Positions 1 to 64,000 of a stretch of DNA of 64,000 bases are shown here, piece by piece (positions within the stretch are counted from its first letter, which is position 1; every line of letters starts with the position of its first letter). The stretch comes from an uncultured Gemmatimonadaceae bacterium (GTDB taxonomy: Bacteria; Gemmatimonadota; Gemmatimonadetes; Gemmatimonadales; Gemmatimonadaceae), in NCBI GenBank assembly GCA_963829055.1, contig CAWHHI010000016.1, positions 448,001-512,000 on the forward strand. Reading direction: 5' to 3'. The notes below the pieces were generated by a model, which saw only the letters and a list, made by a program, of their open reading frames with translations, was not told the DNA's origin and made no database searches. Made by a program: the position numbers and the translations under genes.

Positions 1-2117
1 CGGGTCGGTCGCGCCGGACAACGTCATCGCGCCGTTCGCCTACTCGCGTCCTCAAATCGCCCGACGAGCTCGCGAAGGAACAGAACGACATTGCGCGGTC
101 GGTCGAGCCGATCTTCACGTCTCGTTCCCGCGGCGCTCGACACGTCCCGGGCGCTCGTCGAGCAGTTCGCTTCCGGATTGCGACGCATCAGCGGCAACAC
201 CGACGGCCAACGCGCGGCGGCTGTCCAGGCAGCTCGGGCAACAGCTCGGCGTGCAACTCACGATGTCGGAAGCTGCGGTAGGTCGCCGTGCCCGAGCACG
301 GGCGAAGCGGTGACGGACGCGGTGCGCCGCGCGTACGATCGCTGGCTGGCCGCAGGCGTCGCCTCTAGCGGCGTGCTCGACGCCATCCAGGGCGCGGTGA
401 CGCTGCAAGCGCGACGGGACCGAAAGGTCCGTCAACGCGGACAGCATCGCGACGTTCGCGTCGCTGCTCATGCGCGCGCGGCTCCTGCATCCCGATCCGC
501 GGTCGCCCGACGGCGGACGCCGCGTTCCGAAAGCTGCTCGCCGCGTTCTTCCGGCCGACCGATCGTGTACGACCGCGTGGCCACCGAGCGCGCGCGCCAG
601 GACCTGCGCCGCTCGGTGCCTAACGTCAAGTACACGCTTGCGGCTCGGCGAGAAGATCGTCGGCGCGCACGAGGTCGTGGGACGCGAGGAGCAGCGCGAA
701 GATGCGCGCCCTGCAGGACGAGCTCGCGCGCCGTGGCGACAGCCGCCGCAACGTCAGCCGGATCGTCGGGGCGGTGCTGTTCAACACGCTGGTCCTGACG
801 ATCTTCGGGCTGACGCTGCTTCCTGTTCCGGCCGCAGCTGTACGCGTCCATCCGCGCCGTCCTGCTGTTCGCGATCGTCTTTCTGCATCGTGATCGTCAC
901 GTCGTCGCTGATCGCGCATCTGCCGGCGCGGCTGCATCCCGAGCTCATTCCCGTCGCGTTCGCCGCCGTCATCGCGAGCATGCTGTTCGACCCGCGCATC
1001 GGCATGATCGCGGCGATGGTCCTCGCCGTGCTCATCGGCGGGCAGAGCGAGTTTCGCGGGACGAACGCGCTCTTCCTCAACCTCATCGGCGGCACGGCCG
1101 CGGCGTTCACGATGCGCGATCGTGCGTAATCGGAACCAGACGCAGTGGGCGGTGTTCGCGATCGCGTGCGCGTACCTCGCCGCGGCGCTCGCCATCGGCC
1201 TCACGCTCGACTTGCCGATGACGCGAGATCGCGCGCAGTGCGGGCTGGGGCGCGCTCAACGCGGTCGCGTCGCGTCGCGATCGCGATGCTCCTCCTGCCA
1301 GGTGCGGAGCAGTTCGCGGGCGTCGACACGGACCTCACGCTGCTCGAGTGGTCGGATCTCAACCGTCCGCTGCTGCAGCGGCTGAGTCTCGAGGCGCCGG
1401 GCACGTACGCGCACACGATCGCGATCGCGAACCTCGCCGAGAGCGCGTGCCACGCGATCGGCGCGAACGGATTGCTCGCGCGCGTCGGCGCGCTACTACC
1501 ACGACATCGGCAAGCTCGAAGAAGCCGCAGTACTTCGTGGAGAATCAGGCGAAGGGGCGCAACCCGCACGACAAGCTCAAGCCGAACACGAGCGCCGCGA
1601 TCATTCGGAATCACGTGCGCGAGGGGCTCGAGCTCGCGGAGGAGCACAAACTGCCGCGCGGCGTGCGCGCGTTCATCCGCGAGCATCACGGCACCGGGCC
1701 GATCTCGTACTTCCTCGAGAAAGCGAAGGAGCGGGACGGGGTACCGGCCAACTCCGCGGAGTTCGCGTATCCTGGCCCGTCGCCACAGAGCATCGAGACG
1801 GCGATCGTGATGCTCGCCGACGGCGCCGAAGCTGCCGCACGCGTGCTCAACGACCCGACGCCGCAGAAGATCCGCGAGGTGATCGATCGCATCGTGCGGC
1901 AGCGGCTCGATCAGGGACAGCTTCGCGACGCGCCGCATCACGCTGCGCGCAGCTCGAGCAGGTGAAGGAGCAGTTCACGCGCGTGCTCGCCGGGATGTAT
2001 CACTCGCGCATCGACTACCCGGCGTCGAGCGGCGGCATCACGGCGGAGTTCGGGACGCCGGAGGCTCGCGGCGCCCGAAGCGCGGCCGCCCGAACCCCGC
2101 ACCGGGCAATCCGGTAG
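1..2117 (+). CDS. 7TM-HD family phosphohydrolase (PgpH/YqfF-like), 5' truncated, several frameshifts
   Basis: Fragments across frames: TM segments (IPVAFAAVIASMLFDPRIG), LLEWSDLNRPLLQRLSLEAPGTYAH, YHDIGK, KPQYFVENQ...NPHDKL, IREHHGT, MLAD; stop TAG at 2115-2117. Confidence 0.85.
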
Positions 2118-2153
2118 GGGCCGGCGGGCAAGCCAAGTCGTGACGTCCGCATC

Positions 2154-2629
2154 GTGAGTCTCATCGTCGACGTCACCGCGGACGGCGTTCGCACGCCGCT
2201 CGCGCGCGCGCGCGTCAGCGACCTCGCGCTCGGCGTGCTGCGCGCCGAGCGCGTGCGCGACGCCCTCGTGTCGATCGCGTTCGTCTCGCGCGCGCACATC
2301 GCGCGCTCAACCGCGCGCACCTCGGCCACTCGGGTCCGACCGACGTCATCTCGTTCGCTTCGACGAACCCACCGGGCGCCTCCGCGCGATCCGGTGATCG
2401 TCGGCGACATCTACATCGCGCCGGACGTCGCGCGCGCGAACGCCGCGCGGCTGCGGCGGAAGCGTTAGGCGAGGAGCTCGCGCGGCTCGTCGTGCACGGC
2501 ACGCTGCACGTGCTCGGACACGACCATCCCGACGGCGACGAGCGCACGAGCTCCGCCATGTGGCGCCGGCAGGAGCGGCTGCTCGCGAAGCTCCTCGACG
2601 GCTCGACGCCAGGCAAGCGCGCCAGATGA
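2154..2629 (+). CDS. ybeY: rRNA maturation endoribonuclease YbeY (frameshifted)
   Basis: PTDVISF, GDIYI and [11 protein letters not shown] (HxxLHxxGxDH) motifs; usual position next to HD hydrolase and CorC genes. Confidence 0.85.
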
Positions 2630-3884
2630 CCACGTTCATCGCGGTCATCGTCTCGATCGTCGCGTCGGCGTTCGCCGCGCATCTTCGCCGCGGCGGACGG
2701 TGCGCTGCTCGCCGTCGACCCGGGCGACTCGCGTGTCAGCCAGCACGTCCGCACGCTCGCCGATCGACGCGAGCGCCCGCATCGCGCGCTCGCGCTCGCG
2801 CGCATCCTGTCGCACCTCGTCGCCGGGTGCGCCGTCGCGGCCGCGCTGCGCTTCTCGGACCGGTCGCTCGCCGCATCGCTCGCGATCGCTGTTCCTGTCG
2901 CGCTGGTCGCCGTACTGCTCTCCGAGAGTGTCGCGCGGAGCGTCGGCGACGCCATGGGCGCGCGGGCCCTCGATCGCCTCGCGCCGCTGGTGCGCGCCGT
3001 CGAACTCGTGCTGTCGCCCGTCGTCCTCGTCGGCGCGTGGCTCGACAACGTGCTCCAGGCGCTCATCCCACCGTCGCGCGGTCGAAGAAGACCGCGAAGC
3101 GACGACCGAGCAGTTCCGCCAGGTCGTCGCCGCCGAGGCGGACGTCACCGACGCGGAGGAGACGATTCTGCACGGCGTGTTCTCGCTCGGCGACACGGCG
3201 GTGCACGAGATCATGGTGCCGCGCGTGGACATCGTCGGCATCGACCGCGACGACGCCGTGGTCGCGAGGTGCTCGACCGCGTGCGCAGCTCCGAGCACGC
3301 GCGCTTTCCCGTGTATCGACGACACGCTCGACGACATCACCGGCATTCTGTACGCGAAGGACCTGCTGCCCGTCGTCATCGCCGACGACGAGCCGATGCG
3401 CGGCTGGCACGACGCTCGTGCGGCCGGCCGCGTTCATTCCCGATCTCGCAAGACGCATCGACGTGCAGCTGCGCGACTTCCAGGCGAGCCGCACGCACAT
3501 CGCGATCGTCAGCGACGAGTACGGCGGCACCGCCGGCCTCGTGACGATCGAGGACATTCTCGAGGAGATCGTCGGCGAGATCCACGACGAGTACGACGTC
3601 GAGGAGCCGGCGGTCGAGCAGGAGGACGGGCGGCGCTTCTGGGTCACCGGGCGCGCTGACGATCGACGAGCTGTCCGAGCTGCTCGGCGCAGGACTTTCG
3701 CGCGCGACGACGTGACGACCGTCGGCGGACTCGTCTACGAGCTGTTCGGTCGCGTGCCGCGAGGCCGGCGAGTCGTTGCACGATCGGGGCTTCCGCATCG
3801 TCGTCGAGCGCGTGCGTCGGCGCCGCATCGAGCGCGTGTACTTCGAGCGCGCTGCAGCCGGCGACTGCGGAGCGTCGGTCATGA
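2626..3884 (+). CDS. Hemolysin/CorC family CNNM-CBS-CorC protein, copy 1 (frameshifted)
   Basis: [61 protein letters not shown]. Confidence 0.85.
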
Positions 3885-4894
3885 CGCTCTCAGCGTCCTG
3901 CTCATCGTCTGCGCTCGTCATCGTCGCCTGCCTCACGGCCGGCGGCGATGGCGATGCGCTCGGTGAGCCGCATCTGGCTGCGCCACTGGGTCGAGCAGCA
4001 GCTTGCGCGGGGCGCCGCAGCGCCGCGCTCTACCTCGAGCGGCCGCAGCGCTTGCTGCTCGCCGCCGCGACCGGCATCGCCGTCACCGTGCTCGTCGCCG
4101 GCGCGCTGATCGGCGCGGTCGGCGGCGCGCGCCTGCCGCATCGTCGCTCGGCGACTCGCCGTGTTCGCCGTCGTCGTGCTCGTCATCGGTCAGCTCCTGC
4201 CGCGCGCGATCGCGCGCCGCTGGCCGCCCGCCGTGCTGCCGCTCCTGCTCGCCGGTGCTGCGGGCGGCCGCGATCGTCGCTGGCGCCGTTCGTCGTCGTC
4301 GCGCGCCGCGTGTCGCGCGATCGTTCGCGCGCGAGCGCGCCGAGCGCCGGCGCACGCCGACCGCGACGACCATCCAGGATCTCCTGCGCGAGGGCGAGCT
4401 CGAGGGCGTCGGCGAGCGCGAGGAGATGGCGATCATCAGCGGCGTCGTGCAGTTCGGCGAACAAGATCGTGCGCGAGGTGATGACGCCGCGCGCCGAGAT
4501 CTTCGCCATCGACGAGCGCGATTCGCGGTCCCGAGCTCGCCGCTGCAGATCGCGCAGTCGCGCTACAGCCGCGTGCCGGTCTATCGACGACACGCTCGAC
4601 AACGTCATCGGGATGATCCACGCGTTCGACGTGCTCAAGGACACGCGGCGAGCGACGACGCCAGCGCTCCGGCCCGTCGCCGACGCGCCGGTCGACGGCA
4701 CGCCGTGCAACGAGCTGCTCTTCCGCATGCTGCGCGAGCAGCCAGCACCTCGCGATCGTGCGCGACGACGACCGGCGCAGCTCGTCGGGCTCGTGACGCT
4801 CGAGGATCTGCTCGAGGAGCTCGTCGGCGACATCCGCGACGAGCACGACGAGCCGGCACCACCGAGCCGATCGGTTCCGACGCCCGCAGCGTGA
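3881..4894 (+). CDS. Hemolysin/CBS-domain protein, copy 2 (frameshifted)
   Basis: [51 protein letters not shown]. Confidence 0.8.
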
Positions 4895-4931
4895 CCTGCG
4901 ACCGGCATCCAACGGCACCAGACGCCGACTC

Positions 4932-6027
4932 GTGACGACTCCGCGTCGCCGAAGCAAACTCATCGCCGACTTCGAGGCACGCCGCCCGGCCGCGCTCGCG
5001 CGCGCGATCAGCATCGTCGAGAACCATCGCGCCGGGCTTCGACGCGCTGCTCGGCGCGCTGCACCCGCGACATCGGCCGCGCGCGGCGCATCGGCATCAC
5101 CGGGCCGCCGGGCGCCGGGAAGAGCACGATCACGACCGCAGCTCGCGCGCGGCGTACCGCGACGCGGGGCTGACGGTCGGCATCGTCGCGCGTCGATCCG
5201 ACGTCGCCGTTCACCGGCGGCGCGCTGCTCGGCGATCGCATCCGCATGGAGGAGCGTCGCGCTCGATCCCGGCGTGTACATCCGCTCGCTCGCGACGCGC
5301 GGCTCGCTCGGCGGACTCGTCGTCCGCGACGCGCGAGGTGTGCCGACGTGCTCGATGCGTTCGGCTTCGATCGCATCCTCATCGAGACGGTCGGCGTCGG
5401 GCAGAGCGAGCTCGATGTCGCGCGCACGGCGGACACGACGCTCGTCGTGCTCGTGCCCGAGTCGGGCGATTCGATTCAGACGCTCAAGGCCGGCCTGATG
5501 GAGATCGCCGACATCTTCGTCGTGAACAAGGCGGATCGGCCCGGCGCCGACCGGCTGCGCACCGAGATCGAGCTGATGCTCGGCATGCGCACCGGCGCGA
5601 CGATGCGCAACGTGCCGGCGCATCACGGCGTCGATCTGTCACGCAGATCATGAACCTGGCGCGGCATGGCTGCGCGAGGCCGCGGCGGCGCGACGACCGG
5701 ATCGTGGACGCCGCCCGTGCTGCGCACGGTCGCGGCGAAGGGCGAGGGAATCGCCGAGCTGATCGACCGCGCTCGACCGGCACTTCCGCTATCTTGAGGC
5801 GAGCGGCGCGCTTCGCGCCGGCGCCGCGCAGCGGCTGCGCGAGCGCGTCGTCGACGTGGTCGAGCGACACGACTGCGACAGCCGCCTCTGGACGCGACGC
5901 GGCGACGAACGCCTGGCTCGACGAGCGGCTGCCGGCGACTCGAAGTCGGGCACGGCGACGCCATTCGCGGTCGCCGACGCGCTGCTGGCGCGCAGCGCGG
6001 ACCTTCTGACGCGGACGACGATCATGA
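4932..6027 (+). CDS. meaB: MeaB/ArgK-family GTPase chaperone of B12 mutases (frameshifted)
   Basis: [74 protein letters not shown]. Confidence 0.9.
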
Positions 6028-7747
6028 CGTCGATGCGAGATCTCGACGCAACGCGGACGACGCGACGAGCGCGACGAGACCGACGCGCCGAGCTCGAACG
6101 ACTGCGCGCCGAGGTCGCCGCGTGGCGGCAGCGCCTACGAGAAGGGCGAGAAGCGCGAGATCGCGCTTCACCAACTCGCGAGCGCGAGGTCGAGCCGCTG
6201 TACACGGCGCTCGACGTCGCCGGGACGACACGGCGCGCCTCGGCGCTGCCCGGCGCGTACCCGTACACGCGCGGCATCCATCCCACGGGCTATCGCGGCA
6301 AGCTGTGGACGATGCGGCAGTTCGCCGGCTTCGGCAGCGCGACGCGACACGAACGAGCGCTTCAAGTTCCTGCTCGCGCACGGGCAGACGGGACTCTCGA
6401 CCGCGTTCGATTTCCCGACGCTGATGGGCTACGACTCCGACCATCCGCGCTCGGAGGGCGAGGTCGGCAAGACCGGCGTCGCGATCTCGAGCCTCGCCGA
6501 CATGGAGGTGCTGTTCGACGGCATCCCGCTCGACCAGGTCTCGACGTCGATGACGATCAACGGGCCGGCGATCATCCTCTGGGCGTTCTACATCGCCGCC
6601 GCGGAGAAGCAGGGCGTGTCGAGCGACGAAGCTGCGCGGCACGATCCAGAACGACATCCTGAAGGAGTACATGGCGCAGCACGCGTGGTGCTTCCCGATC
6701 GAGCCCGCGCTGCGCCTCATCGTCGACTGCTTCGAGTGGGGCGCGACGCACGCGCCGCAGTGGAATACGGTTTCGATCTCCGGCTACCACATCCGCGAGG
6801 CCGGGTCGACCGCCGCGCAGGAGCTCGCGTTCACGCTCGCCGACGGCTTCACGTACGTCGAGCGCGGCATCGCGCGCGGGCTCGACGTCGACGACTTCGC
6901 GCCGCGCCTGTCGTTCTTCTGGGACATCCACAACGATTTCTTCGAGGAGATCGCCAAGCTGCGCGCCGCACGCCGCATCTGGGCGCGTCACATGCGCGAG
7001 CGCTACGGCGCGAAGAACCCGCGCTCGCTGGCTGATGCGCTTCCACTCGCAGACGGCCGGCGTGACGCTCACCGCGCAGCAGCCGATGAACAACGTCGTG
7101 CGCGTCGCCTATCAGGCGCTGGCCGCGGTGCTCGGCGGCACGCAGTCGCTGCACACCAACTCGATGGACGAGACGCTCGCGCTGCCGACGGAGGACGCGG
7201 TGCAGGTCGCGCTGCGCACGCAGCAGGTGCTCGCGTACGAGACGGGCGTGCCGAACGTGATCGATCCGCTCGGCGGCTCGTACTACGTCGAGGCGCTCAC
7301 CGACCAGCTCGAGCGCGAGGCCGAGGCGCTGTTCGCCGAGATCGAGAGATCGGCGGCGTGGTGCGCGGGCTCGAGGCAGGGCTGGTTCCAGCGCAAGATC
7401 GCCGAGTCCGCGGCGCGCCAGCAGTGGGAGATCGAGCAGCATCGCCGCGTGATCGTCGGCGTGAACGAGTTCGTCACCGACGAGCCAGAGCTCGACGATT
7501 CCGACTGCTCAAGATCGGCGAGGACGTCGACCGCGAGCAGCGCGAGCGGCTGGCGAAGATGCGCGCCGAGCGCGACCAGGCGCTCGTGCGACGCAGCGGC
7601 TCGACGAGCTGCGCAGCGGCCGCGCGCGGCACGCGAGAACGTGTTTCCGCACATCCTCGACTGCGCGCGCGCGTACTGCACGCTGTACGAGATCCGCGCG
7701 CGCTGGAAGACGTGTTCGGCGCGTACCGCGAGCCGGTGTTCTTCTGA
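6024..7747 (+). CDS. B12-dependent acyl-CoA mutase large subunit (methylmalonyl-CoA mutase family, isobutyryl-CoA mutase-like residues), frameshifted
   Basis: [78 protein letters not shown]. Confidence 0.92.
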
Positions 7748-7749
7748 GC

Positions 7750-8548
7750 CCCGCGCGACGCAAGACGGCACGCGGAGTGGTGGGCGTCGTACTTCGACGC
7801 CCACTATCTGCTCGAGTACGAGCCGATCTTCGACCTCGCGCGCGATCGCCGCGAGGTCGCGCGCCTGATCGAGCTGCTCGCGCTCCCGTCCGGCGCGCGC
7901 ATGCTCGACGTGCCCTGCGGCCAGGGACGCCACGCGCACCTGCTCGCCGAGGCGGGCTTCGACGTCGACGGGCTCGACTACTCGACGCACCTGCTCGCGC
8001 GCGCGCGCGAGCGCGGCACCGGGCCGACGCTGCGCTACACCCGCGGCGACATGCGCGCGCTGCCGGCGCGCTGGACCGGACGCTTCGACGCCGTGCGTCA
8101 ACCTGTTCACGTCGTTCGGCTTCTTCACCGATCCCGCGCGACGACGCGCGCGTCGATCGCCGAGTTCGCGCGCGTGCTCAAGCCGGGCGGCATGCTCGTC
8201 TGGCACGGCGGCAGCCGCGACGGCGTGATGGCGCGCTTCCTCGCCCGCGACTGGTGGAAGTCGCGACGACGGCACGATGATCGGCCACGAGCGGTCGCTT
8301 CGATCCGCTGTCCGGCGTGCTCACGATCGACACCGACGTGGGAAGGTCCGTCGCGGACGCGGGCAGCGCGCAGCACCGCATCCGCCTCTACACGGCGACG
8401 CGATCTGGCCGAGCTCTGCCTCGACGCCGGCCTCGTCGTCGAGGAGGCGTACGACGGCTGGCACGACCGCCCGCTGCGCCGGCGGTCGGGCGAGATGCTG
8501 CTCGTCGCGCGCAAGCGCGAGTTGCCGCGCCGTCGCCGCGGCGGCTAG
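7750..8548 (+). CDS. Class I SAM-dependent methyltransferase (start uncertain, frameshifted)
   Basis: [10 protein letters not shown] motif I, GLDYS, GDMRALP, FTSFG, RVLKPGG, HRIRLYT. Confidence 0.8.
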
Positions 8549-8622
8549 CTTTCCGCCCTGACGAGCGTCGCCGTCGCCGATCGTCGCTGCGGCCGGCCGC
8601 CGACGTCCCTCTTCCGGATTCT

Positions 8623-9034
8623 ATGCGTCCCATTCGTGTTCTGGTCGCCAAGCCCGGCCTCGACGGTCACGACCGCGGCGCCAAGGTCGTCGCCGCCGCG
8701 CTGCGCGACGCCGGCATGGAGGTCATCTACACCGGCCTCCACCAGACGCCCGAGATGATCGCCACCGCCGCCGTCCAGGAGGACGTCGACGTCGTCGGCC
8801 TGTCGATCCTGAGCGGCGCGCACATGACGCTCTTTCCGCGCGTGCTCGAGCTGCTGCGCGCCGAGGGTCGCGACGACATCCTCATCACCGGCGGCGGCAT
8901 CATCCCGAGGGAGGACATGGACGCGCTGCAGGCGCATGGGCACGGGCAAGCTGTTCGGCCCCGGCACGCCGACGTCCGATCTCGTCGACTACATCAAGGC
9001 GTGGTTCGCCGAGCGGTCGACGCAGGAAGCGTGA
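8623..9034 (+). CDS. Cobalamin-binding small subunit of acyl-CoA mutase
   Basis: [22 protein letters not shown] (DxHxxG), [20 protein letters not shown] after a frameshift. Confidence 0.92.
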
Positions 9035-9040
9035 CCGCCC

Positions 9041-10667
9041 GTGACACAGCCGGCTCCGCGAGCTGAGCGCCGAGCTCCGCGCGCTCGAGGCGCGCCTGCG
9101 CCAGGGCGGCGGCGCCGACAAGATCGCGCAGCAGCACACGCAGGGAAAGCTGACGGCGCGCGAGCGCATCGCGCGGCTCTGCGACGCCGGCGCGCGCTTC
9201 ATCGAGATCGGCCTGCTCGTCGCGTACGACCAGTACGACGGCCAGGCGCCCGCCGCCGGCGTCGTCACCGGCATCGGCATCGTGCACGGCCGCGCCGGTC
9301 GTCGTCGTCGCGAACGACGCGACGGTGAAGGCCGGCTCGTGGTGGCCGGAGACGATCAGGAAGATCCTGCGCGCGCAGGAGATCGCGATGCGCTGCCGCA
9401 TCCCGATCATCTATCTCGTCGACTCGGCCGGCGTGAACCTGCCGTATCAGGGCGGCGTGTTCCCCGGGCAGTACGGCGCGAGCCGCATCTTCTACTACAA
9501 CTCGATCATGCGGCGGTACCTGCGCGTGCCGCAGCTCGCCGCCGTGATGGGACCGTGCATCGCCGGCGGCGCGTATCTGCCCGGCGCTCTCCGACCTCAT
9601 CGTGATGGTGAAGGGCACGTCGTTCATGGGACTCGGCGGACCGAATCTCGTGAAGGGCGCCACCGGCCAGACGATCGACGGCGAGACGCTCGGCGGCGCC
9701 GTGACGCACACGGAGATCAGCGGCGTCGCGCACTACGCGGTGGACGACGACGACGCGTGCCTCGCGCAAGCTGCGCGATCTCGTGCGCGCAGCTGCCGCG
9801 CAGCCGCAGCGTCGCGGCGCCGCGTCCGCAGTCCGCGCGAGTCCGCGGCGCCGCAGACGCGCTCTACGATCTGCTGCCGGCCGACCACCGCATGTCGTAC
9901 GACATGCACGCAGATCCTGCGCGCCATCGTCGACGACGGCAAGCTCGACGAGTTCCAGGAGCATCTCGCGCGCGAGATGATCTGCGGCGACGCGCGCATC
10001 GACGGCATCGCCGTCGGCGTCATCGCGAACCAGCGCGGACTGATCAAGGGACGCGCCGGGCGAGAAGCCGCGCTTCGGCGGCATCGTCTACGCCGAGAGC
10101 GCGGAGAAGGTCGCGTTCTTCATCGACCGCTGCGACCGGCAGGGCATTCCGCTGCTGTTCGTGCAGGACGTCTCCGGCTTCATGGTCGGCCCCGAGGCCG
10201 AGCACGAAGGAATCATTCGCGCCGGCGCGCGCTTCGTCGAGGCGATGGCGACGGCGCGCGTGCCGAAGATCGTGCTCACGGTGAACCACGCGTCGGGCGC
10301 CGGCTACTACGCGATGGCGGGCCAGGGCTTCGATCCCGATTTCATCTTCTCGCTGGCCGACGGGACGCATGGCCGTGATGGAAGGCGAGGCCGCGGTCCA
10401 GGCGGTGCACGGCCCGGCGCTCGAGCGGCGCGAAGCAGAGCAAGCAGCCGCTCGACGCCGAGACGTCAGCGCGTCCGTCGACGAGATGCGCGCCGACTAC
10501 GAGCACCAGCTCGACGCGCGCTACGCGGCGGCGCGCGGCTTCGTCGACGCGATCGTCTATCCCGAGGAGACGCGCGACGTGCTCGCGCTCGCGCTCCGCG
10601 CCGCGCTGCACAATCCCGGGCCCGCACCTCGGCCCCTTCGTGCTTCCACCGCACTCCCGACGCATGA
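9041..10667 (+). CDS. Acyl-CoA carboxylase carboxyltransferase (beta) subunit, MCC/PCC-like (frameshifted)
   Basis: [71 protein letters not shown]. Confidence 0.9.
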
Positions 10668-10677
10668 GTCAGCATCC

Positions 10678-12054
10678 GTGACAGAATCGCATCGTTCGCG
10701 TCGCCGCGGGGCAGGGCTTCTGGGGCGACTGGCTCGACGCGCCGCGCCGGCAGGTCGAAGGCGGGCCGGTCGACTACCTGATGCTCGACTATCTCGCCGA
10801 AGTCACGATGTCCATTCTGCAGAAGCAGAAGGAGCGCGACCCGAGCATGGGCTACGCGCGCGACTTCGTCGGCGCGATGGAGAGCGTGCTGCCGGCCGTC
10901 GTCGAGCGCGGCGTGCGCGTCATCGCCAACGCCGGCGGCGTGAACCCGCGTCGCGTGCGCCGAGGCGGTGCGCGACGTCGCGACGAAGCGCGGGCGCGGC
11001 GGGCAAGGTGCGGATCGGCGTCGTCACCGGCGACGACCTGCTGCCGCGCCTCGACGAGCTGATCGCCGCCGGCCACCCGCTCGCGAACATGGAGACCGGC
11101 GAGCCGCTCGTCCACCGTGCGCGATCGCGTGCTGTCGGCCAACGCGTACATCGGCTCGACGCCGATCGTCGAGGCGCTCGCGCAGCGGCGCGAACGTCGT
11201 CATCACCGGTCGCTCGACCGACACGGCGCTCACGATGGCGCCGCTGCGCCACGAGTTCGGCTGGGGCGCCGACGACTGGGACCGGCTCGCCGCCGGCATC
11301 ATCGCCGGCCACATCATCGAGTGCGGCGCGCAGTGCTCCGGCGGCAACTGCCTCTACGACTGGCGCAACATCCCCGATCTCGCGAACGTCGGCTATCCGA
11401 TCGTCGAGGCGCGCGCCGACGGCACGTTCGTCGTCACGAAGCATCCGGGCACCGGCGGGCGCATCTCCGTGCCGTCGGTCACCGAGCAGCTCGTGTACGA
11501 GATGGGCGATCCGCACGCGTACATCACGCCGGACGTCGTCGCCGACTTCACGACGATCCAGCTCGCGGCCGACGGCGACGAACCGCGTGCGCGTCTTCGG
11601 CATCAAGGGCCGCCCGGCGACGGACAAGCTGAAGGTGTCGATCGCCTATCGCGCCGGCTTCAAGGCGGTCGGCACGCTCGTCTACTCGTGGCCCGACGCG
11701 CTCGAGAAGGCGCAGCTCGCCGACCGCGTGCTGCGCGAGCGGCTCGACAACCTCGGCCTTCGCTTCGACCAGATCCTCACCGAGTTCGTCGGCGTGTCCG
11801 CGACGCACGGCCCGCTCGCCGGCCACGCCGGCCGACGCGCCGGAAGTGCAGCTTCGCATCGGCGTGCGCTCGGCCGGATCGCAAGCGGCGGTCGAGCGCT
11901 TCACGCGCGAGATCGCGCCGCTCGTGCTCAACGGACCGCCGAGCGTCACGGGCTTCGCCGGCGGCCGCCCGAAGGTCGAGGAGATCGTCGCCTACTGGCC
12001 CGCGCTCGTCGACAAGACGCGTCGTCCAGACGCAGCGTCGAGGTGCTCGCATGA
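10678..12054 (+). CDS. Acyclic terpene utilization AtuA / DUF1446 family protein (frameshifted)
   Basis: [72 protein letters not shown]. Confidence 0.85.
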
Positions 12055-12406
12055 AGGTCCGCCTCGTGGACATCGCGCACGCGCGCTCGGGCGACAAGGG
12101 CGACACCGCGAACGTCGGCGTCATCGCGCTCGAGCCGCGAGTGGTATCGCGTTGCTCGTCGCAGTACGCTCACGCGCGAGCGCGTCGCCGCAGCACTTCC
12201 GCGGCGTCATCACCGGCGACGTCGAGCGCTTCGAGCTGCCGAACCTCAACGCGCTCAACTTCCTGCTGCACGGCGCGCTCGACGGCGGCGGAACGCTGTC
12301 GCTCAAGACGGACGCGCAGGGCAAGGTGTTCTCGACCGCGATGCTTCGCATGGTGCTCGACGTCCCCGACGCCGAAGCAAGCTCGCTCGGCCTCCCATCG
12401 GCGTGA
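12051..12406 (+). CDS. AtuA C-terminal-like small protein
   Basis: [19 protein letters not shown]...[31 protein letters not shown]. Confidence 0.8.
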
Positions 12407-12437
12407 CGGCGAGCCACACCGTCAGGAGGATGGTGAC

Positions 12438-12602
12438 ATGGATCGCTTGGCGGTGCTCAAGATCGCGTTCGCGCTCGCCGGCGTCGGGATCTTTGGCTAC
12501 GGCGTGCAGAGTCGAGGACGCGGTGGTGCGATGGGTGCGGCATTGCACTGCGTCGTCGCCGCGTTCCTGCTGCGCTTCGTGAAGAAGCGTCCGGTCGAAT
12601 AG
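12438..12602 (+). CDS. Small hypothetical membrane protein (~54 aa, 2 TM)
   Basis: AGGAGG RBS upstream; hydrophobic [22 protein letters not shown]...AFLLRFVKK. Confidence 0.55.
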
Positions 12603-12648
12603 TCGAGCCGAGCCACGGCTCGGGCGAGGCGCGCTATCTTTCGAGGCG

Positions 12649-15190
12649 ATGCGTCCCGCCCGCCGTACCCCGAGCTGCTCGCTCCCGCCGGCTCACTCGA
12701 CGCCGTCCGCGCCGCTGTCGCGAACGGTGCGGACGCCGTGTACCTCGGCGCCGAGCGGTTCAACGCGCGCGACGAGGGCGCGCAGCTCACGCTCGACGAG
12801 CTCGAGCGCGCGTGCCGCTCGCGCACGCGCGGGCGTTCGCATCTACCTCACGCTCAACATCCTCATCAAGCCCGACGAGCTCGCCGACGCGCTCGATGTT
12901 CCTCGGCGACGCGATCGATCGCGGCATCGACGCGGCCATCGTGCAGGACATCGGGCTCGTGCGGCTCATCCAGCGCGGTCTATCCCGGGCTTCGAGATCC
13001 ACGGCTCGACGCAGATGACGGTGCACGACGCCAGCGGCGCGCGCGGTCATGCGCGAGCTCGGCGTCGACCGCGTCGTGCTCGCGCGCGAGAACACGCTCG
13101 ACGACATCCGGGCGATCCGCGCCGCCGTGCCCGACCTCGGACTCGAGACGTTCGTGCACGGCGCGCTCTGCATCTCGTACTCCGGCCAGTGCTACATGTC
13201 GGGGATGATCTCCGAGCGCAGCGCGAATCGCGGCTCGTGCGCGCAGTCGTGCCGCAAGGACTACGTACTCACCGACGCCGCGACCGGGCAGGAGCTCGAT
13301 CGCGGCTTCCTCATCTCGGCGAAGGACCTCGGCGCGCTCACGATCACCTCGCGGAGATCGCGGAGGCCGGCATCGGCTGCCTCAAGGTCGAAGGGCGGAA
13401 GAAGAAGCCCGAGTACGTCGCGACGGTCACGCATGGCTATCGCGAGTTTCTCGACCGCCTGGAGCAGGGCGATCCGTGGCGCCGCCGTCGTCCGAGGACG
13501 TGCAGCCGCTCGTCCAGATCTACAGCCGCGGCTTCACGCGGCGGCATGTACGGCGGTCGAGCGGGCCGCGACTACATCACGCGCACGCAGCCCGACAATC
13601 ACGGCGTCGTGATCGGCGAAGTCGTTGGACGTGAGGGCGGCGAGCTCCTCGTCGACGTCACGACGCCCATCGACGTCGGCGATGGCCTCGGCTTCGAGGC
13701 TCCCGAGGGGACGAAGGCGCCCACGTTAGGCTTCGCGGTGTCCGCCGTGCGGACCGTGCGTGAGCACGCGGCGGCGAACGCGTCAGGCGATCGCGACGCA
13801 GAACCACCGTGCCCGCCGGCTGGACCGTGCTGCGGACGTCGCACGCCGCGCTGCTCGAGCGCGCGCGCGCGAGCTTCGCCGAGCTGCCGGCGCCGGTGCG
13901 CACGCGGCGCGCGCGGCTGGACGTGCGGCTGTTCGGCGCCGCCGGCGCACCGCTCAAGGTCGTCGTCGAGTGCGGACGGCGAACAGGTCACCGTGCGCGG
14001 CGAGGTGCCGCTGTCGCCCGCGCGCGCCCACGCTCTCGATGTATCGAGGCTTCGCGAGCAGTTCGGCCGCCTCGGCGAGACGCCGTTCGCGCTCGGCGAG
14101 CTCGACATCGCAGGACTGCGCCAGCGGGCTGTTTCTGCCGATGAGCGAGCTGAATCACCTGCGGCAACAGATCGTGGACGAGCTGTTGCTGCGTCGCGAC
14201 TGGGCTGCGTCCACGCGTGCTGCAGATCGCGCAGCAACGATCGCCGCCGCGATAGCCAACGTGCCGGTGGCTGGCCCGCCCGCGATGCATCCGTCGTTCC
14301 CGGCATCACGGTAACCGCGCCGAGCCACACGGAGTTCGTGCTCAGCGCGGAGGTGTATCGCGTCGAAGACGCCCGCGCCGCGGCGGATGCCGGCGCCACC
14401 GAAGTCACGTTCGATCCGTTTCTGCGTCACCCCGCTCCTCCCGCTGCCCGCGTTAGGGCGCTGGCAGAGGAGCTCTCGGCCCGCGGCGTCTCGCTTCGCT
14501 TGCGCACGCCGACGATCGTTCGGCCCGAGGACCGGCGCTCGCTCGAGAAGTGGCTCGCGCTCGAGATGCCGATTCTCTCGGGCCATCTTGGGTCTCGTCG
14601 CCGAGTTGTCGCGCGCCGGTCGCGACGTGATCGCGGACTACGCGGTGAACTGCTTCAACCAGCACACCGCGGCGGAGGTATTCCGGCTCGGTGCTCGGCG
14701 CATCGTCATGTCGATCGAGCTCACGACGGGCGAGCTCGCCGCCGTCGTTGCGCCGTGGAGCGGCCGTGGGTTCGACGTCCTCGTGTACGGCCGGCCCGAG
14801 GGCATGACGATCGAGCACTGCGTGTTGTCCGCGGCGTTCGACCGCGAGCCGACGACGTGCCGCGACCTGTGCGTGCAGAAGCACCCGATCGTCGAGCTCA
14901 CGGATCCGGCGGGCTACACGTTCGCCGTCGCGACCGATTCGGCGTGTCGCAATCGGCTGCTGCACTCGAGACCCATCGAAGCGTCCGAGTATCTGCCGCG
15001 GCTCTGGCAGTCGGGCATTCGCGGATTCCGCACCGTGTTCAACGTGCCCGGCGATCCGATCCGCGATGTGGTCGCGGGCTATCGCTCTGCGCTCGACGCG
15101 TTGGCGTCAGGATCGACGGTACAGGCGTCCGCGGTTCGCGAGCTCGTCGGTGCGAGGTTCACGCGCGGCCACTTCGCTCGCGCGGTTTGA
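12649..15190 (+). CDS. U32 family protein, long RlhA-like form (Fe-S RNA hydroxylase family), frameshifted
   Basis: PELLAPAG, GADAVYLG, HGSTQMT, RVVLARE, FVHGALCISYSGQC, NRGSCAQSCR, LKVEGR; second degenerate U32 domain; ends FTRGHF. Confidence 0.85.
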
Positions 15191-15197
15191 GCGCGTT

Positions 15198-15330
15198 GTC
15201 ATTCCGAGCGACGCCGGTCATTCGAGCAAGGCGACAGCGAGTCGAGGAATCGCGATCCTGCTCGGTAGAGGGCTCTCTGCCAGCGCATGAGTCGCGATTC
15301 CTCGACTGCGCTTCGCTCGCTCGGAATGAC
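15198..15330. repeat. REP/MITE-like intergenic palindromic element
   Basis: 14-bp terminal IR GTCATTCCGAGCGA (15198-15211) / TCGCTCGGAATGAC (15317-15330) and inner 16-bp IR (15240-15255 / 15292-15307). Confidence 0.75.
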
Positions 15331-15416
15331 GCGCGTCCTCGTCGCAACACGACGATGATGGTCCACGTCAGAGCAGCTGGTTATTGTTCGACGTGACCAC
15401 CGATGTAGAGCCCGAG

Positions 15417-17496
15417 ATGTTGATGGAGAAGGCCCGCGCCACGTTGCGCGAGTCGTTCGGCTACCCGGGATTCCGCCCCGGACAGGAGCGCGCGATCGCC
15501 TCCGTCCTCGGCGGCCGAGACACGCTCGTCGTGCTGCCTACCGGCGGTGGGAAGTCGCTGTGCTACCAGGTGCCCGCGCTGATGCTGCCGGGACTCACCG
15601 TCGTCGTGTCGCCGCTGATCTCGCTCATGAAGGATCAGGTCGACGCGCTGAACGCACGCGGTCTCGCCGCGACATTCATCAACAGCACGCTCACGAGCTC
15701 ACAGGTCTCCGATCGCCTCGCGCGCGCCGGGCGTGGTGACCTCAAGCTGCTGTACGTCGCGCCGGAGCGCTTCGACGTCGGCACTACGGCCGAGCGGCTG
15801 CGAGCCATGGGCGTGTCGCTACTGGCCGTGGACGAGGCCCACTGCATCAGCGAGTGGGGCCACGACTTCCGGCCGAGCTATCTGCGCATGCGCGACGTGC
15901 GCGAGCGGCTCGGCGCGCCGCCCACTATCGCGCTGACGGCGACGGCGACGCCCGAGGTCCGCAAGGACATTGCGCTGCAGCTCGCACTGCGAAATCCCGA
16001 GCATCATCGTCACGGGCTTCGATCGCACGAACCTGCACTATCACGTGCTGCCCACGCGCAACGAGCAGGAGAAGGACGACGCGCTGGTGCAGACCCTGAA
16101 GGACCACGAGGGCGTCGCCGTCATCTACGCGTCGACGCGACGCAACGTCGAACGGATCGCCGGAGTTCTGGAGCGCGCGCGCATGTCGGCGACGGCATAT
16201 CACGCGGGACTCGATGACGCACACCGGCACGACGTGCAGGAAAGCTTCATGAACGAGCGCGTCCGCGCGATCGTCGCCACGAACGCGTTCGGCATGGGCA
16301 TCGACAAGCCTAACGTGCGACTCGTGGTGCATCACGCGATGCCGGGCACGCTCGAGGCGTACTACCAGGAGGCCGGTCGTGCCGGCCGCGATGGGCAGCA
16401 CTCCGAGTGCGTGCTGCTTCACTCGTTCCCGGACCGGTTCACGCACGAGTTCTTCATCAAGGGTGCGTACCCCGAGCGCGCGCTCGTGGAGTCGGTCTAC
16501 AACGCGCTGCGCCGAGTCGTGGATGGTTCGGGCATGACCGACCTCGGCTCCGCGGAGATTGCGAGGCTGGTTCCCGGCAAGGTCGGCGACCGCGAAGTCG
16601 ACTCCGTGCTTCGTATTCTGATGAAGGCCGACGCCGTACGCCGCGAGTCCGAGTCGGGATCGTCCGTGCTCATTCGACTGCTGGCTACGCCAGAGCGCAT
16701 CAAGCGCGAACTGCCCGATCCGCACAACCCGGAGCTTGGATTGCTGCGCGCGCTCTGGCGTGCCGTCGGCGCCCGCCTCCATGACGGCGCCGTTGTGAGC
16801 CTGGACGGGCTTCCACCCGGGTTCAGCGGGGCGAGTACCGCCATTCCCCTGCTGTCCTCACTGCAGTCACGGCAGTTCCTGACCTGGGAGCGCATTGGCG
16901 GCGGCACTCGCCTCACGAACCCGAGCGCACCCTTGTCGTCCTTCGACGTGGAGTGGGCAGTGCTCGATCGGCGACGCCGTGCTGATCTCGCAAAGCTCGA
17001 TGCCATGCAGAAATACGCGTACACGACCGGTTGCCGCCGCGCCTTTGTTCTTCGATATTTCGGTGACGAAGCCGGTCGGGGAACCTGCGGCGGTTGCGAT
17101 AACTGCCTTGGCGTCCACGTCGGCAAGGAGCGTCAGCAGCCGGCACCAGCCCGAACGCGTCGTGAGAAGGCGGCGCCGGTAGCGGGCAGCCGAGGTTCGG
17201 CTCGACCGCGAAGTGCGCAGGCCGATCCGGAGCCTGGAACGGACCTGGTGCTGGACGGTGCGGACGCGAGGCTGTTTGCCACGCTGAAGTCCCTTCGAAG
17301 CTCGATCGCGCGCGAGGAGAAGGTCCCGGCATACGTGGTGTTCTCCGACCGTACGCTGGCCGAGTTGGCTGCACGAAAGCCGCGATCGACAGCGTCACTG
17401 CTCGAGGTGCGCGGTGTAGGACAGGCGAAGTTGGACAAATACGGCGAGCGATTCCTCGCCGCCATCAAGGGCGCAGACGAAACCGAAGCCGCGTAA
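15417..17496 (+). CDS. recQ: RecQ family ATP-dependent DNA helicase with C-terminal HRDC (one frameshift near 16000)
   Basis: LPTGGGKSLCYQ, VDEAHCISEWGHDFRP, ATNAFGMGIDK, YYQEAGRAGRDG, CRR..YFG..CGGCDNC, PAYVVFSDRTL. Confidence 0.93.
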
Positions 17497-17549
17497 TGAC
17501 GGGACGGAACCGCGTCGACCCATTCAAGCCGTAACGGCCGGCCGCACCT

Positions 17550-18767
17550 ATGGACGATTCTCTGTATTTCAGCGAGCAACACCTGGCGGTTCGCGAGATG
17601 GTTCGCGGCTTCGCCCAGGACGAGGTGGCTCCTGTCGCGTCGCAGCTGGACGAGCGCGCCGAGTTTCCCTGGGAAAACATCAAGAAGATGGGCGAGCTCG
17701 GACTCCTCGGCGTGCCGTGGTCCGAGGAGCTCGGTGGCGCGGGTCTCGACTACATCGCCTACATGATGGCGATCCACGAGATGGCGAAGGTCGACGCTTC
17801 GCACGCCATCACCATCTCGGCCCACACGACACTGGGCACGTCGCCCATCGTCCACTTCGGAACGCCTGCGCAGCGCGAGCGCTACGTGCCGTTGCTGGCC
17901 TCGGGCAAGGTGCTCGGTGGGTTCGGTCTCACAGAGGAAAGCGCGGGCAGCGACGCTGGCGGCACGCGGACGATGGCCGTGCGGAAGAACGGCCACTACG
18001 TCCTGAACGGATCGAAGCGCTTCATCACGCACGGCGGTGTCGGTGAGATCTTCGTCGTTACGGCCGTCACCGACCCGAAGAAAGGAACGAAGGGCATCTC
18101 CTCGTTCATCATGACGAAGCCGACGTCCGACCTGCAGAAGGCTGCGGCGGTCGGGGTCGGGCACGACGCCTCGCTTCCGGCCATGGCTGGATTCAGATCG
18201 GGGAAGAAGGAAGACAAGCTCGGATGGCGTGCGTCGGACACGTGCGAGCTGATCTTCGAGGACGTCGAAGTACCGGTCGAGAACCTGCTCGGCAAAGAGG
18301 GGCAGGGGTTCATCAACTTCATGCGGACGCTCGACGCCGGCCGCATCGGCCTCGCGGCACTCTCGTTAGGCCTGGCCGAGGGCGCGTTCGAGCAGGCCAT
18401 GCGGTATGCGACCGTTCGCCGTCAGTTCGGCAAGCCCATCTTCGAATTTCAGGGCCTGCAGTTCCAGCTGTCGGACATGGCCACGGAGATCGAAGCGGGG
18501 AAGCACCTCATGTATCACGCGGCCTGGCTTGCGCAGCATGGCAAGCCGTTCACGAAGCAGGCGGCCATGGCGAAGCTGTTCTGCTCCGAGGTCGCGATGC
18601 GGACCACGCTCAAGGCCATTCAGGTGCACGGCGGGTACGGATACACGCGCGACTACCCGGTCGAGCGGATGATGCGCGATGCAAAGATCTGCGAGATCGG
18701 CGAGGGAACGTCGGAGATCCAACGCCTCGTGATCGCGCGGAGTCTCCTGCGGGAGATGGCTGATTGA
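17550..18767 (+). CDS. Acyl-CoA dehydrogenase (short/branched-chain type)
   Basis: [46 protein letters not shown]. Confidence 0.95.
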
Positions 18768-19321
18768 CCTTCGAGCAAGCCGCGAGGCGACTGCGATTAC
18801 CGCTCGGCTTTCTTCTGGCGGCGTTGTATCTCGCGTTCGGGCCTCGGCCCACACCGATCACGCTGGCGGTGGGCGGTGGCTTGGCACTCGTTGGGCTGTT
18901 GATTCGCGCGTGGGCGGCTGGGCACATCGTCAAGAACGACCGGTTGGCCACGACCGGCCCGTACGCCCACACCCGCAATCCGCTGTACTTCGGCAGCTTC
19001 CTGATCGCTGCCGGCTTTGCCGTCGCGGCGCACTGGTCGCTGTTGTTGATCGTCATCGCGTTCTTTGCGCTTGTGTACGGCCCGACGATTGAGAAAGAGC
19101 GCTCGAAGATCAGCGCACGGTTCCCCGACGCATACGCCCGCTGGGAACAGAACGTCCCTGCGTTCGTGCCGCGGCCAATGCCATGGCGTGACCCTATGGC
19201 CGCGGAGTCCGAACGGTTCAGTCCGTCGCTCTACATGCGTCATGGTGAATGGCGGGCGGGGCTGGGATTTATCCTCGCTCTCGTATGGCTCGTCCTGCGA
19301 ATGAGAGGCGATCTATGGTGA
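18764..19321 (+). CDS. Isoprenylcysteine carboxylmethyltransferase / PEMT family membrane protein
   Basis: [17 protein letters not shown] motif, TM helices, VPAFVP. Confidence 0.85.
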
Positions 19322-19784
19322 CCGCTCATTCCGCTCCAAAGCTTTTTGCACGGTCGGTCGTGATCGACGCCCTGGGCGTGATCGCGCGGCTCTGTGCACT
19401 CGTTGGTTCCCCCGTTTGGCGCGCCGTGCGACTCGCGGCGCGTCTTGCGTTGCCGCCGCGGTTCCGGCGCCCCGAGCGGGCGTCGGTGGATCGCGGCTCT
19501 TCTGCCCGGTACGGCGCCGTCACGGCGATCAGCGATCGCACGCAACACCGTTCACTGCGGGTTTCGACCGAGCGCGTTTCACCGCCTCTGGCGGTGCACG
19601 ACGCGCGATCGAGTCGAACACCTGCCGGACGTTGCGTGGCCGATCACGTACCGACAGCTGAAGACACGACACATCGGGACGCATTGCCCGCCCACGCGGC
19701 GTGCAGGTGCGTCCACCCTCACTCTTTCCCATGGCCGTACAACCGCCGAGGAGTCGCCTCGGTGGAGATTGTCGGCCGAGCCAC

Positions 19785-21344
19785 ATGAAGCGAGAAATTC
19801 TCATCAATGCGAATCCGCGCGAAACGCGGGTCGCGATCATCGAGGACGACCAGCTGGTCGAATTGCTCGTCGACCGTCCCGAAGCCCGGCGGATGGTTGG
19901 CGACATTTACCTCGGTAAAGTCGAAGCGGTTCTCCCGGGCATCCAGGCGGCGTTCGTGGACATCGGCACTGAAAAGAGTGCCTTTCTCCATGCGTCCGAC
20001 CTCGTCTTCGACGAGGACGGGGATGATGACGACGACGAAGAAGAAGAGGGCGGAGAAGCCGACGAGGCAGACACGCCGGCCCGAGGCCGTCGCGCGAAAG
20101 CACCTGCGATTCAGGATGTTCTGAAGCGTGGCCAGGAGATCCTGGTGCAGATCTCCAAGGAACCGATCTCCACGAAGGGCCCACGCGTCACCGCGCAGAT
20201 ATCGATGGCCGGCCGGTTCCTCGTGTACATGCCGTTCGCGAGTCGAGTCGGCGTCAGTCGAAAGATCGGCGAGCGCGCGGAACGGCAGCGGCTCCGCGAA
20301 CAGGTGCAGAGCGTGCTCCCGCCTGATTCAGGTGGTGTCATCGTCCGCACGGTCGGCGAGGACGTCACGCAGGAGACGTTCAGCCGCGAACTGAACACGC
20401 TCATCACGCAGTGGAAGCGGATCAAGAAGAAGACCCATTTCCTCCGCTCTCCCGCACTGGTACACCGCGAGACGAGCCTCACGCGCGGCATCATCCGCGA
20501 CCTGTTCAGCACGAAGATCGAGGGACTGACGGTCGACTCGAAGCAGGTCTACAACGAAATCGTCGAGTACCTGAAGGGCATCGCGCCCGAGCTCGTCGAC
20601 CGGATCAAGCTCCATGAAGAGCCCGTCCCGTTGTTCGACAAGGCTGAGATCGAAACGGAGATCCGTGACCTGTTCAAACGTCGGTGTGATCTGCCGTCTG
20701 GCGGCTACCTGATCATCGAGCCGACGGAGGCGCTGGTCTCGATCGACATCAACTCGGGGCGCTACACGGGCAAGAAGGATCCCGAGAAGACGATTCTGAA
20801 AACGAACGTCGAGGCGGCACGCGAGGTCGCTCGCCAGCTGCGCCTTCGAGACGTCGGTGGCATCATCGTGTGCGACTTCATCGACATGGAGTCGAAGCAG
20901 AATCGCGACCGGGTCCTTCAGGAGCTGCGAACCCACCTCGGACGTGACCGGGCGCGGACGAAGGCGTTCGCGGTCAGCGACCTGGGTCTGATCGAGATGA
21001 CACGGCAACGCGTGCGGCAGAGCCATCTGCAGAGCATGACGGAGCCGTGTCAGACGTGCCACGGCACCGGTCGGGTGTTCACGCCGGAAACGATCATCCG
21101 CCGGATGGAGCGTTCGGTGAAGCGCATGGCGGTGGAGGGCCGCCGCGATCACCTCGTGATCCGGCTGCACCCGGACGTCGCCATGTATGTGCTGGAGCAG
21201 GAGCCGGACATCATGAAGAAGCTCGAAAAAGCTGCCGGCTTCTCGCTGGAAGTCCGTGATGACCCGCTACTTCGTCCCGACGAGTTCAAGCTGGTGGTGA
21301 AGGGCGCAGGTCGAGACGTTACGCAGCAGTACGCCGTCGCCTAG
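19785..21344 (+). CDS. Rne/Rng family ribonuclease (RNase E/G catalytic domain)
   Basis: MKREILIN..ETRVAI, GDIYLGKV..VLPGIQAAFVDIG, KEPISTKG, IDINSG, RQLRLRDVGGIIVCDFIDM, CQTCHGTG. Confidence 0.95.
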   Translation: MKREILINANPRETRVAIIEDDQLVELLVDRPEARRMVGDIYLGKVEAVLPGIQAAFVDIGTEKSAFLHASDLVFDEDGDDDDDEEEEGGEADEADTPARGRRAKAPAIQDVLKRGQEILVQISKEPISTKGPRVTAQISMAGRFLVYMPFASRVGVSRKIGERAERQRLREQVQSVLPPDSGGVIVRTVGEDVTQETFSRELNTLITQWKRIKKKTHFLRSPALVHRETSLTRGIIRDLFSTKIEGLTVDSKQVYNEIVEYLKGIAPELVDRIKLHEEPVPLFDKAEIETEIRDLFKRRCDLPSGGYLIIEPTEALVSIDINSGRYTGKKDPEKTILKTNVEAAREVARQLRLRDVGGIIVCDFIDMESKQNRDRVLQELRTHLGRDRARTKAFAVSDLGLIEMTRQRVRQSHLQSMTEPCQTCHGTGRVFTPETIIRRMERSVKRMAVEGRRDHLVIRLHPDVAMYVLEQEPDIMKKLEKAAGFSLEVRDDPLLRPDEFKLVVKGAGRDVTQQYAVA

Positions 21345-21352
21345 ACAACGGC

Positions 21353-21457
21353 GCTGGTTGCTGGGTGGTCGTGCTTGGTGCTGGGTGACGCTGGGTGCCA
21401 GCTGGTTGCACCCACTCAGCGTCACCCAGCCACCAGCAGCCGCACCCAGCAACCAGC
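21353..21457. repeat. Intergenic hairpin built from GCTGG(G/T)T heptamers
   Basis: GCTGGTTGCTGGGTG (21353-21367) pairs with 21443-21457; GCTGGGTGACGCTG (21380-21393) pairs with 21417-21430. Confidence 0.75.
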
Positions 21458-21469
21458 CTGCAGTTATAG

Positions 21470-21498
21470 TTGACAGCTAAGTGCCTGCGGAATATGTT
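21470..21498 (+). promoter_or_regulatory. Sigma70-type promoter of rplU-rpmA
   Basis: TTGACA-N17-TATGTT. Confidence 0.7.
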
Positions 21499-21536
21499 GC
21501 TAGGCTCTACATCCACCCTGCGTTTCAGAAATTCTT

Positions 21537-21851
21537 ATGTCTTACGCGATCATTCGCACCGGCGGGAAGCAGTTCCGCGTCGAGCCGGGCATGACGCTCC
21601 GGCTGCCGACGCTCGTCGGTGATGCTGGCGCTTCAATCGAGTTCAACGACGTCCTGCTTGGCTCCGATGGGAACACGGTGCACACCGGTGTCCCGTCGAT
21701 CTCCGGTGCCAAGGTGACCGGTGAGATCGTCAAGCACGGTCGCGGCGACAAGATCGTCGTCTTCAAGTTCCGACGCCGGAAGAACTACGCCCGCAAGCAG
21801 GGGCACCGGCAGGGCTTCACCGAAGTCCGCATCAAAGACATCACGCTCTAA
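21537..21851 (+). CDS. rplU: 50S ribosomal protein L21
   Basis: YAIIRTGGKQFRV...KFRRRKNYARKQGHRQ. Confidence 0.98.
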   Translation: MSYAIIRTGGKQFRVEPGMTLRLPTLVGDAGASIEFNDVLLGSDGNTVHTGVPSISGAKVTGEIVKHGRGDKIVVFKFRRRKNYARKQGHRQGFTEVRIKDITL

Positions 21852-21863
21852 GGCCGAGGCGAT

Positions 21864-22145
21864 ATGGCTCATAAAAAAGGCGTCGGCTCGTCCCGCAACG
21901 GGCGCGACAGCAATCCGAAATTCCGCGGCATCAAGAAATACGGTGGTGAGCGCGTGATCGCCGGGAACATCATCCTGCGCCAGTGCGGCACCAAATGGCA
22001 CCCGGGTCGTAACGTCGGCATCGGGACGGACTACACGATCTATTCGCTCATCGACGGCGTCGTGAAGTTCGAGCACAAGAGCAAGACGCGCTTCAAGGTC
22101 AGCGTCTATCCGGCGCAGGGTGACGAGGCCGTCACGGCTGCCTGA
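21864..22145 (+). CDS. rpmA: 50S ribosomal protein L27
   Basis: [16 protein letters not shown]. Confidence 0.98.
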
Positions 22146-22167
22146 TCGACGCGCAAGGCGAGAACCG

Positions 22168-22199
22168 AGGCTCCGCGATTAGCGGAGCCTTTTTCTTTT
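22168..22199 (+). terminator. Intrinsic terminator after rpmA
   Basis: AGGCTCCGC-GATTA-GCGGAGCCT followed by a T-tract. Confidence 0.85.
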
Positions 22200-22304
22200 C
22201 TAGCACCTGCATTGCCGCACAGCTCCCCTCGCTTGGGCACTCGCCGTGCAACATCGTACGGCGTGTCGTCGTAATTGGACGCGACACATTCAACGGTGAG
22301 ACCC

Positions 22305-22691
22305 ATGGCGATTTGGGACAAGCTCAAGACCGAGCTCGATCGCGCCGGCAAAGCGGCGCAGAACGCTCTTGATGAAGGGAAAGTCCGACTCGAGGCTTTC
22401 AGAACGCGTCAACTGGCAGACAAGGCGGCGCAAGCACTGGGCTACGCCGTGTACCGCGCGAAGCAGTCGGGCAGCGAGCTCGATGCCGAGACGTCCGCGC
22501 GTCTGCTGGCCACGCTGACGACACACGAAGCGGAAGCGGCACGACTCGAGCAGCAGCTCCACGACATTGGGGCGTCGAGACCCGACGCGCCATCCGCCGA
22601 GGCCTCGTCGGCACCTCCACCGCCGTCTTCACCGCCACCGCCACCATCGGCGGCAGACGCACCACCGGCACCGGAAGCGCCAGTGATTTAA
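22305..22691 (+). CDS. Hypothetical coiled-coil protein with Pro-rich tail
   Basis: MAIWDKLKTELDRAGKAAQNALDEGK...; GGTGAG RBS upstream; coding-like codon use. Confidence 0.75.
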   Translation: MAIWDKLKTELDRAGKAAQNALDEGKVRLEAFRTRQLADKAAQALGYAVYRAKQSGSELDAETSARLLATLTTHEAEAARLEQQLHDIGASRPDAPSAEASSAPPPPSSPPPPPSAADAPPAPEAPVI

Positions 22692-22694
22692 CAG

Positions 22695-22820
22695 GCTATC
22701 AGCCATCAGCCATCGGCCATCAGCTCAAACAGCGAACCCTCGCGATGCTTCTCTCGCGAGAGAAACGTCGCGAGGGTTCTCGCTTTTTGAGCTGATGGCT
22801 GATGGCTGATGGCTGATAGC
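22695..22820. repeat. 126-nt near-perfect hairpin with (AGCCATC)n/(GATGGCT)n arms between convergent genes; probable bidirectional terminator
   Basis: 35-bp outer IR with one G.T mismatch; inner IR 22734-22745 / 22768-22779; central palindrome TTCTCTCGCGAGAGAA. Confidence 0.8.
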
Positions 22821-22826
22821 TTATCG

Positions 22827-24173
22827 CTACGGCTTGCGATAAGCAGGAGGATAGGTCTTATACCGCTGCATCAACTCGTCCTGACGCGACGGTTGCGCGA
22901 CTTCACGGCCACGAATGAGAACGTGCTCCACCTTGGTCGTGAACTCGAACGGGTCGCCGCTCCACACCACGATGTTCGCGTCACGACCAGGCTGCAGGGA
23001 CCCAATGCGGTTCGCCACACCGAGCATCTCCGCCGGCGAGAGCGTGATCGAGCGCAGCGCAGCATCCCACGGAAGCCCGTAGGCGACCGCGACACCGGCG
23101 TCGTACTTCAGGTTGCGGACGTTGAACCCTTCCTCTCCGCTGCCATTCCCGATCAGCACCACCTTTGCGCCCGCGCGCTGCAGCAGCGCCGCGGCATCCT
23201 GCCGGTTGCCTAACGTCGAGAAGCTCTGCGGAAGGTTGTCCATCGACCCCACGATCACCGGGATCCCCGCCGCTGCCAGCCGGTCAGCCAGCTTCCACGA
23301 CTCTGCAGCCCCGACGATGATGAGCTTGACGTTCATCTCCTTGGCGAGCCGCATGATGGCGTCGATGTCACTCGACTGATCGACGTTCACCATGAGCGGC
23401 AGCCTTCCCTCGACGACGGGAATCAGCGCCTCCAGATCCGCCCGCCGCGCCGCGAATGCGCGCGTTTGTGCCCGCTCGAATTCCGAGCGGCGGCGGGCGT
23501 AAATGCGCGCGTCCTCGAGGACCTCCTTGAGTCGCACGTACTGCTCGCCGCGCGCGTTCGATCCCGCCGACCGCGGGTCGCCGAACTGTGCGACCATCGC
23601 GACCGGCGCCTTGTCGAGCATGTCCGAGAGCGTGCCTGGTACGAGATCGATGAGTGCCGCCTGTCCGGCAATGAGACCGCCGGTCGGCACGACGACCACG
23701 GACGTGACCCCGTCGTTCCGCGCCGGGGCGAACATCGTCGACGCGGGGTTGATGCCTTCCCACACCGGGAACGACGCCGCGATGCCGCTGTCTCCGCGCG
23801 CGCTGCGATCGACCGTGGCCTGAACCGCGTTGATTTCGGCCACGCCGAGGGAGGTGAGCGAATTGATGAGTCCCGGCGTAACCCACTTGCCCGTCGCGTC
23901 GATGCGAGTGGCGCCGTTAGGCACCGTGACGTTCGCGCCGACGGCGACGATCTTCCCATCGCGTACGAGAACCGTCCCGTTCTCGATCACCGGCCCGCTC
24001 ACCGGGTGAACCTTCCCGCCGGTGATGGCGATCGTCTGCGCGCCGGCACGCTCGGCGGTCGAGAGCAAGAGCGCGGCGACGGCAGCCAGCGCCGCGGTTC
24101 CGACCACGATTCTCGCGATTGCCGATTTCTGCCGCCCGCCGGCGGCGGGCACCCGCCCGATTCGCGTCGTCAT
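22827..24173 (-). CDS. Secreted amidohydrolase-family protein (metal motif degenerate)
   Basis: Signal peptide; IENGTVLVRDGKIVAVG, KWVTPGLINSLTSLG, GSLQPGRDANIVVWSGDPF. Confidence 0.85.
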   Translation of the reverse strand: MTTRIGRVPAAGGRQKSAIARIVVGTAALAAVAALLLSTAERAGAQTIAITGGKVHPVSGPVIENGTVLVRDGKIVAVGANVTVPNGATRIDATGKWVTPGLINSLTSLGVAEINAVQATVDRSARGDSGIAASFPVWEGINPASTMFAPARNDGVTSVVVVPTGGLIAGQAALIDLVPGTLSDMLDKAPVAMVAQFGDPRSAGSNARGEQYVRLKEVLEDARIYARRRSEFERAQTRAFAARRADLEALIPVVEGRLPLMVNVDQSSDIDAIMRLAKEMNVKLIIVGAAESWKLADRLAAAGIPVIVGSMDNLPQSFSTLGNRQDAAALLQRAGAKVVLIGNGSGEEGFNVRNLKYDAGVAVAYGLPWDAALRSITLSPAEMLGVANRIGSLQPGRDANIVVWSGDPFEFTTKVEHVLIRGREVAQPSRQDELMQRYKTYPPAYRKP

Positions 24174-25630
24174 CGTGCACCCCCGTTAGGCAGCGGAACG
24201 TTCCCGAGCTCGAAGTCCGTACGCCACCAGGACGCCGGGTTTGCGCGATCGTACGCCGCCGCGCCATCGAGCCACACCCGATCGACGCGTGAGTACACGC
24301 TGAACGGGTTGCCGGACCACAGCACAACGTCCGCGTTCTTGCCCACCTCGATGGATCCGATCTTGTCGTCGAGACCGAGCGCCCACGCCGGGTTGATCGT
24401 GAGCCACTTGATCGCTTCGTCCTCCGTCGTGTGGATCCCGATCTGTTCACCCGCGGCCATGGCCTTCGCCGCATCCTGGTTCAGACGCTGCATCCCGGAC
24501 GGATCATCGGAGTGCACGATCGCGCGGGCACCTGCCGCGCTCACCATGGCGAGGTTCGCGCGCACGCCATCCATCGCCTCCATCTTGAACCCGCCCCAGT
24601 CCGACCAGAGCGACGCGGAGATCCCTTCCTTCGCCAGGCGATCGGCGACCTTGTACGCCTCCACGCCATGGTGGAACGAGCGAATCTTGTAGCCGAACTC
24701 CTTGGCGATGTCGATCATCTGCACCATCTCGTCGGCGCGGTAGCAGTGGTTGTGCACCAGGATGTTGCCGCGCAGGACTTCCGCGAGCGTCTCGAGCCCG
24801 AGATCGCGCTGCGGAGGATCGCCCTGATGGTCGGCGTTCCACTTGTCCCACCGACGGCGATAGCCTTCCGCCTGGATCCATGCGGCGCGATATCCCGCCA
24901 CGTTCCCCATGCGCGTCGACGGCCCGCGTTGCGCGTACACGCGCTTCGGATTCTCGCCGCACGCCATCTTCAGGCCGTATTTCGCGCCCGGGAATTTCAT
25001 TCCCTGGACCGAGGCGGACGGGACCACCTTCAGCACCACGCTCCGTCCGCCGATCAGATTCCCCGACCCTGGAAGGATCTGAACGGTCGTCACGCCGCTC
25101 GCGAGCGCTCGCGGGAACTGCGGATCCTGCGGCCACACCGAGTGCTCGGCCCACACGTTCGCCGTCACAGGGTTGGTGAGCTCGTTTCCGTCGGACAACG
25201 CGTCGCCACCGGGGGCTGCGTACACGCCCAGGTGTGAGTGGTCGTCGATGACGCCGGGAGTGAGAAACTTGCCGCGACCGTCGATGACGTCTGCATCCGG
25301 GGGAGCGCTCACAGTCGTCCCGACCGCGGCGATCTTGCCATCGCGGAGCAACACACTGCCGTTCCGAATCGTCGGCCCGGCGGCCGTCATGATGGTCACG
25401 TCGCGAATCAGCGTTGCTCGTGATTGCGGAATGGCGTACGTGCTCGGGAATGGATCGGCGTTAGGCGCCGAGATCGCCCCGGCACCGGGGGCCGGGCGAC
25501 CCGTGTCTGCGCGGGCTCCAGCGGGTGCGGCCGGGCGTGGTTGCGTCGAAGGCGCGGTCTGCGCAGGAGCGCATCCCTCGAGAGCGACGACTACAGCCGC
25601 CGCGAGAGCGACGGCACGTTGAATTCGCAT
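24170..25630 (-). CDS. Amidohydrolase-family lipoprotein
   Basis: Lipobox-like ALEGC; TPGVIDDHSHLG, LKMACGENPKR, HNHCYRAD, HHGVE, HSD, GSIEVGKNADVVLW. Confidence 0.9.
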   Translation of the reverse strand: MRIQRAVALAAAVVVALEGCAPAQTAPSTQPRPAAPAGARADTGRPAPGAGAISAPNADPFPSTYAIPQSRATLIRDVTIMTAAGPTIRNGSVLLRDGKIAAVGTTVSAPPDADVIDGRGKFLTPGVIDDHSHLGVYAAPGGDALSDGNELTNPVTANVWAEHSVWPQDPQFPRALASGVTTVQILPGSGNLIGGRSVVLKVVPSASVQGMKFPGAKYGLKMACGENPKRVYAQRGPSTRMGNVAGYRAAWIQAEGYRRRWDKWNADHQGDPPQRDLGLETLAEVLRGNILVHNHCYRADEMVQMIDIAKEFGYKIRSFHHGVEAYKVADRLAKEGISASLWSDWGGFKMEAMDGVRANLAMVSAAGARAIVHSDDPSGMQRLNQDAAKAMAAGEQIGIHTTEDEAIKWLTINPAWALGLDDKIGSIEVGKNADVVLWSGNPFSVYSRVDRVWLDGAAAYDRANPASWWRTDFELGNVPLPNGGAR

Positions 25631-25695
25631 GAGTCGGTGGATTCGAGCTGGGGTTTGTGGTTCGATTCGCCCTCTAGCTGGAGAGCCCTGCGAAG

Positions 25696-26451
25696 CTAGG
25701 GCAGGCGACTTCCGCCCGCGAGGTCGCCGACGAGCGCGCGCATCGCCCCGGGGATATCGCTGCAGATGCCATCGACGCCCCAGTCGAGCAGACGCCGGGC
25801 GACGTCGGGACTGTTGACGGTCCATGCAATGATGCGCCGAGCGTCGCCGTGTACGAGGCGGACAAGCGCCTCGTCGATCAACTCCCATTGCTGCCACAGG
25901 TCGCGTGCTCCGGCGTCGTACATGGCGCGGAGCGGGTCGACCGGATAGCTCGTCTGCAGGACGCCGACGGGGATCTCGGGCGCAATGTCATGGACGCGCC
26001 GGGCAACGCGGTGGTCGAAGCTGTGGACGGCACAGGCGCGGCCGCTCGCCCGAATGACAGCAACGACCTCGGCCTCGATCCGCGGCGCCTTGACCTCCAC
26101 ATACACCGTCGAATCTCGCGGAACTGTTTCGAGCAGCGACTCGAGCGTAGGAATGCGCTCGGTGCCTCCAGTACCTCCCGAACCGACGGCTATCGACTGG
26201 ATCGCATCGAGCATCGACTCGGCGATGACGGCGACGGTACCCGAGTCGCCAGGCCGCGAGTTCGTCGCCGCGTCGTGGTGTACGACGATGACGCCATCCC
26301 GCGTTGCGTGGACGTCGAGCTCGACGGAGTCGGCGCCGTCCGCGAATGCTCGGCGGAACGAAGCGATCGTGTTTTCGCGGTGTTCGCGGGGTGAGCCGCG
26401 ATGACCGATGATCTCTACCGTCGGGGGTCGCCCTTCGCTTGCGTAAGCCAT
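25696..26451 (-). CDS. Glycerophosphodiester phosphodiesterase
   Basis: IIGHRG...ENTIASF, ELDVHATRDG..VVHHD, VEVK, AWTVN, GVDGICSD. Confidence 0.92.
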   Translation of the reverse strand: MAYASEGRPPTVEIIGHRGSPREHRENTIASFRRAFADGADSVELDVHATRDGVIVVHHDAATNSRPGDSGTVAVIAESMLDAIQSIAVGSGGTGGTERIPTLESLLETVPRDSTVYVEVKAPRIEAEVVAVIRASGRACAVHSFDHRVARRVHDIAPEIPVGVLQTSYPVDPLRAMYDAGARDLWQQWELIDEALVRLVHGDARRIIAWTVNSPDVARRLLDWGVDGICSDIPGAMRALVGDLAGGSRLP

Positions 26452-26462
26452 TGGATGGCGCG

Positions 26463-26491
26463 AACCTAGAAGCGGCCCGCCGCACTGTCAA
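26463..26491 (-). promoter_or_regulatory. Sigma70-type promoter of the GDPD-amidohydrolase operon
   Basis: Reverse strand TTGACA-N17-TAGGTT. Confidence 0.6.
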
Positions 26492-26529
26492 CGGCCCCTT
26501 AACGTCGTGCGCTGGCGGGCGTCTCACGA

Positions 26530-27093
26530 ATGAACCGCATGGTCCAGGACAATGAGCCCAACGAGAATTCCACCGATCTGGAGCTCATAGCCCGGTGGAG
26601 CGCCGGCGACGAGCGAGCTGCCACGCGTCTGGTGGAGCGGCATGCGCCGGCGCTCGCTCGCTTTGCCGCCAGCCTGGGCCAGCGGGTCGATATCGAGGAG
26701 ATCGTTCAGGACACGTTCGTGCGGGCGTTCGGATCGATCGACTCATTTCGAGCGGACAGCTCGCTGCGGACGTGGCTGTTCACGATCGAGCGGAGGCTGA
26801 TACTCGACAGGCGGCGCGCCGAACGCCGACGGAAAGAAGACGGCACGGTGGATGACGCGGATGCGGCCACCGAGTTCGACGCGTTGGATGAGATCGTCGC
26901 CGAGGAGGCAGAGGCGCGGGTTCGGAGCGCTGTCGAACGGTTGTCGCGGCTGCAGCGAGAGGTGTTTCTGCTACGGGTGAATGAAGGATTGTCGTACAAG
27001 GAGATCGCCGAGGTCGTCGGTAGCACGGAGGGCGCGGCGCGGGTGCACTACCACAACGCCATGCGGGCCGTGAAGGAGCTGCTCTATGTTTGA
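26530..27093 (+). CDS. ECF RNA polymerase sigma factor
   Basis: EEIVQDTFVRAF, SLRTWLFTI, LSYKEIAEVVG region 4 HTH. Confidence 0.93.
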   Translation: MNRMVQDNEPNENSTDLELIARWSAGDERAATRLVERHAPALARFAASLGQRVDIEEIVQDTFVRAFGSIDSFRADSSLRTWLFTIERRLILDRRRAERRRKEDGTVDDADAATEFDALDEIVAEEAEARVRSAVERLSRLQREVFLLRVNEGLSYKEIAEVVGSTEGAARVHYHNAMRAVKELLYV

Positions 27094-27778
27094 TTGCGCG
27101 AACGTCGAGATGCGTGAGCTGCTTCCCGAGCTGGTCGCGGGAACGCTGGACGCGACGACGCGTGCGCGCGTCGAGGAGCACGTCGCTGCATGTCCGGAGT
27201 GTGCCTCGGAGCTGGAGACACTTCGGCTCGTGCGCGCGGCATTCGCGCGCGCGCCGAAGATCGACGCGAGTCACGTCGTCGCGTCGCTGCCGAGGCCTCG
27301 TGCTGTCGTCGCAGCGCCGCAGCGTAATGCGAAGGTGATCCGCTGGCTCGACTGGCGCATCGCCGCCGCCCTCACGACGATCACGGTTGGCGGTCTGTCG
27401 CTCGCCGTAAGCCAGCGTATGCGTGATGTGACCGCGGTGCTCCCATCCGATTCCGCTTCCGCGCAGGTCCAATCGCCCTTGGCGACGGACCCTAACGCGG
27501 CAGGAGGTGGCTTGGCGCTGCCTAACAAGCCCGTCCCGAGCGATCGCCAGACGTCGTCGACAGGCACGCGTTCGAGTGCGCCGGAACCGGTGTCGGCAGC
27601 TGTCACATCGCCGGCCAAACCACAACTATCCGTGGGCGGCGGGATGGGTGATCTCGACGATGCGTCGCTTCAATCGTTGCTTGGCGCGCTCGAGGAGATC
27701 GACCGTGCACCGGTGGCGCCGTCGGCGGAGCCGGATCGATCACCCGTGCTGCCCGTCATCAAGGCGGGTGATCGATGA
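27086..27778 (+). CDS. zf-HC2 anti-sigma factor
   Basis: C...HVAACPEC (HxxxCxxC), single TM, directly downstream of the ECF gene. Confidence 0.88.
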   Translation: MFDCANVEMRELLPELVAGTLDATTRARVEEHVAACPECASELETLRLVRAAFARAPKIDASHVVASLPRPRAVVAAPQRNAKVIRWLDWRIAAALTTITVGGLSLAVSQRMRDVTAVLPSDSASAQVQSPLATDPNAAGGGLALPNKPVPSDRQTSSTGTRSSAPEPVSAAVTSPAKPQLSVGGGMGDLDDASLQSLLGALEEIDRAPVAPSAEPDRSPVLPVIKAGDR

Positions 27779-28347
27779 ATCGACGCGCGTCGCGGCTCGC
27801 GTGCGTCTGTGCGCTGATGCTGCCCCTCCTCGTCGCCTGCGTTTCGTCGCAGGCGGTGGGGCAGCAAGTCGACCGCGCACCGGCGCGAGCTGGCGCACCG
27901 GCACAGGGGCGCGTCGGGCTCGAGCGTCAATTTCGGGAAAGGCTCGCTGAGGTGGTGCGACGCCGACTGAATCTCGACGAAGCCCAGATGCGGGAGCTCG
28001 GGCAGGTGAACGAGCGGTTCGAACGCGAACGGATGCTGCTGCTCCGGGACGATCGGCAGGTGCGCCAGTCGCTCCGCGCCGAAGTGCTGCTTGGTGATTC
28101 GGCGAATCAGGGCAGGGTGGCCACCCTGCTCGACCAAGCGCTCGAGATCCAGCGGCGCCGACTCGATCTGACCGCCCGCGAGCAGCACGATCTCGCGGCC
28201 TTCATGACCCCGGTGCAGCGCGCGAAGTACTTCGGCATCCAGGACGAGCTGCGCCGACGGATGGAGGACATTCGTCAGAACAGGCAGGAGCGGCAGCGAA
28301 GGGGCGGGGGACCGGGATCGGGCGCGCAACGTCAACCGCCGCCGTAG
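27775..28347 (+). CDS. Periplasmic Spy/CpxP-like helical protein
   Basis: Signal peptide; RRLNLDEAQ...FMTPVQRAKY (LTxxQ-like). Confidence 0.65.
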   Translation: MNRRASRLACVCALMLPLLVACVSSQAVGQQVDRAPARAGAPAQGRVGLERQFRERLAEVVRRRLNLDEAQMRELGQVNERFERERMLLLRDDRQVRQSLRAEVLLGDSANQGRVATLLDQALEIQRRRLDLTAREQHDLAAFMTPVQRAKYFGIQDELRRRMEDIRQNRQERQRRGGGPGSGAQRQPPP

Positions 28348-28414
28348 CGCCTCTGTCGCACACACGCCACCAGGCAAGACTCGCGATATGACCTGTAACG
28401 CGGGATCTACCGCG

Positions 28415-28443
28415 TTGAGCGCCGCGCGCGGGCCGACTACATT
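28415..28443 (+). promoter_or_regulatory. Promoter of tRNA-Leu
   Basis: TTGAGC-N17-TACATT, 8 nt upstream of the tRNA. Confidence 0.55.
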
Positions 28444-28451
28444 GCGTCAGC

Positions 28452-28535
28452 GCCCGGGTGGCGGAATTGGTAGACGCAGGGGACTCAAAATCCCCCGACC
28501 TTCGGGTCTTACGAGTTCGAGTCTCGTCCCGGGTA
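28452..28535 (+). tRNA. tRNA-Leu(CAA), CCA not encoded
   Basis: Acceptor stem GCCCGGG/CCCGGGT, D-loop GGCGGAATTGGTAGACGC, anticodon arm GGGGA-CTCAAAA-TCCCC, long variable arm, GTTCGAGT T-loop. Confidence 0.95.
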
Positions 28536-28554
28536 TTGATCACTTCGTTGTTCG

Positions 28555-28586
28555 CGGGCGCCTGCTTCGGTAGGCGCCCGTTTTTT
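28555..28586 (+). terminator. Intrinsic terminator after the tRNA
   Basis: CGGGCGCCTGC-TTCG-GTAGGCGCCCG followed by T6. Confidence 0.9.
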
Positions 28587-28894
28587 CGTTCCTCTGCGGT
28601 CCTAACGAGCGCGATAGGAAGTCCCTGGTCAGCCTGCTTGTTGCCGGCAGAGGCGCGGCGATGCCGCGCCGGAGCCTGGAACTACATACCACTGGTCGGC
28701 AGGGTATGATACCTCCAAGGAGGTATGTTACCCCATCCATCTCCTGCAAGCACCAGCACACCTAACAACCACGCCAACCAGAAGCGATGGCGCAGGAACG
28801 TTCTTCGTTGTACTTTCGGGTCAGGCGGCACCGGACCTGAGTCGTTAGGACACGTTAGGTCCCGGCCAACGGCCGCCGAAGGCAGGTGCCTCGG

Positions 28895-29473
28895 ATGGAA
28901 TCGACGTCAGCAGTATTCGACCGCGATCAGACCGGCGGGAGCATTCCGCCGCCTCCGTCGCGCGATCGGGATGGCCTCAGCGCCCTCGAGCGGAAGGCGC
29001 TCTACCGAGTCCACACGGAGCTGCCGGCGATGCCGGCCTCACTCGTCGTCCAGATCCTTCTCTGGCCTGAGAAGATGACCGACTGGGCGCGTGATGAGAG
29101 CGTGACCCCGGCTCTCGTGTACAACATGCTCGGCGGCTTCAAGCCATATCACGGCCTTCGCGAGCGCCTGGCGCAGCGACTCGGCGTCACGAAGGCCGCG
29201 GTCGACCATCTCATCGACGCGCGGCGCCAGCAGCCGTCCACACGACGCATTCCGGAACCGCCACCAGACTTCGTGCCCGACGACGTGTCGCTCGCAACGG
29301 GCTCTCGTCCGCAGGCCGCAGCGCGGACTCCAATTGGTGGGAACCCCAACGGTTTCGACCCACAGGAGAACGAGCCGTCGTCACCTGAGGCCGCGTCGCA
29401 ACAGACAGACGAGCCACCCGCCAGCGAGGCGCCTCCCGAGCAATCCGGACAGCAAATCACGTTCGAGCTCTGA
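28895..29473 (+). CDS. Hypothetical protein with putative Cro/Ner-like HTH and low-complexity tail
   Basis: MTDWARDESVTPALVYNMLGG...LRERLAQRLGVT resembles Ner/Cro-like HTH patterns. Confidence 0.65.
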   Translation: MESTSAVFDRDQTGGSIPPPPSRDRDGLSALERKALYRVHTELPAMPASLVVQILLWPEKMTDWARDESVTPALVYNMLGGFKPYHGLRERLAQRLGVTKAAVDHLIDARRQQPSTRRIPEPPPDFVPDDVSLATGSRPQAAARTPIGGNPNGFDPQENEPSSPEAASQQTDEPPASEAPPEQSGQQITFEL

Positions 29474-29644
29474 GCCTGGAACCTGCGTCGACCAATTACC
29501 GCCTGTTAAGGTTGACACCGTCATTATGCGGGATGTGCTCACGGCGCGTGCCTGTGGCGGGGAGTGTGCAGTGGCACACCACTCGTCTACCGCCACGTGC
29601 GCAGCTATCCGACTTCGAGCGTCCGCGTTTCGGGCCGCACCGCC

Positions 29645-30763
29645 ATGCACCAACTCCGAATCGCCCAAGTCACCGAGTATTACTACCCGCACCTCGGCGG
29701 CATCTGCGAGCACGTCCATTTCCTGGCGCGTGAGGCGGCGCTCCGGGGTCATCACGTCGACATCATCACGTCGAACCTCGACGGTGCGCGCGACACGCCG
29801 AATGTGATCCGCGTCGGCCAGAGCGTACCGGTCTACAGCAACGGGTCACTCGCGCGCATCACCGTCGGGCGCGGACTGCGCCGCCAGGTCAGAGAAGTGC
29901 TCTCGCGCGGGCAGTACGACATCGTTCACGTGCATGCACCGCTCGCTCCGTCGCTCCCACTGCTAGCGGTAGATGAGGCCGAGTGCCCCGTCGTTGGGAC
30001 GTTTCATACGTATTTCGACTACTCGGTAGGCTATACTCTCGGCCGTCGCTACTTTCAGCGACGGCTGTCTCGTCTCGCCGCCGCGGTGGCCGTGTCACCG
30101 ACCGTCGTCGAAGCGCACGAGCGTTACTTCTCGACTGACTGGACCCATATCCCGAACGGCGTGGACACGCACTTCTTCTCGCCTGACGCGCCGCGTCCGC
30201 TCGCGATCCGACCCGACGTGCCCTCGATCCTGTTCCTCGGGCGCTTCGATCCGCGCAATGGGCTCGCCTCACTCATGGATGCGTTCAAACGCATTCGTGG
30301 CCCAAGCCGGCCGGCGCAGCTCGTGGTGGTAGGCGATGGCCCCCTTCGAGCGCACTACCGGCGTCTCGCGGCCGGCGACCCGGACATCACGTTCGTCGGG
30401 TCGGTGCTGGGTGAGCGTCCCGACTTCTACGCGAACTGTTCGATCTACGCCTGCCCAACGACCAAGGCGTCCTTCGGTATTACGCTGCTCGAGTCGATGG
30501 CGTGCGGCACGCCGATCGTGTGCTCCGACATCAACGGCTTTCGCAACGTGGTGGCGCACGACCGCGAAGCGTTGCTCGTTCCGTGCGGCGACACAGGCGC
30601 CCTCGCCGATACGTTGGCGGCGCTCCTGGATGACGACGCATCGCGCGCACGCCTCGGAGCGGCTGGCCGGCAGCGCGCGCTGGCGTACGGCTGGCCGCGC
30701 GTGAGCGACACGATTCTGGGCCTCTACGCCCAGATCCTCGGCGTGAACCGTCTGGCCGCGTGA
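29645..30763 (+). CDS. GT4 glycosyltransferase, PimA-like
   Basis: YYPHLGG, NGSLARI, VHVHAP, VVGTFH, IPNGVD, FLGRFDPRNGL, SFGITLLESMACG. Confidence 0.9.
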   Translation: MHQLRIAQVTEYYYPHLGGICEHVHFLAREAALRGHHVDIITSNLDGARDTPNVIRVGQSVPVYSNGSLARITVGRGLRRQVREVLSRGQYDIVHVHAPLAPSLPLLAVDEAECPVVGTFHTYFDYSVGYTLGRRYFQRRLSRLAAAVAVSPTVVEAHERYFSTDWTHIPNGVDTHFFSPDAPRPLAIRPDVPSILFLGRFDPRNGLASLMDAFKRIRGPSRPAQLVVVGDGPLRAHYRRLAAGDPDITFVGSVLGERPDFYANCSIYACPTTKASFGITLLESMACGTPIVCSDINGFRNVVAHDREALLVPCGDTGALADTLAALLDDDASRARLGAAGRQRALAYGWPRVSDTILGLYAQILGVNRLAA

Positions 30764-30779
30764 GCACAACGGGAGACCG

Positions 30780-31472
30780 GTGATCGGCGCCATCGCTTCG
30801 GTCACGGCGCTGTCCGCGGGCGCGCTCGCGTGGGGGGCTTACGAGCGAAATAGCCCGCTGTTCGGTCGCGTCCAGCACCGACTCGCCACGACGGACGCCG
30901 TCATCAGCCTGACGTTCGACGATGGGCCGAACTCGCGAGCCACACCGGCAATCCTCGACGCGTTAGGCGCCGAAGGCGTGTGCGCGACGTTCTTCGTGCT
31001 CGGCCGGCATGCGGATCGGTGGCCTGAGCTCGTCGACCGTGCCGCGCGCGAAGGGCATCGCATCGGCAATCACGGGTACTACCATCGGAAGCTCACCTGG
31101 AAAGCTCCGAGCTACGTCCGTGACGATATCTCTCGTGGCGCCGAGGCGATCGAGAGAGCGGGTGCTGCGCGTCCGGGGTTGTTCCGCGCACCACACGGAC
31201 AACGGAACCCGTGGGTGACTCCAATCGCGCGAACGCTCGGCCAGCGAACGATCGGCTGGACGCTCGGCGTGTGGGACACGGCGCGGCCTGGCTCGGACGT
31301 CATCGCGGATCGTGTCATTCGCGGTGCGGATCGCGGGTCGATCGTCTTGCTGCACGACGGCGACGGCTACGATGCCGACGGCGACCGCATGCAGACGGCG
31401 GACGCGCTCCCACGCATCATTCGTGGGCTCCGAGCGAGAGGGTTTACATTCGCGACGCTCGCGGCGACGTGA
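30780..31472 (+). CDS. Polysaccharide deacetylase (NodB/CE4)
   Basis: LTFDDGP, GNHGYYH, FRAPHG, IVLLHD. Confidence 0.92.
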   Translation: MIGAIASVTALSAGALAWGAYERNSPLFGRVQHRLATTDAVISLTFDDGPNSRATPAILDALGAEGVCATFFVLGRHADRWPELVDRAAREGHRIGNHGYYHRKLTWKAPSYVRDDISRGAEAIERAGAARPGLFRAPHGQRNPWVTPIARTLGQRTIGWTLGVWDTARPGSDVIADRVIRGADRGSIVLLHDGDGYDADGDRMQTADALPRIIRGLRARGFTFATLAAT

Positions 31473-32527
31473 GCGACAGCGAACGCCCGCAGCGCCGGTG
31501 GGTCCGGTGGCTTCTGCCCGTTGTCACGTTATCGCTGCTCGCCCTCTTCGCGCGCAGCATCGATTGGGGCCGCGCATGGAGCGCGATCGTACGCGCCGAT
31601 CCAACGCTGCTGTTGGTAGCGACGCTCGCCAACCTCGCGTCCATCGGCGTCAAGGGCGTGCGATGGTCGCTGTTCCTCACGGCCGCCGGCGTACCAGGCG
31701 TGGAACAGGCCGTTCGCGCGACGCTGGCGGGCGCCGCACTGAACAACGTGCTGATCGCGAACGGTGGGGACGCAGCGCGCGTTGCCGCCATGGCCCGTCG
31801 TGGCAACGTCTCGAGCGCGGCGGTCCTCGCGACTCTCGCCGTCGACCGGTTCTGCGACCTGGTCTCGTATGGAGCGATGTTCGCGTGTGCGGCCTTCGTG
31901 CTTCCGCTTCCACCGGAGTTGGCGCGGTGGAGAGTCCCTGGCTTCGTCGCGTTAGGTGCGTTGGCTGCCGTCGCGATCATCGTTGTGTGGAGAGCGTCGG
32001 CGACCGAGTCGGAGCGCACTGCGGTCGGCGCGGTCGAGGACACGCGCCTGATTCCACGCGCGCGACGGTACTGGCGGCATCTCATCGAGACGTCGGCGAA
32101 CGTCGTCACGGGTTCGCGCCTCGCAGTCGCGGTAGGGTTGTCCTTCATGGCGTGGGCGGGGCAGTGGGCGACGTTTCACTATGCCGCCCACGCCGCCGCG
32201 TTCCCCATGACCGCCGGTGAGTCGCTGCTTGCGCTCCTCGTTGTCAACGCGAGCTTCCTCATCCGTTTGACGCCGGGAAACGTTGGCGTGTTCCAGTTGC
32301 TGTACGCGGTCGCGGCGGTGTCGGCGGGGCTCGAGAAGAACAGCGCGGTTGCCGTCGCATTTCTCATCCAGCTCATTCAGTACGTTCCGGTCACGGTGAT
32401 CGGACTCCTGCTCGCACCGTCACTCGCGAAGCGCGGACGCTCCGCCGGCGCGACAGCCGTCGCGGCCGCTGCCGTGCAGGCCGACCGAACACTGAGGGCG
32501 CGTGGCGACGGCGGCGGCATCACCTGA
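31469..32527 (+). CDS. LPG synthase TM / UPF0104 flippase-like membrane protein
   Basis: Multi-TM; RWSL, NGGDAAR, TLAVDRFCD, TPGNVGVF. Confidence 0.85.
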   Translation: MSDSERPQRRWVRWLLPVVTLSLLALFARSIDWGRAWSAIVRADPTLLLVATLANLASIGVKGVRWSLFLTAAGVPGVEQAVRATLAGAALNNVLIANGGDAARVAAMARRGNVSSAAVLATLAVDRFCDLVSYGAMFACAAFVLPLPPELARWRVPGFVALGALAAVAIIVVWRASATESERTAVGAVEDTRLIPRARRYWRHLIETSANVVTGSRLAVAVGLSFMAWAGQWATFHYAAHAAAFPMTAGESLLALLVVNASFLIRLTPGNVGVFQLLYAVAAVSAGLEKNSAVAVAFLIQLIQYVPVTVIGLLLAPSLAKRGRSAGATAVAAAAVQADRTLRARGDGGGIT

Positions 32528-33515
32528 CGTGCACCTAACGCGCACCGATAAACCGCGAGTGTTCGTGGTCCGACGCCTTCCGACGACCGTCGAGGCTCAA
32601 CTTCGCGAACGCTACGACGTCTCGCTCAACGCGACGGACGAGACGTACTCGCTCGACCGTCTCGTAGATGCGGCCCGTGAGTTCGATGCGCTCGTGCCCA
32701 CCGTCGTGGACAACGTGCCCGCACCCGTTTTCGAGTCGGGCGAGAGGCGCATCCGCCTCGTCGCGAACTATGGCGTCGGGTACGACCGGATCGACATCGA
32801 TGCCGCCAGGCGGGAGGGCGTCGTCGTCACGAACACGCCGGGGGTCCTCACCGAGGATACCGCCGACCTCGCGCTCCTGTTGCTGCTCGCCGCCGCACGC
32901 CGAGCAGGTGAGGCCGAGCGTCAGTTGCGCGCCGCGCGTTGGGACGGGTGGAGACCGACGCACATGCTCGGCACACGCGTGAACGGCGCGACGCTCGGGA
33001 TCGTGGGGTACGGTCGGATCGGCGCGGCTGTCGCCAGACGCGCGCACCAGGGATTCGGCATGCGCGTGCTCTACGTGAACCCGAGCGCGCCTGATGCGGA
33101 CGCCGTCGCTGCAGCGTCGGCCGAACGGTGCGAGTCACTCGACGAGTTGCTCGCGCAGAGCGACTTCGTGTCGCTGCATGCGCCCGCGCGTGAGGGAACA
33201 CGTCGAATGCTCAATGCGCGGAGGATCGCGCTCATGCGCCCTGGAGCGATACTCGTGAACACCGCGCGTGGCGATCTCGTCGACGAAGCGGCACTCGCCG
33301 ATGCGCTGCAGCGGGGCGCGCTCTCGGCCGCAGGCCTCGACGTCTTCGAGCGCGAACCCAGCGTGTCCCCACGCTTGCTCGCGCTGGAAAACGTCGTCCT
33401 GCTGCCCCACATCGGGAGTGCCACGACTGCATCCCGCGTGGCGATGGGTGATCGCGTGCTCGCCAACCTCGACGCATTCTTTCGCGGCGGTGAACCTCCG
33501 GACCGCGTGGCGTGA
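32502..33515 (+). CDS. D-glycerate dehydrogenase / glyoxylate reductase (D-2-hydroxyacid DH)
   Basis: GVGYDRID, TNTPGVLTEDTAD, GIVGYGRIG, NTARG, GLDVFERE, LPHIGSAT. Confidence 0.92.
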   Translation: MATAAASPDVHLTRTDKPRVFVVRRLPTTVEAQLRERYDVSLNATDETYSLDRLVDAAREFDALVPTVVDNVPAPVFESGERRIRLVANYGVGYDRIDIDAARREGVVVTNTPGVLTEDTADLALLLLLAAARRAGEAERQLRAARWDGWRPTHMLGTRVNGATLGIVGYGRIGAAVARRAHQGFGMRVLYVNPSAPDADAVAAASAERCESLDELLAQSDFVSLHAPAREGTRRMLNARRIALMRPGAILVNTARGDLVDEAALADALQRGALSAAGLDVFEREPSVSPRLLALENVVLLPHIGSATTASRVAMGDRVLANLDAFFRGGEPPDRVA

Positions 33516-33619
33516 CGTTCGGCTACGCAATGGATCGTTCACCGAGCGGTGAGTTGCGCTTGCCCGGGTACTACGACGGTCCCTAGCTTACCGCTCTCTT
33601 TGCCCCCAACTGACACGCA

Positions 33620-35099
33620 ATGGCTCTCACTCTCGCCCTTCGAGATGGCGACGCAGCGGACATCGACACACCGCTCCTCGGTGCGTTGCTGCCCGCCGGC
33701 ACCGACCTGCCCTCCGAGCTCCGCGCCCTCGACGAACGACTCGGCGGCGCAATCCAACGCACGCTCCAGCGCGGTGACTTCCGCGGCGCTCGAGATGAGT
33801 TGCTGCACCTGGAGGGCGGATCGAGCCGAGCCGGCCGTGTGTTGCTGGTCGGCCTGGGCACGCTGACGGAACCAGCGGCCGCGCTGCGACGCGGCGCGGC
33901 GCTGCTCAGCCGCCAGGCGCATCGTATGGGCGCGGGCTCCGTTGCGGTGGTTGCGCCAGACACCGACGCCGATGCTGCGGAATCGATCGTCGTTGGACTG
34001 AACCTCGGCGCGTGGGAATACCTGGACCTCAAGACGCCGCCTCCGGAGGCGGAGCGCAAGAAGCCGCTCACGCGAGCCACGCTCATCGCCGATGACGCCC
34101 GCGCGTCGAAGGACGCGGTGGCACGCGGCGAGGCAATCGCCGCCGGCTATGACGTGTCGCGGCGACTCGCGCAGATGCCCGGGAATGTCTGCACGCCGGA
34201 CCTGCTGGCGAAGACCGCGACAGAGATCGGCCGCCGCCACAAGCTCAAGGTCACCGTGCTCGGTCGGCGCGAGATGGAACGTCAGAAGAATGGGTTCGTT
34301 CCTTTGCGTGGCACAGGGCACCGAGCAGGATCCCAAGCTCGTGACGATGGAGTACCGAAAGGGCCGGCGTGGTGCCGCTCCGATCGTGCTCGTGGGGAAG
34401 GGACTCTGCTTCGATACGGGCGGCATCTCGATCAAGCCGGCCGACCGAATGGAGTTCATGAAGTTCGACATGTGCGGCGCAGCCGGTGTGATCGGCGCGA
34501 TGGAAGCGATCGCACGCCTCAAGCTCAAGGTGAACGTCGTCGGAATTTTCGGCGCGACGACGAACATGCCTTCGGGAAATGCGGTGAAGCCGGGCGACGT
34601 CGTCATCAGTCACCTCGGCAAGTCCATCGAGATCATCAACACCGACGCGGAAGGGCGGCTCGTGCTGGCCGACCTCCTGTCGTACGCGCGTCGCTTCAAG
34701 CCAGCGGCCGTCATCGATGCCGCGACGCTCACCGGCGCCTGCGTCATAGCGCTTGGACACGTCGCGACGGGTGTATTGGGAACCGACCAGGCGCTGGTGG
34801 ACGAGGTCATTGCCGCGGCCCGCAGAGCGACGGAGCCGGGCTGGCAATTGCCACTCTGGGATGACTACAAGGAACTGATCAAGTCGGACGTCGCGGACAT
34901 GAAGAACTCAGGCGGGCGGGCAGGCGGGACGATCACCGCCGCTATGTTCCTCAGGGAGTTCGCGGAGGAGTATCCGTGGGTGCATCTCGACATCGCCGGC
35001 ACGGCCTACTCGGAGACCGACCTGGTGGCTATTCCGCGGGGTCCGACCGGCGTTCCGACGGGCACCTTCATCGAGTTCGTGCGGGGGAGGGCGGGCTGA
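33620..35099 (+). CDS. pepA: Leucyl aminopeptidase M17 (one frameshift near 34285)
   Basis: VGKGLCFDTGGISIK, MKFDMCGA, NTDAEGRLVLAD, ATLTGA, HLDIAG. Confidence 0.93.
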
Positions 35100-37051
35100 C
35101 CGGTTTGTTCGTCGCCGTCGCACGACACGCTCGTTGCATCGGCCTCGCCCTTCTGGTCGGGGCCGTTTTGCACGAGACCGTTCAGGCACAGGTTCCCACG
35201 CGAGACACGACGCGCACGCGTCGCGACTCGACGAGGGCAGACTCGCTGCGGCGCCGCGCCGATTCGATTTCCGTCGCGATCCCGCTCCCCGCCGATTCCG
35301 CGCGCGCCGATTCGGTGCGCGCGCGACAACGAGCAGACAGTGTGCGCGCCGCGATCCTCGCCCGCCGCGCTGCCGACAGCGTGAAGGCCCCGTTGGCGCG
35401 GGCGGAAGTTCCGCCGCTGGCCGACATCGGCGAGCGCTATCGCTGGACGCGCGAGGAACTGTTCGCGAGCGGTTCGCTCTCGTTAGGCGAGCTGCTGGGC
35501 CGCGTTCCCGGAGTGACGAACTTCGCGTCGGGGTGGGTCCCGACGCCGCACATCGACTCCTACCTGGGCGACTTCCGCCGCGTCCGGCTCTTCTACGACG
35601 GCGTCGAGCTCGACCCATTGGATGTCCGGATCGGGCCGATGCACGACTTCACCACCATTCCCATGTGGACGCTCGAGGAGTTGGTCGTCGAGCGCGCGGC
35701 TGAAGAGCTCCGCGTCTACATGCGCAGTTGGCGCGTGAACAAGACGACGCCGTACACCAGCGTGGACGTCTCCACTGGCGATCTCACCACGAACAGGTAT
35801 CGCGGATTCTTCGGCCGTCGCTTCGGCGAACTCCACCGCGCTCCAAATCGGAGCGCAGCAGTACAGCACGGAAGATCAGCGTGCCGGCGGCGACGGGAAT
35901 CATCTCAGTACTTTTACCCGTTTCGGGTGGGCGAAGAAAAGCTGGAGCGCCGACGCGGTCCTCTTGCGAACGAGACGCAATCGAAACGAACAGCTACGCG
36001 ACTCGGTTGGCGGTCAGGCCGGCTTTGCGAACTTGCCCGCACTCGAGGCGACCCGCACGGATGCGTATGCGCGGATCGGATACGGCGATCCAGAAGGTGC
36101 GCGCTGGCTCCAGATCATCGCGTCCACGAGTCGGTTCGCCGAAACGAACACGAAGACGGCGACGGGCACGACGACCGGAACCGAGCCATTCGTTGGGGAC
36201 ACGGTGGATTCCATCGCTTCTCGCGCGCAGTACGTCGTGACCGCCGGGCTGACCGTCCTCGGCGCGAAGGTATCCGCGACCGGGCGATACCGGGTCTTCA
36301 ACGGACTGGTGGTTCCTGACGCCATCGGCGCGCATTGGCTACGACCGCGGGATGCTGTCGACGACCGCGTACGTGGAGCAGCAGGAGTCCGACTCGACGT
36401 TCCGCGCTGACTTCTCGGCCCGGTTGACGCCGTTCAAATTTCTCGCAATCGCCGGCTCGTTAGGCAGGATGAGTCCGATCAACGAGAGTACGCGACCGAC
36501 GTCCCTGTCGTATCGCGGTGAGGTCGGGCTTCGTCTCGGCCGCCTGTGGGCCACGGGCGGCATCACGTCGCATCGACACGACGATCGTTCCGCCACCGCG
36601 CGCCTACGATACCCTCTATGTCGAGGCGGCGATCGGTGCACACCGCGGTACGTTTGTGACACTGCGTGGACCGATCTGGAAAGGCATTGGTCTCAACGTC
36701 AGCGCGATGCAATGGGACAGCGTCGCCTACCTGCCGAAGTACCAGGTGCGGACGGAGCTGTATGCGAAGACGAGCTGGCTCAGCCGGTTTCCGCAGGGAA
36801 ACTTTCACGTGCTGGCGTCGGTGGCGCACGAGTATCGAACAGGCATCTCGTTCCCGGTCGTCGCGGATGCGGTCGAGCAGCTCAGCTCCCAGTACCGCGT
36901 CATCACGACACTGTTCGAGCTGCGCCTGTACGACGCCGTGCTCAGCTGGCAGTACCGGAACATTCTGGGCACCATTTACCAGCAGGTGCCGGGTTTCACC
37001 GCGCCCCGCGCGATCAATGTGTACGGCGTGCGGTGGGACTTCTTCAATTGA
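35096..37051 (+). CDS. Putative outer-membrane beta-barrel protein with plug-like domain (frameshifted, start uncertain)
   Basis: Signal peptide, RADS repeats, plug-like LGELLGRVPGV...YDGVELD...EELVVER, C-terminal YGVRWDFFN. Confidence 0.65.
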
Positions 37052-37057
37052 CTTCGA

Positions 37058-37086
37058 TTGACAAGGTCGTTGTCAGCTCGTAACTT
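37058..37086 (+). promoter_or_regulatory. Sigma70-type promoter of the yicC operon
   Basis: TTGACA-N17-TAACTT. Confidence 0.65.
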
Positions 37087-37098
37087 GCGCGACTATCG

Positions 37099-37971
37099 AT
37101 GATCCGAAGCATGACGGGTTACGGCGCCGCCGAAGGACTGGTCGGCGGGTCGCGGGTAAGCGTCGAGCTCAGAACCGTCAACCACCGGTTCTTCTCGCCG
37201 AGCATCAAGCTGCCGGCTGAGCTGTCGCGGTGGGAGCCGGAAGTGCGCGAAGCGCTTCGCAAGACGATCGCTCGCGGGCACGTTACCCTTTCAGCGCGAA
37301 CGGAACGGCCATCTGCTTCGGGAGCGATCGACGAACAACGCTTTGCGGGCTACGTGACCATGTTGCGTGACCTGCGCGACCGGCACGGGCTGGATGGGTC
37401 GATCGACGTCGCCACGGTCCTTCGAATGCCCGACGTGCTCGCGACGGATCCGGCGGCAGAGCAGACCGGGACGGCGGCAGAGCTCACATCAGTAGTGGAA
37501 TCGGCGATCGAGTCGCTGACGCGTTCGCGGGCTGATGAGGGCAAGCGTTTGGCGACGTTCCTGATGGACCGGCTCGTCACCATTGACGGCGCGCTGGGTC
37601 GCATTGCGGCACGGGCGCCGGAGCGAGTCATCGCGCAACGAGATCGGCTTCGCGAGTCGGTGCGGGTGTTGACGGAAGGCATGGCGGTCGACGAGCAGCG
37701 TATCGCTCAGGAGATCGCCATTCTGGCCGATAAGCTGGACGTCCAGGAGGAGTTGCAGCGCTTCGCGTCGCACATCGCGGCGTTTCGCGCGGCGCTCCAG
37801 TACAGCGGTGGTGAGCCGGTCGGCAAACGCCTGGGTTTCCTGCTGCAGGAAATGCTGCGCGAGGCGAATACGACGGGGAGCAAGGCGAACGACGCGGCGA
37901 TGCTGCAGGACGTCGTGACGATCAAGGAGGAGTTGGAGCGAGTTCGGGAACAGGTGGAAAACCTGGAATGA
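37099..37971 (+). CDS. yicC: YicC/YloC family endoribonuclease
   Basis: MIRSMTGYG, ELRTVNHRF, GKRLGFLLQEMLREANTTGSK, REQVENLE. Confidence 0.95.
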   Translation: MIRSMTGYGAAEGLVGGSRVSVELRTVNHRFFSPSIKLPAELSRWEPEVREALRKTIARGHVTLSARTERPSASGAIDEQRFAGYVTMLRDLRDRHGLDGSIDVATVLRMPDVLATDPAAEQTGTAAELTSVVESAIESLTRSRADEGKRLATFLMDRLVTIDGALGRIAARAPERVIAQRDRLRESVRVLTEGMAVDEQRIAQEIAILADKLDVQEELQRFASHIAAFRAALQYSGGEPVGKRLGFLLQEMLREANTTGSKANDAAMLQDVVTIKEELERVREQVENLE

Positions 37972-38621
37972 ACCCATTCCCGCTCATCCTGTCGTCGCCT
38001 TCGGGTGGCGGCAAGACGACCATCGCGCGGATGATGCTCGAACGTCGGCCGGATGTCGGCTACTCGGTGTCATGCACCACGCGCTCGCCGCGGCCCGGTG
38101 AGCGGGATGGGCAGGACTATTATTTCCTGTCGAAGGACGAGTTCGAAGCGAGACGGGCTCGAGACGAGTTCGCCGAGCATGCTGTTGTACACGGACATCT
38201 GTACGGCACGCTGCGGCAGGAAGTCATGCAGGTGCTGGAGTCGGGCAAGCACGTGATCATGGACATCGATGTCCAGGGGGCACGCCAGTTCGCGCGAGCC
38301 TTTCCGGAGTCGGTGCTTGTATTCTTACTGCCGCCGTCGACGGACGTCCTCATTGGACGGCTGCGGGCGCGCCAGACGGAAGACGATGGCAAGCTGCTCG
38401 TTCGGCTACGTTCAGCGCGCGAGGAGCTACGGGAAGTAGGCGGGTATCAGTACGTGGTTGTGAACGATGACCTCGAGCACGCCTTCAGCCAGGTGGCATC
38501 GATCGTCGATGCGGAAACGGTTCGACATCGGCGATTGCCGTTGCTCGACGAACGTCTGGCCGAGCTGATCGCCGCGCTCGATCGTCAGATTCACGAATAT
38601 TCTTCAACCAGGACTCAGTAA
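37968..38621 (+). CDS. gmk: Guanylate kinase
   Basis: SSPSGGGKTT, SCTTRSPRPGE, YGT, DIDVQGA. Confidence 0.97.
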   Translation: MNPFPLILSSPSGGGKTTIARMMLERRPDVGYSVSCTTRSPRPGERDGQDYYFLSKDEFEARRARDEFAEHAVVHGHLYGTLRQEVMQVLESGKHVIMDIDVQGARQFARAFPESVLVFLLPPSTDVLIGRLRARQTEDDGKLLVRLRSAREELREVGGYQYVVVNDDLEHAFSQVASIVDAETVRHRRLPLLDERLAELIAALDRQIHEYSSTRTQ

Positions 38622-38624
38622 TCC

Positions 38625-38837
38625 ATGCGAGTGTACACTCCGGGCGAAGTCGCAAAACACGCCGGTAACAAGTATCTGGGCGTTCTGGTCGCGGCGAAGT
38701 TCGCGCGCGTGCTGAACGAGTTTCCGCGTGATCGATCGTCGTCGCGCGAGAAGAAGCTGACGACTCGCTCGCTCGAGGAGCTGTCGGGCGGCGATATCCA
38801 GTATCGCGTGGTGCCCAAGCGGAGACCCGAGGGGTGA
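38625..38837 (+). CDS. rpoZ: RNA polymerase omega subunit
   Basis: NKYLGVLVAAKFAR; position between gmk and coaBC. Confidence 0.85.
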   Translation: MRVYTPGEVAKHAGNKYLGVLVAAKFARVLNEFPRDRSSSREKKLTTRSLEELSGGDIQYRVVPKRRPEG

Positions 38838-38856
38838 CGCAGGCTCGAGGGTCGAA

Positions 38857-40063
38857 GTGACTCGGCCCTTTGATCAGCGACGTATTCTGCTCGGCGTCAC
38901 CGGTGGAATCGCCGCCTACAAATCGGCGTGGATTGCTCGCCTGCTCACGCAGGCGGGCGCCGCGGTCGATGTGGTGCTTACCCGATCCGCGGCCGAATTC
39001 ATTGGCGCGATCACGTTCGAGGCGCTCACGGGGCGACCGGTCCACACCGCGCTCATCGCCGAAGGGCACGCACTCGATCACATCAAGCTCGCGCGGGCGG
39101 CAGACGCCATCGTCGTAGCTCCCGCGACGGCAGATTTCATCGCTCGCGCGGCGAACGGCCACGCTGATGAGTTACTCTCGGCATGCCTGCTGGCTGCCAC
39201 AGCTCCGGTGTTGATCGTTCCGGCGATGAACGACCGGATGTGGGCGCATCAGCAGACCCGCGCGAACGTCGCGCACCTCCAGGCGATCGGGTACAACGTC
39301 CTCGAGCCTAACGAGGGACCGCTCGCGGTCGGCGAGGGCGCCGGACCGGGACGACTGCCCGAGCCGGAGACGATCGTGGCGCACGTCGCGCGCATGATGG
39401 AACCGGCCGGAGCGCTCCGAGGTAAAAGAATCGTCGTCACGGCGGGCCCGACGCGTGAGCCGGTGGATCCGGTGCGGTTCATCTCGAACCGAAGCAGCGG
39501 CAAGATGGGCGTCGCCATTGCTGCCGCGGCATGGCGTCGGGGTGCTGACGTGAACCTCATCGCGGGGCCGATGCACATCGGCACTCCGGCCGGGGCGACC
39601 GTCACGATGGTCGAGACCACCGAGCAGATGCGCGCCGCGGTCGCGGACGCAATCGCTCAGGCGGATGCGCTCATCATGGCCGCCGCGCCCGCGGATTTTC
39701 GCCCCGCGTCGCCGTCGAACCAGAAGATCAAGAAAGCGAACGCGCCGACGGCCATCGAGCTCGAGCCGACGCCCGATATCCTGTCGTCGACCATCGGGAC
39801 CCGCCCCGACAAAGCTCGTTACGGTCGGCTTCGCACTCGAGACCAACTCCGCCGTGGAGCACGGACGCGGAAAGTTGGCTGCAAAACAGCTCGATCTCAT
39901 TGTCGTGAACGACGCCACCGAACCGGGTGCAGGATTCTCGGTCGATACGAATCGCGTCACGTTCATCGACGGCGACGGCCTCGCCAATGAGCAGCCGCTG
40001 CTGGCGAAGAGCGATGTCGCGGACCTCATACTCGACCGCGTCGAGCGGTTGATGCAGCGCTGA
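38857..40063 (+). CDS. coaBC: Phosphopantothenoylcysteine decarboxylase/ligase (frameshift near 39810)
   Basis: GVTGGIAAYK, PAMN, TAGPTREPVDPVRFISNRSSGKMG, GFALET. Confidence 0.95.
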
Positions 40064-40066
40064 CGG

Positions 40067-41147
40067 ATGGATCCGAAAGAGCAACTTCGTCGTTACCTCG
40101 AACAGCGTCGCGAAACCGGCGAACGCGAGCTCATCCTCGACGGCATGTCCGTCGAGGATGTGATGCGCATTCTCGGCGCGACCGCCACCGCCGGGAGTGC
40201 ACCCGCTCGATCGGTGAACCGCGGTAACGACCGTCGCGACGACCGTGTGGACGAGCGCCCAGCGCCGACCGTGAGCCCACGCGAGGAGCGTGTGCCGGAT
40301 GCACCCGTGGGTGATTGGCGCGAGGTGCTCCGCGCGACCGGCAGCGCTCCGACGCGCCAGCCAGCGCCGTCTCGCGAAGCCTCACCACCACCGGCCGCCC
40401 CACCGTCGCAACACGCCGCGCCCACGCCGGACGCCTCGGACGATCGCAACGTTAGGCAGGCGTCGAACGAGCCCGAGCCAGTGATCCCTGCGCCGGCGGC
40501 TCCCGCCCGCCCCGTCGGCCGACGCGCCACCGGGCATCGTGGTCGGGCAGGTGAGCCGCGAATTGTTCGGCAGCACGCTCGCCACCGTCCCCACGCTCGC
40601 AGACCTCGCCGAGATCATCGCCAAGTGCACGCGCTGCCCGCTGTACAAGACGGCGACGAATCCTGTACCCGGGGAAGGGAGCCCGACCGCAGAACTGGTG
40701 TGCGTCGGCGAGGCACCGGGCGAAAACGAGGACAAGACCGGCCGTCCGTTCGTCGGCCCTGCAGGTCAACTCCTGACGAAGATTCTCGCCGCCATTAACT
40801 TGAGCCGCGAGGACGTGTTCATCTGCAACGTGCTCAAGCATCGGCCGCCGGGGAATCGCAATCCGTTGCCCCAGGAGGTCGAAGCATGCAGTCCGTATCT
40901 GGTGCGCCAGCTCGAGATCATTCGTCCAAAGGTCATCGTCGCGTTCGGCACGTTCGCCGCTCAGACGCTGCTCGAAACGAAGCTCTCGATCGGCAAACTC
41001 CGTGGCTCCGTGCATCGCTACTACGGCATACCGCTCGTGGTGACGTATCACCCTGCCGCGCTCCTTCGGAACCCGGCGTGGAAGCGCCCAACCTGGGAAG
41101 ATGTCCAGCTCGCCCGTCGAGTACTCGATCGCGCCTCAGGGACGTGA
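40067..41147 (+). CDS. Uracil-DNA glycosylase family 4 with long N-terminal extension (frameshift near 40520)
   Basis: CTRCPL, GEAPG, PFVGPAG, KHRPPGNR, TYHPAALLR. Confidence 0.92.
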
Positions 41148-42525
41148 CCCATACAGCGAGCGGCGTCCTCCCTACTCGGAGGACGCCGAGCAAGCCGTGC
41201 TCGCCGCCATGCTCATGGATGGCGACGCGATCATGCGCGCCGCGGAATACGTCAACGACACGATGTTCTACGCGGAACGCCATCGGCGGATCTTCCGCGC
41301 GCTCGTCGCGATCACCGAACGCGGTGCGGTTGCCGACCCGCTGACGCTCGCCGACGAGCTGGAGCGTCGCGGCGAGCTACCGGCGAGCGGTGGCAAGGAG
41401 TACATCGCGTTTCTCGTCGACGCGGTCCCGACATCGGCGAACGTCGAGTTCCACGCGCGGATCGTGCGAGAGAAGGCGCTGCTCCGGAGCCTCATCGAAG
41501 TCTCCACGTCCATCGTGGGAGAAGCATTCGAGGGACGGACGCAGGCGGCCGAGCTGCTCGATGAAGCCGAGCAGAAGATCTTTCAGATCAGCCAGCAGCA
41601 GGGCGCCGGCGGCTTCACGCGCATCAAGGAGCTGATGTGGCCGACGATGGAGCGCATCGAGGCGCTTCAGCGCGGCGGCAAATCGATCACGGGCGTCGCG
41701 AGCGGCTTTCACGATCTCGACGAGCTCACGTCGGGCTTCCAGCCGTCGGATCTCGTCATCATCGCGGCGCGTCCGTCAATGGGAAAGACAGCGTTCGTGC
41801 TGAACATCGCGCAACACGCTGCTATCGAGCACAATACTTCGATTGCGATCTTCTCACTGGAAATGAGTAAAGAGTCTCTCGTGCAGAGACTCCTCACCAG
41901 CGAGGCGCGCATCGACGCGCAACGGCTCCGCAAAGGCATGCTGCGCGACGACGACTACTCTCGTCTCGCGCGCGCGGCCGGCATTCTGAGTTCCGCGCCG
42001 GTCTATATCGACGACGCGGCGGGCATCACGCTGCTCGAGATGCGATCCAAGTCGCGCCGACTGAAGGCGGATTCAGGACTCGGGCTCATCGTCGTCGACT
42101 ACCTGCAGCTCATTCAGGGGCCAGCGAGCGCAGAAAACCGACAGCAGGAGATCAGCCAGATATCGCGTCAGCTCAAGGCGCTCGCGAAGGAGCTGTCGGT
42201 ACCCGTCATCGCGCTCTCGCAGCTGTCGCGCGCCCCGGAGCAGAGAACGGGAGACAACAAGCGGCCGCAGTTGTCCGACCTGCGTGAGTCGGGCGCCATC
42301 GAGCAGGACGCCGATCTCGTCATGGCGATCTACCGCCCCGAGATCTACGCCGAGAGCCGTCACGATGGCCCGCCGGTGGACAAGGACGGCAACTCGCTCG
42401 AGGGACGCGCGGAGATCATCGTGCTCAAGCAGCGGAACGGGCCGATCGGCACGGTGAATCTCTTCTTCCACAAGCACTACACGCGGTTCGAGAATTACAC
42501 GGCCCGCCAAGCCGCGGCGACGTAA
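41101..42525 (+). CDS. dnaB: Replicative DNA helicase
   Basis: AARPSMGKT, VDYLQL, LSQLSR, DLRESGAIEQDAD, KQRNGP. Confidence 0.97.
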   Translation: MSSSPVEYSIAPQGRDPYSERRPPYSEDAEQAVLAAMLMDGDAIMRAAEYVNDTMFYAERHRRIFRALVAITERGAVADPLTLADELERRGELPASGGKEYIAFLVDAVPTSANVEFHARIVREKALLRSLIEVSTSIVGEAFEGRTQAAELLDEAEQKIFQISQQQGAGGFTRIKELMWPTMERIEALQRGGKSITGVASGFHDLDELTSGFQPSDLVIIAARPSMGKTAFVLNIAQHAAIEHNTSIAIFSLEMSKESLVQRLLTSEARIDAQRLRKGMLRDDDYSRLARAAGILSSAPVYIDDAAGITLLEMRSKSRRLKADSGLGLIVVDYLQLIQGPASAENRQQEISQISRQLKALAKELSVPVIALSQLSRAPEQRTGDNKRPQLSDLRESGAIEQDADLVMAIYRPEIYAESRHDGPPVDKDGNSLEGRAEIIVLKQRNGPIGTVNLFFHKHYTRFENYTARQAAAT

Positions 42526-42532
42526 GGACGAC

Positions 42533-43936
42533 GTGACACCGAAGGTCAAGACAGTCTACCGCTGCACCGAGTGTGGCGCCGATCATCCGAAGTGGGCTGG
42601 CCGGTGCGATGTGTGCGGCGAGTGGAACACGCTCGTCGAGGAAACCGCCGCGCCGAAGGTGCGCGCGGCGTTCGGCGGCGGGAACGCGCGGCGTGTCGGC
42701 GGCCATGAATCGTTAGGCGCCGGCGGAACGGTGGTCGAGACGACGCGCATCAGTCACGTCGTCGGCTCCGAATCCGCTCGCGTCCGCACCGGCATCGACG
42801 AATTCGACTTCGTCCTCGGTGGCGGCATCGTGCCGGGGTCCATGGTGCTCGTGGGCGGCGAACCGGGCATCGGCAAGTCGACGATCCTGCTGCAGGTTGC
42901 CGCGCGCGTCACGGAACGTGGTGGACTCACGCTCTATGTCACCGGCGAGGAATCGCCGCTGCAGGTCAAGCTTCGCGCGGATCGCCTCGGAGACGGCAGC
43001 GGGGAGGTGGAGCTGCTGAGCGAGACGCTGCTCGAAACCATTCTCGCCACCGCGACCGCGCGTCAGCCACGAGTCATGATCGTCGACTCGATCCAGACCG
43101 TGTTCACCGGAGATCTCGAAGGCGCGCCGGGGAACGTCGGCCAGGTACGCGAGTGCGCGGCTCGCTTGATGCGCTTCGCGAAAGAATCGGGCACCGCAGT
43201 GATCGTCGTCGGCCACGTGACCAAGGGCGGCGGCATTGCAGGGCCGAAGACGCTCGAGCACATCGTGGACACGGTGCTGTACTTCGAAGGCGACAGTGCG
43301 CTCGACCACCGCGTGCTCAGAGCGACGAAGAATCGGTTCGGAAGTGTCGACGAGATCGGCGTGTTCCGCATGAGCGAGAGTGGACTCTCGCCGGTCGCGA
43401 ACCCGTCAGAGCTGTTCCTCGGCGATCGCCTAACGACCGCCTCCGGAAGCGCGGTGACGGCCCTGCTCGAGGGGACGCGACCAGTGCTGGTGGAAGTGCA
43501 GGCGCTGGCGGCGAAGGCCGGTTTCGGCACCCCACAACGCGTTGCCACGGGATACGACGGGCGTCGACTGGCGTTACTGCTCGCGGTCCTCGACAAGCGC
43601 GCAGGGCTGCCCTTCGCTCAGCTCGACGTCTTTCTGAACATCGTCGGTGGCATTGTCATGCGAGAGCCGGCGGGCGATCTCGCCGTCGCCGCATCGCTTG
43701 CGTCGAGCGTCTTCGATCGTGCGCTGCCAGCGGACGCCGTGTTTCTCGGGGAAGTCGGCCTGGGCGGTGAGATCCGCCCCGTGTCACAATCCGAGCGACG
43801 TCTCGCGGAAGCCGCGAAGATGGGGATGTCCACGGCCTACGTCTCCGAGCGTGGCGTGCCGCGTCGCACGACTGCGGGCATCAAGGCTGTTGGAGTGCGA
43901 ACCGTCAGCGATCTGTTCGCGACCTTGTTCAAATGA
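42533..43936 (+). CDS. radA: DNA repair protein RadA/Sms
   Basis: C4 zinc finger, GEPGIGKST, KNRFG. Confidence 0.97.
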   Translation: MTPKVKTVYRCTECGADHPKWAGRCDVCGEWNTLVEETAAPKVRAAFGGGNARRVGGHESLGAGGTVVETTRISHVVGSESARVRTGIDEFDFVLGGGIVPGSMVLVGGEPGIGKSTILLQVAARVTERGGLTLYVTGEESPLQVKLRADRLGDGSGEVELLSETLLETILATATARQPRVMIVDSIQTVFTGDLEGAPGNVGQVRECAARLMRFAKESGTAVIVVGHVTKGGGIAGPKTLEHIVDTVLYFEGDSALDHRVLRATKNRFGSVDEIGVFRMSESGLSPVANPSELFLGDRLTTASGSAVTALLEGTRPVLVEVQALAAKAGFGTPQRVATGYDGRRLALLLAVLDKRAGLPFAQLDVFLNIVGGIVMREPAGDLAVAASLASSVFDRALPADAVFLGEVGLGGEIRPVSQSERRLAEAAKMGMSTAYVSERGVPRRTTAGIKAVGVRTVSDLFATLFK

Positions 43937-44736
43937 ACGACGAGCACGCGCACGACGACCACCACGATGGCGGCAGGTCACCCGGGCATTTGCCGCGCGA
44001 CGCGACGCCACCCGAACTGCGACACGACGCCAGCGAGTCCGACGCCGCCCTCGCCGATGTCGGCGTTGTCATCGTCGCGGCTGGAAGCGGGAACAGAGTC
44101 GGCGGCAAAGAGCTCAAACAGTTTCGCTGGGTCGGTGGCAAGCCGATGCTGTTGCACAGCGTGCAAATGTTCCAGCAGCGTCGCGATGTTGCAATGGTCG
44201 TCTGCGTACTCCCGAAGGCGTTCGTCGGGGATCCGCCGCCGTGGTTGTTCCAGTGCGACACGGATCGATTGCTCATCTCCGTCGGCGGGCGCGAACGCAC
44301 TGAGTCCGTCGCCAATGGCCTGGAGGATCTGCCTGACGAGGTCAACATCGTGCTCGTGCACGACGCCGCGCGCCCGTTTGTCAGCTCAGCGATGGTCGAT
44401 CGAGTGATCGCCGAAGCGCGGGGTGGTCGCGGCGCTGTCGCGGCGCTGCCGGTTGTCGATACGCTCAAGGAAGTCGACGACGACGGGCGCGTGGTACGCA
44501 CAATCGAGCGGACGCGATTGTGGCGCGCACAAACGCCTCAGGGTTTTCCTCGCGATCTCATCGAGCAGGCGCACGCGCAGGCGCGAGCGGAACGCGTCGT
44601 TGCCACGGACGATGCCGCGCTGTTCGAACGCCTTGGTCTTCCGGTTGTCGTCGTTCGCGGAAGCGAGCGGGCCATGAAGATCACGGACGAGGACGACTTC
44701 GCGCGCGCCGAAGCGCTGTTCACGGTGCCAGAATGA
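43933..44736 (+). CDS. ispD: 2-C-methyl-D-erythritol 4-phosphate cytidylyltransferase
   Basis: AAGSGNR..K, VLVHDAARP, AQTPQGF, TDD, KIT. Confidence 0.95.
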   Translation: MNDEHAHDDHHDGGRSPGHLPRDATPPELRHDASESDAALADVGVVIVAAGSGNRVGGKELKQFRWVGGKPMLLHSVQMFQQRRDVAMVVCVLPKAFVGDPPPWLFQCDTDRLLISVGGRERTESVANGLEDLPDEVNIVLVHDAARPFVSSAMVDRVIAEARGGRGAVAALPVVDTLKEVDDDGRVVRTIERTRLWRAQTPQGFPRDLIEQAHAQARAERVVATDDAALFERLGLPVVVVRGSERAMKITDEDDFARAEALFTVPE

Positions 44737-45407
44737 GCCCCACCGGTCCGGCGGCAATTCCATTCTGGTCTCCGGCGGAGATCGAAGCCGCCATCGCGAA
44801 GACGATCGTCCATCTGCAGTCGGGCGGCGTGCTCGCGTATCCAACGGAAACCGTGTACGGGTTCGGTGGCGCCGTCGACCACGATTCGGTCGAGCGACTG
44901 GTGAAGCTCAAGCGTCGGCCGAGTGCGAAGCCGTTCCTGCTGCTCATCTCGAGCAGTGACATGATCTCGCGTCTTGGGCTGCATCTCACGAGCTCCGCGG
45001 CGCGGATCGCGGCGCGCCATTGGCCCGGGCCGGTGACGCTCGTCCTGCCCGGTGGCGAGCGACGCGTGCCGGCGCGGCTCCGTGGGCCAGAAGGCGGCGT
45101 CGCGGTACGCTGGACGCCGCACCCCGGACTCACGCGCTTGATTCAGGCGTACGGCGATCCCATCACGTCGACGAGCGCGAACAGACCGGGGGTACCGCCC
45201 GCAATGTCAGCGACCGAGATTTTGGAACAGTGGGGCGATGCCGTGACGCGAGGTACCATCCGCGTCCTGGACGGGGGCCGTCTCTCGCCGTCGGATCCGT
45301 CGACGGTCATCGATTGCACGGGGCAGCGGCCACGAGTCATTCGCCCCGGCGCGATTCCCGCCTCGACGTTGCGCGAGAGCGCACCGGACCTCATTGGAGA
45401 TGTGTGA
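44733..45407 (+). CDS. tsaC: L-threonylcarbamoyladenylate synthase (TsaC/Sua5)
   Basis: YPTETVYG, KRRPSAKP, WPGPVT, STSAN, PSTVID. Confidence 0.92.
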   Translation: MSPTGPAAIPFWSPAEIEAAIAKTIVHLQSGGVLAYPTETVYGFGGAVDHDSVERLVKLKRRPSAKPFLLLISSSDMISRLGLHLTSSAARIAARHWPGPVTLVLPGGERRVPARLRGPEGGVAVRWTPHPGLTRLIQAYGDPITSTSANRPGVPPAMSATEILEQWGDAVTRGTIRVLDGGRLSPSDPSTVIDCTGQRPRVIRPGAIPASTLRESAPDLIGDV

Positions 45408-45413
45408 GCGCGA

Positions 45414-45884
45414 ATGAAGATCCTGTTCGTTTGCACGGGTAACACCTGCCGCAGCGCCATGGCCGAGGCAATTGCCCGGCGTGAGGCGATCGAGCGCGGT
45501 CTGATGGACTTCGACGTATCGAGTGCTGGCACGAGCGCCTGGGACGACGCGCCGGCCTCGGACGGTTCGCTGCTCGTCGCTCTCGAGCACGGCGTCGACC
45601 TGGGTGAGCACCGAGCGCGGCAACTCACACGCGAGATCGTGGCGGACCAGGACGTCATTCTCGTGATGGGCCCGCACCATCTGGAGCGCGCGGAGGCACT
45701 CGGCGGCGAGTCGAAGTCGCATCTGCTGGCGCACTACGCGGCGCACGGGTCGAGCGACCGCGCGGTGAGCGATCCGTTTGGCGGTGACCTCGAGGTCTAC
45801 CGCGCCACGTACGAGGAGCTCGAACGCGAAATCAAGCGCGTGTTCGATCGAATCGCAGCCGAGCAGGCACCGGGCGCGTCGTGA
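45414..45884 (+). CDS. Low-molecular-weight protein phosphatase, YwlE-like
   Basis: FVCTGNTCRS P-loop, SAG, DPFGG. Confidence 0.9.
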   Translation: MKILFVCTGNTCRSAMAEAIARREAIERGLMDFDVSSAGTSAWDDAPASDGSLLVALEHGVDLGEHRARQLTREIVADQDVILVMGPHHLERAEALGGESKSHLLAHYAAHGSSDRAVSDPFGGDLEVYRATYEELEREIKRVFDRIAAEQAPGAS

Positions 45885-46687
45885 GGCCGTTGCCGGGCCG
45901 CCTCGTCCTTCTCGGGCACCCGGTCGATCACTCGTTGTCCCCGACGTTCCAAAACGCTGCGCTCTCGAGCGCAGCGTTGCCGCTCCGGTACGAAGCACTC
46001 GACGTTGCGCCCGAGCAGCTCGACACGACGCTCGACGCGCTCATCGCGGCACGCGCGTCAGGCAACGTCACGATCCCGCACAAGGAACGCGTCGCCGTAC
46101 GCTGTGCGCGCCTAACGCCGCTGGCCGAACGCGTCGGAGCGGTGAACACGTTCTGGGTCGAGGACGGCGCGCTCAGTGGCGACAACACGGACGTCGGCGG
46201 ATTTCTCGAGCTGCTCGCCGCGACCGCGCCGGATGTGGACCGCTCGCAACCTGTCGCAGTGCTTGGTGCGGGCGGAGCAGCCGCCGGCGTTCTTGCCGCA
46301 CTGGAGCAGGAGCGTTTCGACGACGTCCGTGTGTACGCGCGAACGAGAACGCGCGCCGACGCGCTGTGTGCGCGGTTTCCTGCTTCGCACGCGGTCGCCG
46401 ACCTCGGGCAAGCAATGCGTGGTGCGGCGCTCGTCGTGAACGCGACGCCGCTCGGGCTCGATGGGCAATCGTTGCCGTTCGACGTCGCACTCCTCGAACA
46501 ACGCGCGGTCGTGCTCGACCTCGTCGTGCATCGTGGCGAAACGCCGCTGGTGCGCGCCGCACGAGCGAGAGGCCATCGCGCCGCGGACGGACTGGATATG
46601 CTGCTGGGGCAAGGCGCGCTCGCGTTCGAGCGTTGGTTCGGTATCGCCCCGGATCGCGATGTCATGCGAGCATCAGTCGCGCGCTAG
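45881..46687 (+). CDS. aroE: Shikimate dehydrogenase
   Basis: HSLSP, NVTIPHKE, GAVNT, DNTD, GAGGAA, NATPLG. Confidence 0.95.
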   Translation: MRPLPGRLVLLGHPVDHSLSPTFQNAALSSAALPLRYEALDVAPEQLDTTLDALIAARASGNVTIPHKERVAVRCARLTPLAERVGAVNTFWVEDGALSGDNTDVGGFLELLAATAPDVDRSQPVAVLGAGGAAAGVLAALEQERFDDVRVYARTRTRADALCARFPASHAVADLGQAMRGAALVVNATPLGLDGQSLPFDVALLEQRAVVLDLVVHRGETPLVRAARARGHRAADGLDMLLGQGALAFERWFGIAPDRDVMRASVAR

Positions 46688-46696
46688 CACGCGATA

Positions 46697-48510
<1,814 letters not shown>

Positions 48511-48557
48511 ACGAGCCAGTCGGTAGCCATCGGCCATCAGCCATCAGCCCAAACGGC

Positions 48558-49762
48558 GTGATTTCCAAGCGAACCATCCGAGATCTCACCGACGCCGAAG
48601 TGCGCGGAAAACGTGCACTCGTGCGCGTGGACTTCAACGTGCCGCTCGATGACAGCGGCGCCGTCACGGACGACACGCGAATCCGCGCGGCGCTGCCCAC
48701 CATCGACGCGCTGGTGAGCCGCGGCGCGCGGGTTGTGTTGCTATCACATCTTGGACGTCCGAAAGGGAAAGCCCGAGGCGAAGTATTCGCTCGCGCCCGT
48801 CGCGAAGCGTCTCGGCGAGCTGACGTCGCACCCGGTGCGGTTCGTCGCTGCACTCGACGGCGACGACGCCGTCGCGGCAACGCGCGCGCTGACCGATGGG
48901 CAAATTCTGTTGCTGGAGAACACGAGATTCTCTTCCGGCGAGGAGAAGAACGACGACGCGCTCGCGCAGTCACTCGCCCGCCTCGGCGATCTCTACGTGA
49001 ACGATGCGTTCGGCGCCGCGCACCGCGCGCATTCGTCCACGGCGGGCGTCGCGAAGCACCTGCACCCAGCCGTGGCCGGCTTGCTCATGGAGAAGGAGCT
49101 CGAATACCTGGGCGCGGCGCTGACCGATCCGCAGCGGCCGTTCATCGCCGTGCTCGGTGGCTCGAAGATCTCGGGGAAGATCGACGTCATCGAGGCGTTG
49201 CTGCCGAAAGTCGACGGACTGCTCATTGGCGGCGCGATGGCGAACACGTTCTACAAGGCGATGGGGCTCGAGACGGGCAAGTCACTGGTCGAGCCGGATC
49301 GCGTCGAGCTCGCGAAGTCGTTGCTCGATCGTGCGCGCGTACCGACTGACGCTGCCTCACGACGCGATCGTGGCGGCGTCGCTGGATCAACCTAACGCCG
49401 CCCATGCCGTTCGGCGCGACGGCATTCCGCCTAACGAAGCCATGTACGACATTGGCCCGGATACGATACGGTCGTATAGCCGGGCGATCGCCACGGCGAA
49501 GACGATCCTGTGGAACGGGCCGATGGGCGTGTTCGAGAAGCCGCCGTTCGACGCCGGAACAAACGCGGTCGCGCAAGCGATGGCCGAGGCCACCGGTCGC
49601 GGCGCCACGACGATCGTCGGCGGCGGCGATTCCGCGGCGGCCGTGACGGAGGCAGGGCTCGAGAAGCGCATGAGCCACGTGTCCACTGGTGGCGGCGCCT
49701 CGCTCGAGTTCCTCGAGGGCAAGCCGCTGCCCGGGGTCGACGCCCTGGAGGATCGCCGGTGA
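48558..49762 (+). CDS. pgk: Phosphoglycerate kinase (two frameshifts)
   Basis: [42 protein letters not shown]. Confidence 0.95.
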
Positions 49763-50515
49763 TGCTTCGCAAGCCGGTGTTCGCCGCGAACTGGAAAATG
49801 AACCACGGTCCGACGGACGCGAAGGCGTTCCTCCGGACGTTTCTCGTTCATTACGCGCGTCGTACCGATCGCTCGGTCGTGTTCTTTCCGCCGGCGCTCA
49901 CGCTGCACGCCGTGACGGAGGCGCTTCGCGACCGCCCGGACATCATCGTCGGTGTGCAGAACATTCACTGGGAACCGAAAGGCGCGTTCACCGGCGAGCT
50001 CTCTGCCGCCATCGCACGGGACGCAAGCGCGCGCATGGTGCTGGTCGGCCACTCCGAGCGACGCCACATCTTCGGCGAAACGGACGAGCAGACCGGACTC
50101 AAATGCGCTGCCGTGGTCGCAGCCGGCCTAACGCCGATGCTCTGCGTCGGGGAGAAGCTCGAAGAGCGCGAGCGCGGCAGCGCCGAAGCAATTGTGATCC
50201 GTCAACTGCGGGCCGGGTTCGCCGGTGTGCAGCCGGCGCAGATCGCCAACGCGCTCGTGGCGTACGAGCCGGTGTGGGCCATCGGCACGGGGCGCACGGC
50301 CTCGCCGAGTGATGCCTCGTCGATGCACGCCGTCGTGCGCCGCGTATTGAAGGAGCTCGCCGGCGATCGCGCGGCGCACCATTCCCGTGCTCTATGGGGG
50401 AAGTGTGAGTCGCGGCAACGTCGCCGAGCTCATCGCGACGCCCGAAGTCGACGGCGTGCTCGTCGGCGGAGCGAGCCTGGACGCGGACGGGTGGGCGACG
50501 ATCGTGCGGGCTTGA
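49762..50515 (+). CDS. tpiA: Triosephosphate isomerase (frameshift near 50375)
   Basis: [42 protein letters not shown]. Confidence 0.95.
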
Positions 50516-50659
50516 GCCCAGCGGTTTTGCGGATCGGCGACCGGCGAAGAATGGACGTATGGAAATCGCTGCCACGGACGCGGTTGGGTTGACCAGCAAC
50601 ACTCGTCCCAGCGATATTACGCGGCTGCATTTCCTACCGTCCCGAACCGTCCCAAGCGC

Positions 50660-51079
50660 ATGCTGTACACGTTTCTCGTCATTCTGCTGATTCTCGACAG
50701 CGTTATTCTGGTCGTCGCCATCCTGCTCCAGAGCGGGAAGGGAGGCGGTCTCGCCGCGAGCTTCGGCGGAGCCACGTCGGCCGCGGATTCGCTGATCGGC
50801 ACTCGCCAGGCGGGGAACCTGCTCACGCGGGCGAGCTGGACCTGCGGTGGGATCTTCCTCTTCCTCGCGTTCGTGCTCCAGATCGCGTCGGCGCGCACCC
50901 GGGTTCCGGCCTCGGTGCTGGATAAGTCGTTGACCGCGCCCGCACCGGCCGCGCCGGCCCCGGTGAATCCGAAGGCGAATCCGGCGGTGCCGCTCGAGGC
51001 CGCGCCGAAGACAGCGACGCCACCAACGACGCCTCCTCCGACGACGCCGGCTCCTAAGGCGCCTCAGCCGAAGCCGTAG
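50660..51079 (+). CDS. secG: Preprotein translocase SecG
   Basis: LLQSGKGGGLAASFGG...LLTR; follows tpiA. Confidence 0.93.
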   Translation: MLYTFLVILLILDSVILVVAILLQSGKGGGLAASFGGATSAADSLIGTRQAGNLLTRASWTCGGIFLFLAFVLQIASARTRVPASVLDKSLTAPAPAAPAPVNPKANPAVPLEAAPKTATPPTTPPPTTPAPKAPQPKP

Positions 51080-51089
51080 CGGCGCTCCG

Positions 51090-52206
51090 GTGACCGACCA
51101 GCGCTCCGTACCAGGGTTCCTCCTCCTCGAGGACGGAACCCTTTTTCGCGGCCGACTCGCGACGCCGATGGCTCCGGCCGTGGCCGAGGTCGTGTTCACG
51201 ACGAACATGACCGGCTACCAGGAGGTGTATTCCGACCCCTCCTACCAAAGCCAGATCGTCGTGATGACTACGCCGATGATCGGCAACTACGGCATCAACA
51301 CGGAGGACCCCGAGTCCGCCGCGCCGCAGGTTGCCGGTGTCGTGCTCCGCGAGCTCTCGCGCAACTACTCCAACTGGAGAGCATCGGGCGACCTGCGTAG
51401 CTGGCTCACGGCGGCGAACGTGCCGATTCTCGAGGGTGTCGACACTCGGCGCCTCACGCGGCATTTCCGCTCGGTTGGCGTCATGCGCGGCGTCATCGGT
51501 CATGGAGAGACGCCGGACGCCGTGGCGCAGGCGGCGCTCGACGCGTGCCCGAGCATGGAGGGGTTGGACCTCGCGTCCCGTGTCACTACGCGTGTCGAGT
51601 ACGCGTGGGGCGACCCGCGTTCCTCCACCCACATCATCGCCTACGATTTCGGCATCAAGCGCAACATCCTGCGCCTGTTCGAAGCCGAAGGCTGCCGAGT
51701 TACCGTGGTGCCGGCAACGACGTCTGCGGCGGAAGTGCTGGAGCGATCGCCAGATGGCGTGTTCCTGAGCAATGGCCCGGGCGATCCGGCCGCCGTCGCC
51801 TACGCGCCGGAAATGATCCGCGGCATTGCCGCGGCCGGTGTTCCGATGTTCGGCATTTGCCTCGGCCACCAACTCCTTGGGCTCACGTTCGGCGGGGAGA
51901 CGGTGAAGATGTCGTACGGCCATCGGGGTGGAAATCACCCGGTCAAGGAACTCTCGAGCGGGCGCGTGCTCATCACGTCACAGAACCACGGCTTCGCCGT
52001 ACGTGGCGATGAGGCCGGTGTACCTGGTGCTCCCGAGCTCGAGGTCACCCACGTGAACCTCAATGACGGCACCGTGGAGGGGCTCAAGCACCGCGAACAG
52101 CCAATCTTCGCGGTCCAGTATCATCCCGAGGCTGCCCCTGGGCCCGCACGATGCGCGTCCGCTGTTCCACGAGTTCATGGACACAGTCCGCAAGACGCGA
52201 GTCTAG
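51090..52206 (+). CDS. carA: Carbamoyl-phosphate synthase small subunit (frameshift near the C-terminus)
   Basis: LLEDG, TNMTGYQE, SNGPGDP, FGICLGHQ, QNHGF, QYHPE. Confidence 0.95.
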
Positions 52207-52310
52207 GCCGCGTCCCGCGATCTATTAGATCGGCACGTCGGCAGGCTCTGCCACGAAAGGACGACGACGACAGCGGGTGTTTCGAGAGCCGGCTCAAGTG
52301 AGCCAAGCGC

Positions 52311-52339
52311 TTGACACACAACGTTTAACGGCCTAGTTT
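52311..52339 (+). promoter_or_regulatory. Sigma70-type promoter of the HU/IHF gene
   Basis: TTGACA-N17-TAGTTT. Confidence 0.65.
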
Positions 52340-52387
52340 CGAGCCGTTGATCATCCGTTCCGAACGCGTCTCTCTCGAGGCCCATCA

Positions 52388-52708
52388 ATGACGAAAGCCG
52401 ACTTGGTCGAGCGAGTCACCGCGCAGATTTCTCAAACTGCGGGACCGATGATCTCCAAGAAGGATTGCGCGCGCGTCGTGGATTCGTTCCTCGATGCGAT
52501 CAAAGAGGCGCTTCAACAGCAGAAGAACATTGAAGTCCGCGGGTTCGGGACGTTCAAGATCCGCCAGCGCAAAACGCGAATGGCTCGCAATCCCCGAACT
52601 GGTTCTCCTGTCGAAGTTTCCGCGCGTCCGGTCCCCGTGTTCAAGCCGTCCAAGGAGCTTCGCGCGATGGTTGCTGGCGCAGAGTACGCGGAAGAATTCG
52701 AGGACTGA
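52388..52708 (+). CDS. HU/IHF family DNA-binding protein
   Basis: MTKADLVE, IEVRGFGTF, ARNPRTG, FKPSKEL. Confidence 0.95.
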   Translation: MTKADLVERVTAQISQTAGPMISKKDCARVVDSFLDAIKEALQQQKNIEVRGFGTFKIRQRKTRMARNPRTGSPVEVSARPVPVFKPSKELRAMVAGAEYAEEFED

Positions 52709-52740
52709 CCACTCGTAAGGCGATGTGGTCGAGAGTATTG

Positions 52741-52768
52741 CCGGCGCTCCCATGCGCCGGTTTTTTTT
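52741..52768 (+). terminator. Intrinsic terminator after the HU/IHF gene
   Basis: CCGGCGC-TCCCAT-GCGCCGG followed by T8. Confidence 0.85.
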
Positions 52769-52818
52769 CGCGTATGACGGCGACCCACGTGGGCAGCGCT
52801 TATATTCGTTCACCGCTG

Positions 52819-53061
52819 ATGACCGTAACAGTTTTGCTCTTCGCCTCTTACGCCGACGCGCTCGGAACGTCCGCGATCCAGCTCGATCTGCCAGGCGGGT
52901 CGACGATTCGCGACGTTCTGGGCACGCTCGCGTCAATGCCCGGTGGGCACCGGCTGCCGCCGCGGCCCCTGGTCGCGATCAACGAGCAATACGCGACGCT
53001 GCAGTCGGAGCTCCGAGGTGGGGAGGAGGTCGCGGTCATTCCTCCGGTCGCCGGCGGCTGA
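52819..53061 (+). CDS. moaD: Molybdopterin synthase sulfur carrier
   Basis: VLLFAS...IPPVAGG C-terminal GG. Confidence 0.92.
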   Translation: MTVTVLLFASYADALGTSAIQLDLPGGSTIRDVLGTLASMPGGHRLPPRPLVAINEQYATLQSELRGGEEVAVIPPVAGG

Positions 53062-53607
53062 TGCGCGTCGCCCTGGTAGATCGCGAGATCGACGTGGCCG
53101 CCCTGATCGCCGAGGTCAGCGACCACACGTGCGGCGCATCTACTGTCTTTCTCGGCTGCGTCCGCGACGTGAACGATGGGCGTGCCGTCACAGCCATCGA
53201 ATACTCGGCGTATCGCTCCATGGCGGAGCGCCGAGATGGCCGCGATCGCGAACGAAGCGCAGGAAGCGTTTGGAGTGTCGCGATTGGTCATCGAGCATCG
53301 ACTCGGAACGCTGGCACTTGGCGAAGTCAGCGTCGCGGTGGTCGCGGCGCATCCGCATCGGGCGCCCGCGCTGGACGCAAACCGTTACGCCATCGAGGAG
53401 TTGAAGCGTCGAGTTCCCATCTGGAAGCTCGAGCACTACGTCGACGGAACGCGCGAATGGGTCGGAGCAGGAACCGGGAAGCCGCAACCAGGCACCAGCG
53501 ACCCAAGGCAGCATGGCGATTCATCGTCAGGCGACTCATCGTCAAGCGTTGACGGCCATTCCACGGGTTCGCGCTCGGACGAGGTGTCCGCCGAGGTGTT
53601 TCCATGA
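53061..53607 (+). CDS. moaE: Molybdopterin synthase catalytic subunit (frameshift near 53230)
   Basis: FLGCVRD, EYSAY, HRLG, HPHR, LKRRVPIWKLE. Confidence 0.92.
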
Positions 53608-54587
53608 ACGCGGCGCTCAAGGACCAATTCGGACGCAGCATCGAGTATCTGCGGATCTCGGTGACAGATCGCTGCAACTTCCGCTGTCTGTATTGCATGC
53701 CGGCGGAAGGGCTTCCGTGGCTGCCGAAAGCCGAGATTCTGTCGTACGAGGAAATTGCTGGCGTTGTCGGTCAGCTCGCACCGCTGGGATTACGCCGGCT
53801 GCGCATCACCGGCGGTGAGCCGACGATCCGGCCGAATCTCGAACGGCTCATACGCTTGCTTCGCGCCGTTCCGGAAATTCAGGATATCGCGCTCTCGACG
53901 AATGGCGTGAAGCTTCCGGAGCTCGCGCCCGTGCTGCAGGACGCAGGACTCGACCGCCTGAACATGAGCGCCGACAGTCTCCGGCCTGAACGCGTCGCGG
54001 CGATTGCTCGTCGGAACCTGGGGCTCGATCCCGTCGCGGCGGCCCTCGCTGCCGAGCGCGCGGGCATCGGCCCGATCAAGATCAATGTCGTGGTGATGCG
54101 CGGCATCAATGACGATGAGATCATCGACTTCGCACGCCTGACGCTCGAGCACGCGTGGCACGTGCGATTCATCGAGCTCATGCCCGTTGGTGAGATGAGC
54201 GGCCTCACGTGGGAGCACGTCGTTCCGAGCGATGAAGTGCTGTCCCGCGTCGCGACGCTGGGCGCGCTGACGCCGGACGACGGCCCCGCGCGCGGAAATG
54301 GGCCGGCGACCTACTACAAGCTGTCGTCCGGACTCGGCACGATTGGCGTGATCACGCCAATGACGCATACCTACTGTGGCACGTGCAATCGCGTCCGATT
54401 GACGGCTGACGGTCGACTCCGCACGTGCCTGTTCGGTGATCACGAAGTGCTTCTACGCGATGCCCTGCGTGCAGGCGAGCCGCTGGAGCCGTTGTTTCGC
54501 CAGGCGCTTGCCGAGAAGCCAAAGGAGCATGCGCTCCTGCAGATGAAAGTTGGCGGCCTTCGCGCGCTCTCGCAGGTCGGCGGTTGA
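53604..54587 (+). CDS. moaA: GTP 3',8-cyclase
   Basis: YLRISVTDRCNFRCLYCMP, CGTCNRVRL..C, C-terminal GG. Confidence 0.97.
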   Translation: MNAALKDQFGRSIEYLRISVTDRCNFRCLYCMPAEGLPWLPKAEILSYEEIAGVVGQLAPLGLRRLRITGGEPTIRPNLERLIRLLRAVPEIQDIALSTNGVKLPELAPVLQDAGLDRLNMSADSLRPERVAAIARRNLGLDPVAAALAAERAGIGPIKINVVVMRGINDDEIIDFARLTLEHAWHVRFIELMPVGEMSGLTWEHVVPSDEVLSRVATLGALTPDDGPARGNGPATYYKLSSGLGTIGVITPMTHTYCGTCNRVRLTADGRLRTCLFGDHEVLLRDALRAGEPLEPLFRQALAEKPKEHALLQMKVGGLRALSQVGG

Positions 54588-54649
54588 GTACGGCGCGCGT
54601 TTGTAGCTCGCTCGCGGCCGGACTAGTTTTGCCGTACCGGATCAACTAA

Positions 54650-55597
<948 letters not shown>

Positions 55598-55618
55598 GCG
55601 GGTTATCCCCAGGTTGAC

Positions 55619-56335
55619 ATGACTGCACCCTCCGCTACGGCGGTCAACGAGAAATCAGCGCGCGTCCAACCGACGCGTCCCGGCACGCTTGCCCGGTTCT
55701 GGAGCTCATCGATCGGGAAGAAGGCGGTCATGGCGGTGACCGGTTTGATCATGATCGCCTTCCTGATCGCGCACGTGTTAGGCAACCTGCAGGTGTTCGC
55801 GGGGCCGCTCAAGATCAACGAGTACTCCGCGGCGCTGCATCGCCTCGGTCCGTTGCTGTGGCTCGCTCGCGGCGGGCTGATCGTCGCCCTGGTGCTGCAC
55901 GTGATCGCCGCCTATCAGCTGACGCAGCGGACGCGGACGGCACGCCCGATCGGCTATGCCGACGCCGATCCACAGGTCTCGACATTCGCCGCACGGACGA
56001 TCCGGTGGGGCGGGGTGCTGCTGCTCGCGTTCATCGTACTGCACCTGCTGCACTTGACGTTCGGCACGATTCACCCGGCGTTCGACCGCAAGGACGTGTA
56101 CGGCAACATGATCGTGGCGTTCCAGGTGTGGTGGGTCGCGCTGCTCTATCTCCTGGCGATGATCGGGGTGGGGCTCCACCTCTACCACGGGACCTGGAGC
56201 AGCATCCGCACGCTCGGCCTAACGAGAGCGTCGGCCAACCCGCTGAAGCGGCGCGCGACAGCCGTGCTCGCGTGGGCGATCTATCTCGGCTTCTCCATTA
56301 TCCCGATTGCGGTGCTCGCCGGCATCGTCAGGTAG
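55619..56335 (+). CDS. sdhC: Succinate dehydrogenase cytochrome b subunit
   Basis: [24 protein letters not shown]. Confidence 0.92.
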
Positions 56336-56373
56336 CCGGCCGTACGCGCGATCGCTTCGAGCAAGAGACAGCG

Positions 56374-58287
56374 ATGGAACTGCGTTCCCGAATTCCTTCA
56401 GGCCCGATCGAGGGCAAGTGGGACAACCACCGCTTCGAGATGAAGCTGGTGAACCCCGCGAACAAGCGAAAATTCACGGTGATCGTGGTCGGCACCGGTC
56501 TCGCTGGCGGCTCAGCCGCGGCGACGCTGAGTGAGCTCGGCTACAACGTACTGTGTTTCTCCTTCCATGACTCGCCACGTCGCGCGCACAGCATCGCGGC
56601 GCAGGGTGGTATCAACGCCGCCAAGAACTACCAGAACGACGGCGACAGCATCTATCGGTTGTTCTACGATACGGTGAAGGGCGGGGACTTCCGCGCCCGG
56701 GAAGCCAACGTCTACAGACTCGCGCAGATATCCGTCAACATCATAGACCAGTGCGTTGCGCAGGGCGTTCCGTTCGCTCGCGAGTACGCCGGCCTTCTGG
56801 CGAATCGCTCGTTCGGTGGTGCACAGGTCTCGCGCACGTTCTACGCGCGCGGGCAGACCGGGCAGCAGTTGTTGTTAGGCGCCTACCAGGCGCTCGAGAA
56901 GGAGGTCGCGCGCGGCGGCGTGAAGATGTTCACGCATACGGAGATGCTCGACGTCGTGCTCGTGGACGGCAAGGCCCGCGGCATCGTGACCCGCGACCTG
57001 CGCACGGGCGCGATCGAGGCGTATGCCGCCGATGCCGTTGTGCTGGCGACCGGTGGCTACGGGAATGCGTTCTACCTGTCCACGAACGCGAAGAACTCGA
57101 ACGCGACGGCCATCTGGCGCGCGCACAAGCGCGGTGCGGCGTTCGCGAACCCGTGCTTCACGCAGATCCACCCGACCTGCATTCCGGTGGCGGGCGACTA
57201 CCAGTCCAAGCTCACGCTCATGAGCGAGTCGCTGCGGAATGACGGCCGCGTGTGGGTGCCGAAGAAAGCTGGCGACAAGCGAGCACCGGGAGACATCCCA
57301 GACGCAGAGCGCGACTACTATCTCGAGCGAAAGTATCCGAGCTACGGAAACCTGAGCCCACGCGACATCGCATCGCGTGCGGCAAAGGAGGTGTGCGACG
57401 AAGGGCGTGGCGTCGGAGAGACCGGTCGCGGCGTATACCTCGACTTCGCCGATGCCATTCAGCGCGTGGGTGAGGACCGCATCCGCGAACGGTACGGCAA
57501 CCTGTTCGAGATGTACGAGCGGATCACGGACGAGAACCCGTACAAGGTCCCGATGCGGATCTACCCGGCCGTGCATTACACCATGGGCGGACTCTGGGTG
57601 GACTACAACCTCATGAGCACGCTCCCCGGTCTGCACGTGCTGGGCGAGGCGAACTTCTCCGACCACGGCGCGAATCGACTCGGTGCGAGTGCGCTCATGC
57701 AGGGACTCGCGGATGGCTACTTCATCATTCCGTACACCATCGGCGACTACCTCGCCAGCGCGAAGCTCGAGAAGGTGTCGGCGGATCAGCCGGAGTTCCA
57801 GGCAGCGAAGCGCGGCATCGCCGACAACACGAAGCAGCTGTTAGGCATCGACGGCAAGCGCACGGTCGACTCGTTCCACCGCGAGCTCGGCCTCGTTCTG
57901 TGGGAGGACTGTGGGATGGCGCGGAACGCCGCTGGGCTCAAGCGCGCGTTAGGCCGTATTCCAGAGATCCGCGAGGAGTTCTGGAAGAACGTGAACGTGC
58001 CCGGCAGCGATGCCGAATTGAATCAGGCGCTGGAGAAGGCCGGCCGCGTGGCGGATTTCCTCGAGTTCGCCGAGTTGATGTGTACGGACGCGTTGCACCG
58101 CGAGGAATCGTGCGGCGGACACTTTCGAGAAGAGTATCAGACGCCGGACGGCGAAGCACAGCGCGATGACTCGCGCTTTGCCTACGCGGCGGCGTGGGAA
58201 TTTCGCGGCGTCGGCAACTCCCCGGTGCTGTGCAAGGAACCGCTGACGTTCGAGTACGTGGCGCTTACTCAGCGAAGCTACAAGTGA
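56374..58287 (+). CDS. sdhA: Succinate dehydrogenase/fumarate reductase flavoprotein
   Basis: [36 protein letters not shown]. Confidence 0.96.
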
Positions 58288-58363
58288 CGCACCTATCGGC
58301 CATCAGCCAAATGGCCATGAGCTACTGCCTCGGTACGCCGATAGCTTCTCTTTCTACCTAACG

Positions 58364-59140
58364 ATGCGTTTCACTTTACGGGTTTGGCGTCAGCAGGGTC
58401 CGAACACTCCGGGGAAGATGGTGCAGTACGACGCACCAGATGTGAGCCCGGACATGTCGTTCCTCGAGATGCTCGACGTCGTCAACGAGCGATTGACCGA
58501 GAGCGGCGAGGAGCCGATCGCGTTCGCGCATGACTGCCGCGAAGGCATCTGCGGGTCGTGCTCGCTCATGATCAACGGCATTGCGCACGGGCCCGTTCGC
58601 GGCGCGGCGACGTGTCAGGTACACATGCGCAGCTTCGACGACGGCCAGACGATCCAGATCGAGCCGTGGCGAGCGCGGGCGTTTCCGGTCATCAAGGATC
58701 TCGTCGTCGATCGTGAGGCGCTCGATCGCATCGTTCAGGCGGGCGGGTTCATCTCGGTGCCCACCGGCAGCGCTCCGGATGCGAACGCAATTCCGATCCC
58801 GAAGCAGGACGTCGACGACGCGATGGACGCGGCCGCGTGCATCGGCTGTGGCGCGTGCGTCGCGGCGTGTCCTAACGCGTCGGCGTCGCTGTACACGGCC
58901 GCGAAGGTGAGTCACCTCGGCCTCTTGCCACAGGGGCAGCCGGAGCGGTATCGCCGAGTGCTTCGGATGGTGGATCAGATGGACCTCGAAGGGTTCGGCG
59001 GCTGCACACTGTTCGGCGAGTGCCAGGAAGCGTGCCCGAAGCTCATCAGCATCGACACGATCGCACGCATGAACCGCGATTACTTCAAGGCCGCGACATT
59101 CGGCGCGCGCGAGCCGACCGCGGTGGCCGGTAGCGGGTGA
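58364..59140 (+). CDS. sdhB: Succinate dehydrogenase Fe-S subunit
   Basis: [33 protein letters not shown]. Confidence 0.96.
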
Positions 59141-59226
59141 GCCACGCCGCATCGGCCTGCATCGCCGAGTGACCGTCGCAGGCCGCTCTGAGCGCCGCAG
59201 GCCCGTTTGATGCACCCGACTCGGGT

Positions 59227-59529
59227 ATGGAACCTCGAGCGGATAGGGACGAGAGGGGCATGCGGCGCGACCCGCCTCCCGTGGATGCTGATCCGGCGCG
59301 GTTGAGTCGTAACGACAACCGGGCCGATGCGGTCGGTGGGGCCGACTCCGTCGAGAAGACGTCGTACGCGAGCGACGTACATGGGTCCGAGGTGGGAGCG
59401 GGCAAGCAGGAACCGGTACCGGTCACCGCGGCGGTTCGAAGCGGTGGTGGGTTCGGCTTTCTCGGATGGGGCGCGCTCCTCCTCGCGATCCTCGCGTTCG
59501 CGGCGTACGCAGCCGGCCTGATGCGGTAG
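59227..59529 (+). CDS. Hypothetical protein with C-terminal TM anchor
   Basis: Hydrophilic N-terminus, C-terminal FLGWGALLLAILAFAAYAAGL. Confidence 0.6.
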   Translation: MEPRADRDERGMRRDPPPVDADPARLSRNDNRADAVGGADSVEKTSYASDVHGSEVGAGKQEPVPVTAAVRSGGGFGFLGWGALLLAILAFAAYAAGLMR

Positions 59530-59578
59530 AGCTCCCCGGCGACGGTGCCTAACGAGCTCTACCGGATGTCCCGACGGG

Positions 59579-60133
59579 CTAGAGCTTGGGCAGCGTCACC
59601 CCGATCTGACCCTGATACTTGCCCTTCTTGTCGCCATACGAGACCTCAGGCGGTTCGTTCCCCTTGAGAAACAATACCTGGGCGATGCCTTCGTTGGCGT
59701 AGATCTTCGCCGGCAGTGGCGTGGTGTTCGAGATCTCGAGCGTCACGAAGCCTTCCCACTCGGGTTCCAACGGCGTGACGTTCGTGATGATGCCGCATCG
59801 CGCGTACGTGGACTTGCCCACGGTGATGGTGAGGACGTCGCGCGGGATCCGGAAGTATTCGACCGACCTCGCGAGGGCGAACGAGTTCGGCGGCACGATG
59901 CACACATCGCCGTCGAACTCCACGAACGACTTCGGATCGAAGTTCTTCGGGTCGACGATAGAGTTGAGCACGTTCGTGAAGATCCGGAACTCGCGCGCCA
60001 CGCGCATGTCGTAGCCGTACGAGCTGACACCGTAGGAGATCACGCCAGACCGCACCTGCCGTCCCTCGAACGGCTCGATCATTCGGTGGTCGCGCGCCAT
60101 CGCCGTGATCCAACGGTCATTCTGTATGCTCAT
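59579..60133 (-). CDS. dcd: dCTP deaminase
   Basis: [42 protein letters not shown]. Confidence 0.96.
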
Positions 60134-60315
60134 TCGGGAATCGGGAAATGGGGAATCGGGAATCGAGGCGGCGGCGTTCGACTTCGGCTCATCCGGCGCG
60201 TCGCTGACGAGCGGCGAGCAAGATAACAGAGCCATGTATCGGCGTGACGATTGGTCGGGAAAACGAACTGTCCGTCATCGATTCCCCATTCCCAATTCCC
60301 GATTCCCGACTTTGG

Positions 60316-60373
60316 TTGACACTCAATCCGGACGCACGATAGCTTATGTCTGCGAGCAAGTGAATTATTTCAC
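60316..60373 (+). promoter_or_regulatory. nuo promoter with Rex-like operator
   Basis: TTGACA-N18-TAGCTT, then palindrome GTGAA-TTAT-TTCAC at 60360-60373. Confidence 0.6.
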
Positions 60374-60385
60374 GAAGTCGGGAGC

Positions 60386-60799
60386 GTGATGGATCGTACC
60401 TATCTGCCGGTCCTCTTGCTGATGGGTTTCGTGGTCGCCAACGCGATCCTCATCATCGGGTTGTCCCACCTCACCGTCCGGCAACGCGCCACTCCGGAAA
60501 AGAACACGCCGTACGAGTCCGGCATCCCACCACTCGGCGACGCGAGAGAACGGTTCTCGATCAAGTTTTATATGGTCGCGATGTTGTTCATCATCTTCGA
60601 CATCGAGACCGTGTTCATGATTCCGTGGAGCGTGTTCTACCGGCAGCTGTCGTGCACGGTGCCGCTCGTCGCGATAACCAACGTCTGTCCCGCCGGAAAG
60701 CTGTCGTTCTTCGGCCTCGGCGAGATGCTGGTGTTCATGCTCATTCTGCTCGTCGGATTCGTCTACGTCTGGAAGAAGGGAGCCTTGCAGTGGGATTGA
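60386..60799 (+). CDS. nuoA: NADH-quinone oxidoreductase subunit A
   Basis: [25 protein letters not shown]. Confidence 0.95.
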
Positions 60800-61416
60800 C
60801 GCCTCGTCCTGAGAAACGCGTGGTCGAGTACAACCCGACCTCGCAGGAAGGGTGGGTTGCGACGCGCCTCGATTTCCTGGTGAACTGGGGCCGCGCCAAC
60901 TCCCTGTGGCCGATGCCGTTCGGCACCGCGTGCTGCGCCATCGAATTCATGGCCACCGCCGCCAGCCGCTTCGACCTCGCGCGCTTTGGCATGGAGCGCA
61001 TGAGCTTCTCGCCGCGTCAGGCAGACGTGCTTATCTGCGCTGGCCGCGTGCCATTCAAGCTCGCGCCCGTGATCCGGCGCATCTGGCAGCAGATGCCGCA
61101 GCCGAAGTGGGCGATCGCGATGGGTGCCTGCGCATCGACCGGCAACATTTTCGACAACTACGCGGTGGTGCAGGGCATCGACACGATCATTCCGGTCGAC
61201 GTTTACGTCCCGGGCTGTCCGCCGCGACCGGAAGGCCTCATGTACGGCATCATGCTGTTGCAGGAGAAGGTCAAGCGCGAGCGCATGACCGACGAAGGCA
61301 TCCGCAACGAGATGGAGCCCGATCCCAATAGCAAGCTGTACATCCCGGCACCGGTAATCGACGAGCTCTCCGAGCCGTTCGGAAACTCGGTTCACCAGAC
61401 GCGGTCCGGCTTGTGA
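60790..61416 (+). CDS. nuoB: NADH-quinone oxidoreductase subunit B
   Basis: [27 protein letters not shown]. Confidence 0.96.
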
Positions 61417-62114
61417 GCGACTCGTTCGAACTTCAATACCCGGGTAGCGCGCTCGGAAACGCACCGGCGCCAGTCAGCCCACGCAACGTTCCGAATCGCG
61501 GCGGCGAGGTCAATCCGTCGGCGGCCGCGCTCCGCGAACAATTCGGCGACGCCATCTCGCGCGTCGAAGTCGTGTGGGGTGACACGAACGTCTACGTGCG
61601 CCCCGACCGAGCGCTCGACGTCATTCGATGGCTGCATGACGATCCGACGCAGCGGTACGACTATCTATCGGACGTCACCGCCGTCGAATATCGCGACGCG
61701 GACTTCCCGATCGAAGTCATCTGGCATCTTCGATCGCTCCCGTTCCGTCGCTTCCTGCGCGTGAAGGCGCAGCTGGAGAAGAACGCGCCGCTCGAGGTGA
61801 CGAGCGTGTGGTCGATCTACAAGTGCGCGGATTGGCTCGAGCGAGAGTGCTTCGACATGTTCGGCATCAAGTTCGTCGGGCACCCCGACCTTCGCCGGAT
61901 TCTCATGTGGGAGCAGTACCGCGAGGGCTTCCCGCTGCGAAAGGATTTTCCGCTCCGTGGTCGGTTCAGCCGCGCGGAACAGCTGCGTCAGGCGCTCGCG
62001 GCAAATCCCGAAGCACGGTACTCGATGGAGGAGCTTTCCATCGCTGACGCGTTCGAGGATCTGCCGACCGAAATGCGCTCGCGCCTCCGCGGCGGCGAGC
62101 GCACAGGAGAATAG
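61413..62114 (+). CDS. nuoC: NADH-quinone oxidoreductase subunit C
   Basis: [28 protein letters not shown]. Confidence 0.95.
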
Positions 62115-62116
62115 CA

Positions 62117-63430
62117 GTGGCTACGCAGAAGCGAACGGTTGACGTCGCGCTCTCCACGACGGGCGTCGACGCCCAGGGGCGGCCGCAGCGCGTGCCGCTC
62201 GTCACGGCCGACGACGGATCGCCCGTCGCGGTCGAGGCGCCGCCAATGATGGAGCCCGATCTCGCCGGTGAGCACATGCTCATCAACATCGGGCCACAGC
62301 ATCCCGCGACGCACGGCGTGTTGCGCCTCGTGCTGGAGCTCGACGGCGAGACGGTCGTGCGCTGTATCCCGCACGTCGGCTATCTGCACTGCGGCTTCGA
62401 GAAGCTCGGCGAGTATCGCCAGTACAATCAGATCCTGCCGCTGACCGATCGCGAAGATTACCTGAACGCGATGGGCAACAACGTCGGGATGGTGCTCGGC
62501 GCCGAGCGTCTGTTCGGCATCGAACCCACCGAGCGCTGCAAGGTGCTGCGGGTGATCGCGTGCGAGCTGTCGCGCATCGCGTCGCACCTGGTCTGGCTCG
62601 GCACGACGTGCATCGACATCGGCGCGTTCACGCCGTTCCTGTGGGCGTTCCAGCAGCGCGAGTACATCTACAACCTGATCGAGTCGTGGGTCGGCGCGCG
62701 CCTAACGCCGACGATCACGCGCGTCGGTGGTCTCGCCGCGGACATCCCGGACGGGTGGCTGCAGAATCTCCGCACGTTCATCGCGAAGTTCCCGGCGACG
62801 GTCGATGAGATCGACAAGATGCTGACGAAGAACGGCATCTGGGTCGGGCGCACGATCGGACTCGGCGTCATGACGGCGGACGAGGCGATCAACTGGGGGC
62901 TCTCGGGTCCGATGCTCCGAGCATCGGGCGTCGCGTACGACGTGCGGAAGGACTTCCCGTACTACGACTACGAGACCTACGACTTCGACGTTCCCATCGG
63001 GACGAACGGCGACGTGTACGATCGGTACCTCGTTCGCATGGAGGAAATGCGCCAGTCGGTTCGCATTCTCCAGCAGGCGGCCGATCGGTTGCCCGACGGT
63101 CCGATCAACGTCGACGACCCGCGCGTGATCCTGCCGAACAAGTCCAAGGCAACGAGCGAGATGGAGTCGATGATTCATCACTTCAAGCTCGTCATGGAAG
63201 GCCCGCGCCCGCCGCTTGGCGAGGCGTACGTCGCCATGGAGAGCCCGAAAGGCGAGAAGGGCTACTATATGGTGTCCGACGGCACGTCGAAGCCCGTGCG
63301 CTGGCGCATTCGTCCGCCGTCGTTCGTGAACCTGTCCGCGATTCCGAAGATGGTCGAAGGGCATCTGCTCTCCGACGTCATCGCGATCAACGCGAGCATC
63401 GACATCGTGATGGGAGAGATCGACCGCTGA
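62117..63430 (+). CDS. nuoD: NADH-quinone oxidoreductase subunit D
   Basis: NIGPQHPATHGVLRL, ESPKGE, GEIDR. Confidence 0.97.
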   Translation: MATQKRTVDVALSTTGVDAQGRPQRVPLVTADDGSPVAVEAPPMMEPDLAGEHMLINIGPQHPATHGVLRLVLELDGETVVRCIPHVGYLHCGFEKLGEYRQYNQILPLTDREDYLNAMGNNVGMVLGAERLFGIEPTERCKVLRVIACELSRIASHLVWLGTTCIDIGAFTPFLWAFQQREYIYNLIESWVGARLTPTITRVGGLAADIPDGWLQNLRTFIAKFPATVDEIDKMLTKNGIWVGRTIGLGVMTADEAINWGLSGPMLRASGVAYDVRKDFPYYDYETYDFDVPIGTNGDVYDRYLVRMEEMRQSVRILQQAADRLPDGPINVDDPRVILPNKSKATSEMESMIHHFKLVMEGPRPPLGEAYVAMESPKGEKGYYMVSDGTSKPVRWRIRPPSFVNLSAIPKMVEGHLLSDVIAINASIDIVMGEIDR

Positions 63431-63990
63431 TGGCCACGTCCAAGGAGATGGGCGGCACTCACGCCGAGTCACACGCGTCGCACGGCAGCGCTGGTCATCT
63501 GCACGGCGAACCGTATCAGCCCGTGTTCGTGGGTGAGCGGCGACGCCAGCTGGACGAGCTGCTGACGCGCTACCCGACGAAGATGGCGGCGCTGCTTCCG
63601 GCGCTCTGGATGGTGCAGGAAGACCGCGGGTGGGTCAGCGAGAGCGCGATGGCCGAAGTCGGCGAGGTGCTGTCGCTCACGCCCGCGTACGTGAAGGGCG
63701 TGGTGACGTTCTACACCATGTACCACCAGCACCCGGTCGGGAAGCACTTCATCCAGGTCTGCACGACGTCGCCATGCAACGTCTGCGGCGCCGAGGATGT
63801 CGTCAACGCATTCCTCAAGCACACAAAGTGTGGTGAGCTCGGCGTCACGTCCGACGACGGTCGCTTCACGGTCATCGAGGTCGAGTGCCTCGGCGCCTGC
63901 GGATTCGCGACGCCGGTGATGATCAACTCCGACTTCATCGAGTCGGTGACGCCCGAGAAGGTTCCGGACCTCCTCTCCAAGCTGCCCTAA
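63430..63990 (+). CDS. nuoE: NADH-quinone oxidoreductase subunit E
   Basis: VVTFYTMY, CTTSPC, ECLGAC. Confidence 0.95.
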   Translation: MATSKEMGGTHAESHASHGSAGHLHGEPYQPVFVGERRRQLDELLTRYPTKMAALLPALWMVQEDRGWVSESAMAEVGEVLSLTPAYVKGVVTFYTMYHQHPVGKHFIQVCTTSPCNVCGAEDVVNAFLKHTKCGELGVTSDDGRFTVIEVECLGACGFATPVMINSDFIESVTPEKVPDLLSKLP

Positions 63991-64000
63991 TGGGATACCC

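What the first reader, a model, noticed from the sequence alone, without database searches (positions are those of the whole stretch)
619..62707. Dispersed, highly over-represented heptamer CCTAACR/YGTTAGG embedded in genes on both strands
Seen, counted by eye and possibly incomplete: CCTAACG at 619, 16309, 23209, 27491, 28601, 32534, 39307, 43429, 46111, 49391, 49430, 50127, 55001, 56218, 58357, 58871, 59548, 62701; CGTTAGG at 2463, 13724, 14451, 18364, 23915, 24184, 25459, 28843, 28853, 30961, 31950, 35481, 36458, 40450, 42711, 57947; A/T variants at 27521, 28761, 55776, 56873, 57839. That is 39 copies (20 on +, 19 on -), of which 34 are exact. A rough zero-order estimate at an assumed ~68% GC gives about 7 exact copies, and TA-containing words are otherwise scarce here. 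Nearly every CCTAA/TTAGG I saw extends to the motif; the exceptions I noticed are at 51053 and 63986. Inside genes it is read in different frames through codons that are rare at this GC: TCG TTA GGC (acyl-CoA DH), CGC CTA ACG (radA), GGC CTA ACG (tpiA), GTT AGG (U32), CCT AAC (recQ, mdh, sdhB). This points to selection or mutational drive at the DNA level rather than protein constraint. Inference: a lineage-specific chromosome-wide signal, such as a protein-binding site, a DNA-uptake-like sequence, or a HIP1-like motif maintained by methylation/repair. I do not recall it being described, but I cannot check the literature.
Basis: partly seen in the sequence, partly recalled or inferred. Interest (0 to 1): 0.9.

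Follow-up and report, generated by a model that had tools for sequence, protein, structure and literature searches.

The report
Hyper-abundant genome word GCCTAACG
This uncultured soil bacterium and some of its relatives and viruses have written one eight-letter DNA word thousands of times through their genes, much like the tags a few bacteria use to recognise their own DNA, but what reads the word is still unknown.

Summary
The full word is GCCTAACG/CGTTAGGC. It occurs 5004 times in the 7.78 Mb genome, against 19-260 expected, and is the top-ranked word at every length from 5 to 9.

It is not an artefact. Short-read assemblies of relatives carry it, and so do contigs from four independent studies.

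Its properties:
- It is strand-balanced and shows no replication polarity.
- It is spaced more evenly than chance.
- It lies in genes in all four stop-free frames.
- It holds 56% of all TTA codons.
- It arose by synonymous and non-synonymous point changes, with lineage-specific gains.

Within the phylum sample it is confined to some genera of one family, Gemmatimonadaceae. Three tailed-phage records are 30-140-fold enriched. The word equals the R' core of local integron attC sites.

RecBCD, AddAB, IntI, Vsr and an extra FtsK do not track it.

Best reading (0.4): an uptake-sequence-like self word spread by molecular drive, reader unidentified. The scan had already noted this word in other genomes. 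My two literature searches for the word found no report of it.

The parts
619..625 (+). word copy, full octamer GCCTAACG
2463..2469 (-). word copy, full octamer; last copy before the word-free stretch
2470..13723 (.). 11.3 kb stretch without any CCTAAC/GTTAGG, 70-72% GC against 63-67% in the rest of the window; origin unresolved
   Evidence: only about 1.9 gaps of 9 kb or more are expected genome-wide
13724..13730 (-). word copy, full octamer, inside the U32 peptidase ORF
14451..14457 (-). word copy (CCCTAACG), U32 peptidase ORF, read GTT AGG
16309..16315 (+). word copy, full octamer, recQ-like gene, read CCT AAC
18364..18370 (-). word copy, full octamer, acyl-CoA dehydrogenase, read TCG TTA GGC
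23209..23215 (+). word copy, full octamer, antisense in amidohydrolase gene (TTA frame)
23915..23921 (-). word copy, full octamer, sense in amidohydrolase gene (CCT AAC)
24184..24190 (-). word copy, full octamer, second amidohydrolase gene
25459..25465 (-). word copy, full octamer
27491..27497 (+). word copy (CCCTAACG), anti-sigma zf-HC2 gene
27521..27527 (+). variant GCCTAACA
28601..28607 (+). word copy (TCCTAACG), intergenic
28761..28767 (+). variant ACCTAACA, intergenic
28843..28849 (-). word copy (TCCTAACG), intergenic
28853..28859 (-). word copy (ACCTAACG), intergenic, 10 bp from the previous copy
30961..30967 (-). word copy, full octamer, polysaccharide deacetylase gene (TTA frame)
31950..31956 (-). 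word copy (ACCTAACG), LPG-synthase-like gene (TTA frame)
32534..32540 (+). word copy (ACCTAACG), 2-hydroxyacid dehydrogenase gene (CTA frame)
35481..35487 (-). word copy, full octamer; also present in same-genus locus L001
36458..36464 (-). word copy, full octamer; also present in L001
39307..39313 (+). word copy, full octamer, coaBC. Reads Pro-Asn; in the 30 of 32 compared loci that align here (L016 and L017 do not), the codon after Pro is GAC/GAT/GAG/GAA (Asp or Glu), so the gain changed an amino acid
40450..40456 (-). word copy, full octamer
42711..42717 (-). word copy, full octamer, radA (TCG TTA GGC); conserved in L001, L002, L014-L018, L020
43429..43435 (+). word copy, full octamer, radA (CTA ACG); shared with L001 and L002 only
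   Evidence: covered by independent contigs
46111..46117 (+). word copy, full octamer, aroE. CTA where many compared loci have CTC or CTG (synonymous where the alignment is unambiguous); private to this genome
   Evidence: intact in contig X1 record 2
49391..49397 (+). word copy (ACCTAACG); its TAA is the stop of the pgk ORF; private to this genome
49430..49436 (+). word copy, full octamer, between pgk and tpiA; present in all 5 same-genus loci
50127..50133 (+). word copy, full octamer, tpiA. GGC CTA ACG where most compared loci have CTC ACG (synonymous); private to this genome
55001..55007 (+). word copy, full octamer, mdh (CCT AAC); relatives have CCGAACG or CCCAACG
55776..55782 (-). variant GCCTAACA
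56218..56224 (+). word copy, full octamer; shared with 4 of 5 same-genus loci
56873..56879 (-). variant GCCTAACA, sdhA
57839..57845 (-). variant GCCTAACA, sdhA
57947..57953 (-). word copy, full octamer, sdhA (TTA frame). L239 and L240 have CGCTGGG; L236-L238 differ from it and from each other; private to this genome
58357..58363 (+). word copy (ACCTAACG), between sdhA and sdhB
58871..58877 (+). word copy (TCCTAACG), sdhB (CCT AAC)
59548..59554 (+). word copy, full octamer, intergenic next to dcd
62701..62707 (+). word copy, full octamer, nuoD (CTA frame); shared with L237 only

Best explanation
GCCTAACG (the same as CGTTAGGC on the other strand) is a lineage-specific 'self' word. An as-yet unidentified DNA-handling machine reads it on double-stranded DNA in either orientation. 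DNA that carries the word is transmitted better, so the word spreads by molecular drive.

The most likely machine is the natural-transformation (DNA-uptake) apparatus. On this reading, the word is a DNA uptake sequence of the USS/DUS kind in some Gemmatimonadaceae:
1. Fragments with the word are taken up preferentially.
2. They recombine into the chromosome.
3. Every point mutation that completes a word is thereby over-transmitted, whatever codon or amino acid it imposes.

Shown here:
- hyper-abundance;
- orientation neutrality;
- even spacing;
- origin by point substitution;
- ongoing lineage-specific gain;
- absence from foreign DNA;
- presence in phages;
- a complete-looking set of uptake genes.

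Inferred, not shown:
- that uptake is the step that reads the word;
- which protein reads it;
- that drive rather than organism-level selection maintains it.
For: Abundance:
- CCTAACG occurs 6391 times and GCCTAACG 5004 times in 7.78 Mb. That is one per 1.2-1.6 kb, the density range reported for USS: saturation at about 750 per Mb (passages of PMC6776037).
- It is the top word at k = 5-9.

Orientation:
- Both strands are equal, and there is no switch at the GC-skew and gene-orientation turn of contig C16.
- In called genes, 2205 copies are sense and 2289 antisense.

Spacing:
- 408 gaps are under 200 bp, against 977 expected.
- 3453 gaps are 400-1500 bp, against 2739 expected.

Cost in genes:
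- All four stop-free frames are used, against codon habit: 1577 of 2810 TTA codons lie in the word.
- Called genes hold 4068 copies, against 338 in synonymous shuffles.
- Copies were made by synonymous changes (CTC to CTA in tpiA and aroE) and by a non-synonymous one (Pro-Asp/Glu to Pro-Asn in coaBC).

Turnover and specificity:
- Interior one-off variants are not enriched (0.4-1.0 times expectation). End variants are tolerated (ACCTAACG 30 times, GCCTAACA 26 times expectation). This pattern fits a sequence-specific reader.
- 5 of 11 sites in a 20 kb block are private gains of this genome.
- Large word-free blocks carry second, 46-65% identical copies of housekeeping genes, so they are other organisms' DNA.

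Phages:
- Three phage records carry the word at 30-140 times expectation.
- This parallels USS in temperate Pasteurellaceae phages.

Uptake genes in the genome:
- ComEC, a ComEA-like HHH_3 protein, DprA, a secretin and 5 prepilin-type proteins are present.
- ComFC-like and RadA genes lie in the window.
Against: - No uptake experiment exists, and no receptor has been identified.
- The uptake genes do not discriminate. ComEC is found in 141 of 151 family genomes and HHH_3 in 146 of 151, and most of these genomes are word-poor.
- The word is patchy among genera and even within genera: g52 has 3896 and 4141 copies against 66. DUS and USS, by contrast, fill whole families.
- Positional conservation among congeners is barely above background: 15 of 47 site-genome pairs, against 21-26% for all heptamers.
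- Phage record G168 is 98% complete and has no integrase among the 151 ORF scans made of it, yet carries 34 copies.
- Partial phage record G169 has 1.9 octamers per kb. The densest host seen has about 1.3. Prophage-stage drive explains neither phage case easily.
- The exact identity with the integron attC R' box is not predicted by plain uptake.
Confidence: 0.4

Rival explanations
1. Protective self word, on the logic of Chi. A host helicase-nuclease or defence system degrades DNA until it meets the word. Chromosomes and phages are both selected to carry it densely, and incoming DNA that carries it survives to recombine.
For: - Three unrelated tailed-phage records are 30-140-fold enriched. One is at 1.9 octamers per kb. 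One is 98% complete with no integrase found.
- The abstract of PMC3784561 reports lambdoid phages with extremely high Chi counts, and RecBCD degrading DNA that lacks Chi.
- DNA of other organisms joined into this MAG lacks the word.
Against: - There is no replication-strand polarity at all.
- RecC was found in 0 of 31 relatives.
- AddAB-like pairs were found in 13 of 31 relatives, and the AddB-like protein in 8 of 151 family genomes. Most of these genomes are word-poor, and the proteins were not found in word-rich G001, G002, G005 and G014.
- G168 encodes its own RecT-like recombinase. In the Chi case, recombinase-encoding phages select for absence of Chi motifs (abstract of PMC3784561).
Confidence: 0.22
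2. HIP1-like word. It would be a binding or modification site for a chromosome-structuring, replication or repair factor (possibly methylation-linked), kept at a required density by ordinary selection.
For: - The phenomenon looks the same as HIP1. HIP1 is an octamer, 15-300-fold over-represented, built of non-preferred codons, with no gene-level role (abstract start in the listing; passages of PMC5861425).
- Spacing more even than chance suggests that a density is required.
- The word is present on every replicon living in these cells, phages included.
Against: - Per-site selection on about 5000 sites should be weak, yet interior one-off variants are at or below expectation.
- Sites are hardly more conserved than background among congeners, whereas HIP1 sites are conserved.
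- The word is not palindromic.
- Density varies 100-fold within one genus. That is hard to reconcile with a core chromosomal function.
Confidence: 0.18
3. Mutational or repair drive. A sequence-directed repair system of the very-short-patch type, or biased gene conversion, converts near-words into the word in any DNA replicating in the cell.
For: - One-off interior variants are somewhat depleted (0.4-1.0 times expectation).
- Phages are also enriched.
- Gains are rapid and lineage-specific.
Against: - Vsr was not found in G000, G014, G062 or G152.
- Gains involve different positions and kinds of change (C to A, G to A, C to T). A single-mismatch enzyme would not do this.
- A purely mutational process does not predict the deficit of close pairs.
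Confidence: 0.08
4. Integron-related sites. The copies are binding or secondary recombination sites (attG-like R boxes) for an integron integrase or a domesticated relative.
For: - The octamer is identical to the R' end of attC sites in related genomes: 24 of 24 hits in L087 and 8 of 8 in L089.
- It fits the published consensus, R'' RYYYAAC and R' GTTRRRY (passages of PMC12901181).
- Integron integrase is common in the family: 89 of 151 genomes are over the cut-off.
Against: - IntI occurs equally in rich and poor genomes. No match above the Xer level (best E about 1e-23 to 1e-28) was found in rich G002, G004, G061, G091, G114 and G137.
- There is no excess of inverted pairs at attC distances in this genome: 44 against 43 at 50-150 bp.
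- Thousands of insertion sites inside essential genes would be a liability.
Confidence: 0.07
5. Sequencing or polishing artefact of a long-read assembly.
For: The assembly does have 1-base insertion errors and frameshifted genes.
Against: - Short-read (k141 and NODE-named) MAG loci of relatives carry the word: L001 has 7 in 21 kb, L015 has 10, and L041-L049 have 10-20.
- Contigs from four independent studies, about 99% alike, span sites 43429, 46111, 55001, 57947 and 58357. None of the 40 listed differences falls in a word.
- Six same-genus genomes carry 2500-5100 copies each.
Confidence: 0.01

Closest known systems
DNA uptake sequences: USS of Pasteurellaceae (9-base core) and DUS of Neisseriaceae (10-12 bases, ComP receptor)
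   Same: - Density of about one copy per kb.
- Equal numbers on both strands.
- Spacing more even than chance.
- Copies inside genes at the expense of codon and amino-acid choice.
- Rare in foreign DNA.
- Accumulates in phages of the host.
- Position-specific tolerance of variants.
- Uptake genes are present.
   Different: - The word has only 8 bases and no flanking consensus.
- There are no inverted-pair terminators.
- It is patchy among, and even within, genera of one family.
- Positional conservation is weak.
- It belongs to a phylum with no known transformation specificity (recalled).
- No receptor or uptake bias has been shown.
- It is identical to the integron attC core.
HIP1 (GCGATCGC) of cyanobacteria
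   Same: An octamer, tens- to hundreds-fold over-represented, scattered through genes with non-preferred codons, lineage-restricted, and of unknown function (PMC5861425).
   Different: - HIP1 is a palindrome and its sites are conserved between genomes.
- This word is asymmetric and its sites turn over quickly.
Chi sites read by RecBCD or AddAB
   Same: An octamer that marks self DNA. It is over-represented in the host and, in some cases, strongly in phages (PMC3784561 abstract).
   Different: - Chi is polar with respect to replication (recalled) and needs RecBCD or AddAB.
- Here there is no polarity, no RecC, and AddAB is uncorrelated with the word.
Integron attC core sites (R'' RYYYAAC, R' GTTRRRY)
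   Same: The letters are identical: GCCTAAC and GTTAGGC, including the C before GTTAGGC in the local arrays.
   Different: - attC sites are 60-140 base imperfect palindromes in one-stranded arrays next to intI.
- The copies here are solitary, in both orientations, inside ordinary genes, and independent of intI.

Membership tests
DNA uptake sequence (USS/DUS) | Thousands of copies, about one per kb, far above expectation | tested here: met
   5004 octamers against 19-260 expected
DNA uptake sequence (USS/DUS) | Both orientations equally frequent, no replication polarity | tested here: met
   2457 forward and 2547 reverse copies; 50 kb bins of 7 contigs
DNA uptake sequence (USS/DUS) | Spacing more even than random (a property of USS that I recall, not checked in a paper) | tested here: met
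   408 gaps under 200 bp against 977 expected
DNA uptake sequence (USS/DUS) | Lower density in accessory or foreign DNA; accumulates in temperate phages | tested here: inconclusive
   - Word-free blocks are foreign DNA, possibly assembly chimeras.
- Three phage records are enriched, but their hosts are unknown and only one is shown to be temperate.
- The USS precedent is in PMC6776037.
DNA uptake sequence (USS/DUS) | Transformation machinery encoded | tested here: met
   ComEC, an HHH_3 protein, DprA, a secretin and prepilins are present. They are equally present in word-poor relatives.
DNA uptake sequence (USS/DUS) | Preferential uptake of DNA carrying the word, by a specific receptor | not testable with these tools
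   Needs a culture or a reconstituted receptor
DNA uptake sequence (USS/DUS) | Shared by the whole family, with dialects | tested here: not met
   37 of 151 family genomes have 800 or more copies and 90 have fewer than 60 (my count from the table)
Chi | Read by RecBCD or AddAB | tested here: not met
   RecC in 0 of 31 relatives; AddB-like in 8 of 151 family genomes, 6 of them word-poor
Chi / KOPS and other polar words | Skew towards the leading strand | tested here: not met
   In C16, left of the turn at about 550 kb there are 159 forward and 201 reverse copies; right of it, 248 and 246
HIP1-type iterated palindrome | Palindromic octamer | tested here: not met
   GCCTAACG is not its own reverse complement
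HIP1-type iterated palindrome | Sites conserved between genomes beyond the codon effect | tested here: inconclusive
   15 of 47 site-genome pairs against 21-26% background, from only 20 kb
Integron attC site | R'' and R' boxes matching RYYYAAC and GTTRRRY | tested here: met
   The letters match
Integron attC site | Imperfect palindrome with paired boxes 50-150 bases apart, in arrays beside intI | tested here: not met
   No excess of inverted pairs; flanks are random; IntI is uncorrelated
REP/MITE-type dispersed repeat | Conserved sequence beyond the core, mostly intergenic | tested here: not met
   No flank consensus beyond positions -1 and +8; 70% of copies lie in called genes
Very-short-patch repair product | Vsr endonuclease present | tested here: not met
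   None found in G000, G014, G062 or G152

The most novel reading that the evidence does not exclude
On this reading, an uptake (or other DNA-selecting) system is tuned to the one 8-base string shared by the cassettes of the community.

- It would harvest cassette DNA, which arrives single-stranded and ready for the integrase.
- Because the attC core is shared by integrons of many bacteria, unrelated lineages would converge on the same word. Earlier notes of this scan report such convergence; I did not check it.
Probability: 0.12. Interest if true: 0.95.

Novelty: new variant of a known kind. Interest (0 to 1): 0.8.

Why it matters
Genome-wide self words are known from very few lineages: USS, DUS, Chi and HIP1. 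Each opened a field, or in the case of HIP1 a puzzle that has lasted decades.

This case is attractive for four reasons:
- The word is an extreme one, rewriting thousands of codons in abundant but uncultured soil bacteria.
- It switches on and off between close relatives, so its reader should be findable by comparative genomics.
- It is shared with phages.
- It is letter-for-letter the recombination core of integron cassettes.

If the word is an uptake signal, it would be the first sequence-specific transformation system outside Proteobacteria. It would also show that gene flow in soil Gemmatimonadaceae is channelled. If the word is linked to integrons, it bears on how cassettes move between cells.

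Practically, word density is a sharp marker. It exposes foreign or chimeric DNA in MAGs of this family and helps assign phages to hosts.

Tried and rejected
- Chi and KOPS readings: rejected. There is no polarity, no RecC, and AddAB is uncorrelated.
- Strand lists that looked one-stranded: an effect of sorting. The fetched stretches L081-L086, L090 and L091 show both strands.
- An extra FtsK/TraB-type translocase: one FtsK gamma domain per genome in G014, G062, G152, G115 and G007. The second copy in G000 lies in a foreign block.
- Vsr: not found in word-rich genomes.
- ComEC and ComEA as discriminators: nearly universal, so uninformative.
- Prophage in G000: no Phage_capsid or TerL_ATPase match.
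- Relatives of the L177 portal in viral contigs: only the record itself was found. The nearest cultured phage is 35.6% identical, so its lifestyle remains unknown.
- Host of provirus G170: its TerL has only 31-44% identical hits in 10 of 151 family genomes. The host is not established.
- Most of the 80 fetched viral loci were chance matches or integron arrays.
- Origin of the window's word-free 11 kb: only weak paralogues elsewhere. Unresolved.
- A primase-site idea: the word offers CTA on one strand and TTA on the other, at Okazaki-fragment spacing. I set it aside because trinucleotides are not limiting and no primase is known to read 8 bases (recalled).
- Templated writing of whole words: considered, but not needed. 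Observed precursors are one or two changes away.
- Read laying lists only 40 of 676 differences, so word sites could not be tested for lower polymorphism.
- Earlier-findings look-ups on this genome and on candidate readers: nothing returned.

Full report
**The observation.**
CCTAACG occurs 34 times in the window, 18 on the + strand and 16 on the - strand, at exactly the listed places. Dinucleotide-preserving shuffles give a mean of 2.48 and a maximum of 6. With the A variants there are 39 copies, against 2.83 expected. Of the 41 CCTAA/TTAGG pentamers in the window, 39 extend to the motif.

The window lies at C16:448001-512000 of a 7.78 Mb, 20-contig, 66.6% GC genome. Genome-wide there are 6391 heptamers. 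A G precedes 78% of them, and no further flank consensus exists. The unit is therefore the octamer GCCTAACG/CGTTAGGC. It has 5004 copies, against 131, 102 and 257 expected under Markov orders 1-3. With the word masked from the background, the expectations fall to 120, 58 and 19. It is the top-ranked word at every length from 5 to 9.

**Not an artefact.**
The assembly does look long-read derived. Many Pfam matches are partial (pgk, tpiA, methylmalonyl-CoA mutase). Contigs from four independent studies each lack one base at one or other of 11 listed places in six tight clusters, about 48510, 48770, 49335, 52145, 53233 and 60146; a further 1-base omission at 52358 is seen in one run only.

The word itself is nevertheless real:
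- Short-read MAG loci of relatives carry it. L001, whose DnaB is 97% identical, has 7 copies in 21 kb. L015 has 10. L041-L049 have 10-20. Most of the other loci have none.
- 20 runs from 15 studies hold this stretch.
- Contigs about 99% alike span sites 43429, 46111, 55001, 57947 and 58357. None of the 40 listed differences (of 676) falls in a word.

**Anatomy in the genome.**
I made crude gene calls of my own; they cover 74% of the genome.
- 2205 copies are sense, 2289 antisense and 1897 lie in uncalled DNA. Density is thus about the same in coding and non-coding sequence.
- All four stop-free frames are used: xCG TTA GGC 1572 times, CCT AAC G 1179, xxC CTA ACG 776 and C GTT AGG C 519.
- Shuffling synonymous codons within genes (30 replicates) gives 338 heptamers, against 4068 observed, and 153 octamers, against 3225 observed.
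- The word contains 1577 of 2810 in-frame TTA codons, 780 of 3881 CTA codons and 1191 of 8695 CCT codons.
- There is no replication polarity. Across the GC-skew and gene-orientation turn of C16 near 550 kb, the counts are 159 forward and 201 reverse on one side, and 248 and 246 on the other.
- Neighbouring copies share orientation in 3293 of 6371 cases.
- Spacing is more even than chance. 408 gaps are under 200 bp, against 977 expected. 3453 gaps are 400-1500 bp, against 2739 expected.
- Inverted pairs at 50-150 bp are not in excess (44 against 43). The copies are therefore not hairpins, terminators or attC sites.
- Interior one-base variants are at 0.4-1.0 times expectation, apart from GCATAACG (583 copies, 11 times) and GCCTGACG (2.2 times). 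End variants are tolerated: ACCTAACG 30 times, GCCTAACA 26 times and CCCTAACG 16 times expectation.

**How copies arise.**
Orthologous columns show point substitutions, not insertions:
- tpiA and aroE changed CTC to CTA, a synonymous change.
- coaBC changed Pro-Asp or Pro-Glu (CCN GAN) to Pro-Asn (CCT AAC).
- The radA site at 42711 is shared with eight loci from two clades.

I compared a 20 kb block (window 44001-64000) with five same-genus genomes that are 79-81% identical.
- This genome has 11 sites; the others have 4-7.
- Five sites are private gains. One is shared by all six genomes. Three exist only in relatives.
- Sites are conserved in 15 of 47 alignable site-genome pairs, against 21-26% for all heptamers.

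The word is thus being gained lineage by lineage, with little positional memory.

**Distribution among relatives.**
Record titles of the nearest loci read Gemmatimonadaceae MAGs.
- All six same-genus genomes have 2500-5100 octamers.
- Of 151 family genomes, 37 have 800 or more copies (up to 6360 in 5.1 Mb), 90 have fewer than 60, and 24 lie between. This is my count from the table.
- Contrasts occur within genera. Genus g52 has 3896 and 4141 copies against 66. Genus g43 has 4469 against 895.
- Outside the family, 119 genomes from 11 families of the phylum are at baseline. The only one above its control is G279 (726 against 293).
- These tallies include the unpublished genomes G013, G048, G094, G210 and G237. 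All are word-poor, and no conclusion rests on them.

**Foreign DNA.**
There are nine word-free gaps of 9 kb or more, against 1.9 expected. The three largest lie at contig ends: C6:6854-55038, C6:591809-623330 and C11:7377-44055.

The C6 start block and the C11 block carry second copies of aroC, fmt, trpG, trpBA, pepA, ftsK and folD. These are 46-65% identical to the copies elsewhere in the genome. The one gene of the C6 end block that I tested, greA, has no second copy. The first two blocks are therefore DNA of another organism, most likely chimeric joins.

The window's own gap (2470-13723, 71% GC) remains unresolved.

**The integron coincidence.**
I noticed before consulting earlier notes that GCCTAAC and GTTAGGC fit the attC box consensus (note). 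In word-poor relatives, the few hits form one-stranded arrays with 500-650 bp spacing.

Fetched examples are textbook attC sites of the form GCCTAACA-AGCGCCTGAAGCTG...CAGCTTAGGCGC-nnn-CGTTAGGC. This holds for 24 of 24 hits in L087 and 8 of 8 in L089. The consensus R'' RYYYAAC and R' GTTRRRY is given in passages of PMC12901181.

Integron integrase passes its cut-off in 89 of 151 family genomes, word-rich and word-poor alike. In word-rich G002, G004, G061, G091, G114 and G137 nothing above the Xer level (best E about 1e-23 to 1e-28) was found.

**Phages.**
A two-copy pattern scan of viral contigs returned mostly chance hits and integron arrays. It also returned genuine phages. Whole-record heptamer counts against the reversed-word control were as follows:

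| Record | Size | Completeness / type | Heptamers | Control |
|---|---|---|---|---|
| G168 | 44 kb | 98% complete | 34 | 7 |
| G169 | 17 kb | partial | 39 | 3 |
| G170 | 49 kb | provirus | 21 | 3 |

Octamers run at 29 observed against 0.8 expected, 29 against 0.2 and 18 against 0.3 respectively.
- G169 encodes a portal (E 3e-131), TerL and TerS. Copies lie inside those genes, in both orientations.
- G170 has an integrase.
- G168 has RecT, a replication initiator and an MT-A70 methyltransferase. No integrase appeared among the 151 ORF scans made of it (35 against PHROGs, 116 against Pfam).
- The hosts are not established.

There is a precedent on each side. Temperate Pasteurellaceae phages accumulate USS up to host level, while large, likely lytic ones do not (passages of PMC6776037). 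Some lambdoid phages strongly over-represent Chi (abstract of PMC3784561).

**Candidate readers tested.**
- RecC: 0 of 31 relatives.
- AddAB-like pairs: 13 of 31 relatives. The AddB-like protein: 8 of 151 family genomes. Both are uncorrelated with the word.
- FtsK gamma domain: one per genome.
- Vsr: none in four word-rich genomes.
- ComEC: 141 of 151. HHH_3: 146 of 151. Both are uninformative.
- G000 itself encodes ComEC, a ComEA-like protein, DprA, a secretin and five prepilin-type proteins. ComFC-like and RadA genes lie in the window.

**Reading.**
The data require a reader of the whole word that is indifferent to orientation. They also require a strong transmission advantage for DNA carrying the word. 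The known system that behaves this way in nearly every measured respect is the DNA uptake sequence, so I commit to that at 0.4.

The rivals are:
- a Chi-like protective word read by an unknown nuclease (0.22), favoured by the dense phages;
- a HIP1-like structural or modification site (0.18);
- a repair drive (0.08);
- an integrase-related site (0.07);
- an artefact (0.01).

**What is known.**
- A whole-word search for the 7- and 8-mers found one irrelevant paper.
- A search for the 6- and 7-mers and GTTRRRY found 211 papers. I saw the 25 listed: nematode telomere and integron work, none on genome-wide abundance.
- Three earlier notes of this scan describe the same word in other genomes. There are none for this genome.
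- Recalled and not checked here: even spacing of USS (Karlin and colleagues), the drive model (Maughan and colleagues), and the links between transformation and integrase induction.
- PMC2397512, PMC2346458, PMC3630211, PMC3868556 and PMC3458573 were seen only in the listing.

Noticed in passing
G000 C6:6854-55038, C6:591809-623330, C11:7377-44055 (outside the window): Word-free blocks at contig ends. The first and third carry second copies of aroC, fmt, trpG, trpBA, pepA, ftsK and folD, 46-65% identical to the native copies. They are probably chimeric joins or mis-binned DNA of another organism. For the C6 end block, the one gene tested (greA) had no second copy.
   Followed up: partly
window 2470-13723: 11.3 kb without the word. 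It has 70-72% GC and fragmentary genes (methylmalonyl-CoA mutase, carboxyl transferase, AtuA). It may be a recent acquisition or a join; this is not resolved.
   Followed up: partly
window 48510-48513, 48765-48771, 49334-49335, 52143-52146, 53233, 60146: At these clustered places, contigs from four independent studies each lack one base at one or other of the listed positions. The assembly therefore has 1-base insertion errors. This explains the split pgk and other partial Pfam matches.
   Followed up: partly
L087/L088 (G021:C95:1-26000), L089 (G019:C3:1-10000): Long integron cassette arrays with about 90-base attC sites at 500-650 bp spacing in word-poor relatives. Integron integrase passes its cut-off in 89 of 151 family genomes.
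   Followed up: partly
L155, L138/L139, L131, L144 (viral contig collection): Several records filed as viral are, over the stretch fetched, integron-like cassette arrays (paired CCTAAC...GTTAGG boxes).
   Followed up: partly
window 60134-60170 and 60276-60312 (inverted), 48525-48558: Low-complexity GGGAATC-type and CCATCAG-type short repeats. They recur at many places in all five same-genus genomes searched, and they explain other enriched 8-9-mers such as TTCCCGATT.
   Followed up: no
genome-wide: GCATAACG (583 copies, 11 times expectation) is the only interior one-base variant that is strongly enriched. GCCTGACG is 2.2 times expectation. Neither is explained.
   Followed up: no
G000 C16 near 550000 (38 kb beyond the window end): GC skew and gene orientation both flip. 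Genes point towards the turn from both sides, so this is probably the replication terminus.
   Followed up: no
L229:3478-4095 (phage record G168): An MT-A70 family DNA methyltransferase sits directly after a RecT-like gene in the word-rich phage. A second SAM methyltransferase lies at 7346-8185.
   Followed up: no
G000 gene ends, genome-wide: In my crude gene calls, 265 of 810 TAA stops and 211 of 1672 TAG stops lie inside the word. An example is the pgk ORF end at window 49391. This may partly reflect frameshift errors.
   Followed up: no
G000 C15:9075-16010; L235 (G004:C25): An AddB-like plus AddA-like pair is present in some genomes of the genus only. It is frameshifted in G000.
   Followed up: partly
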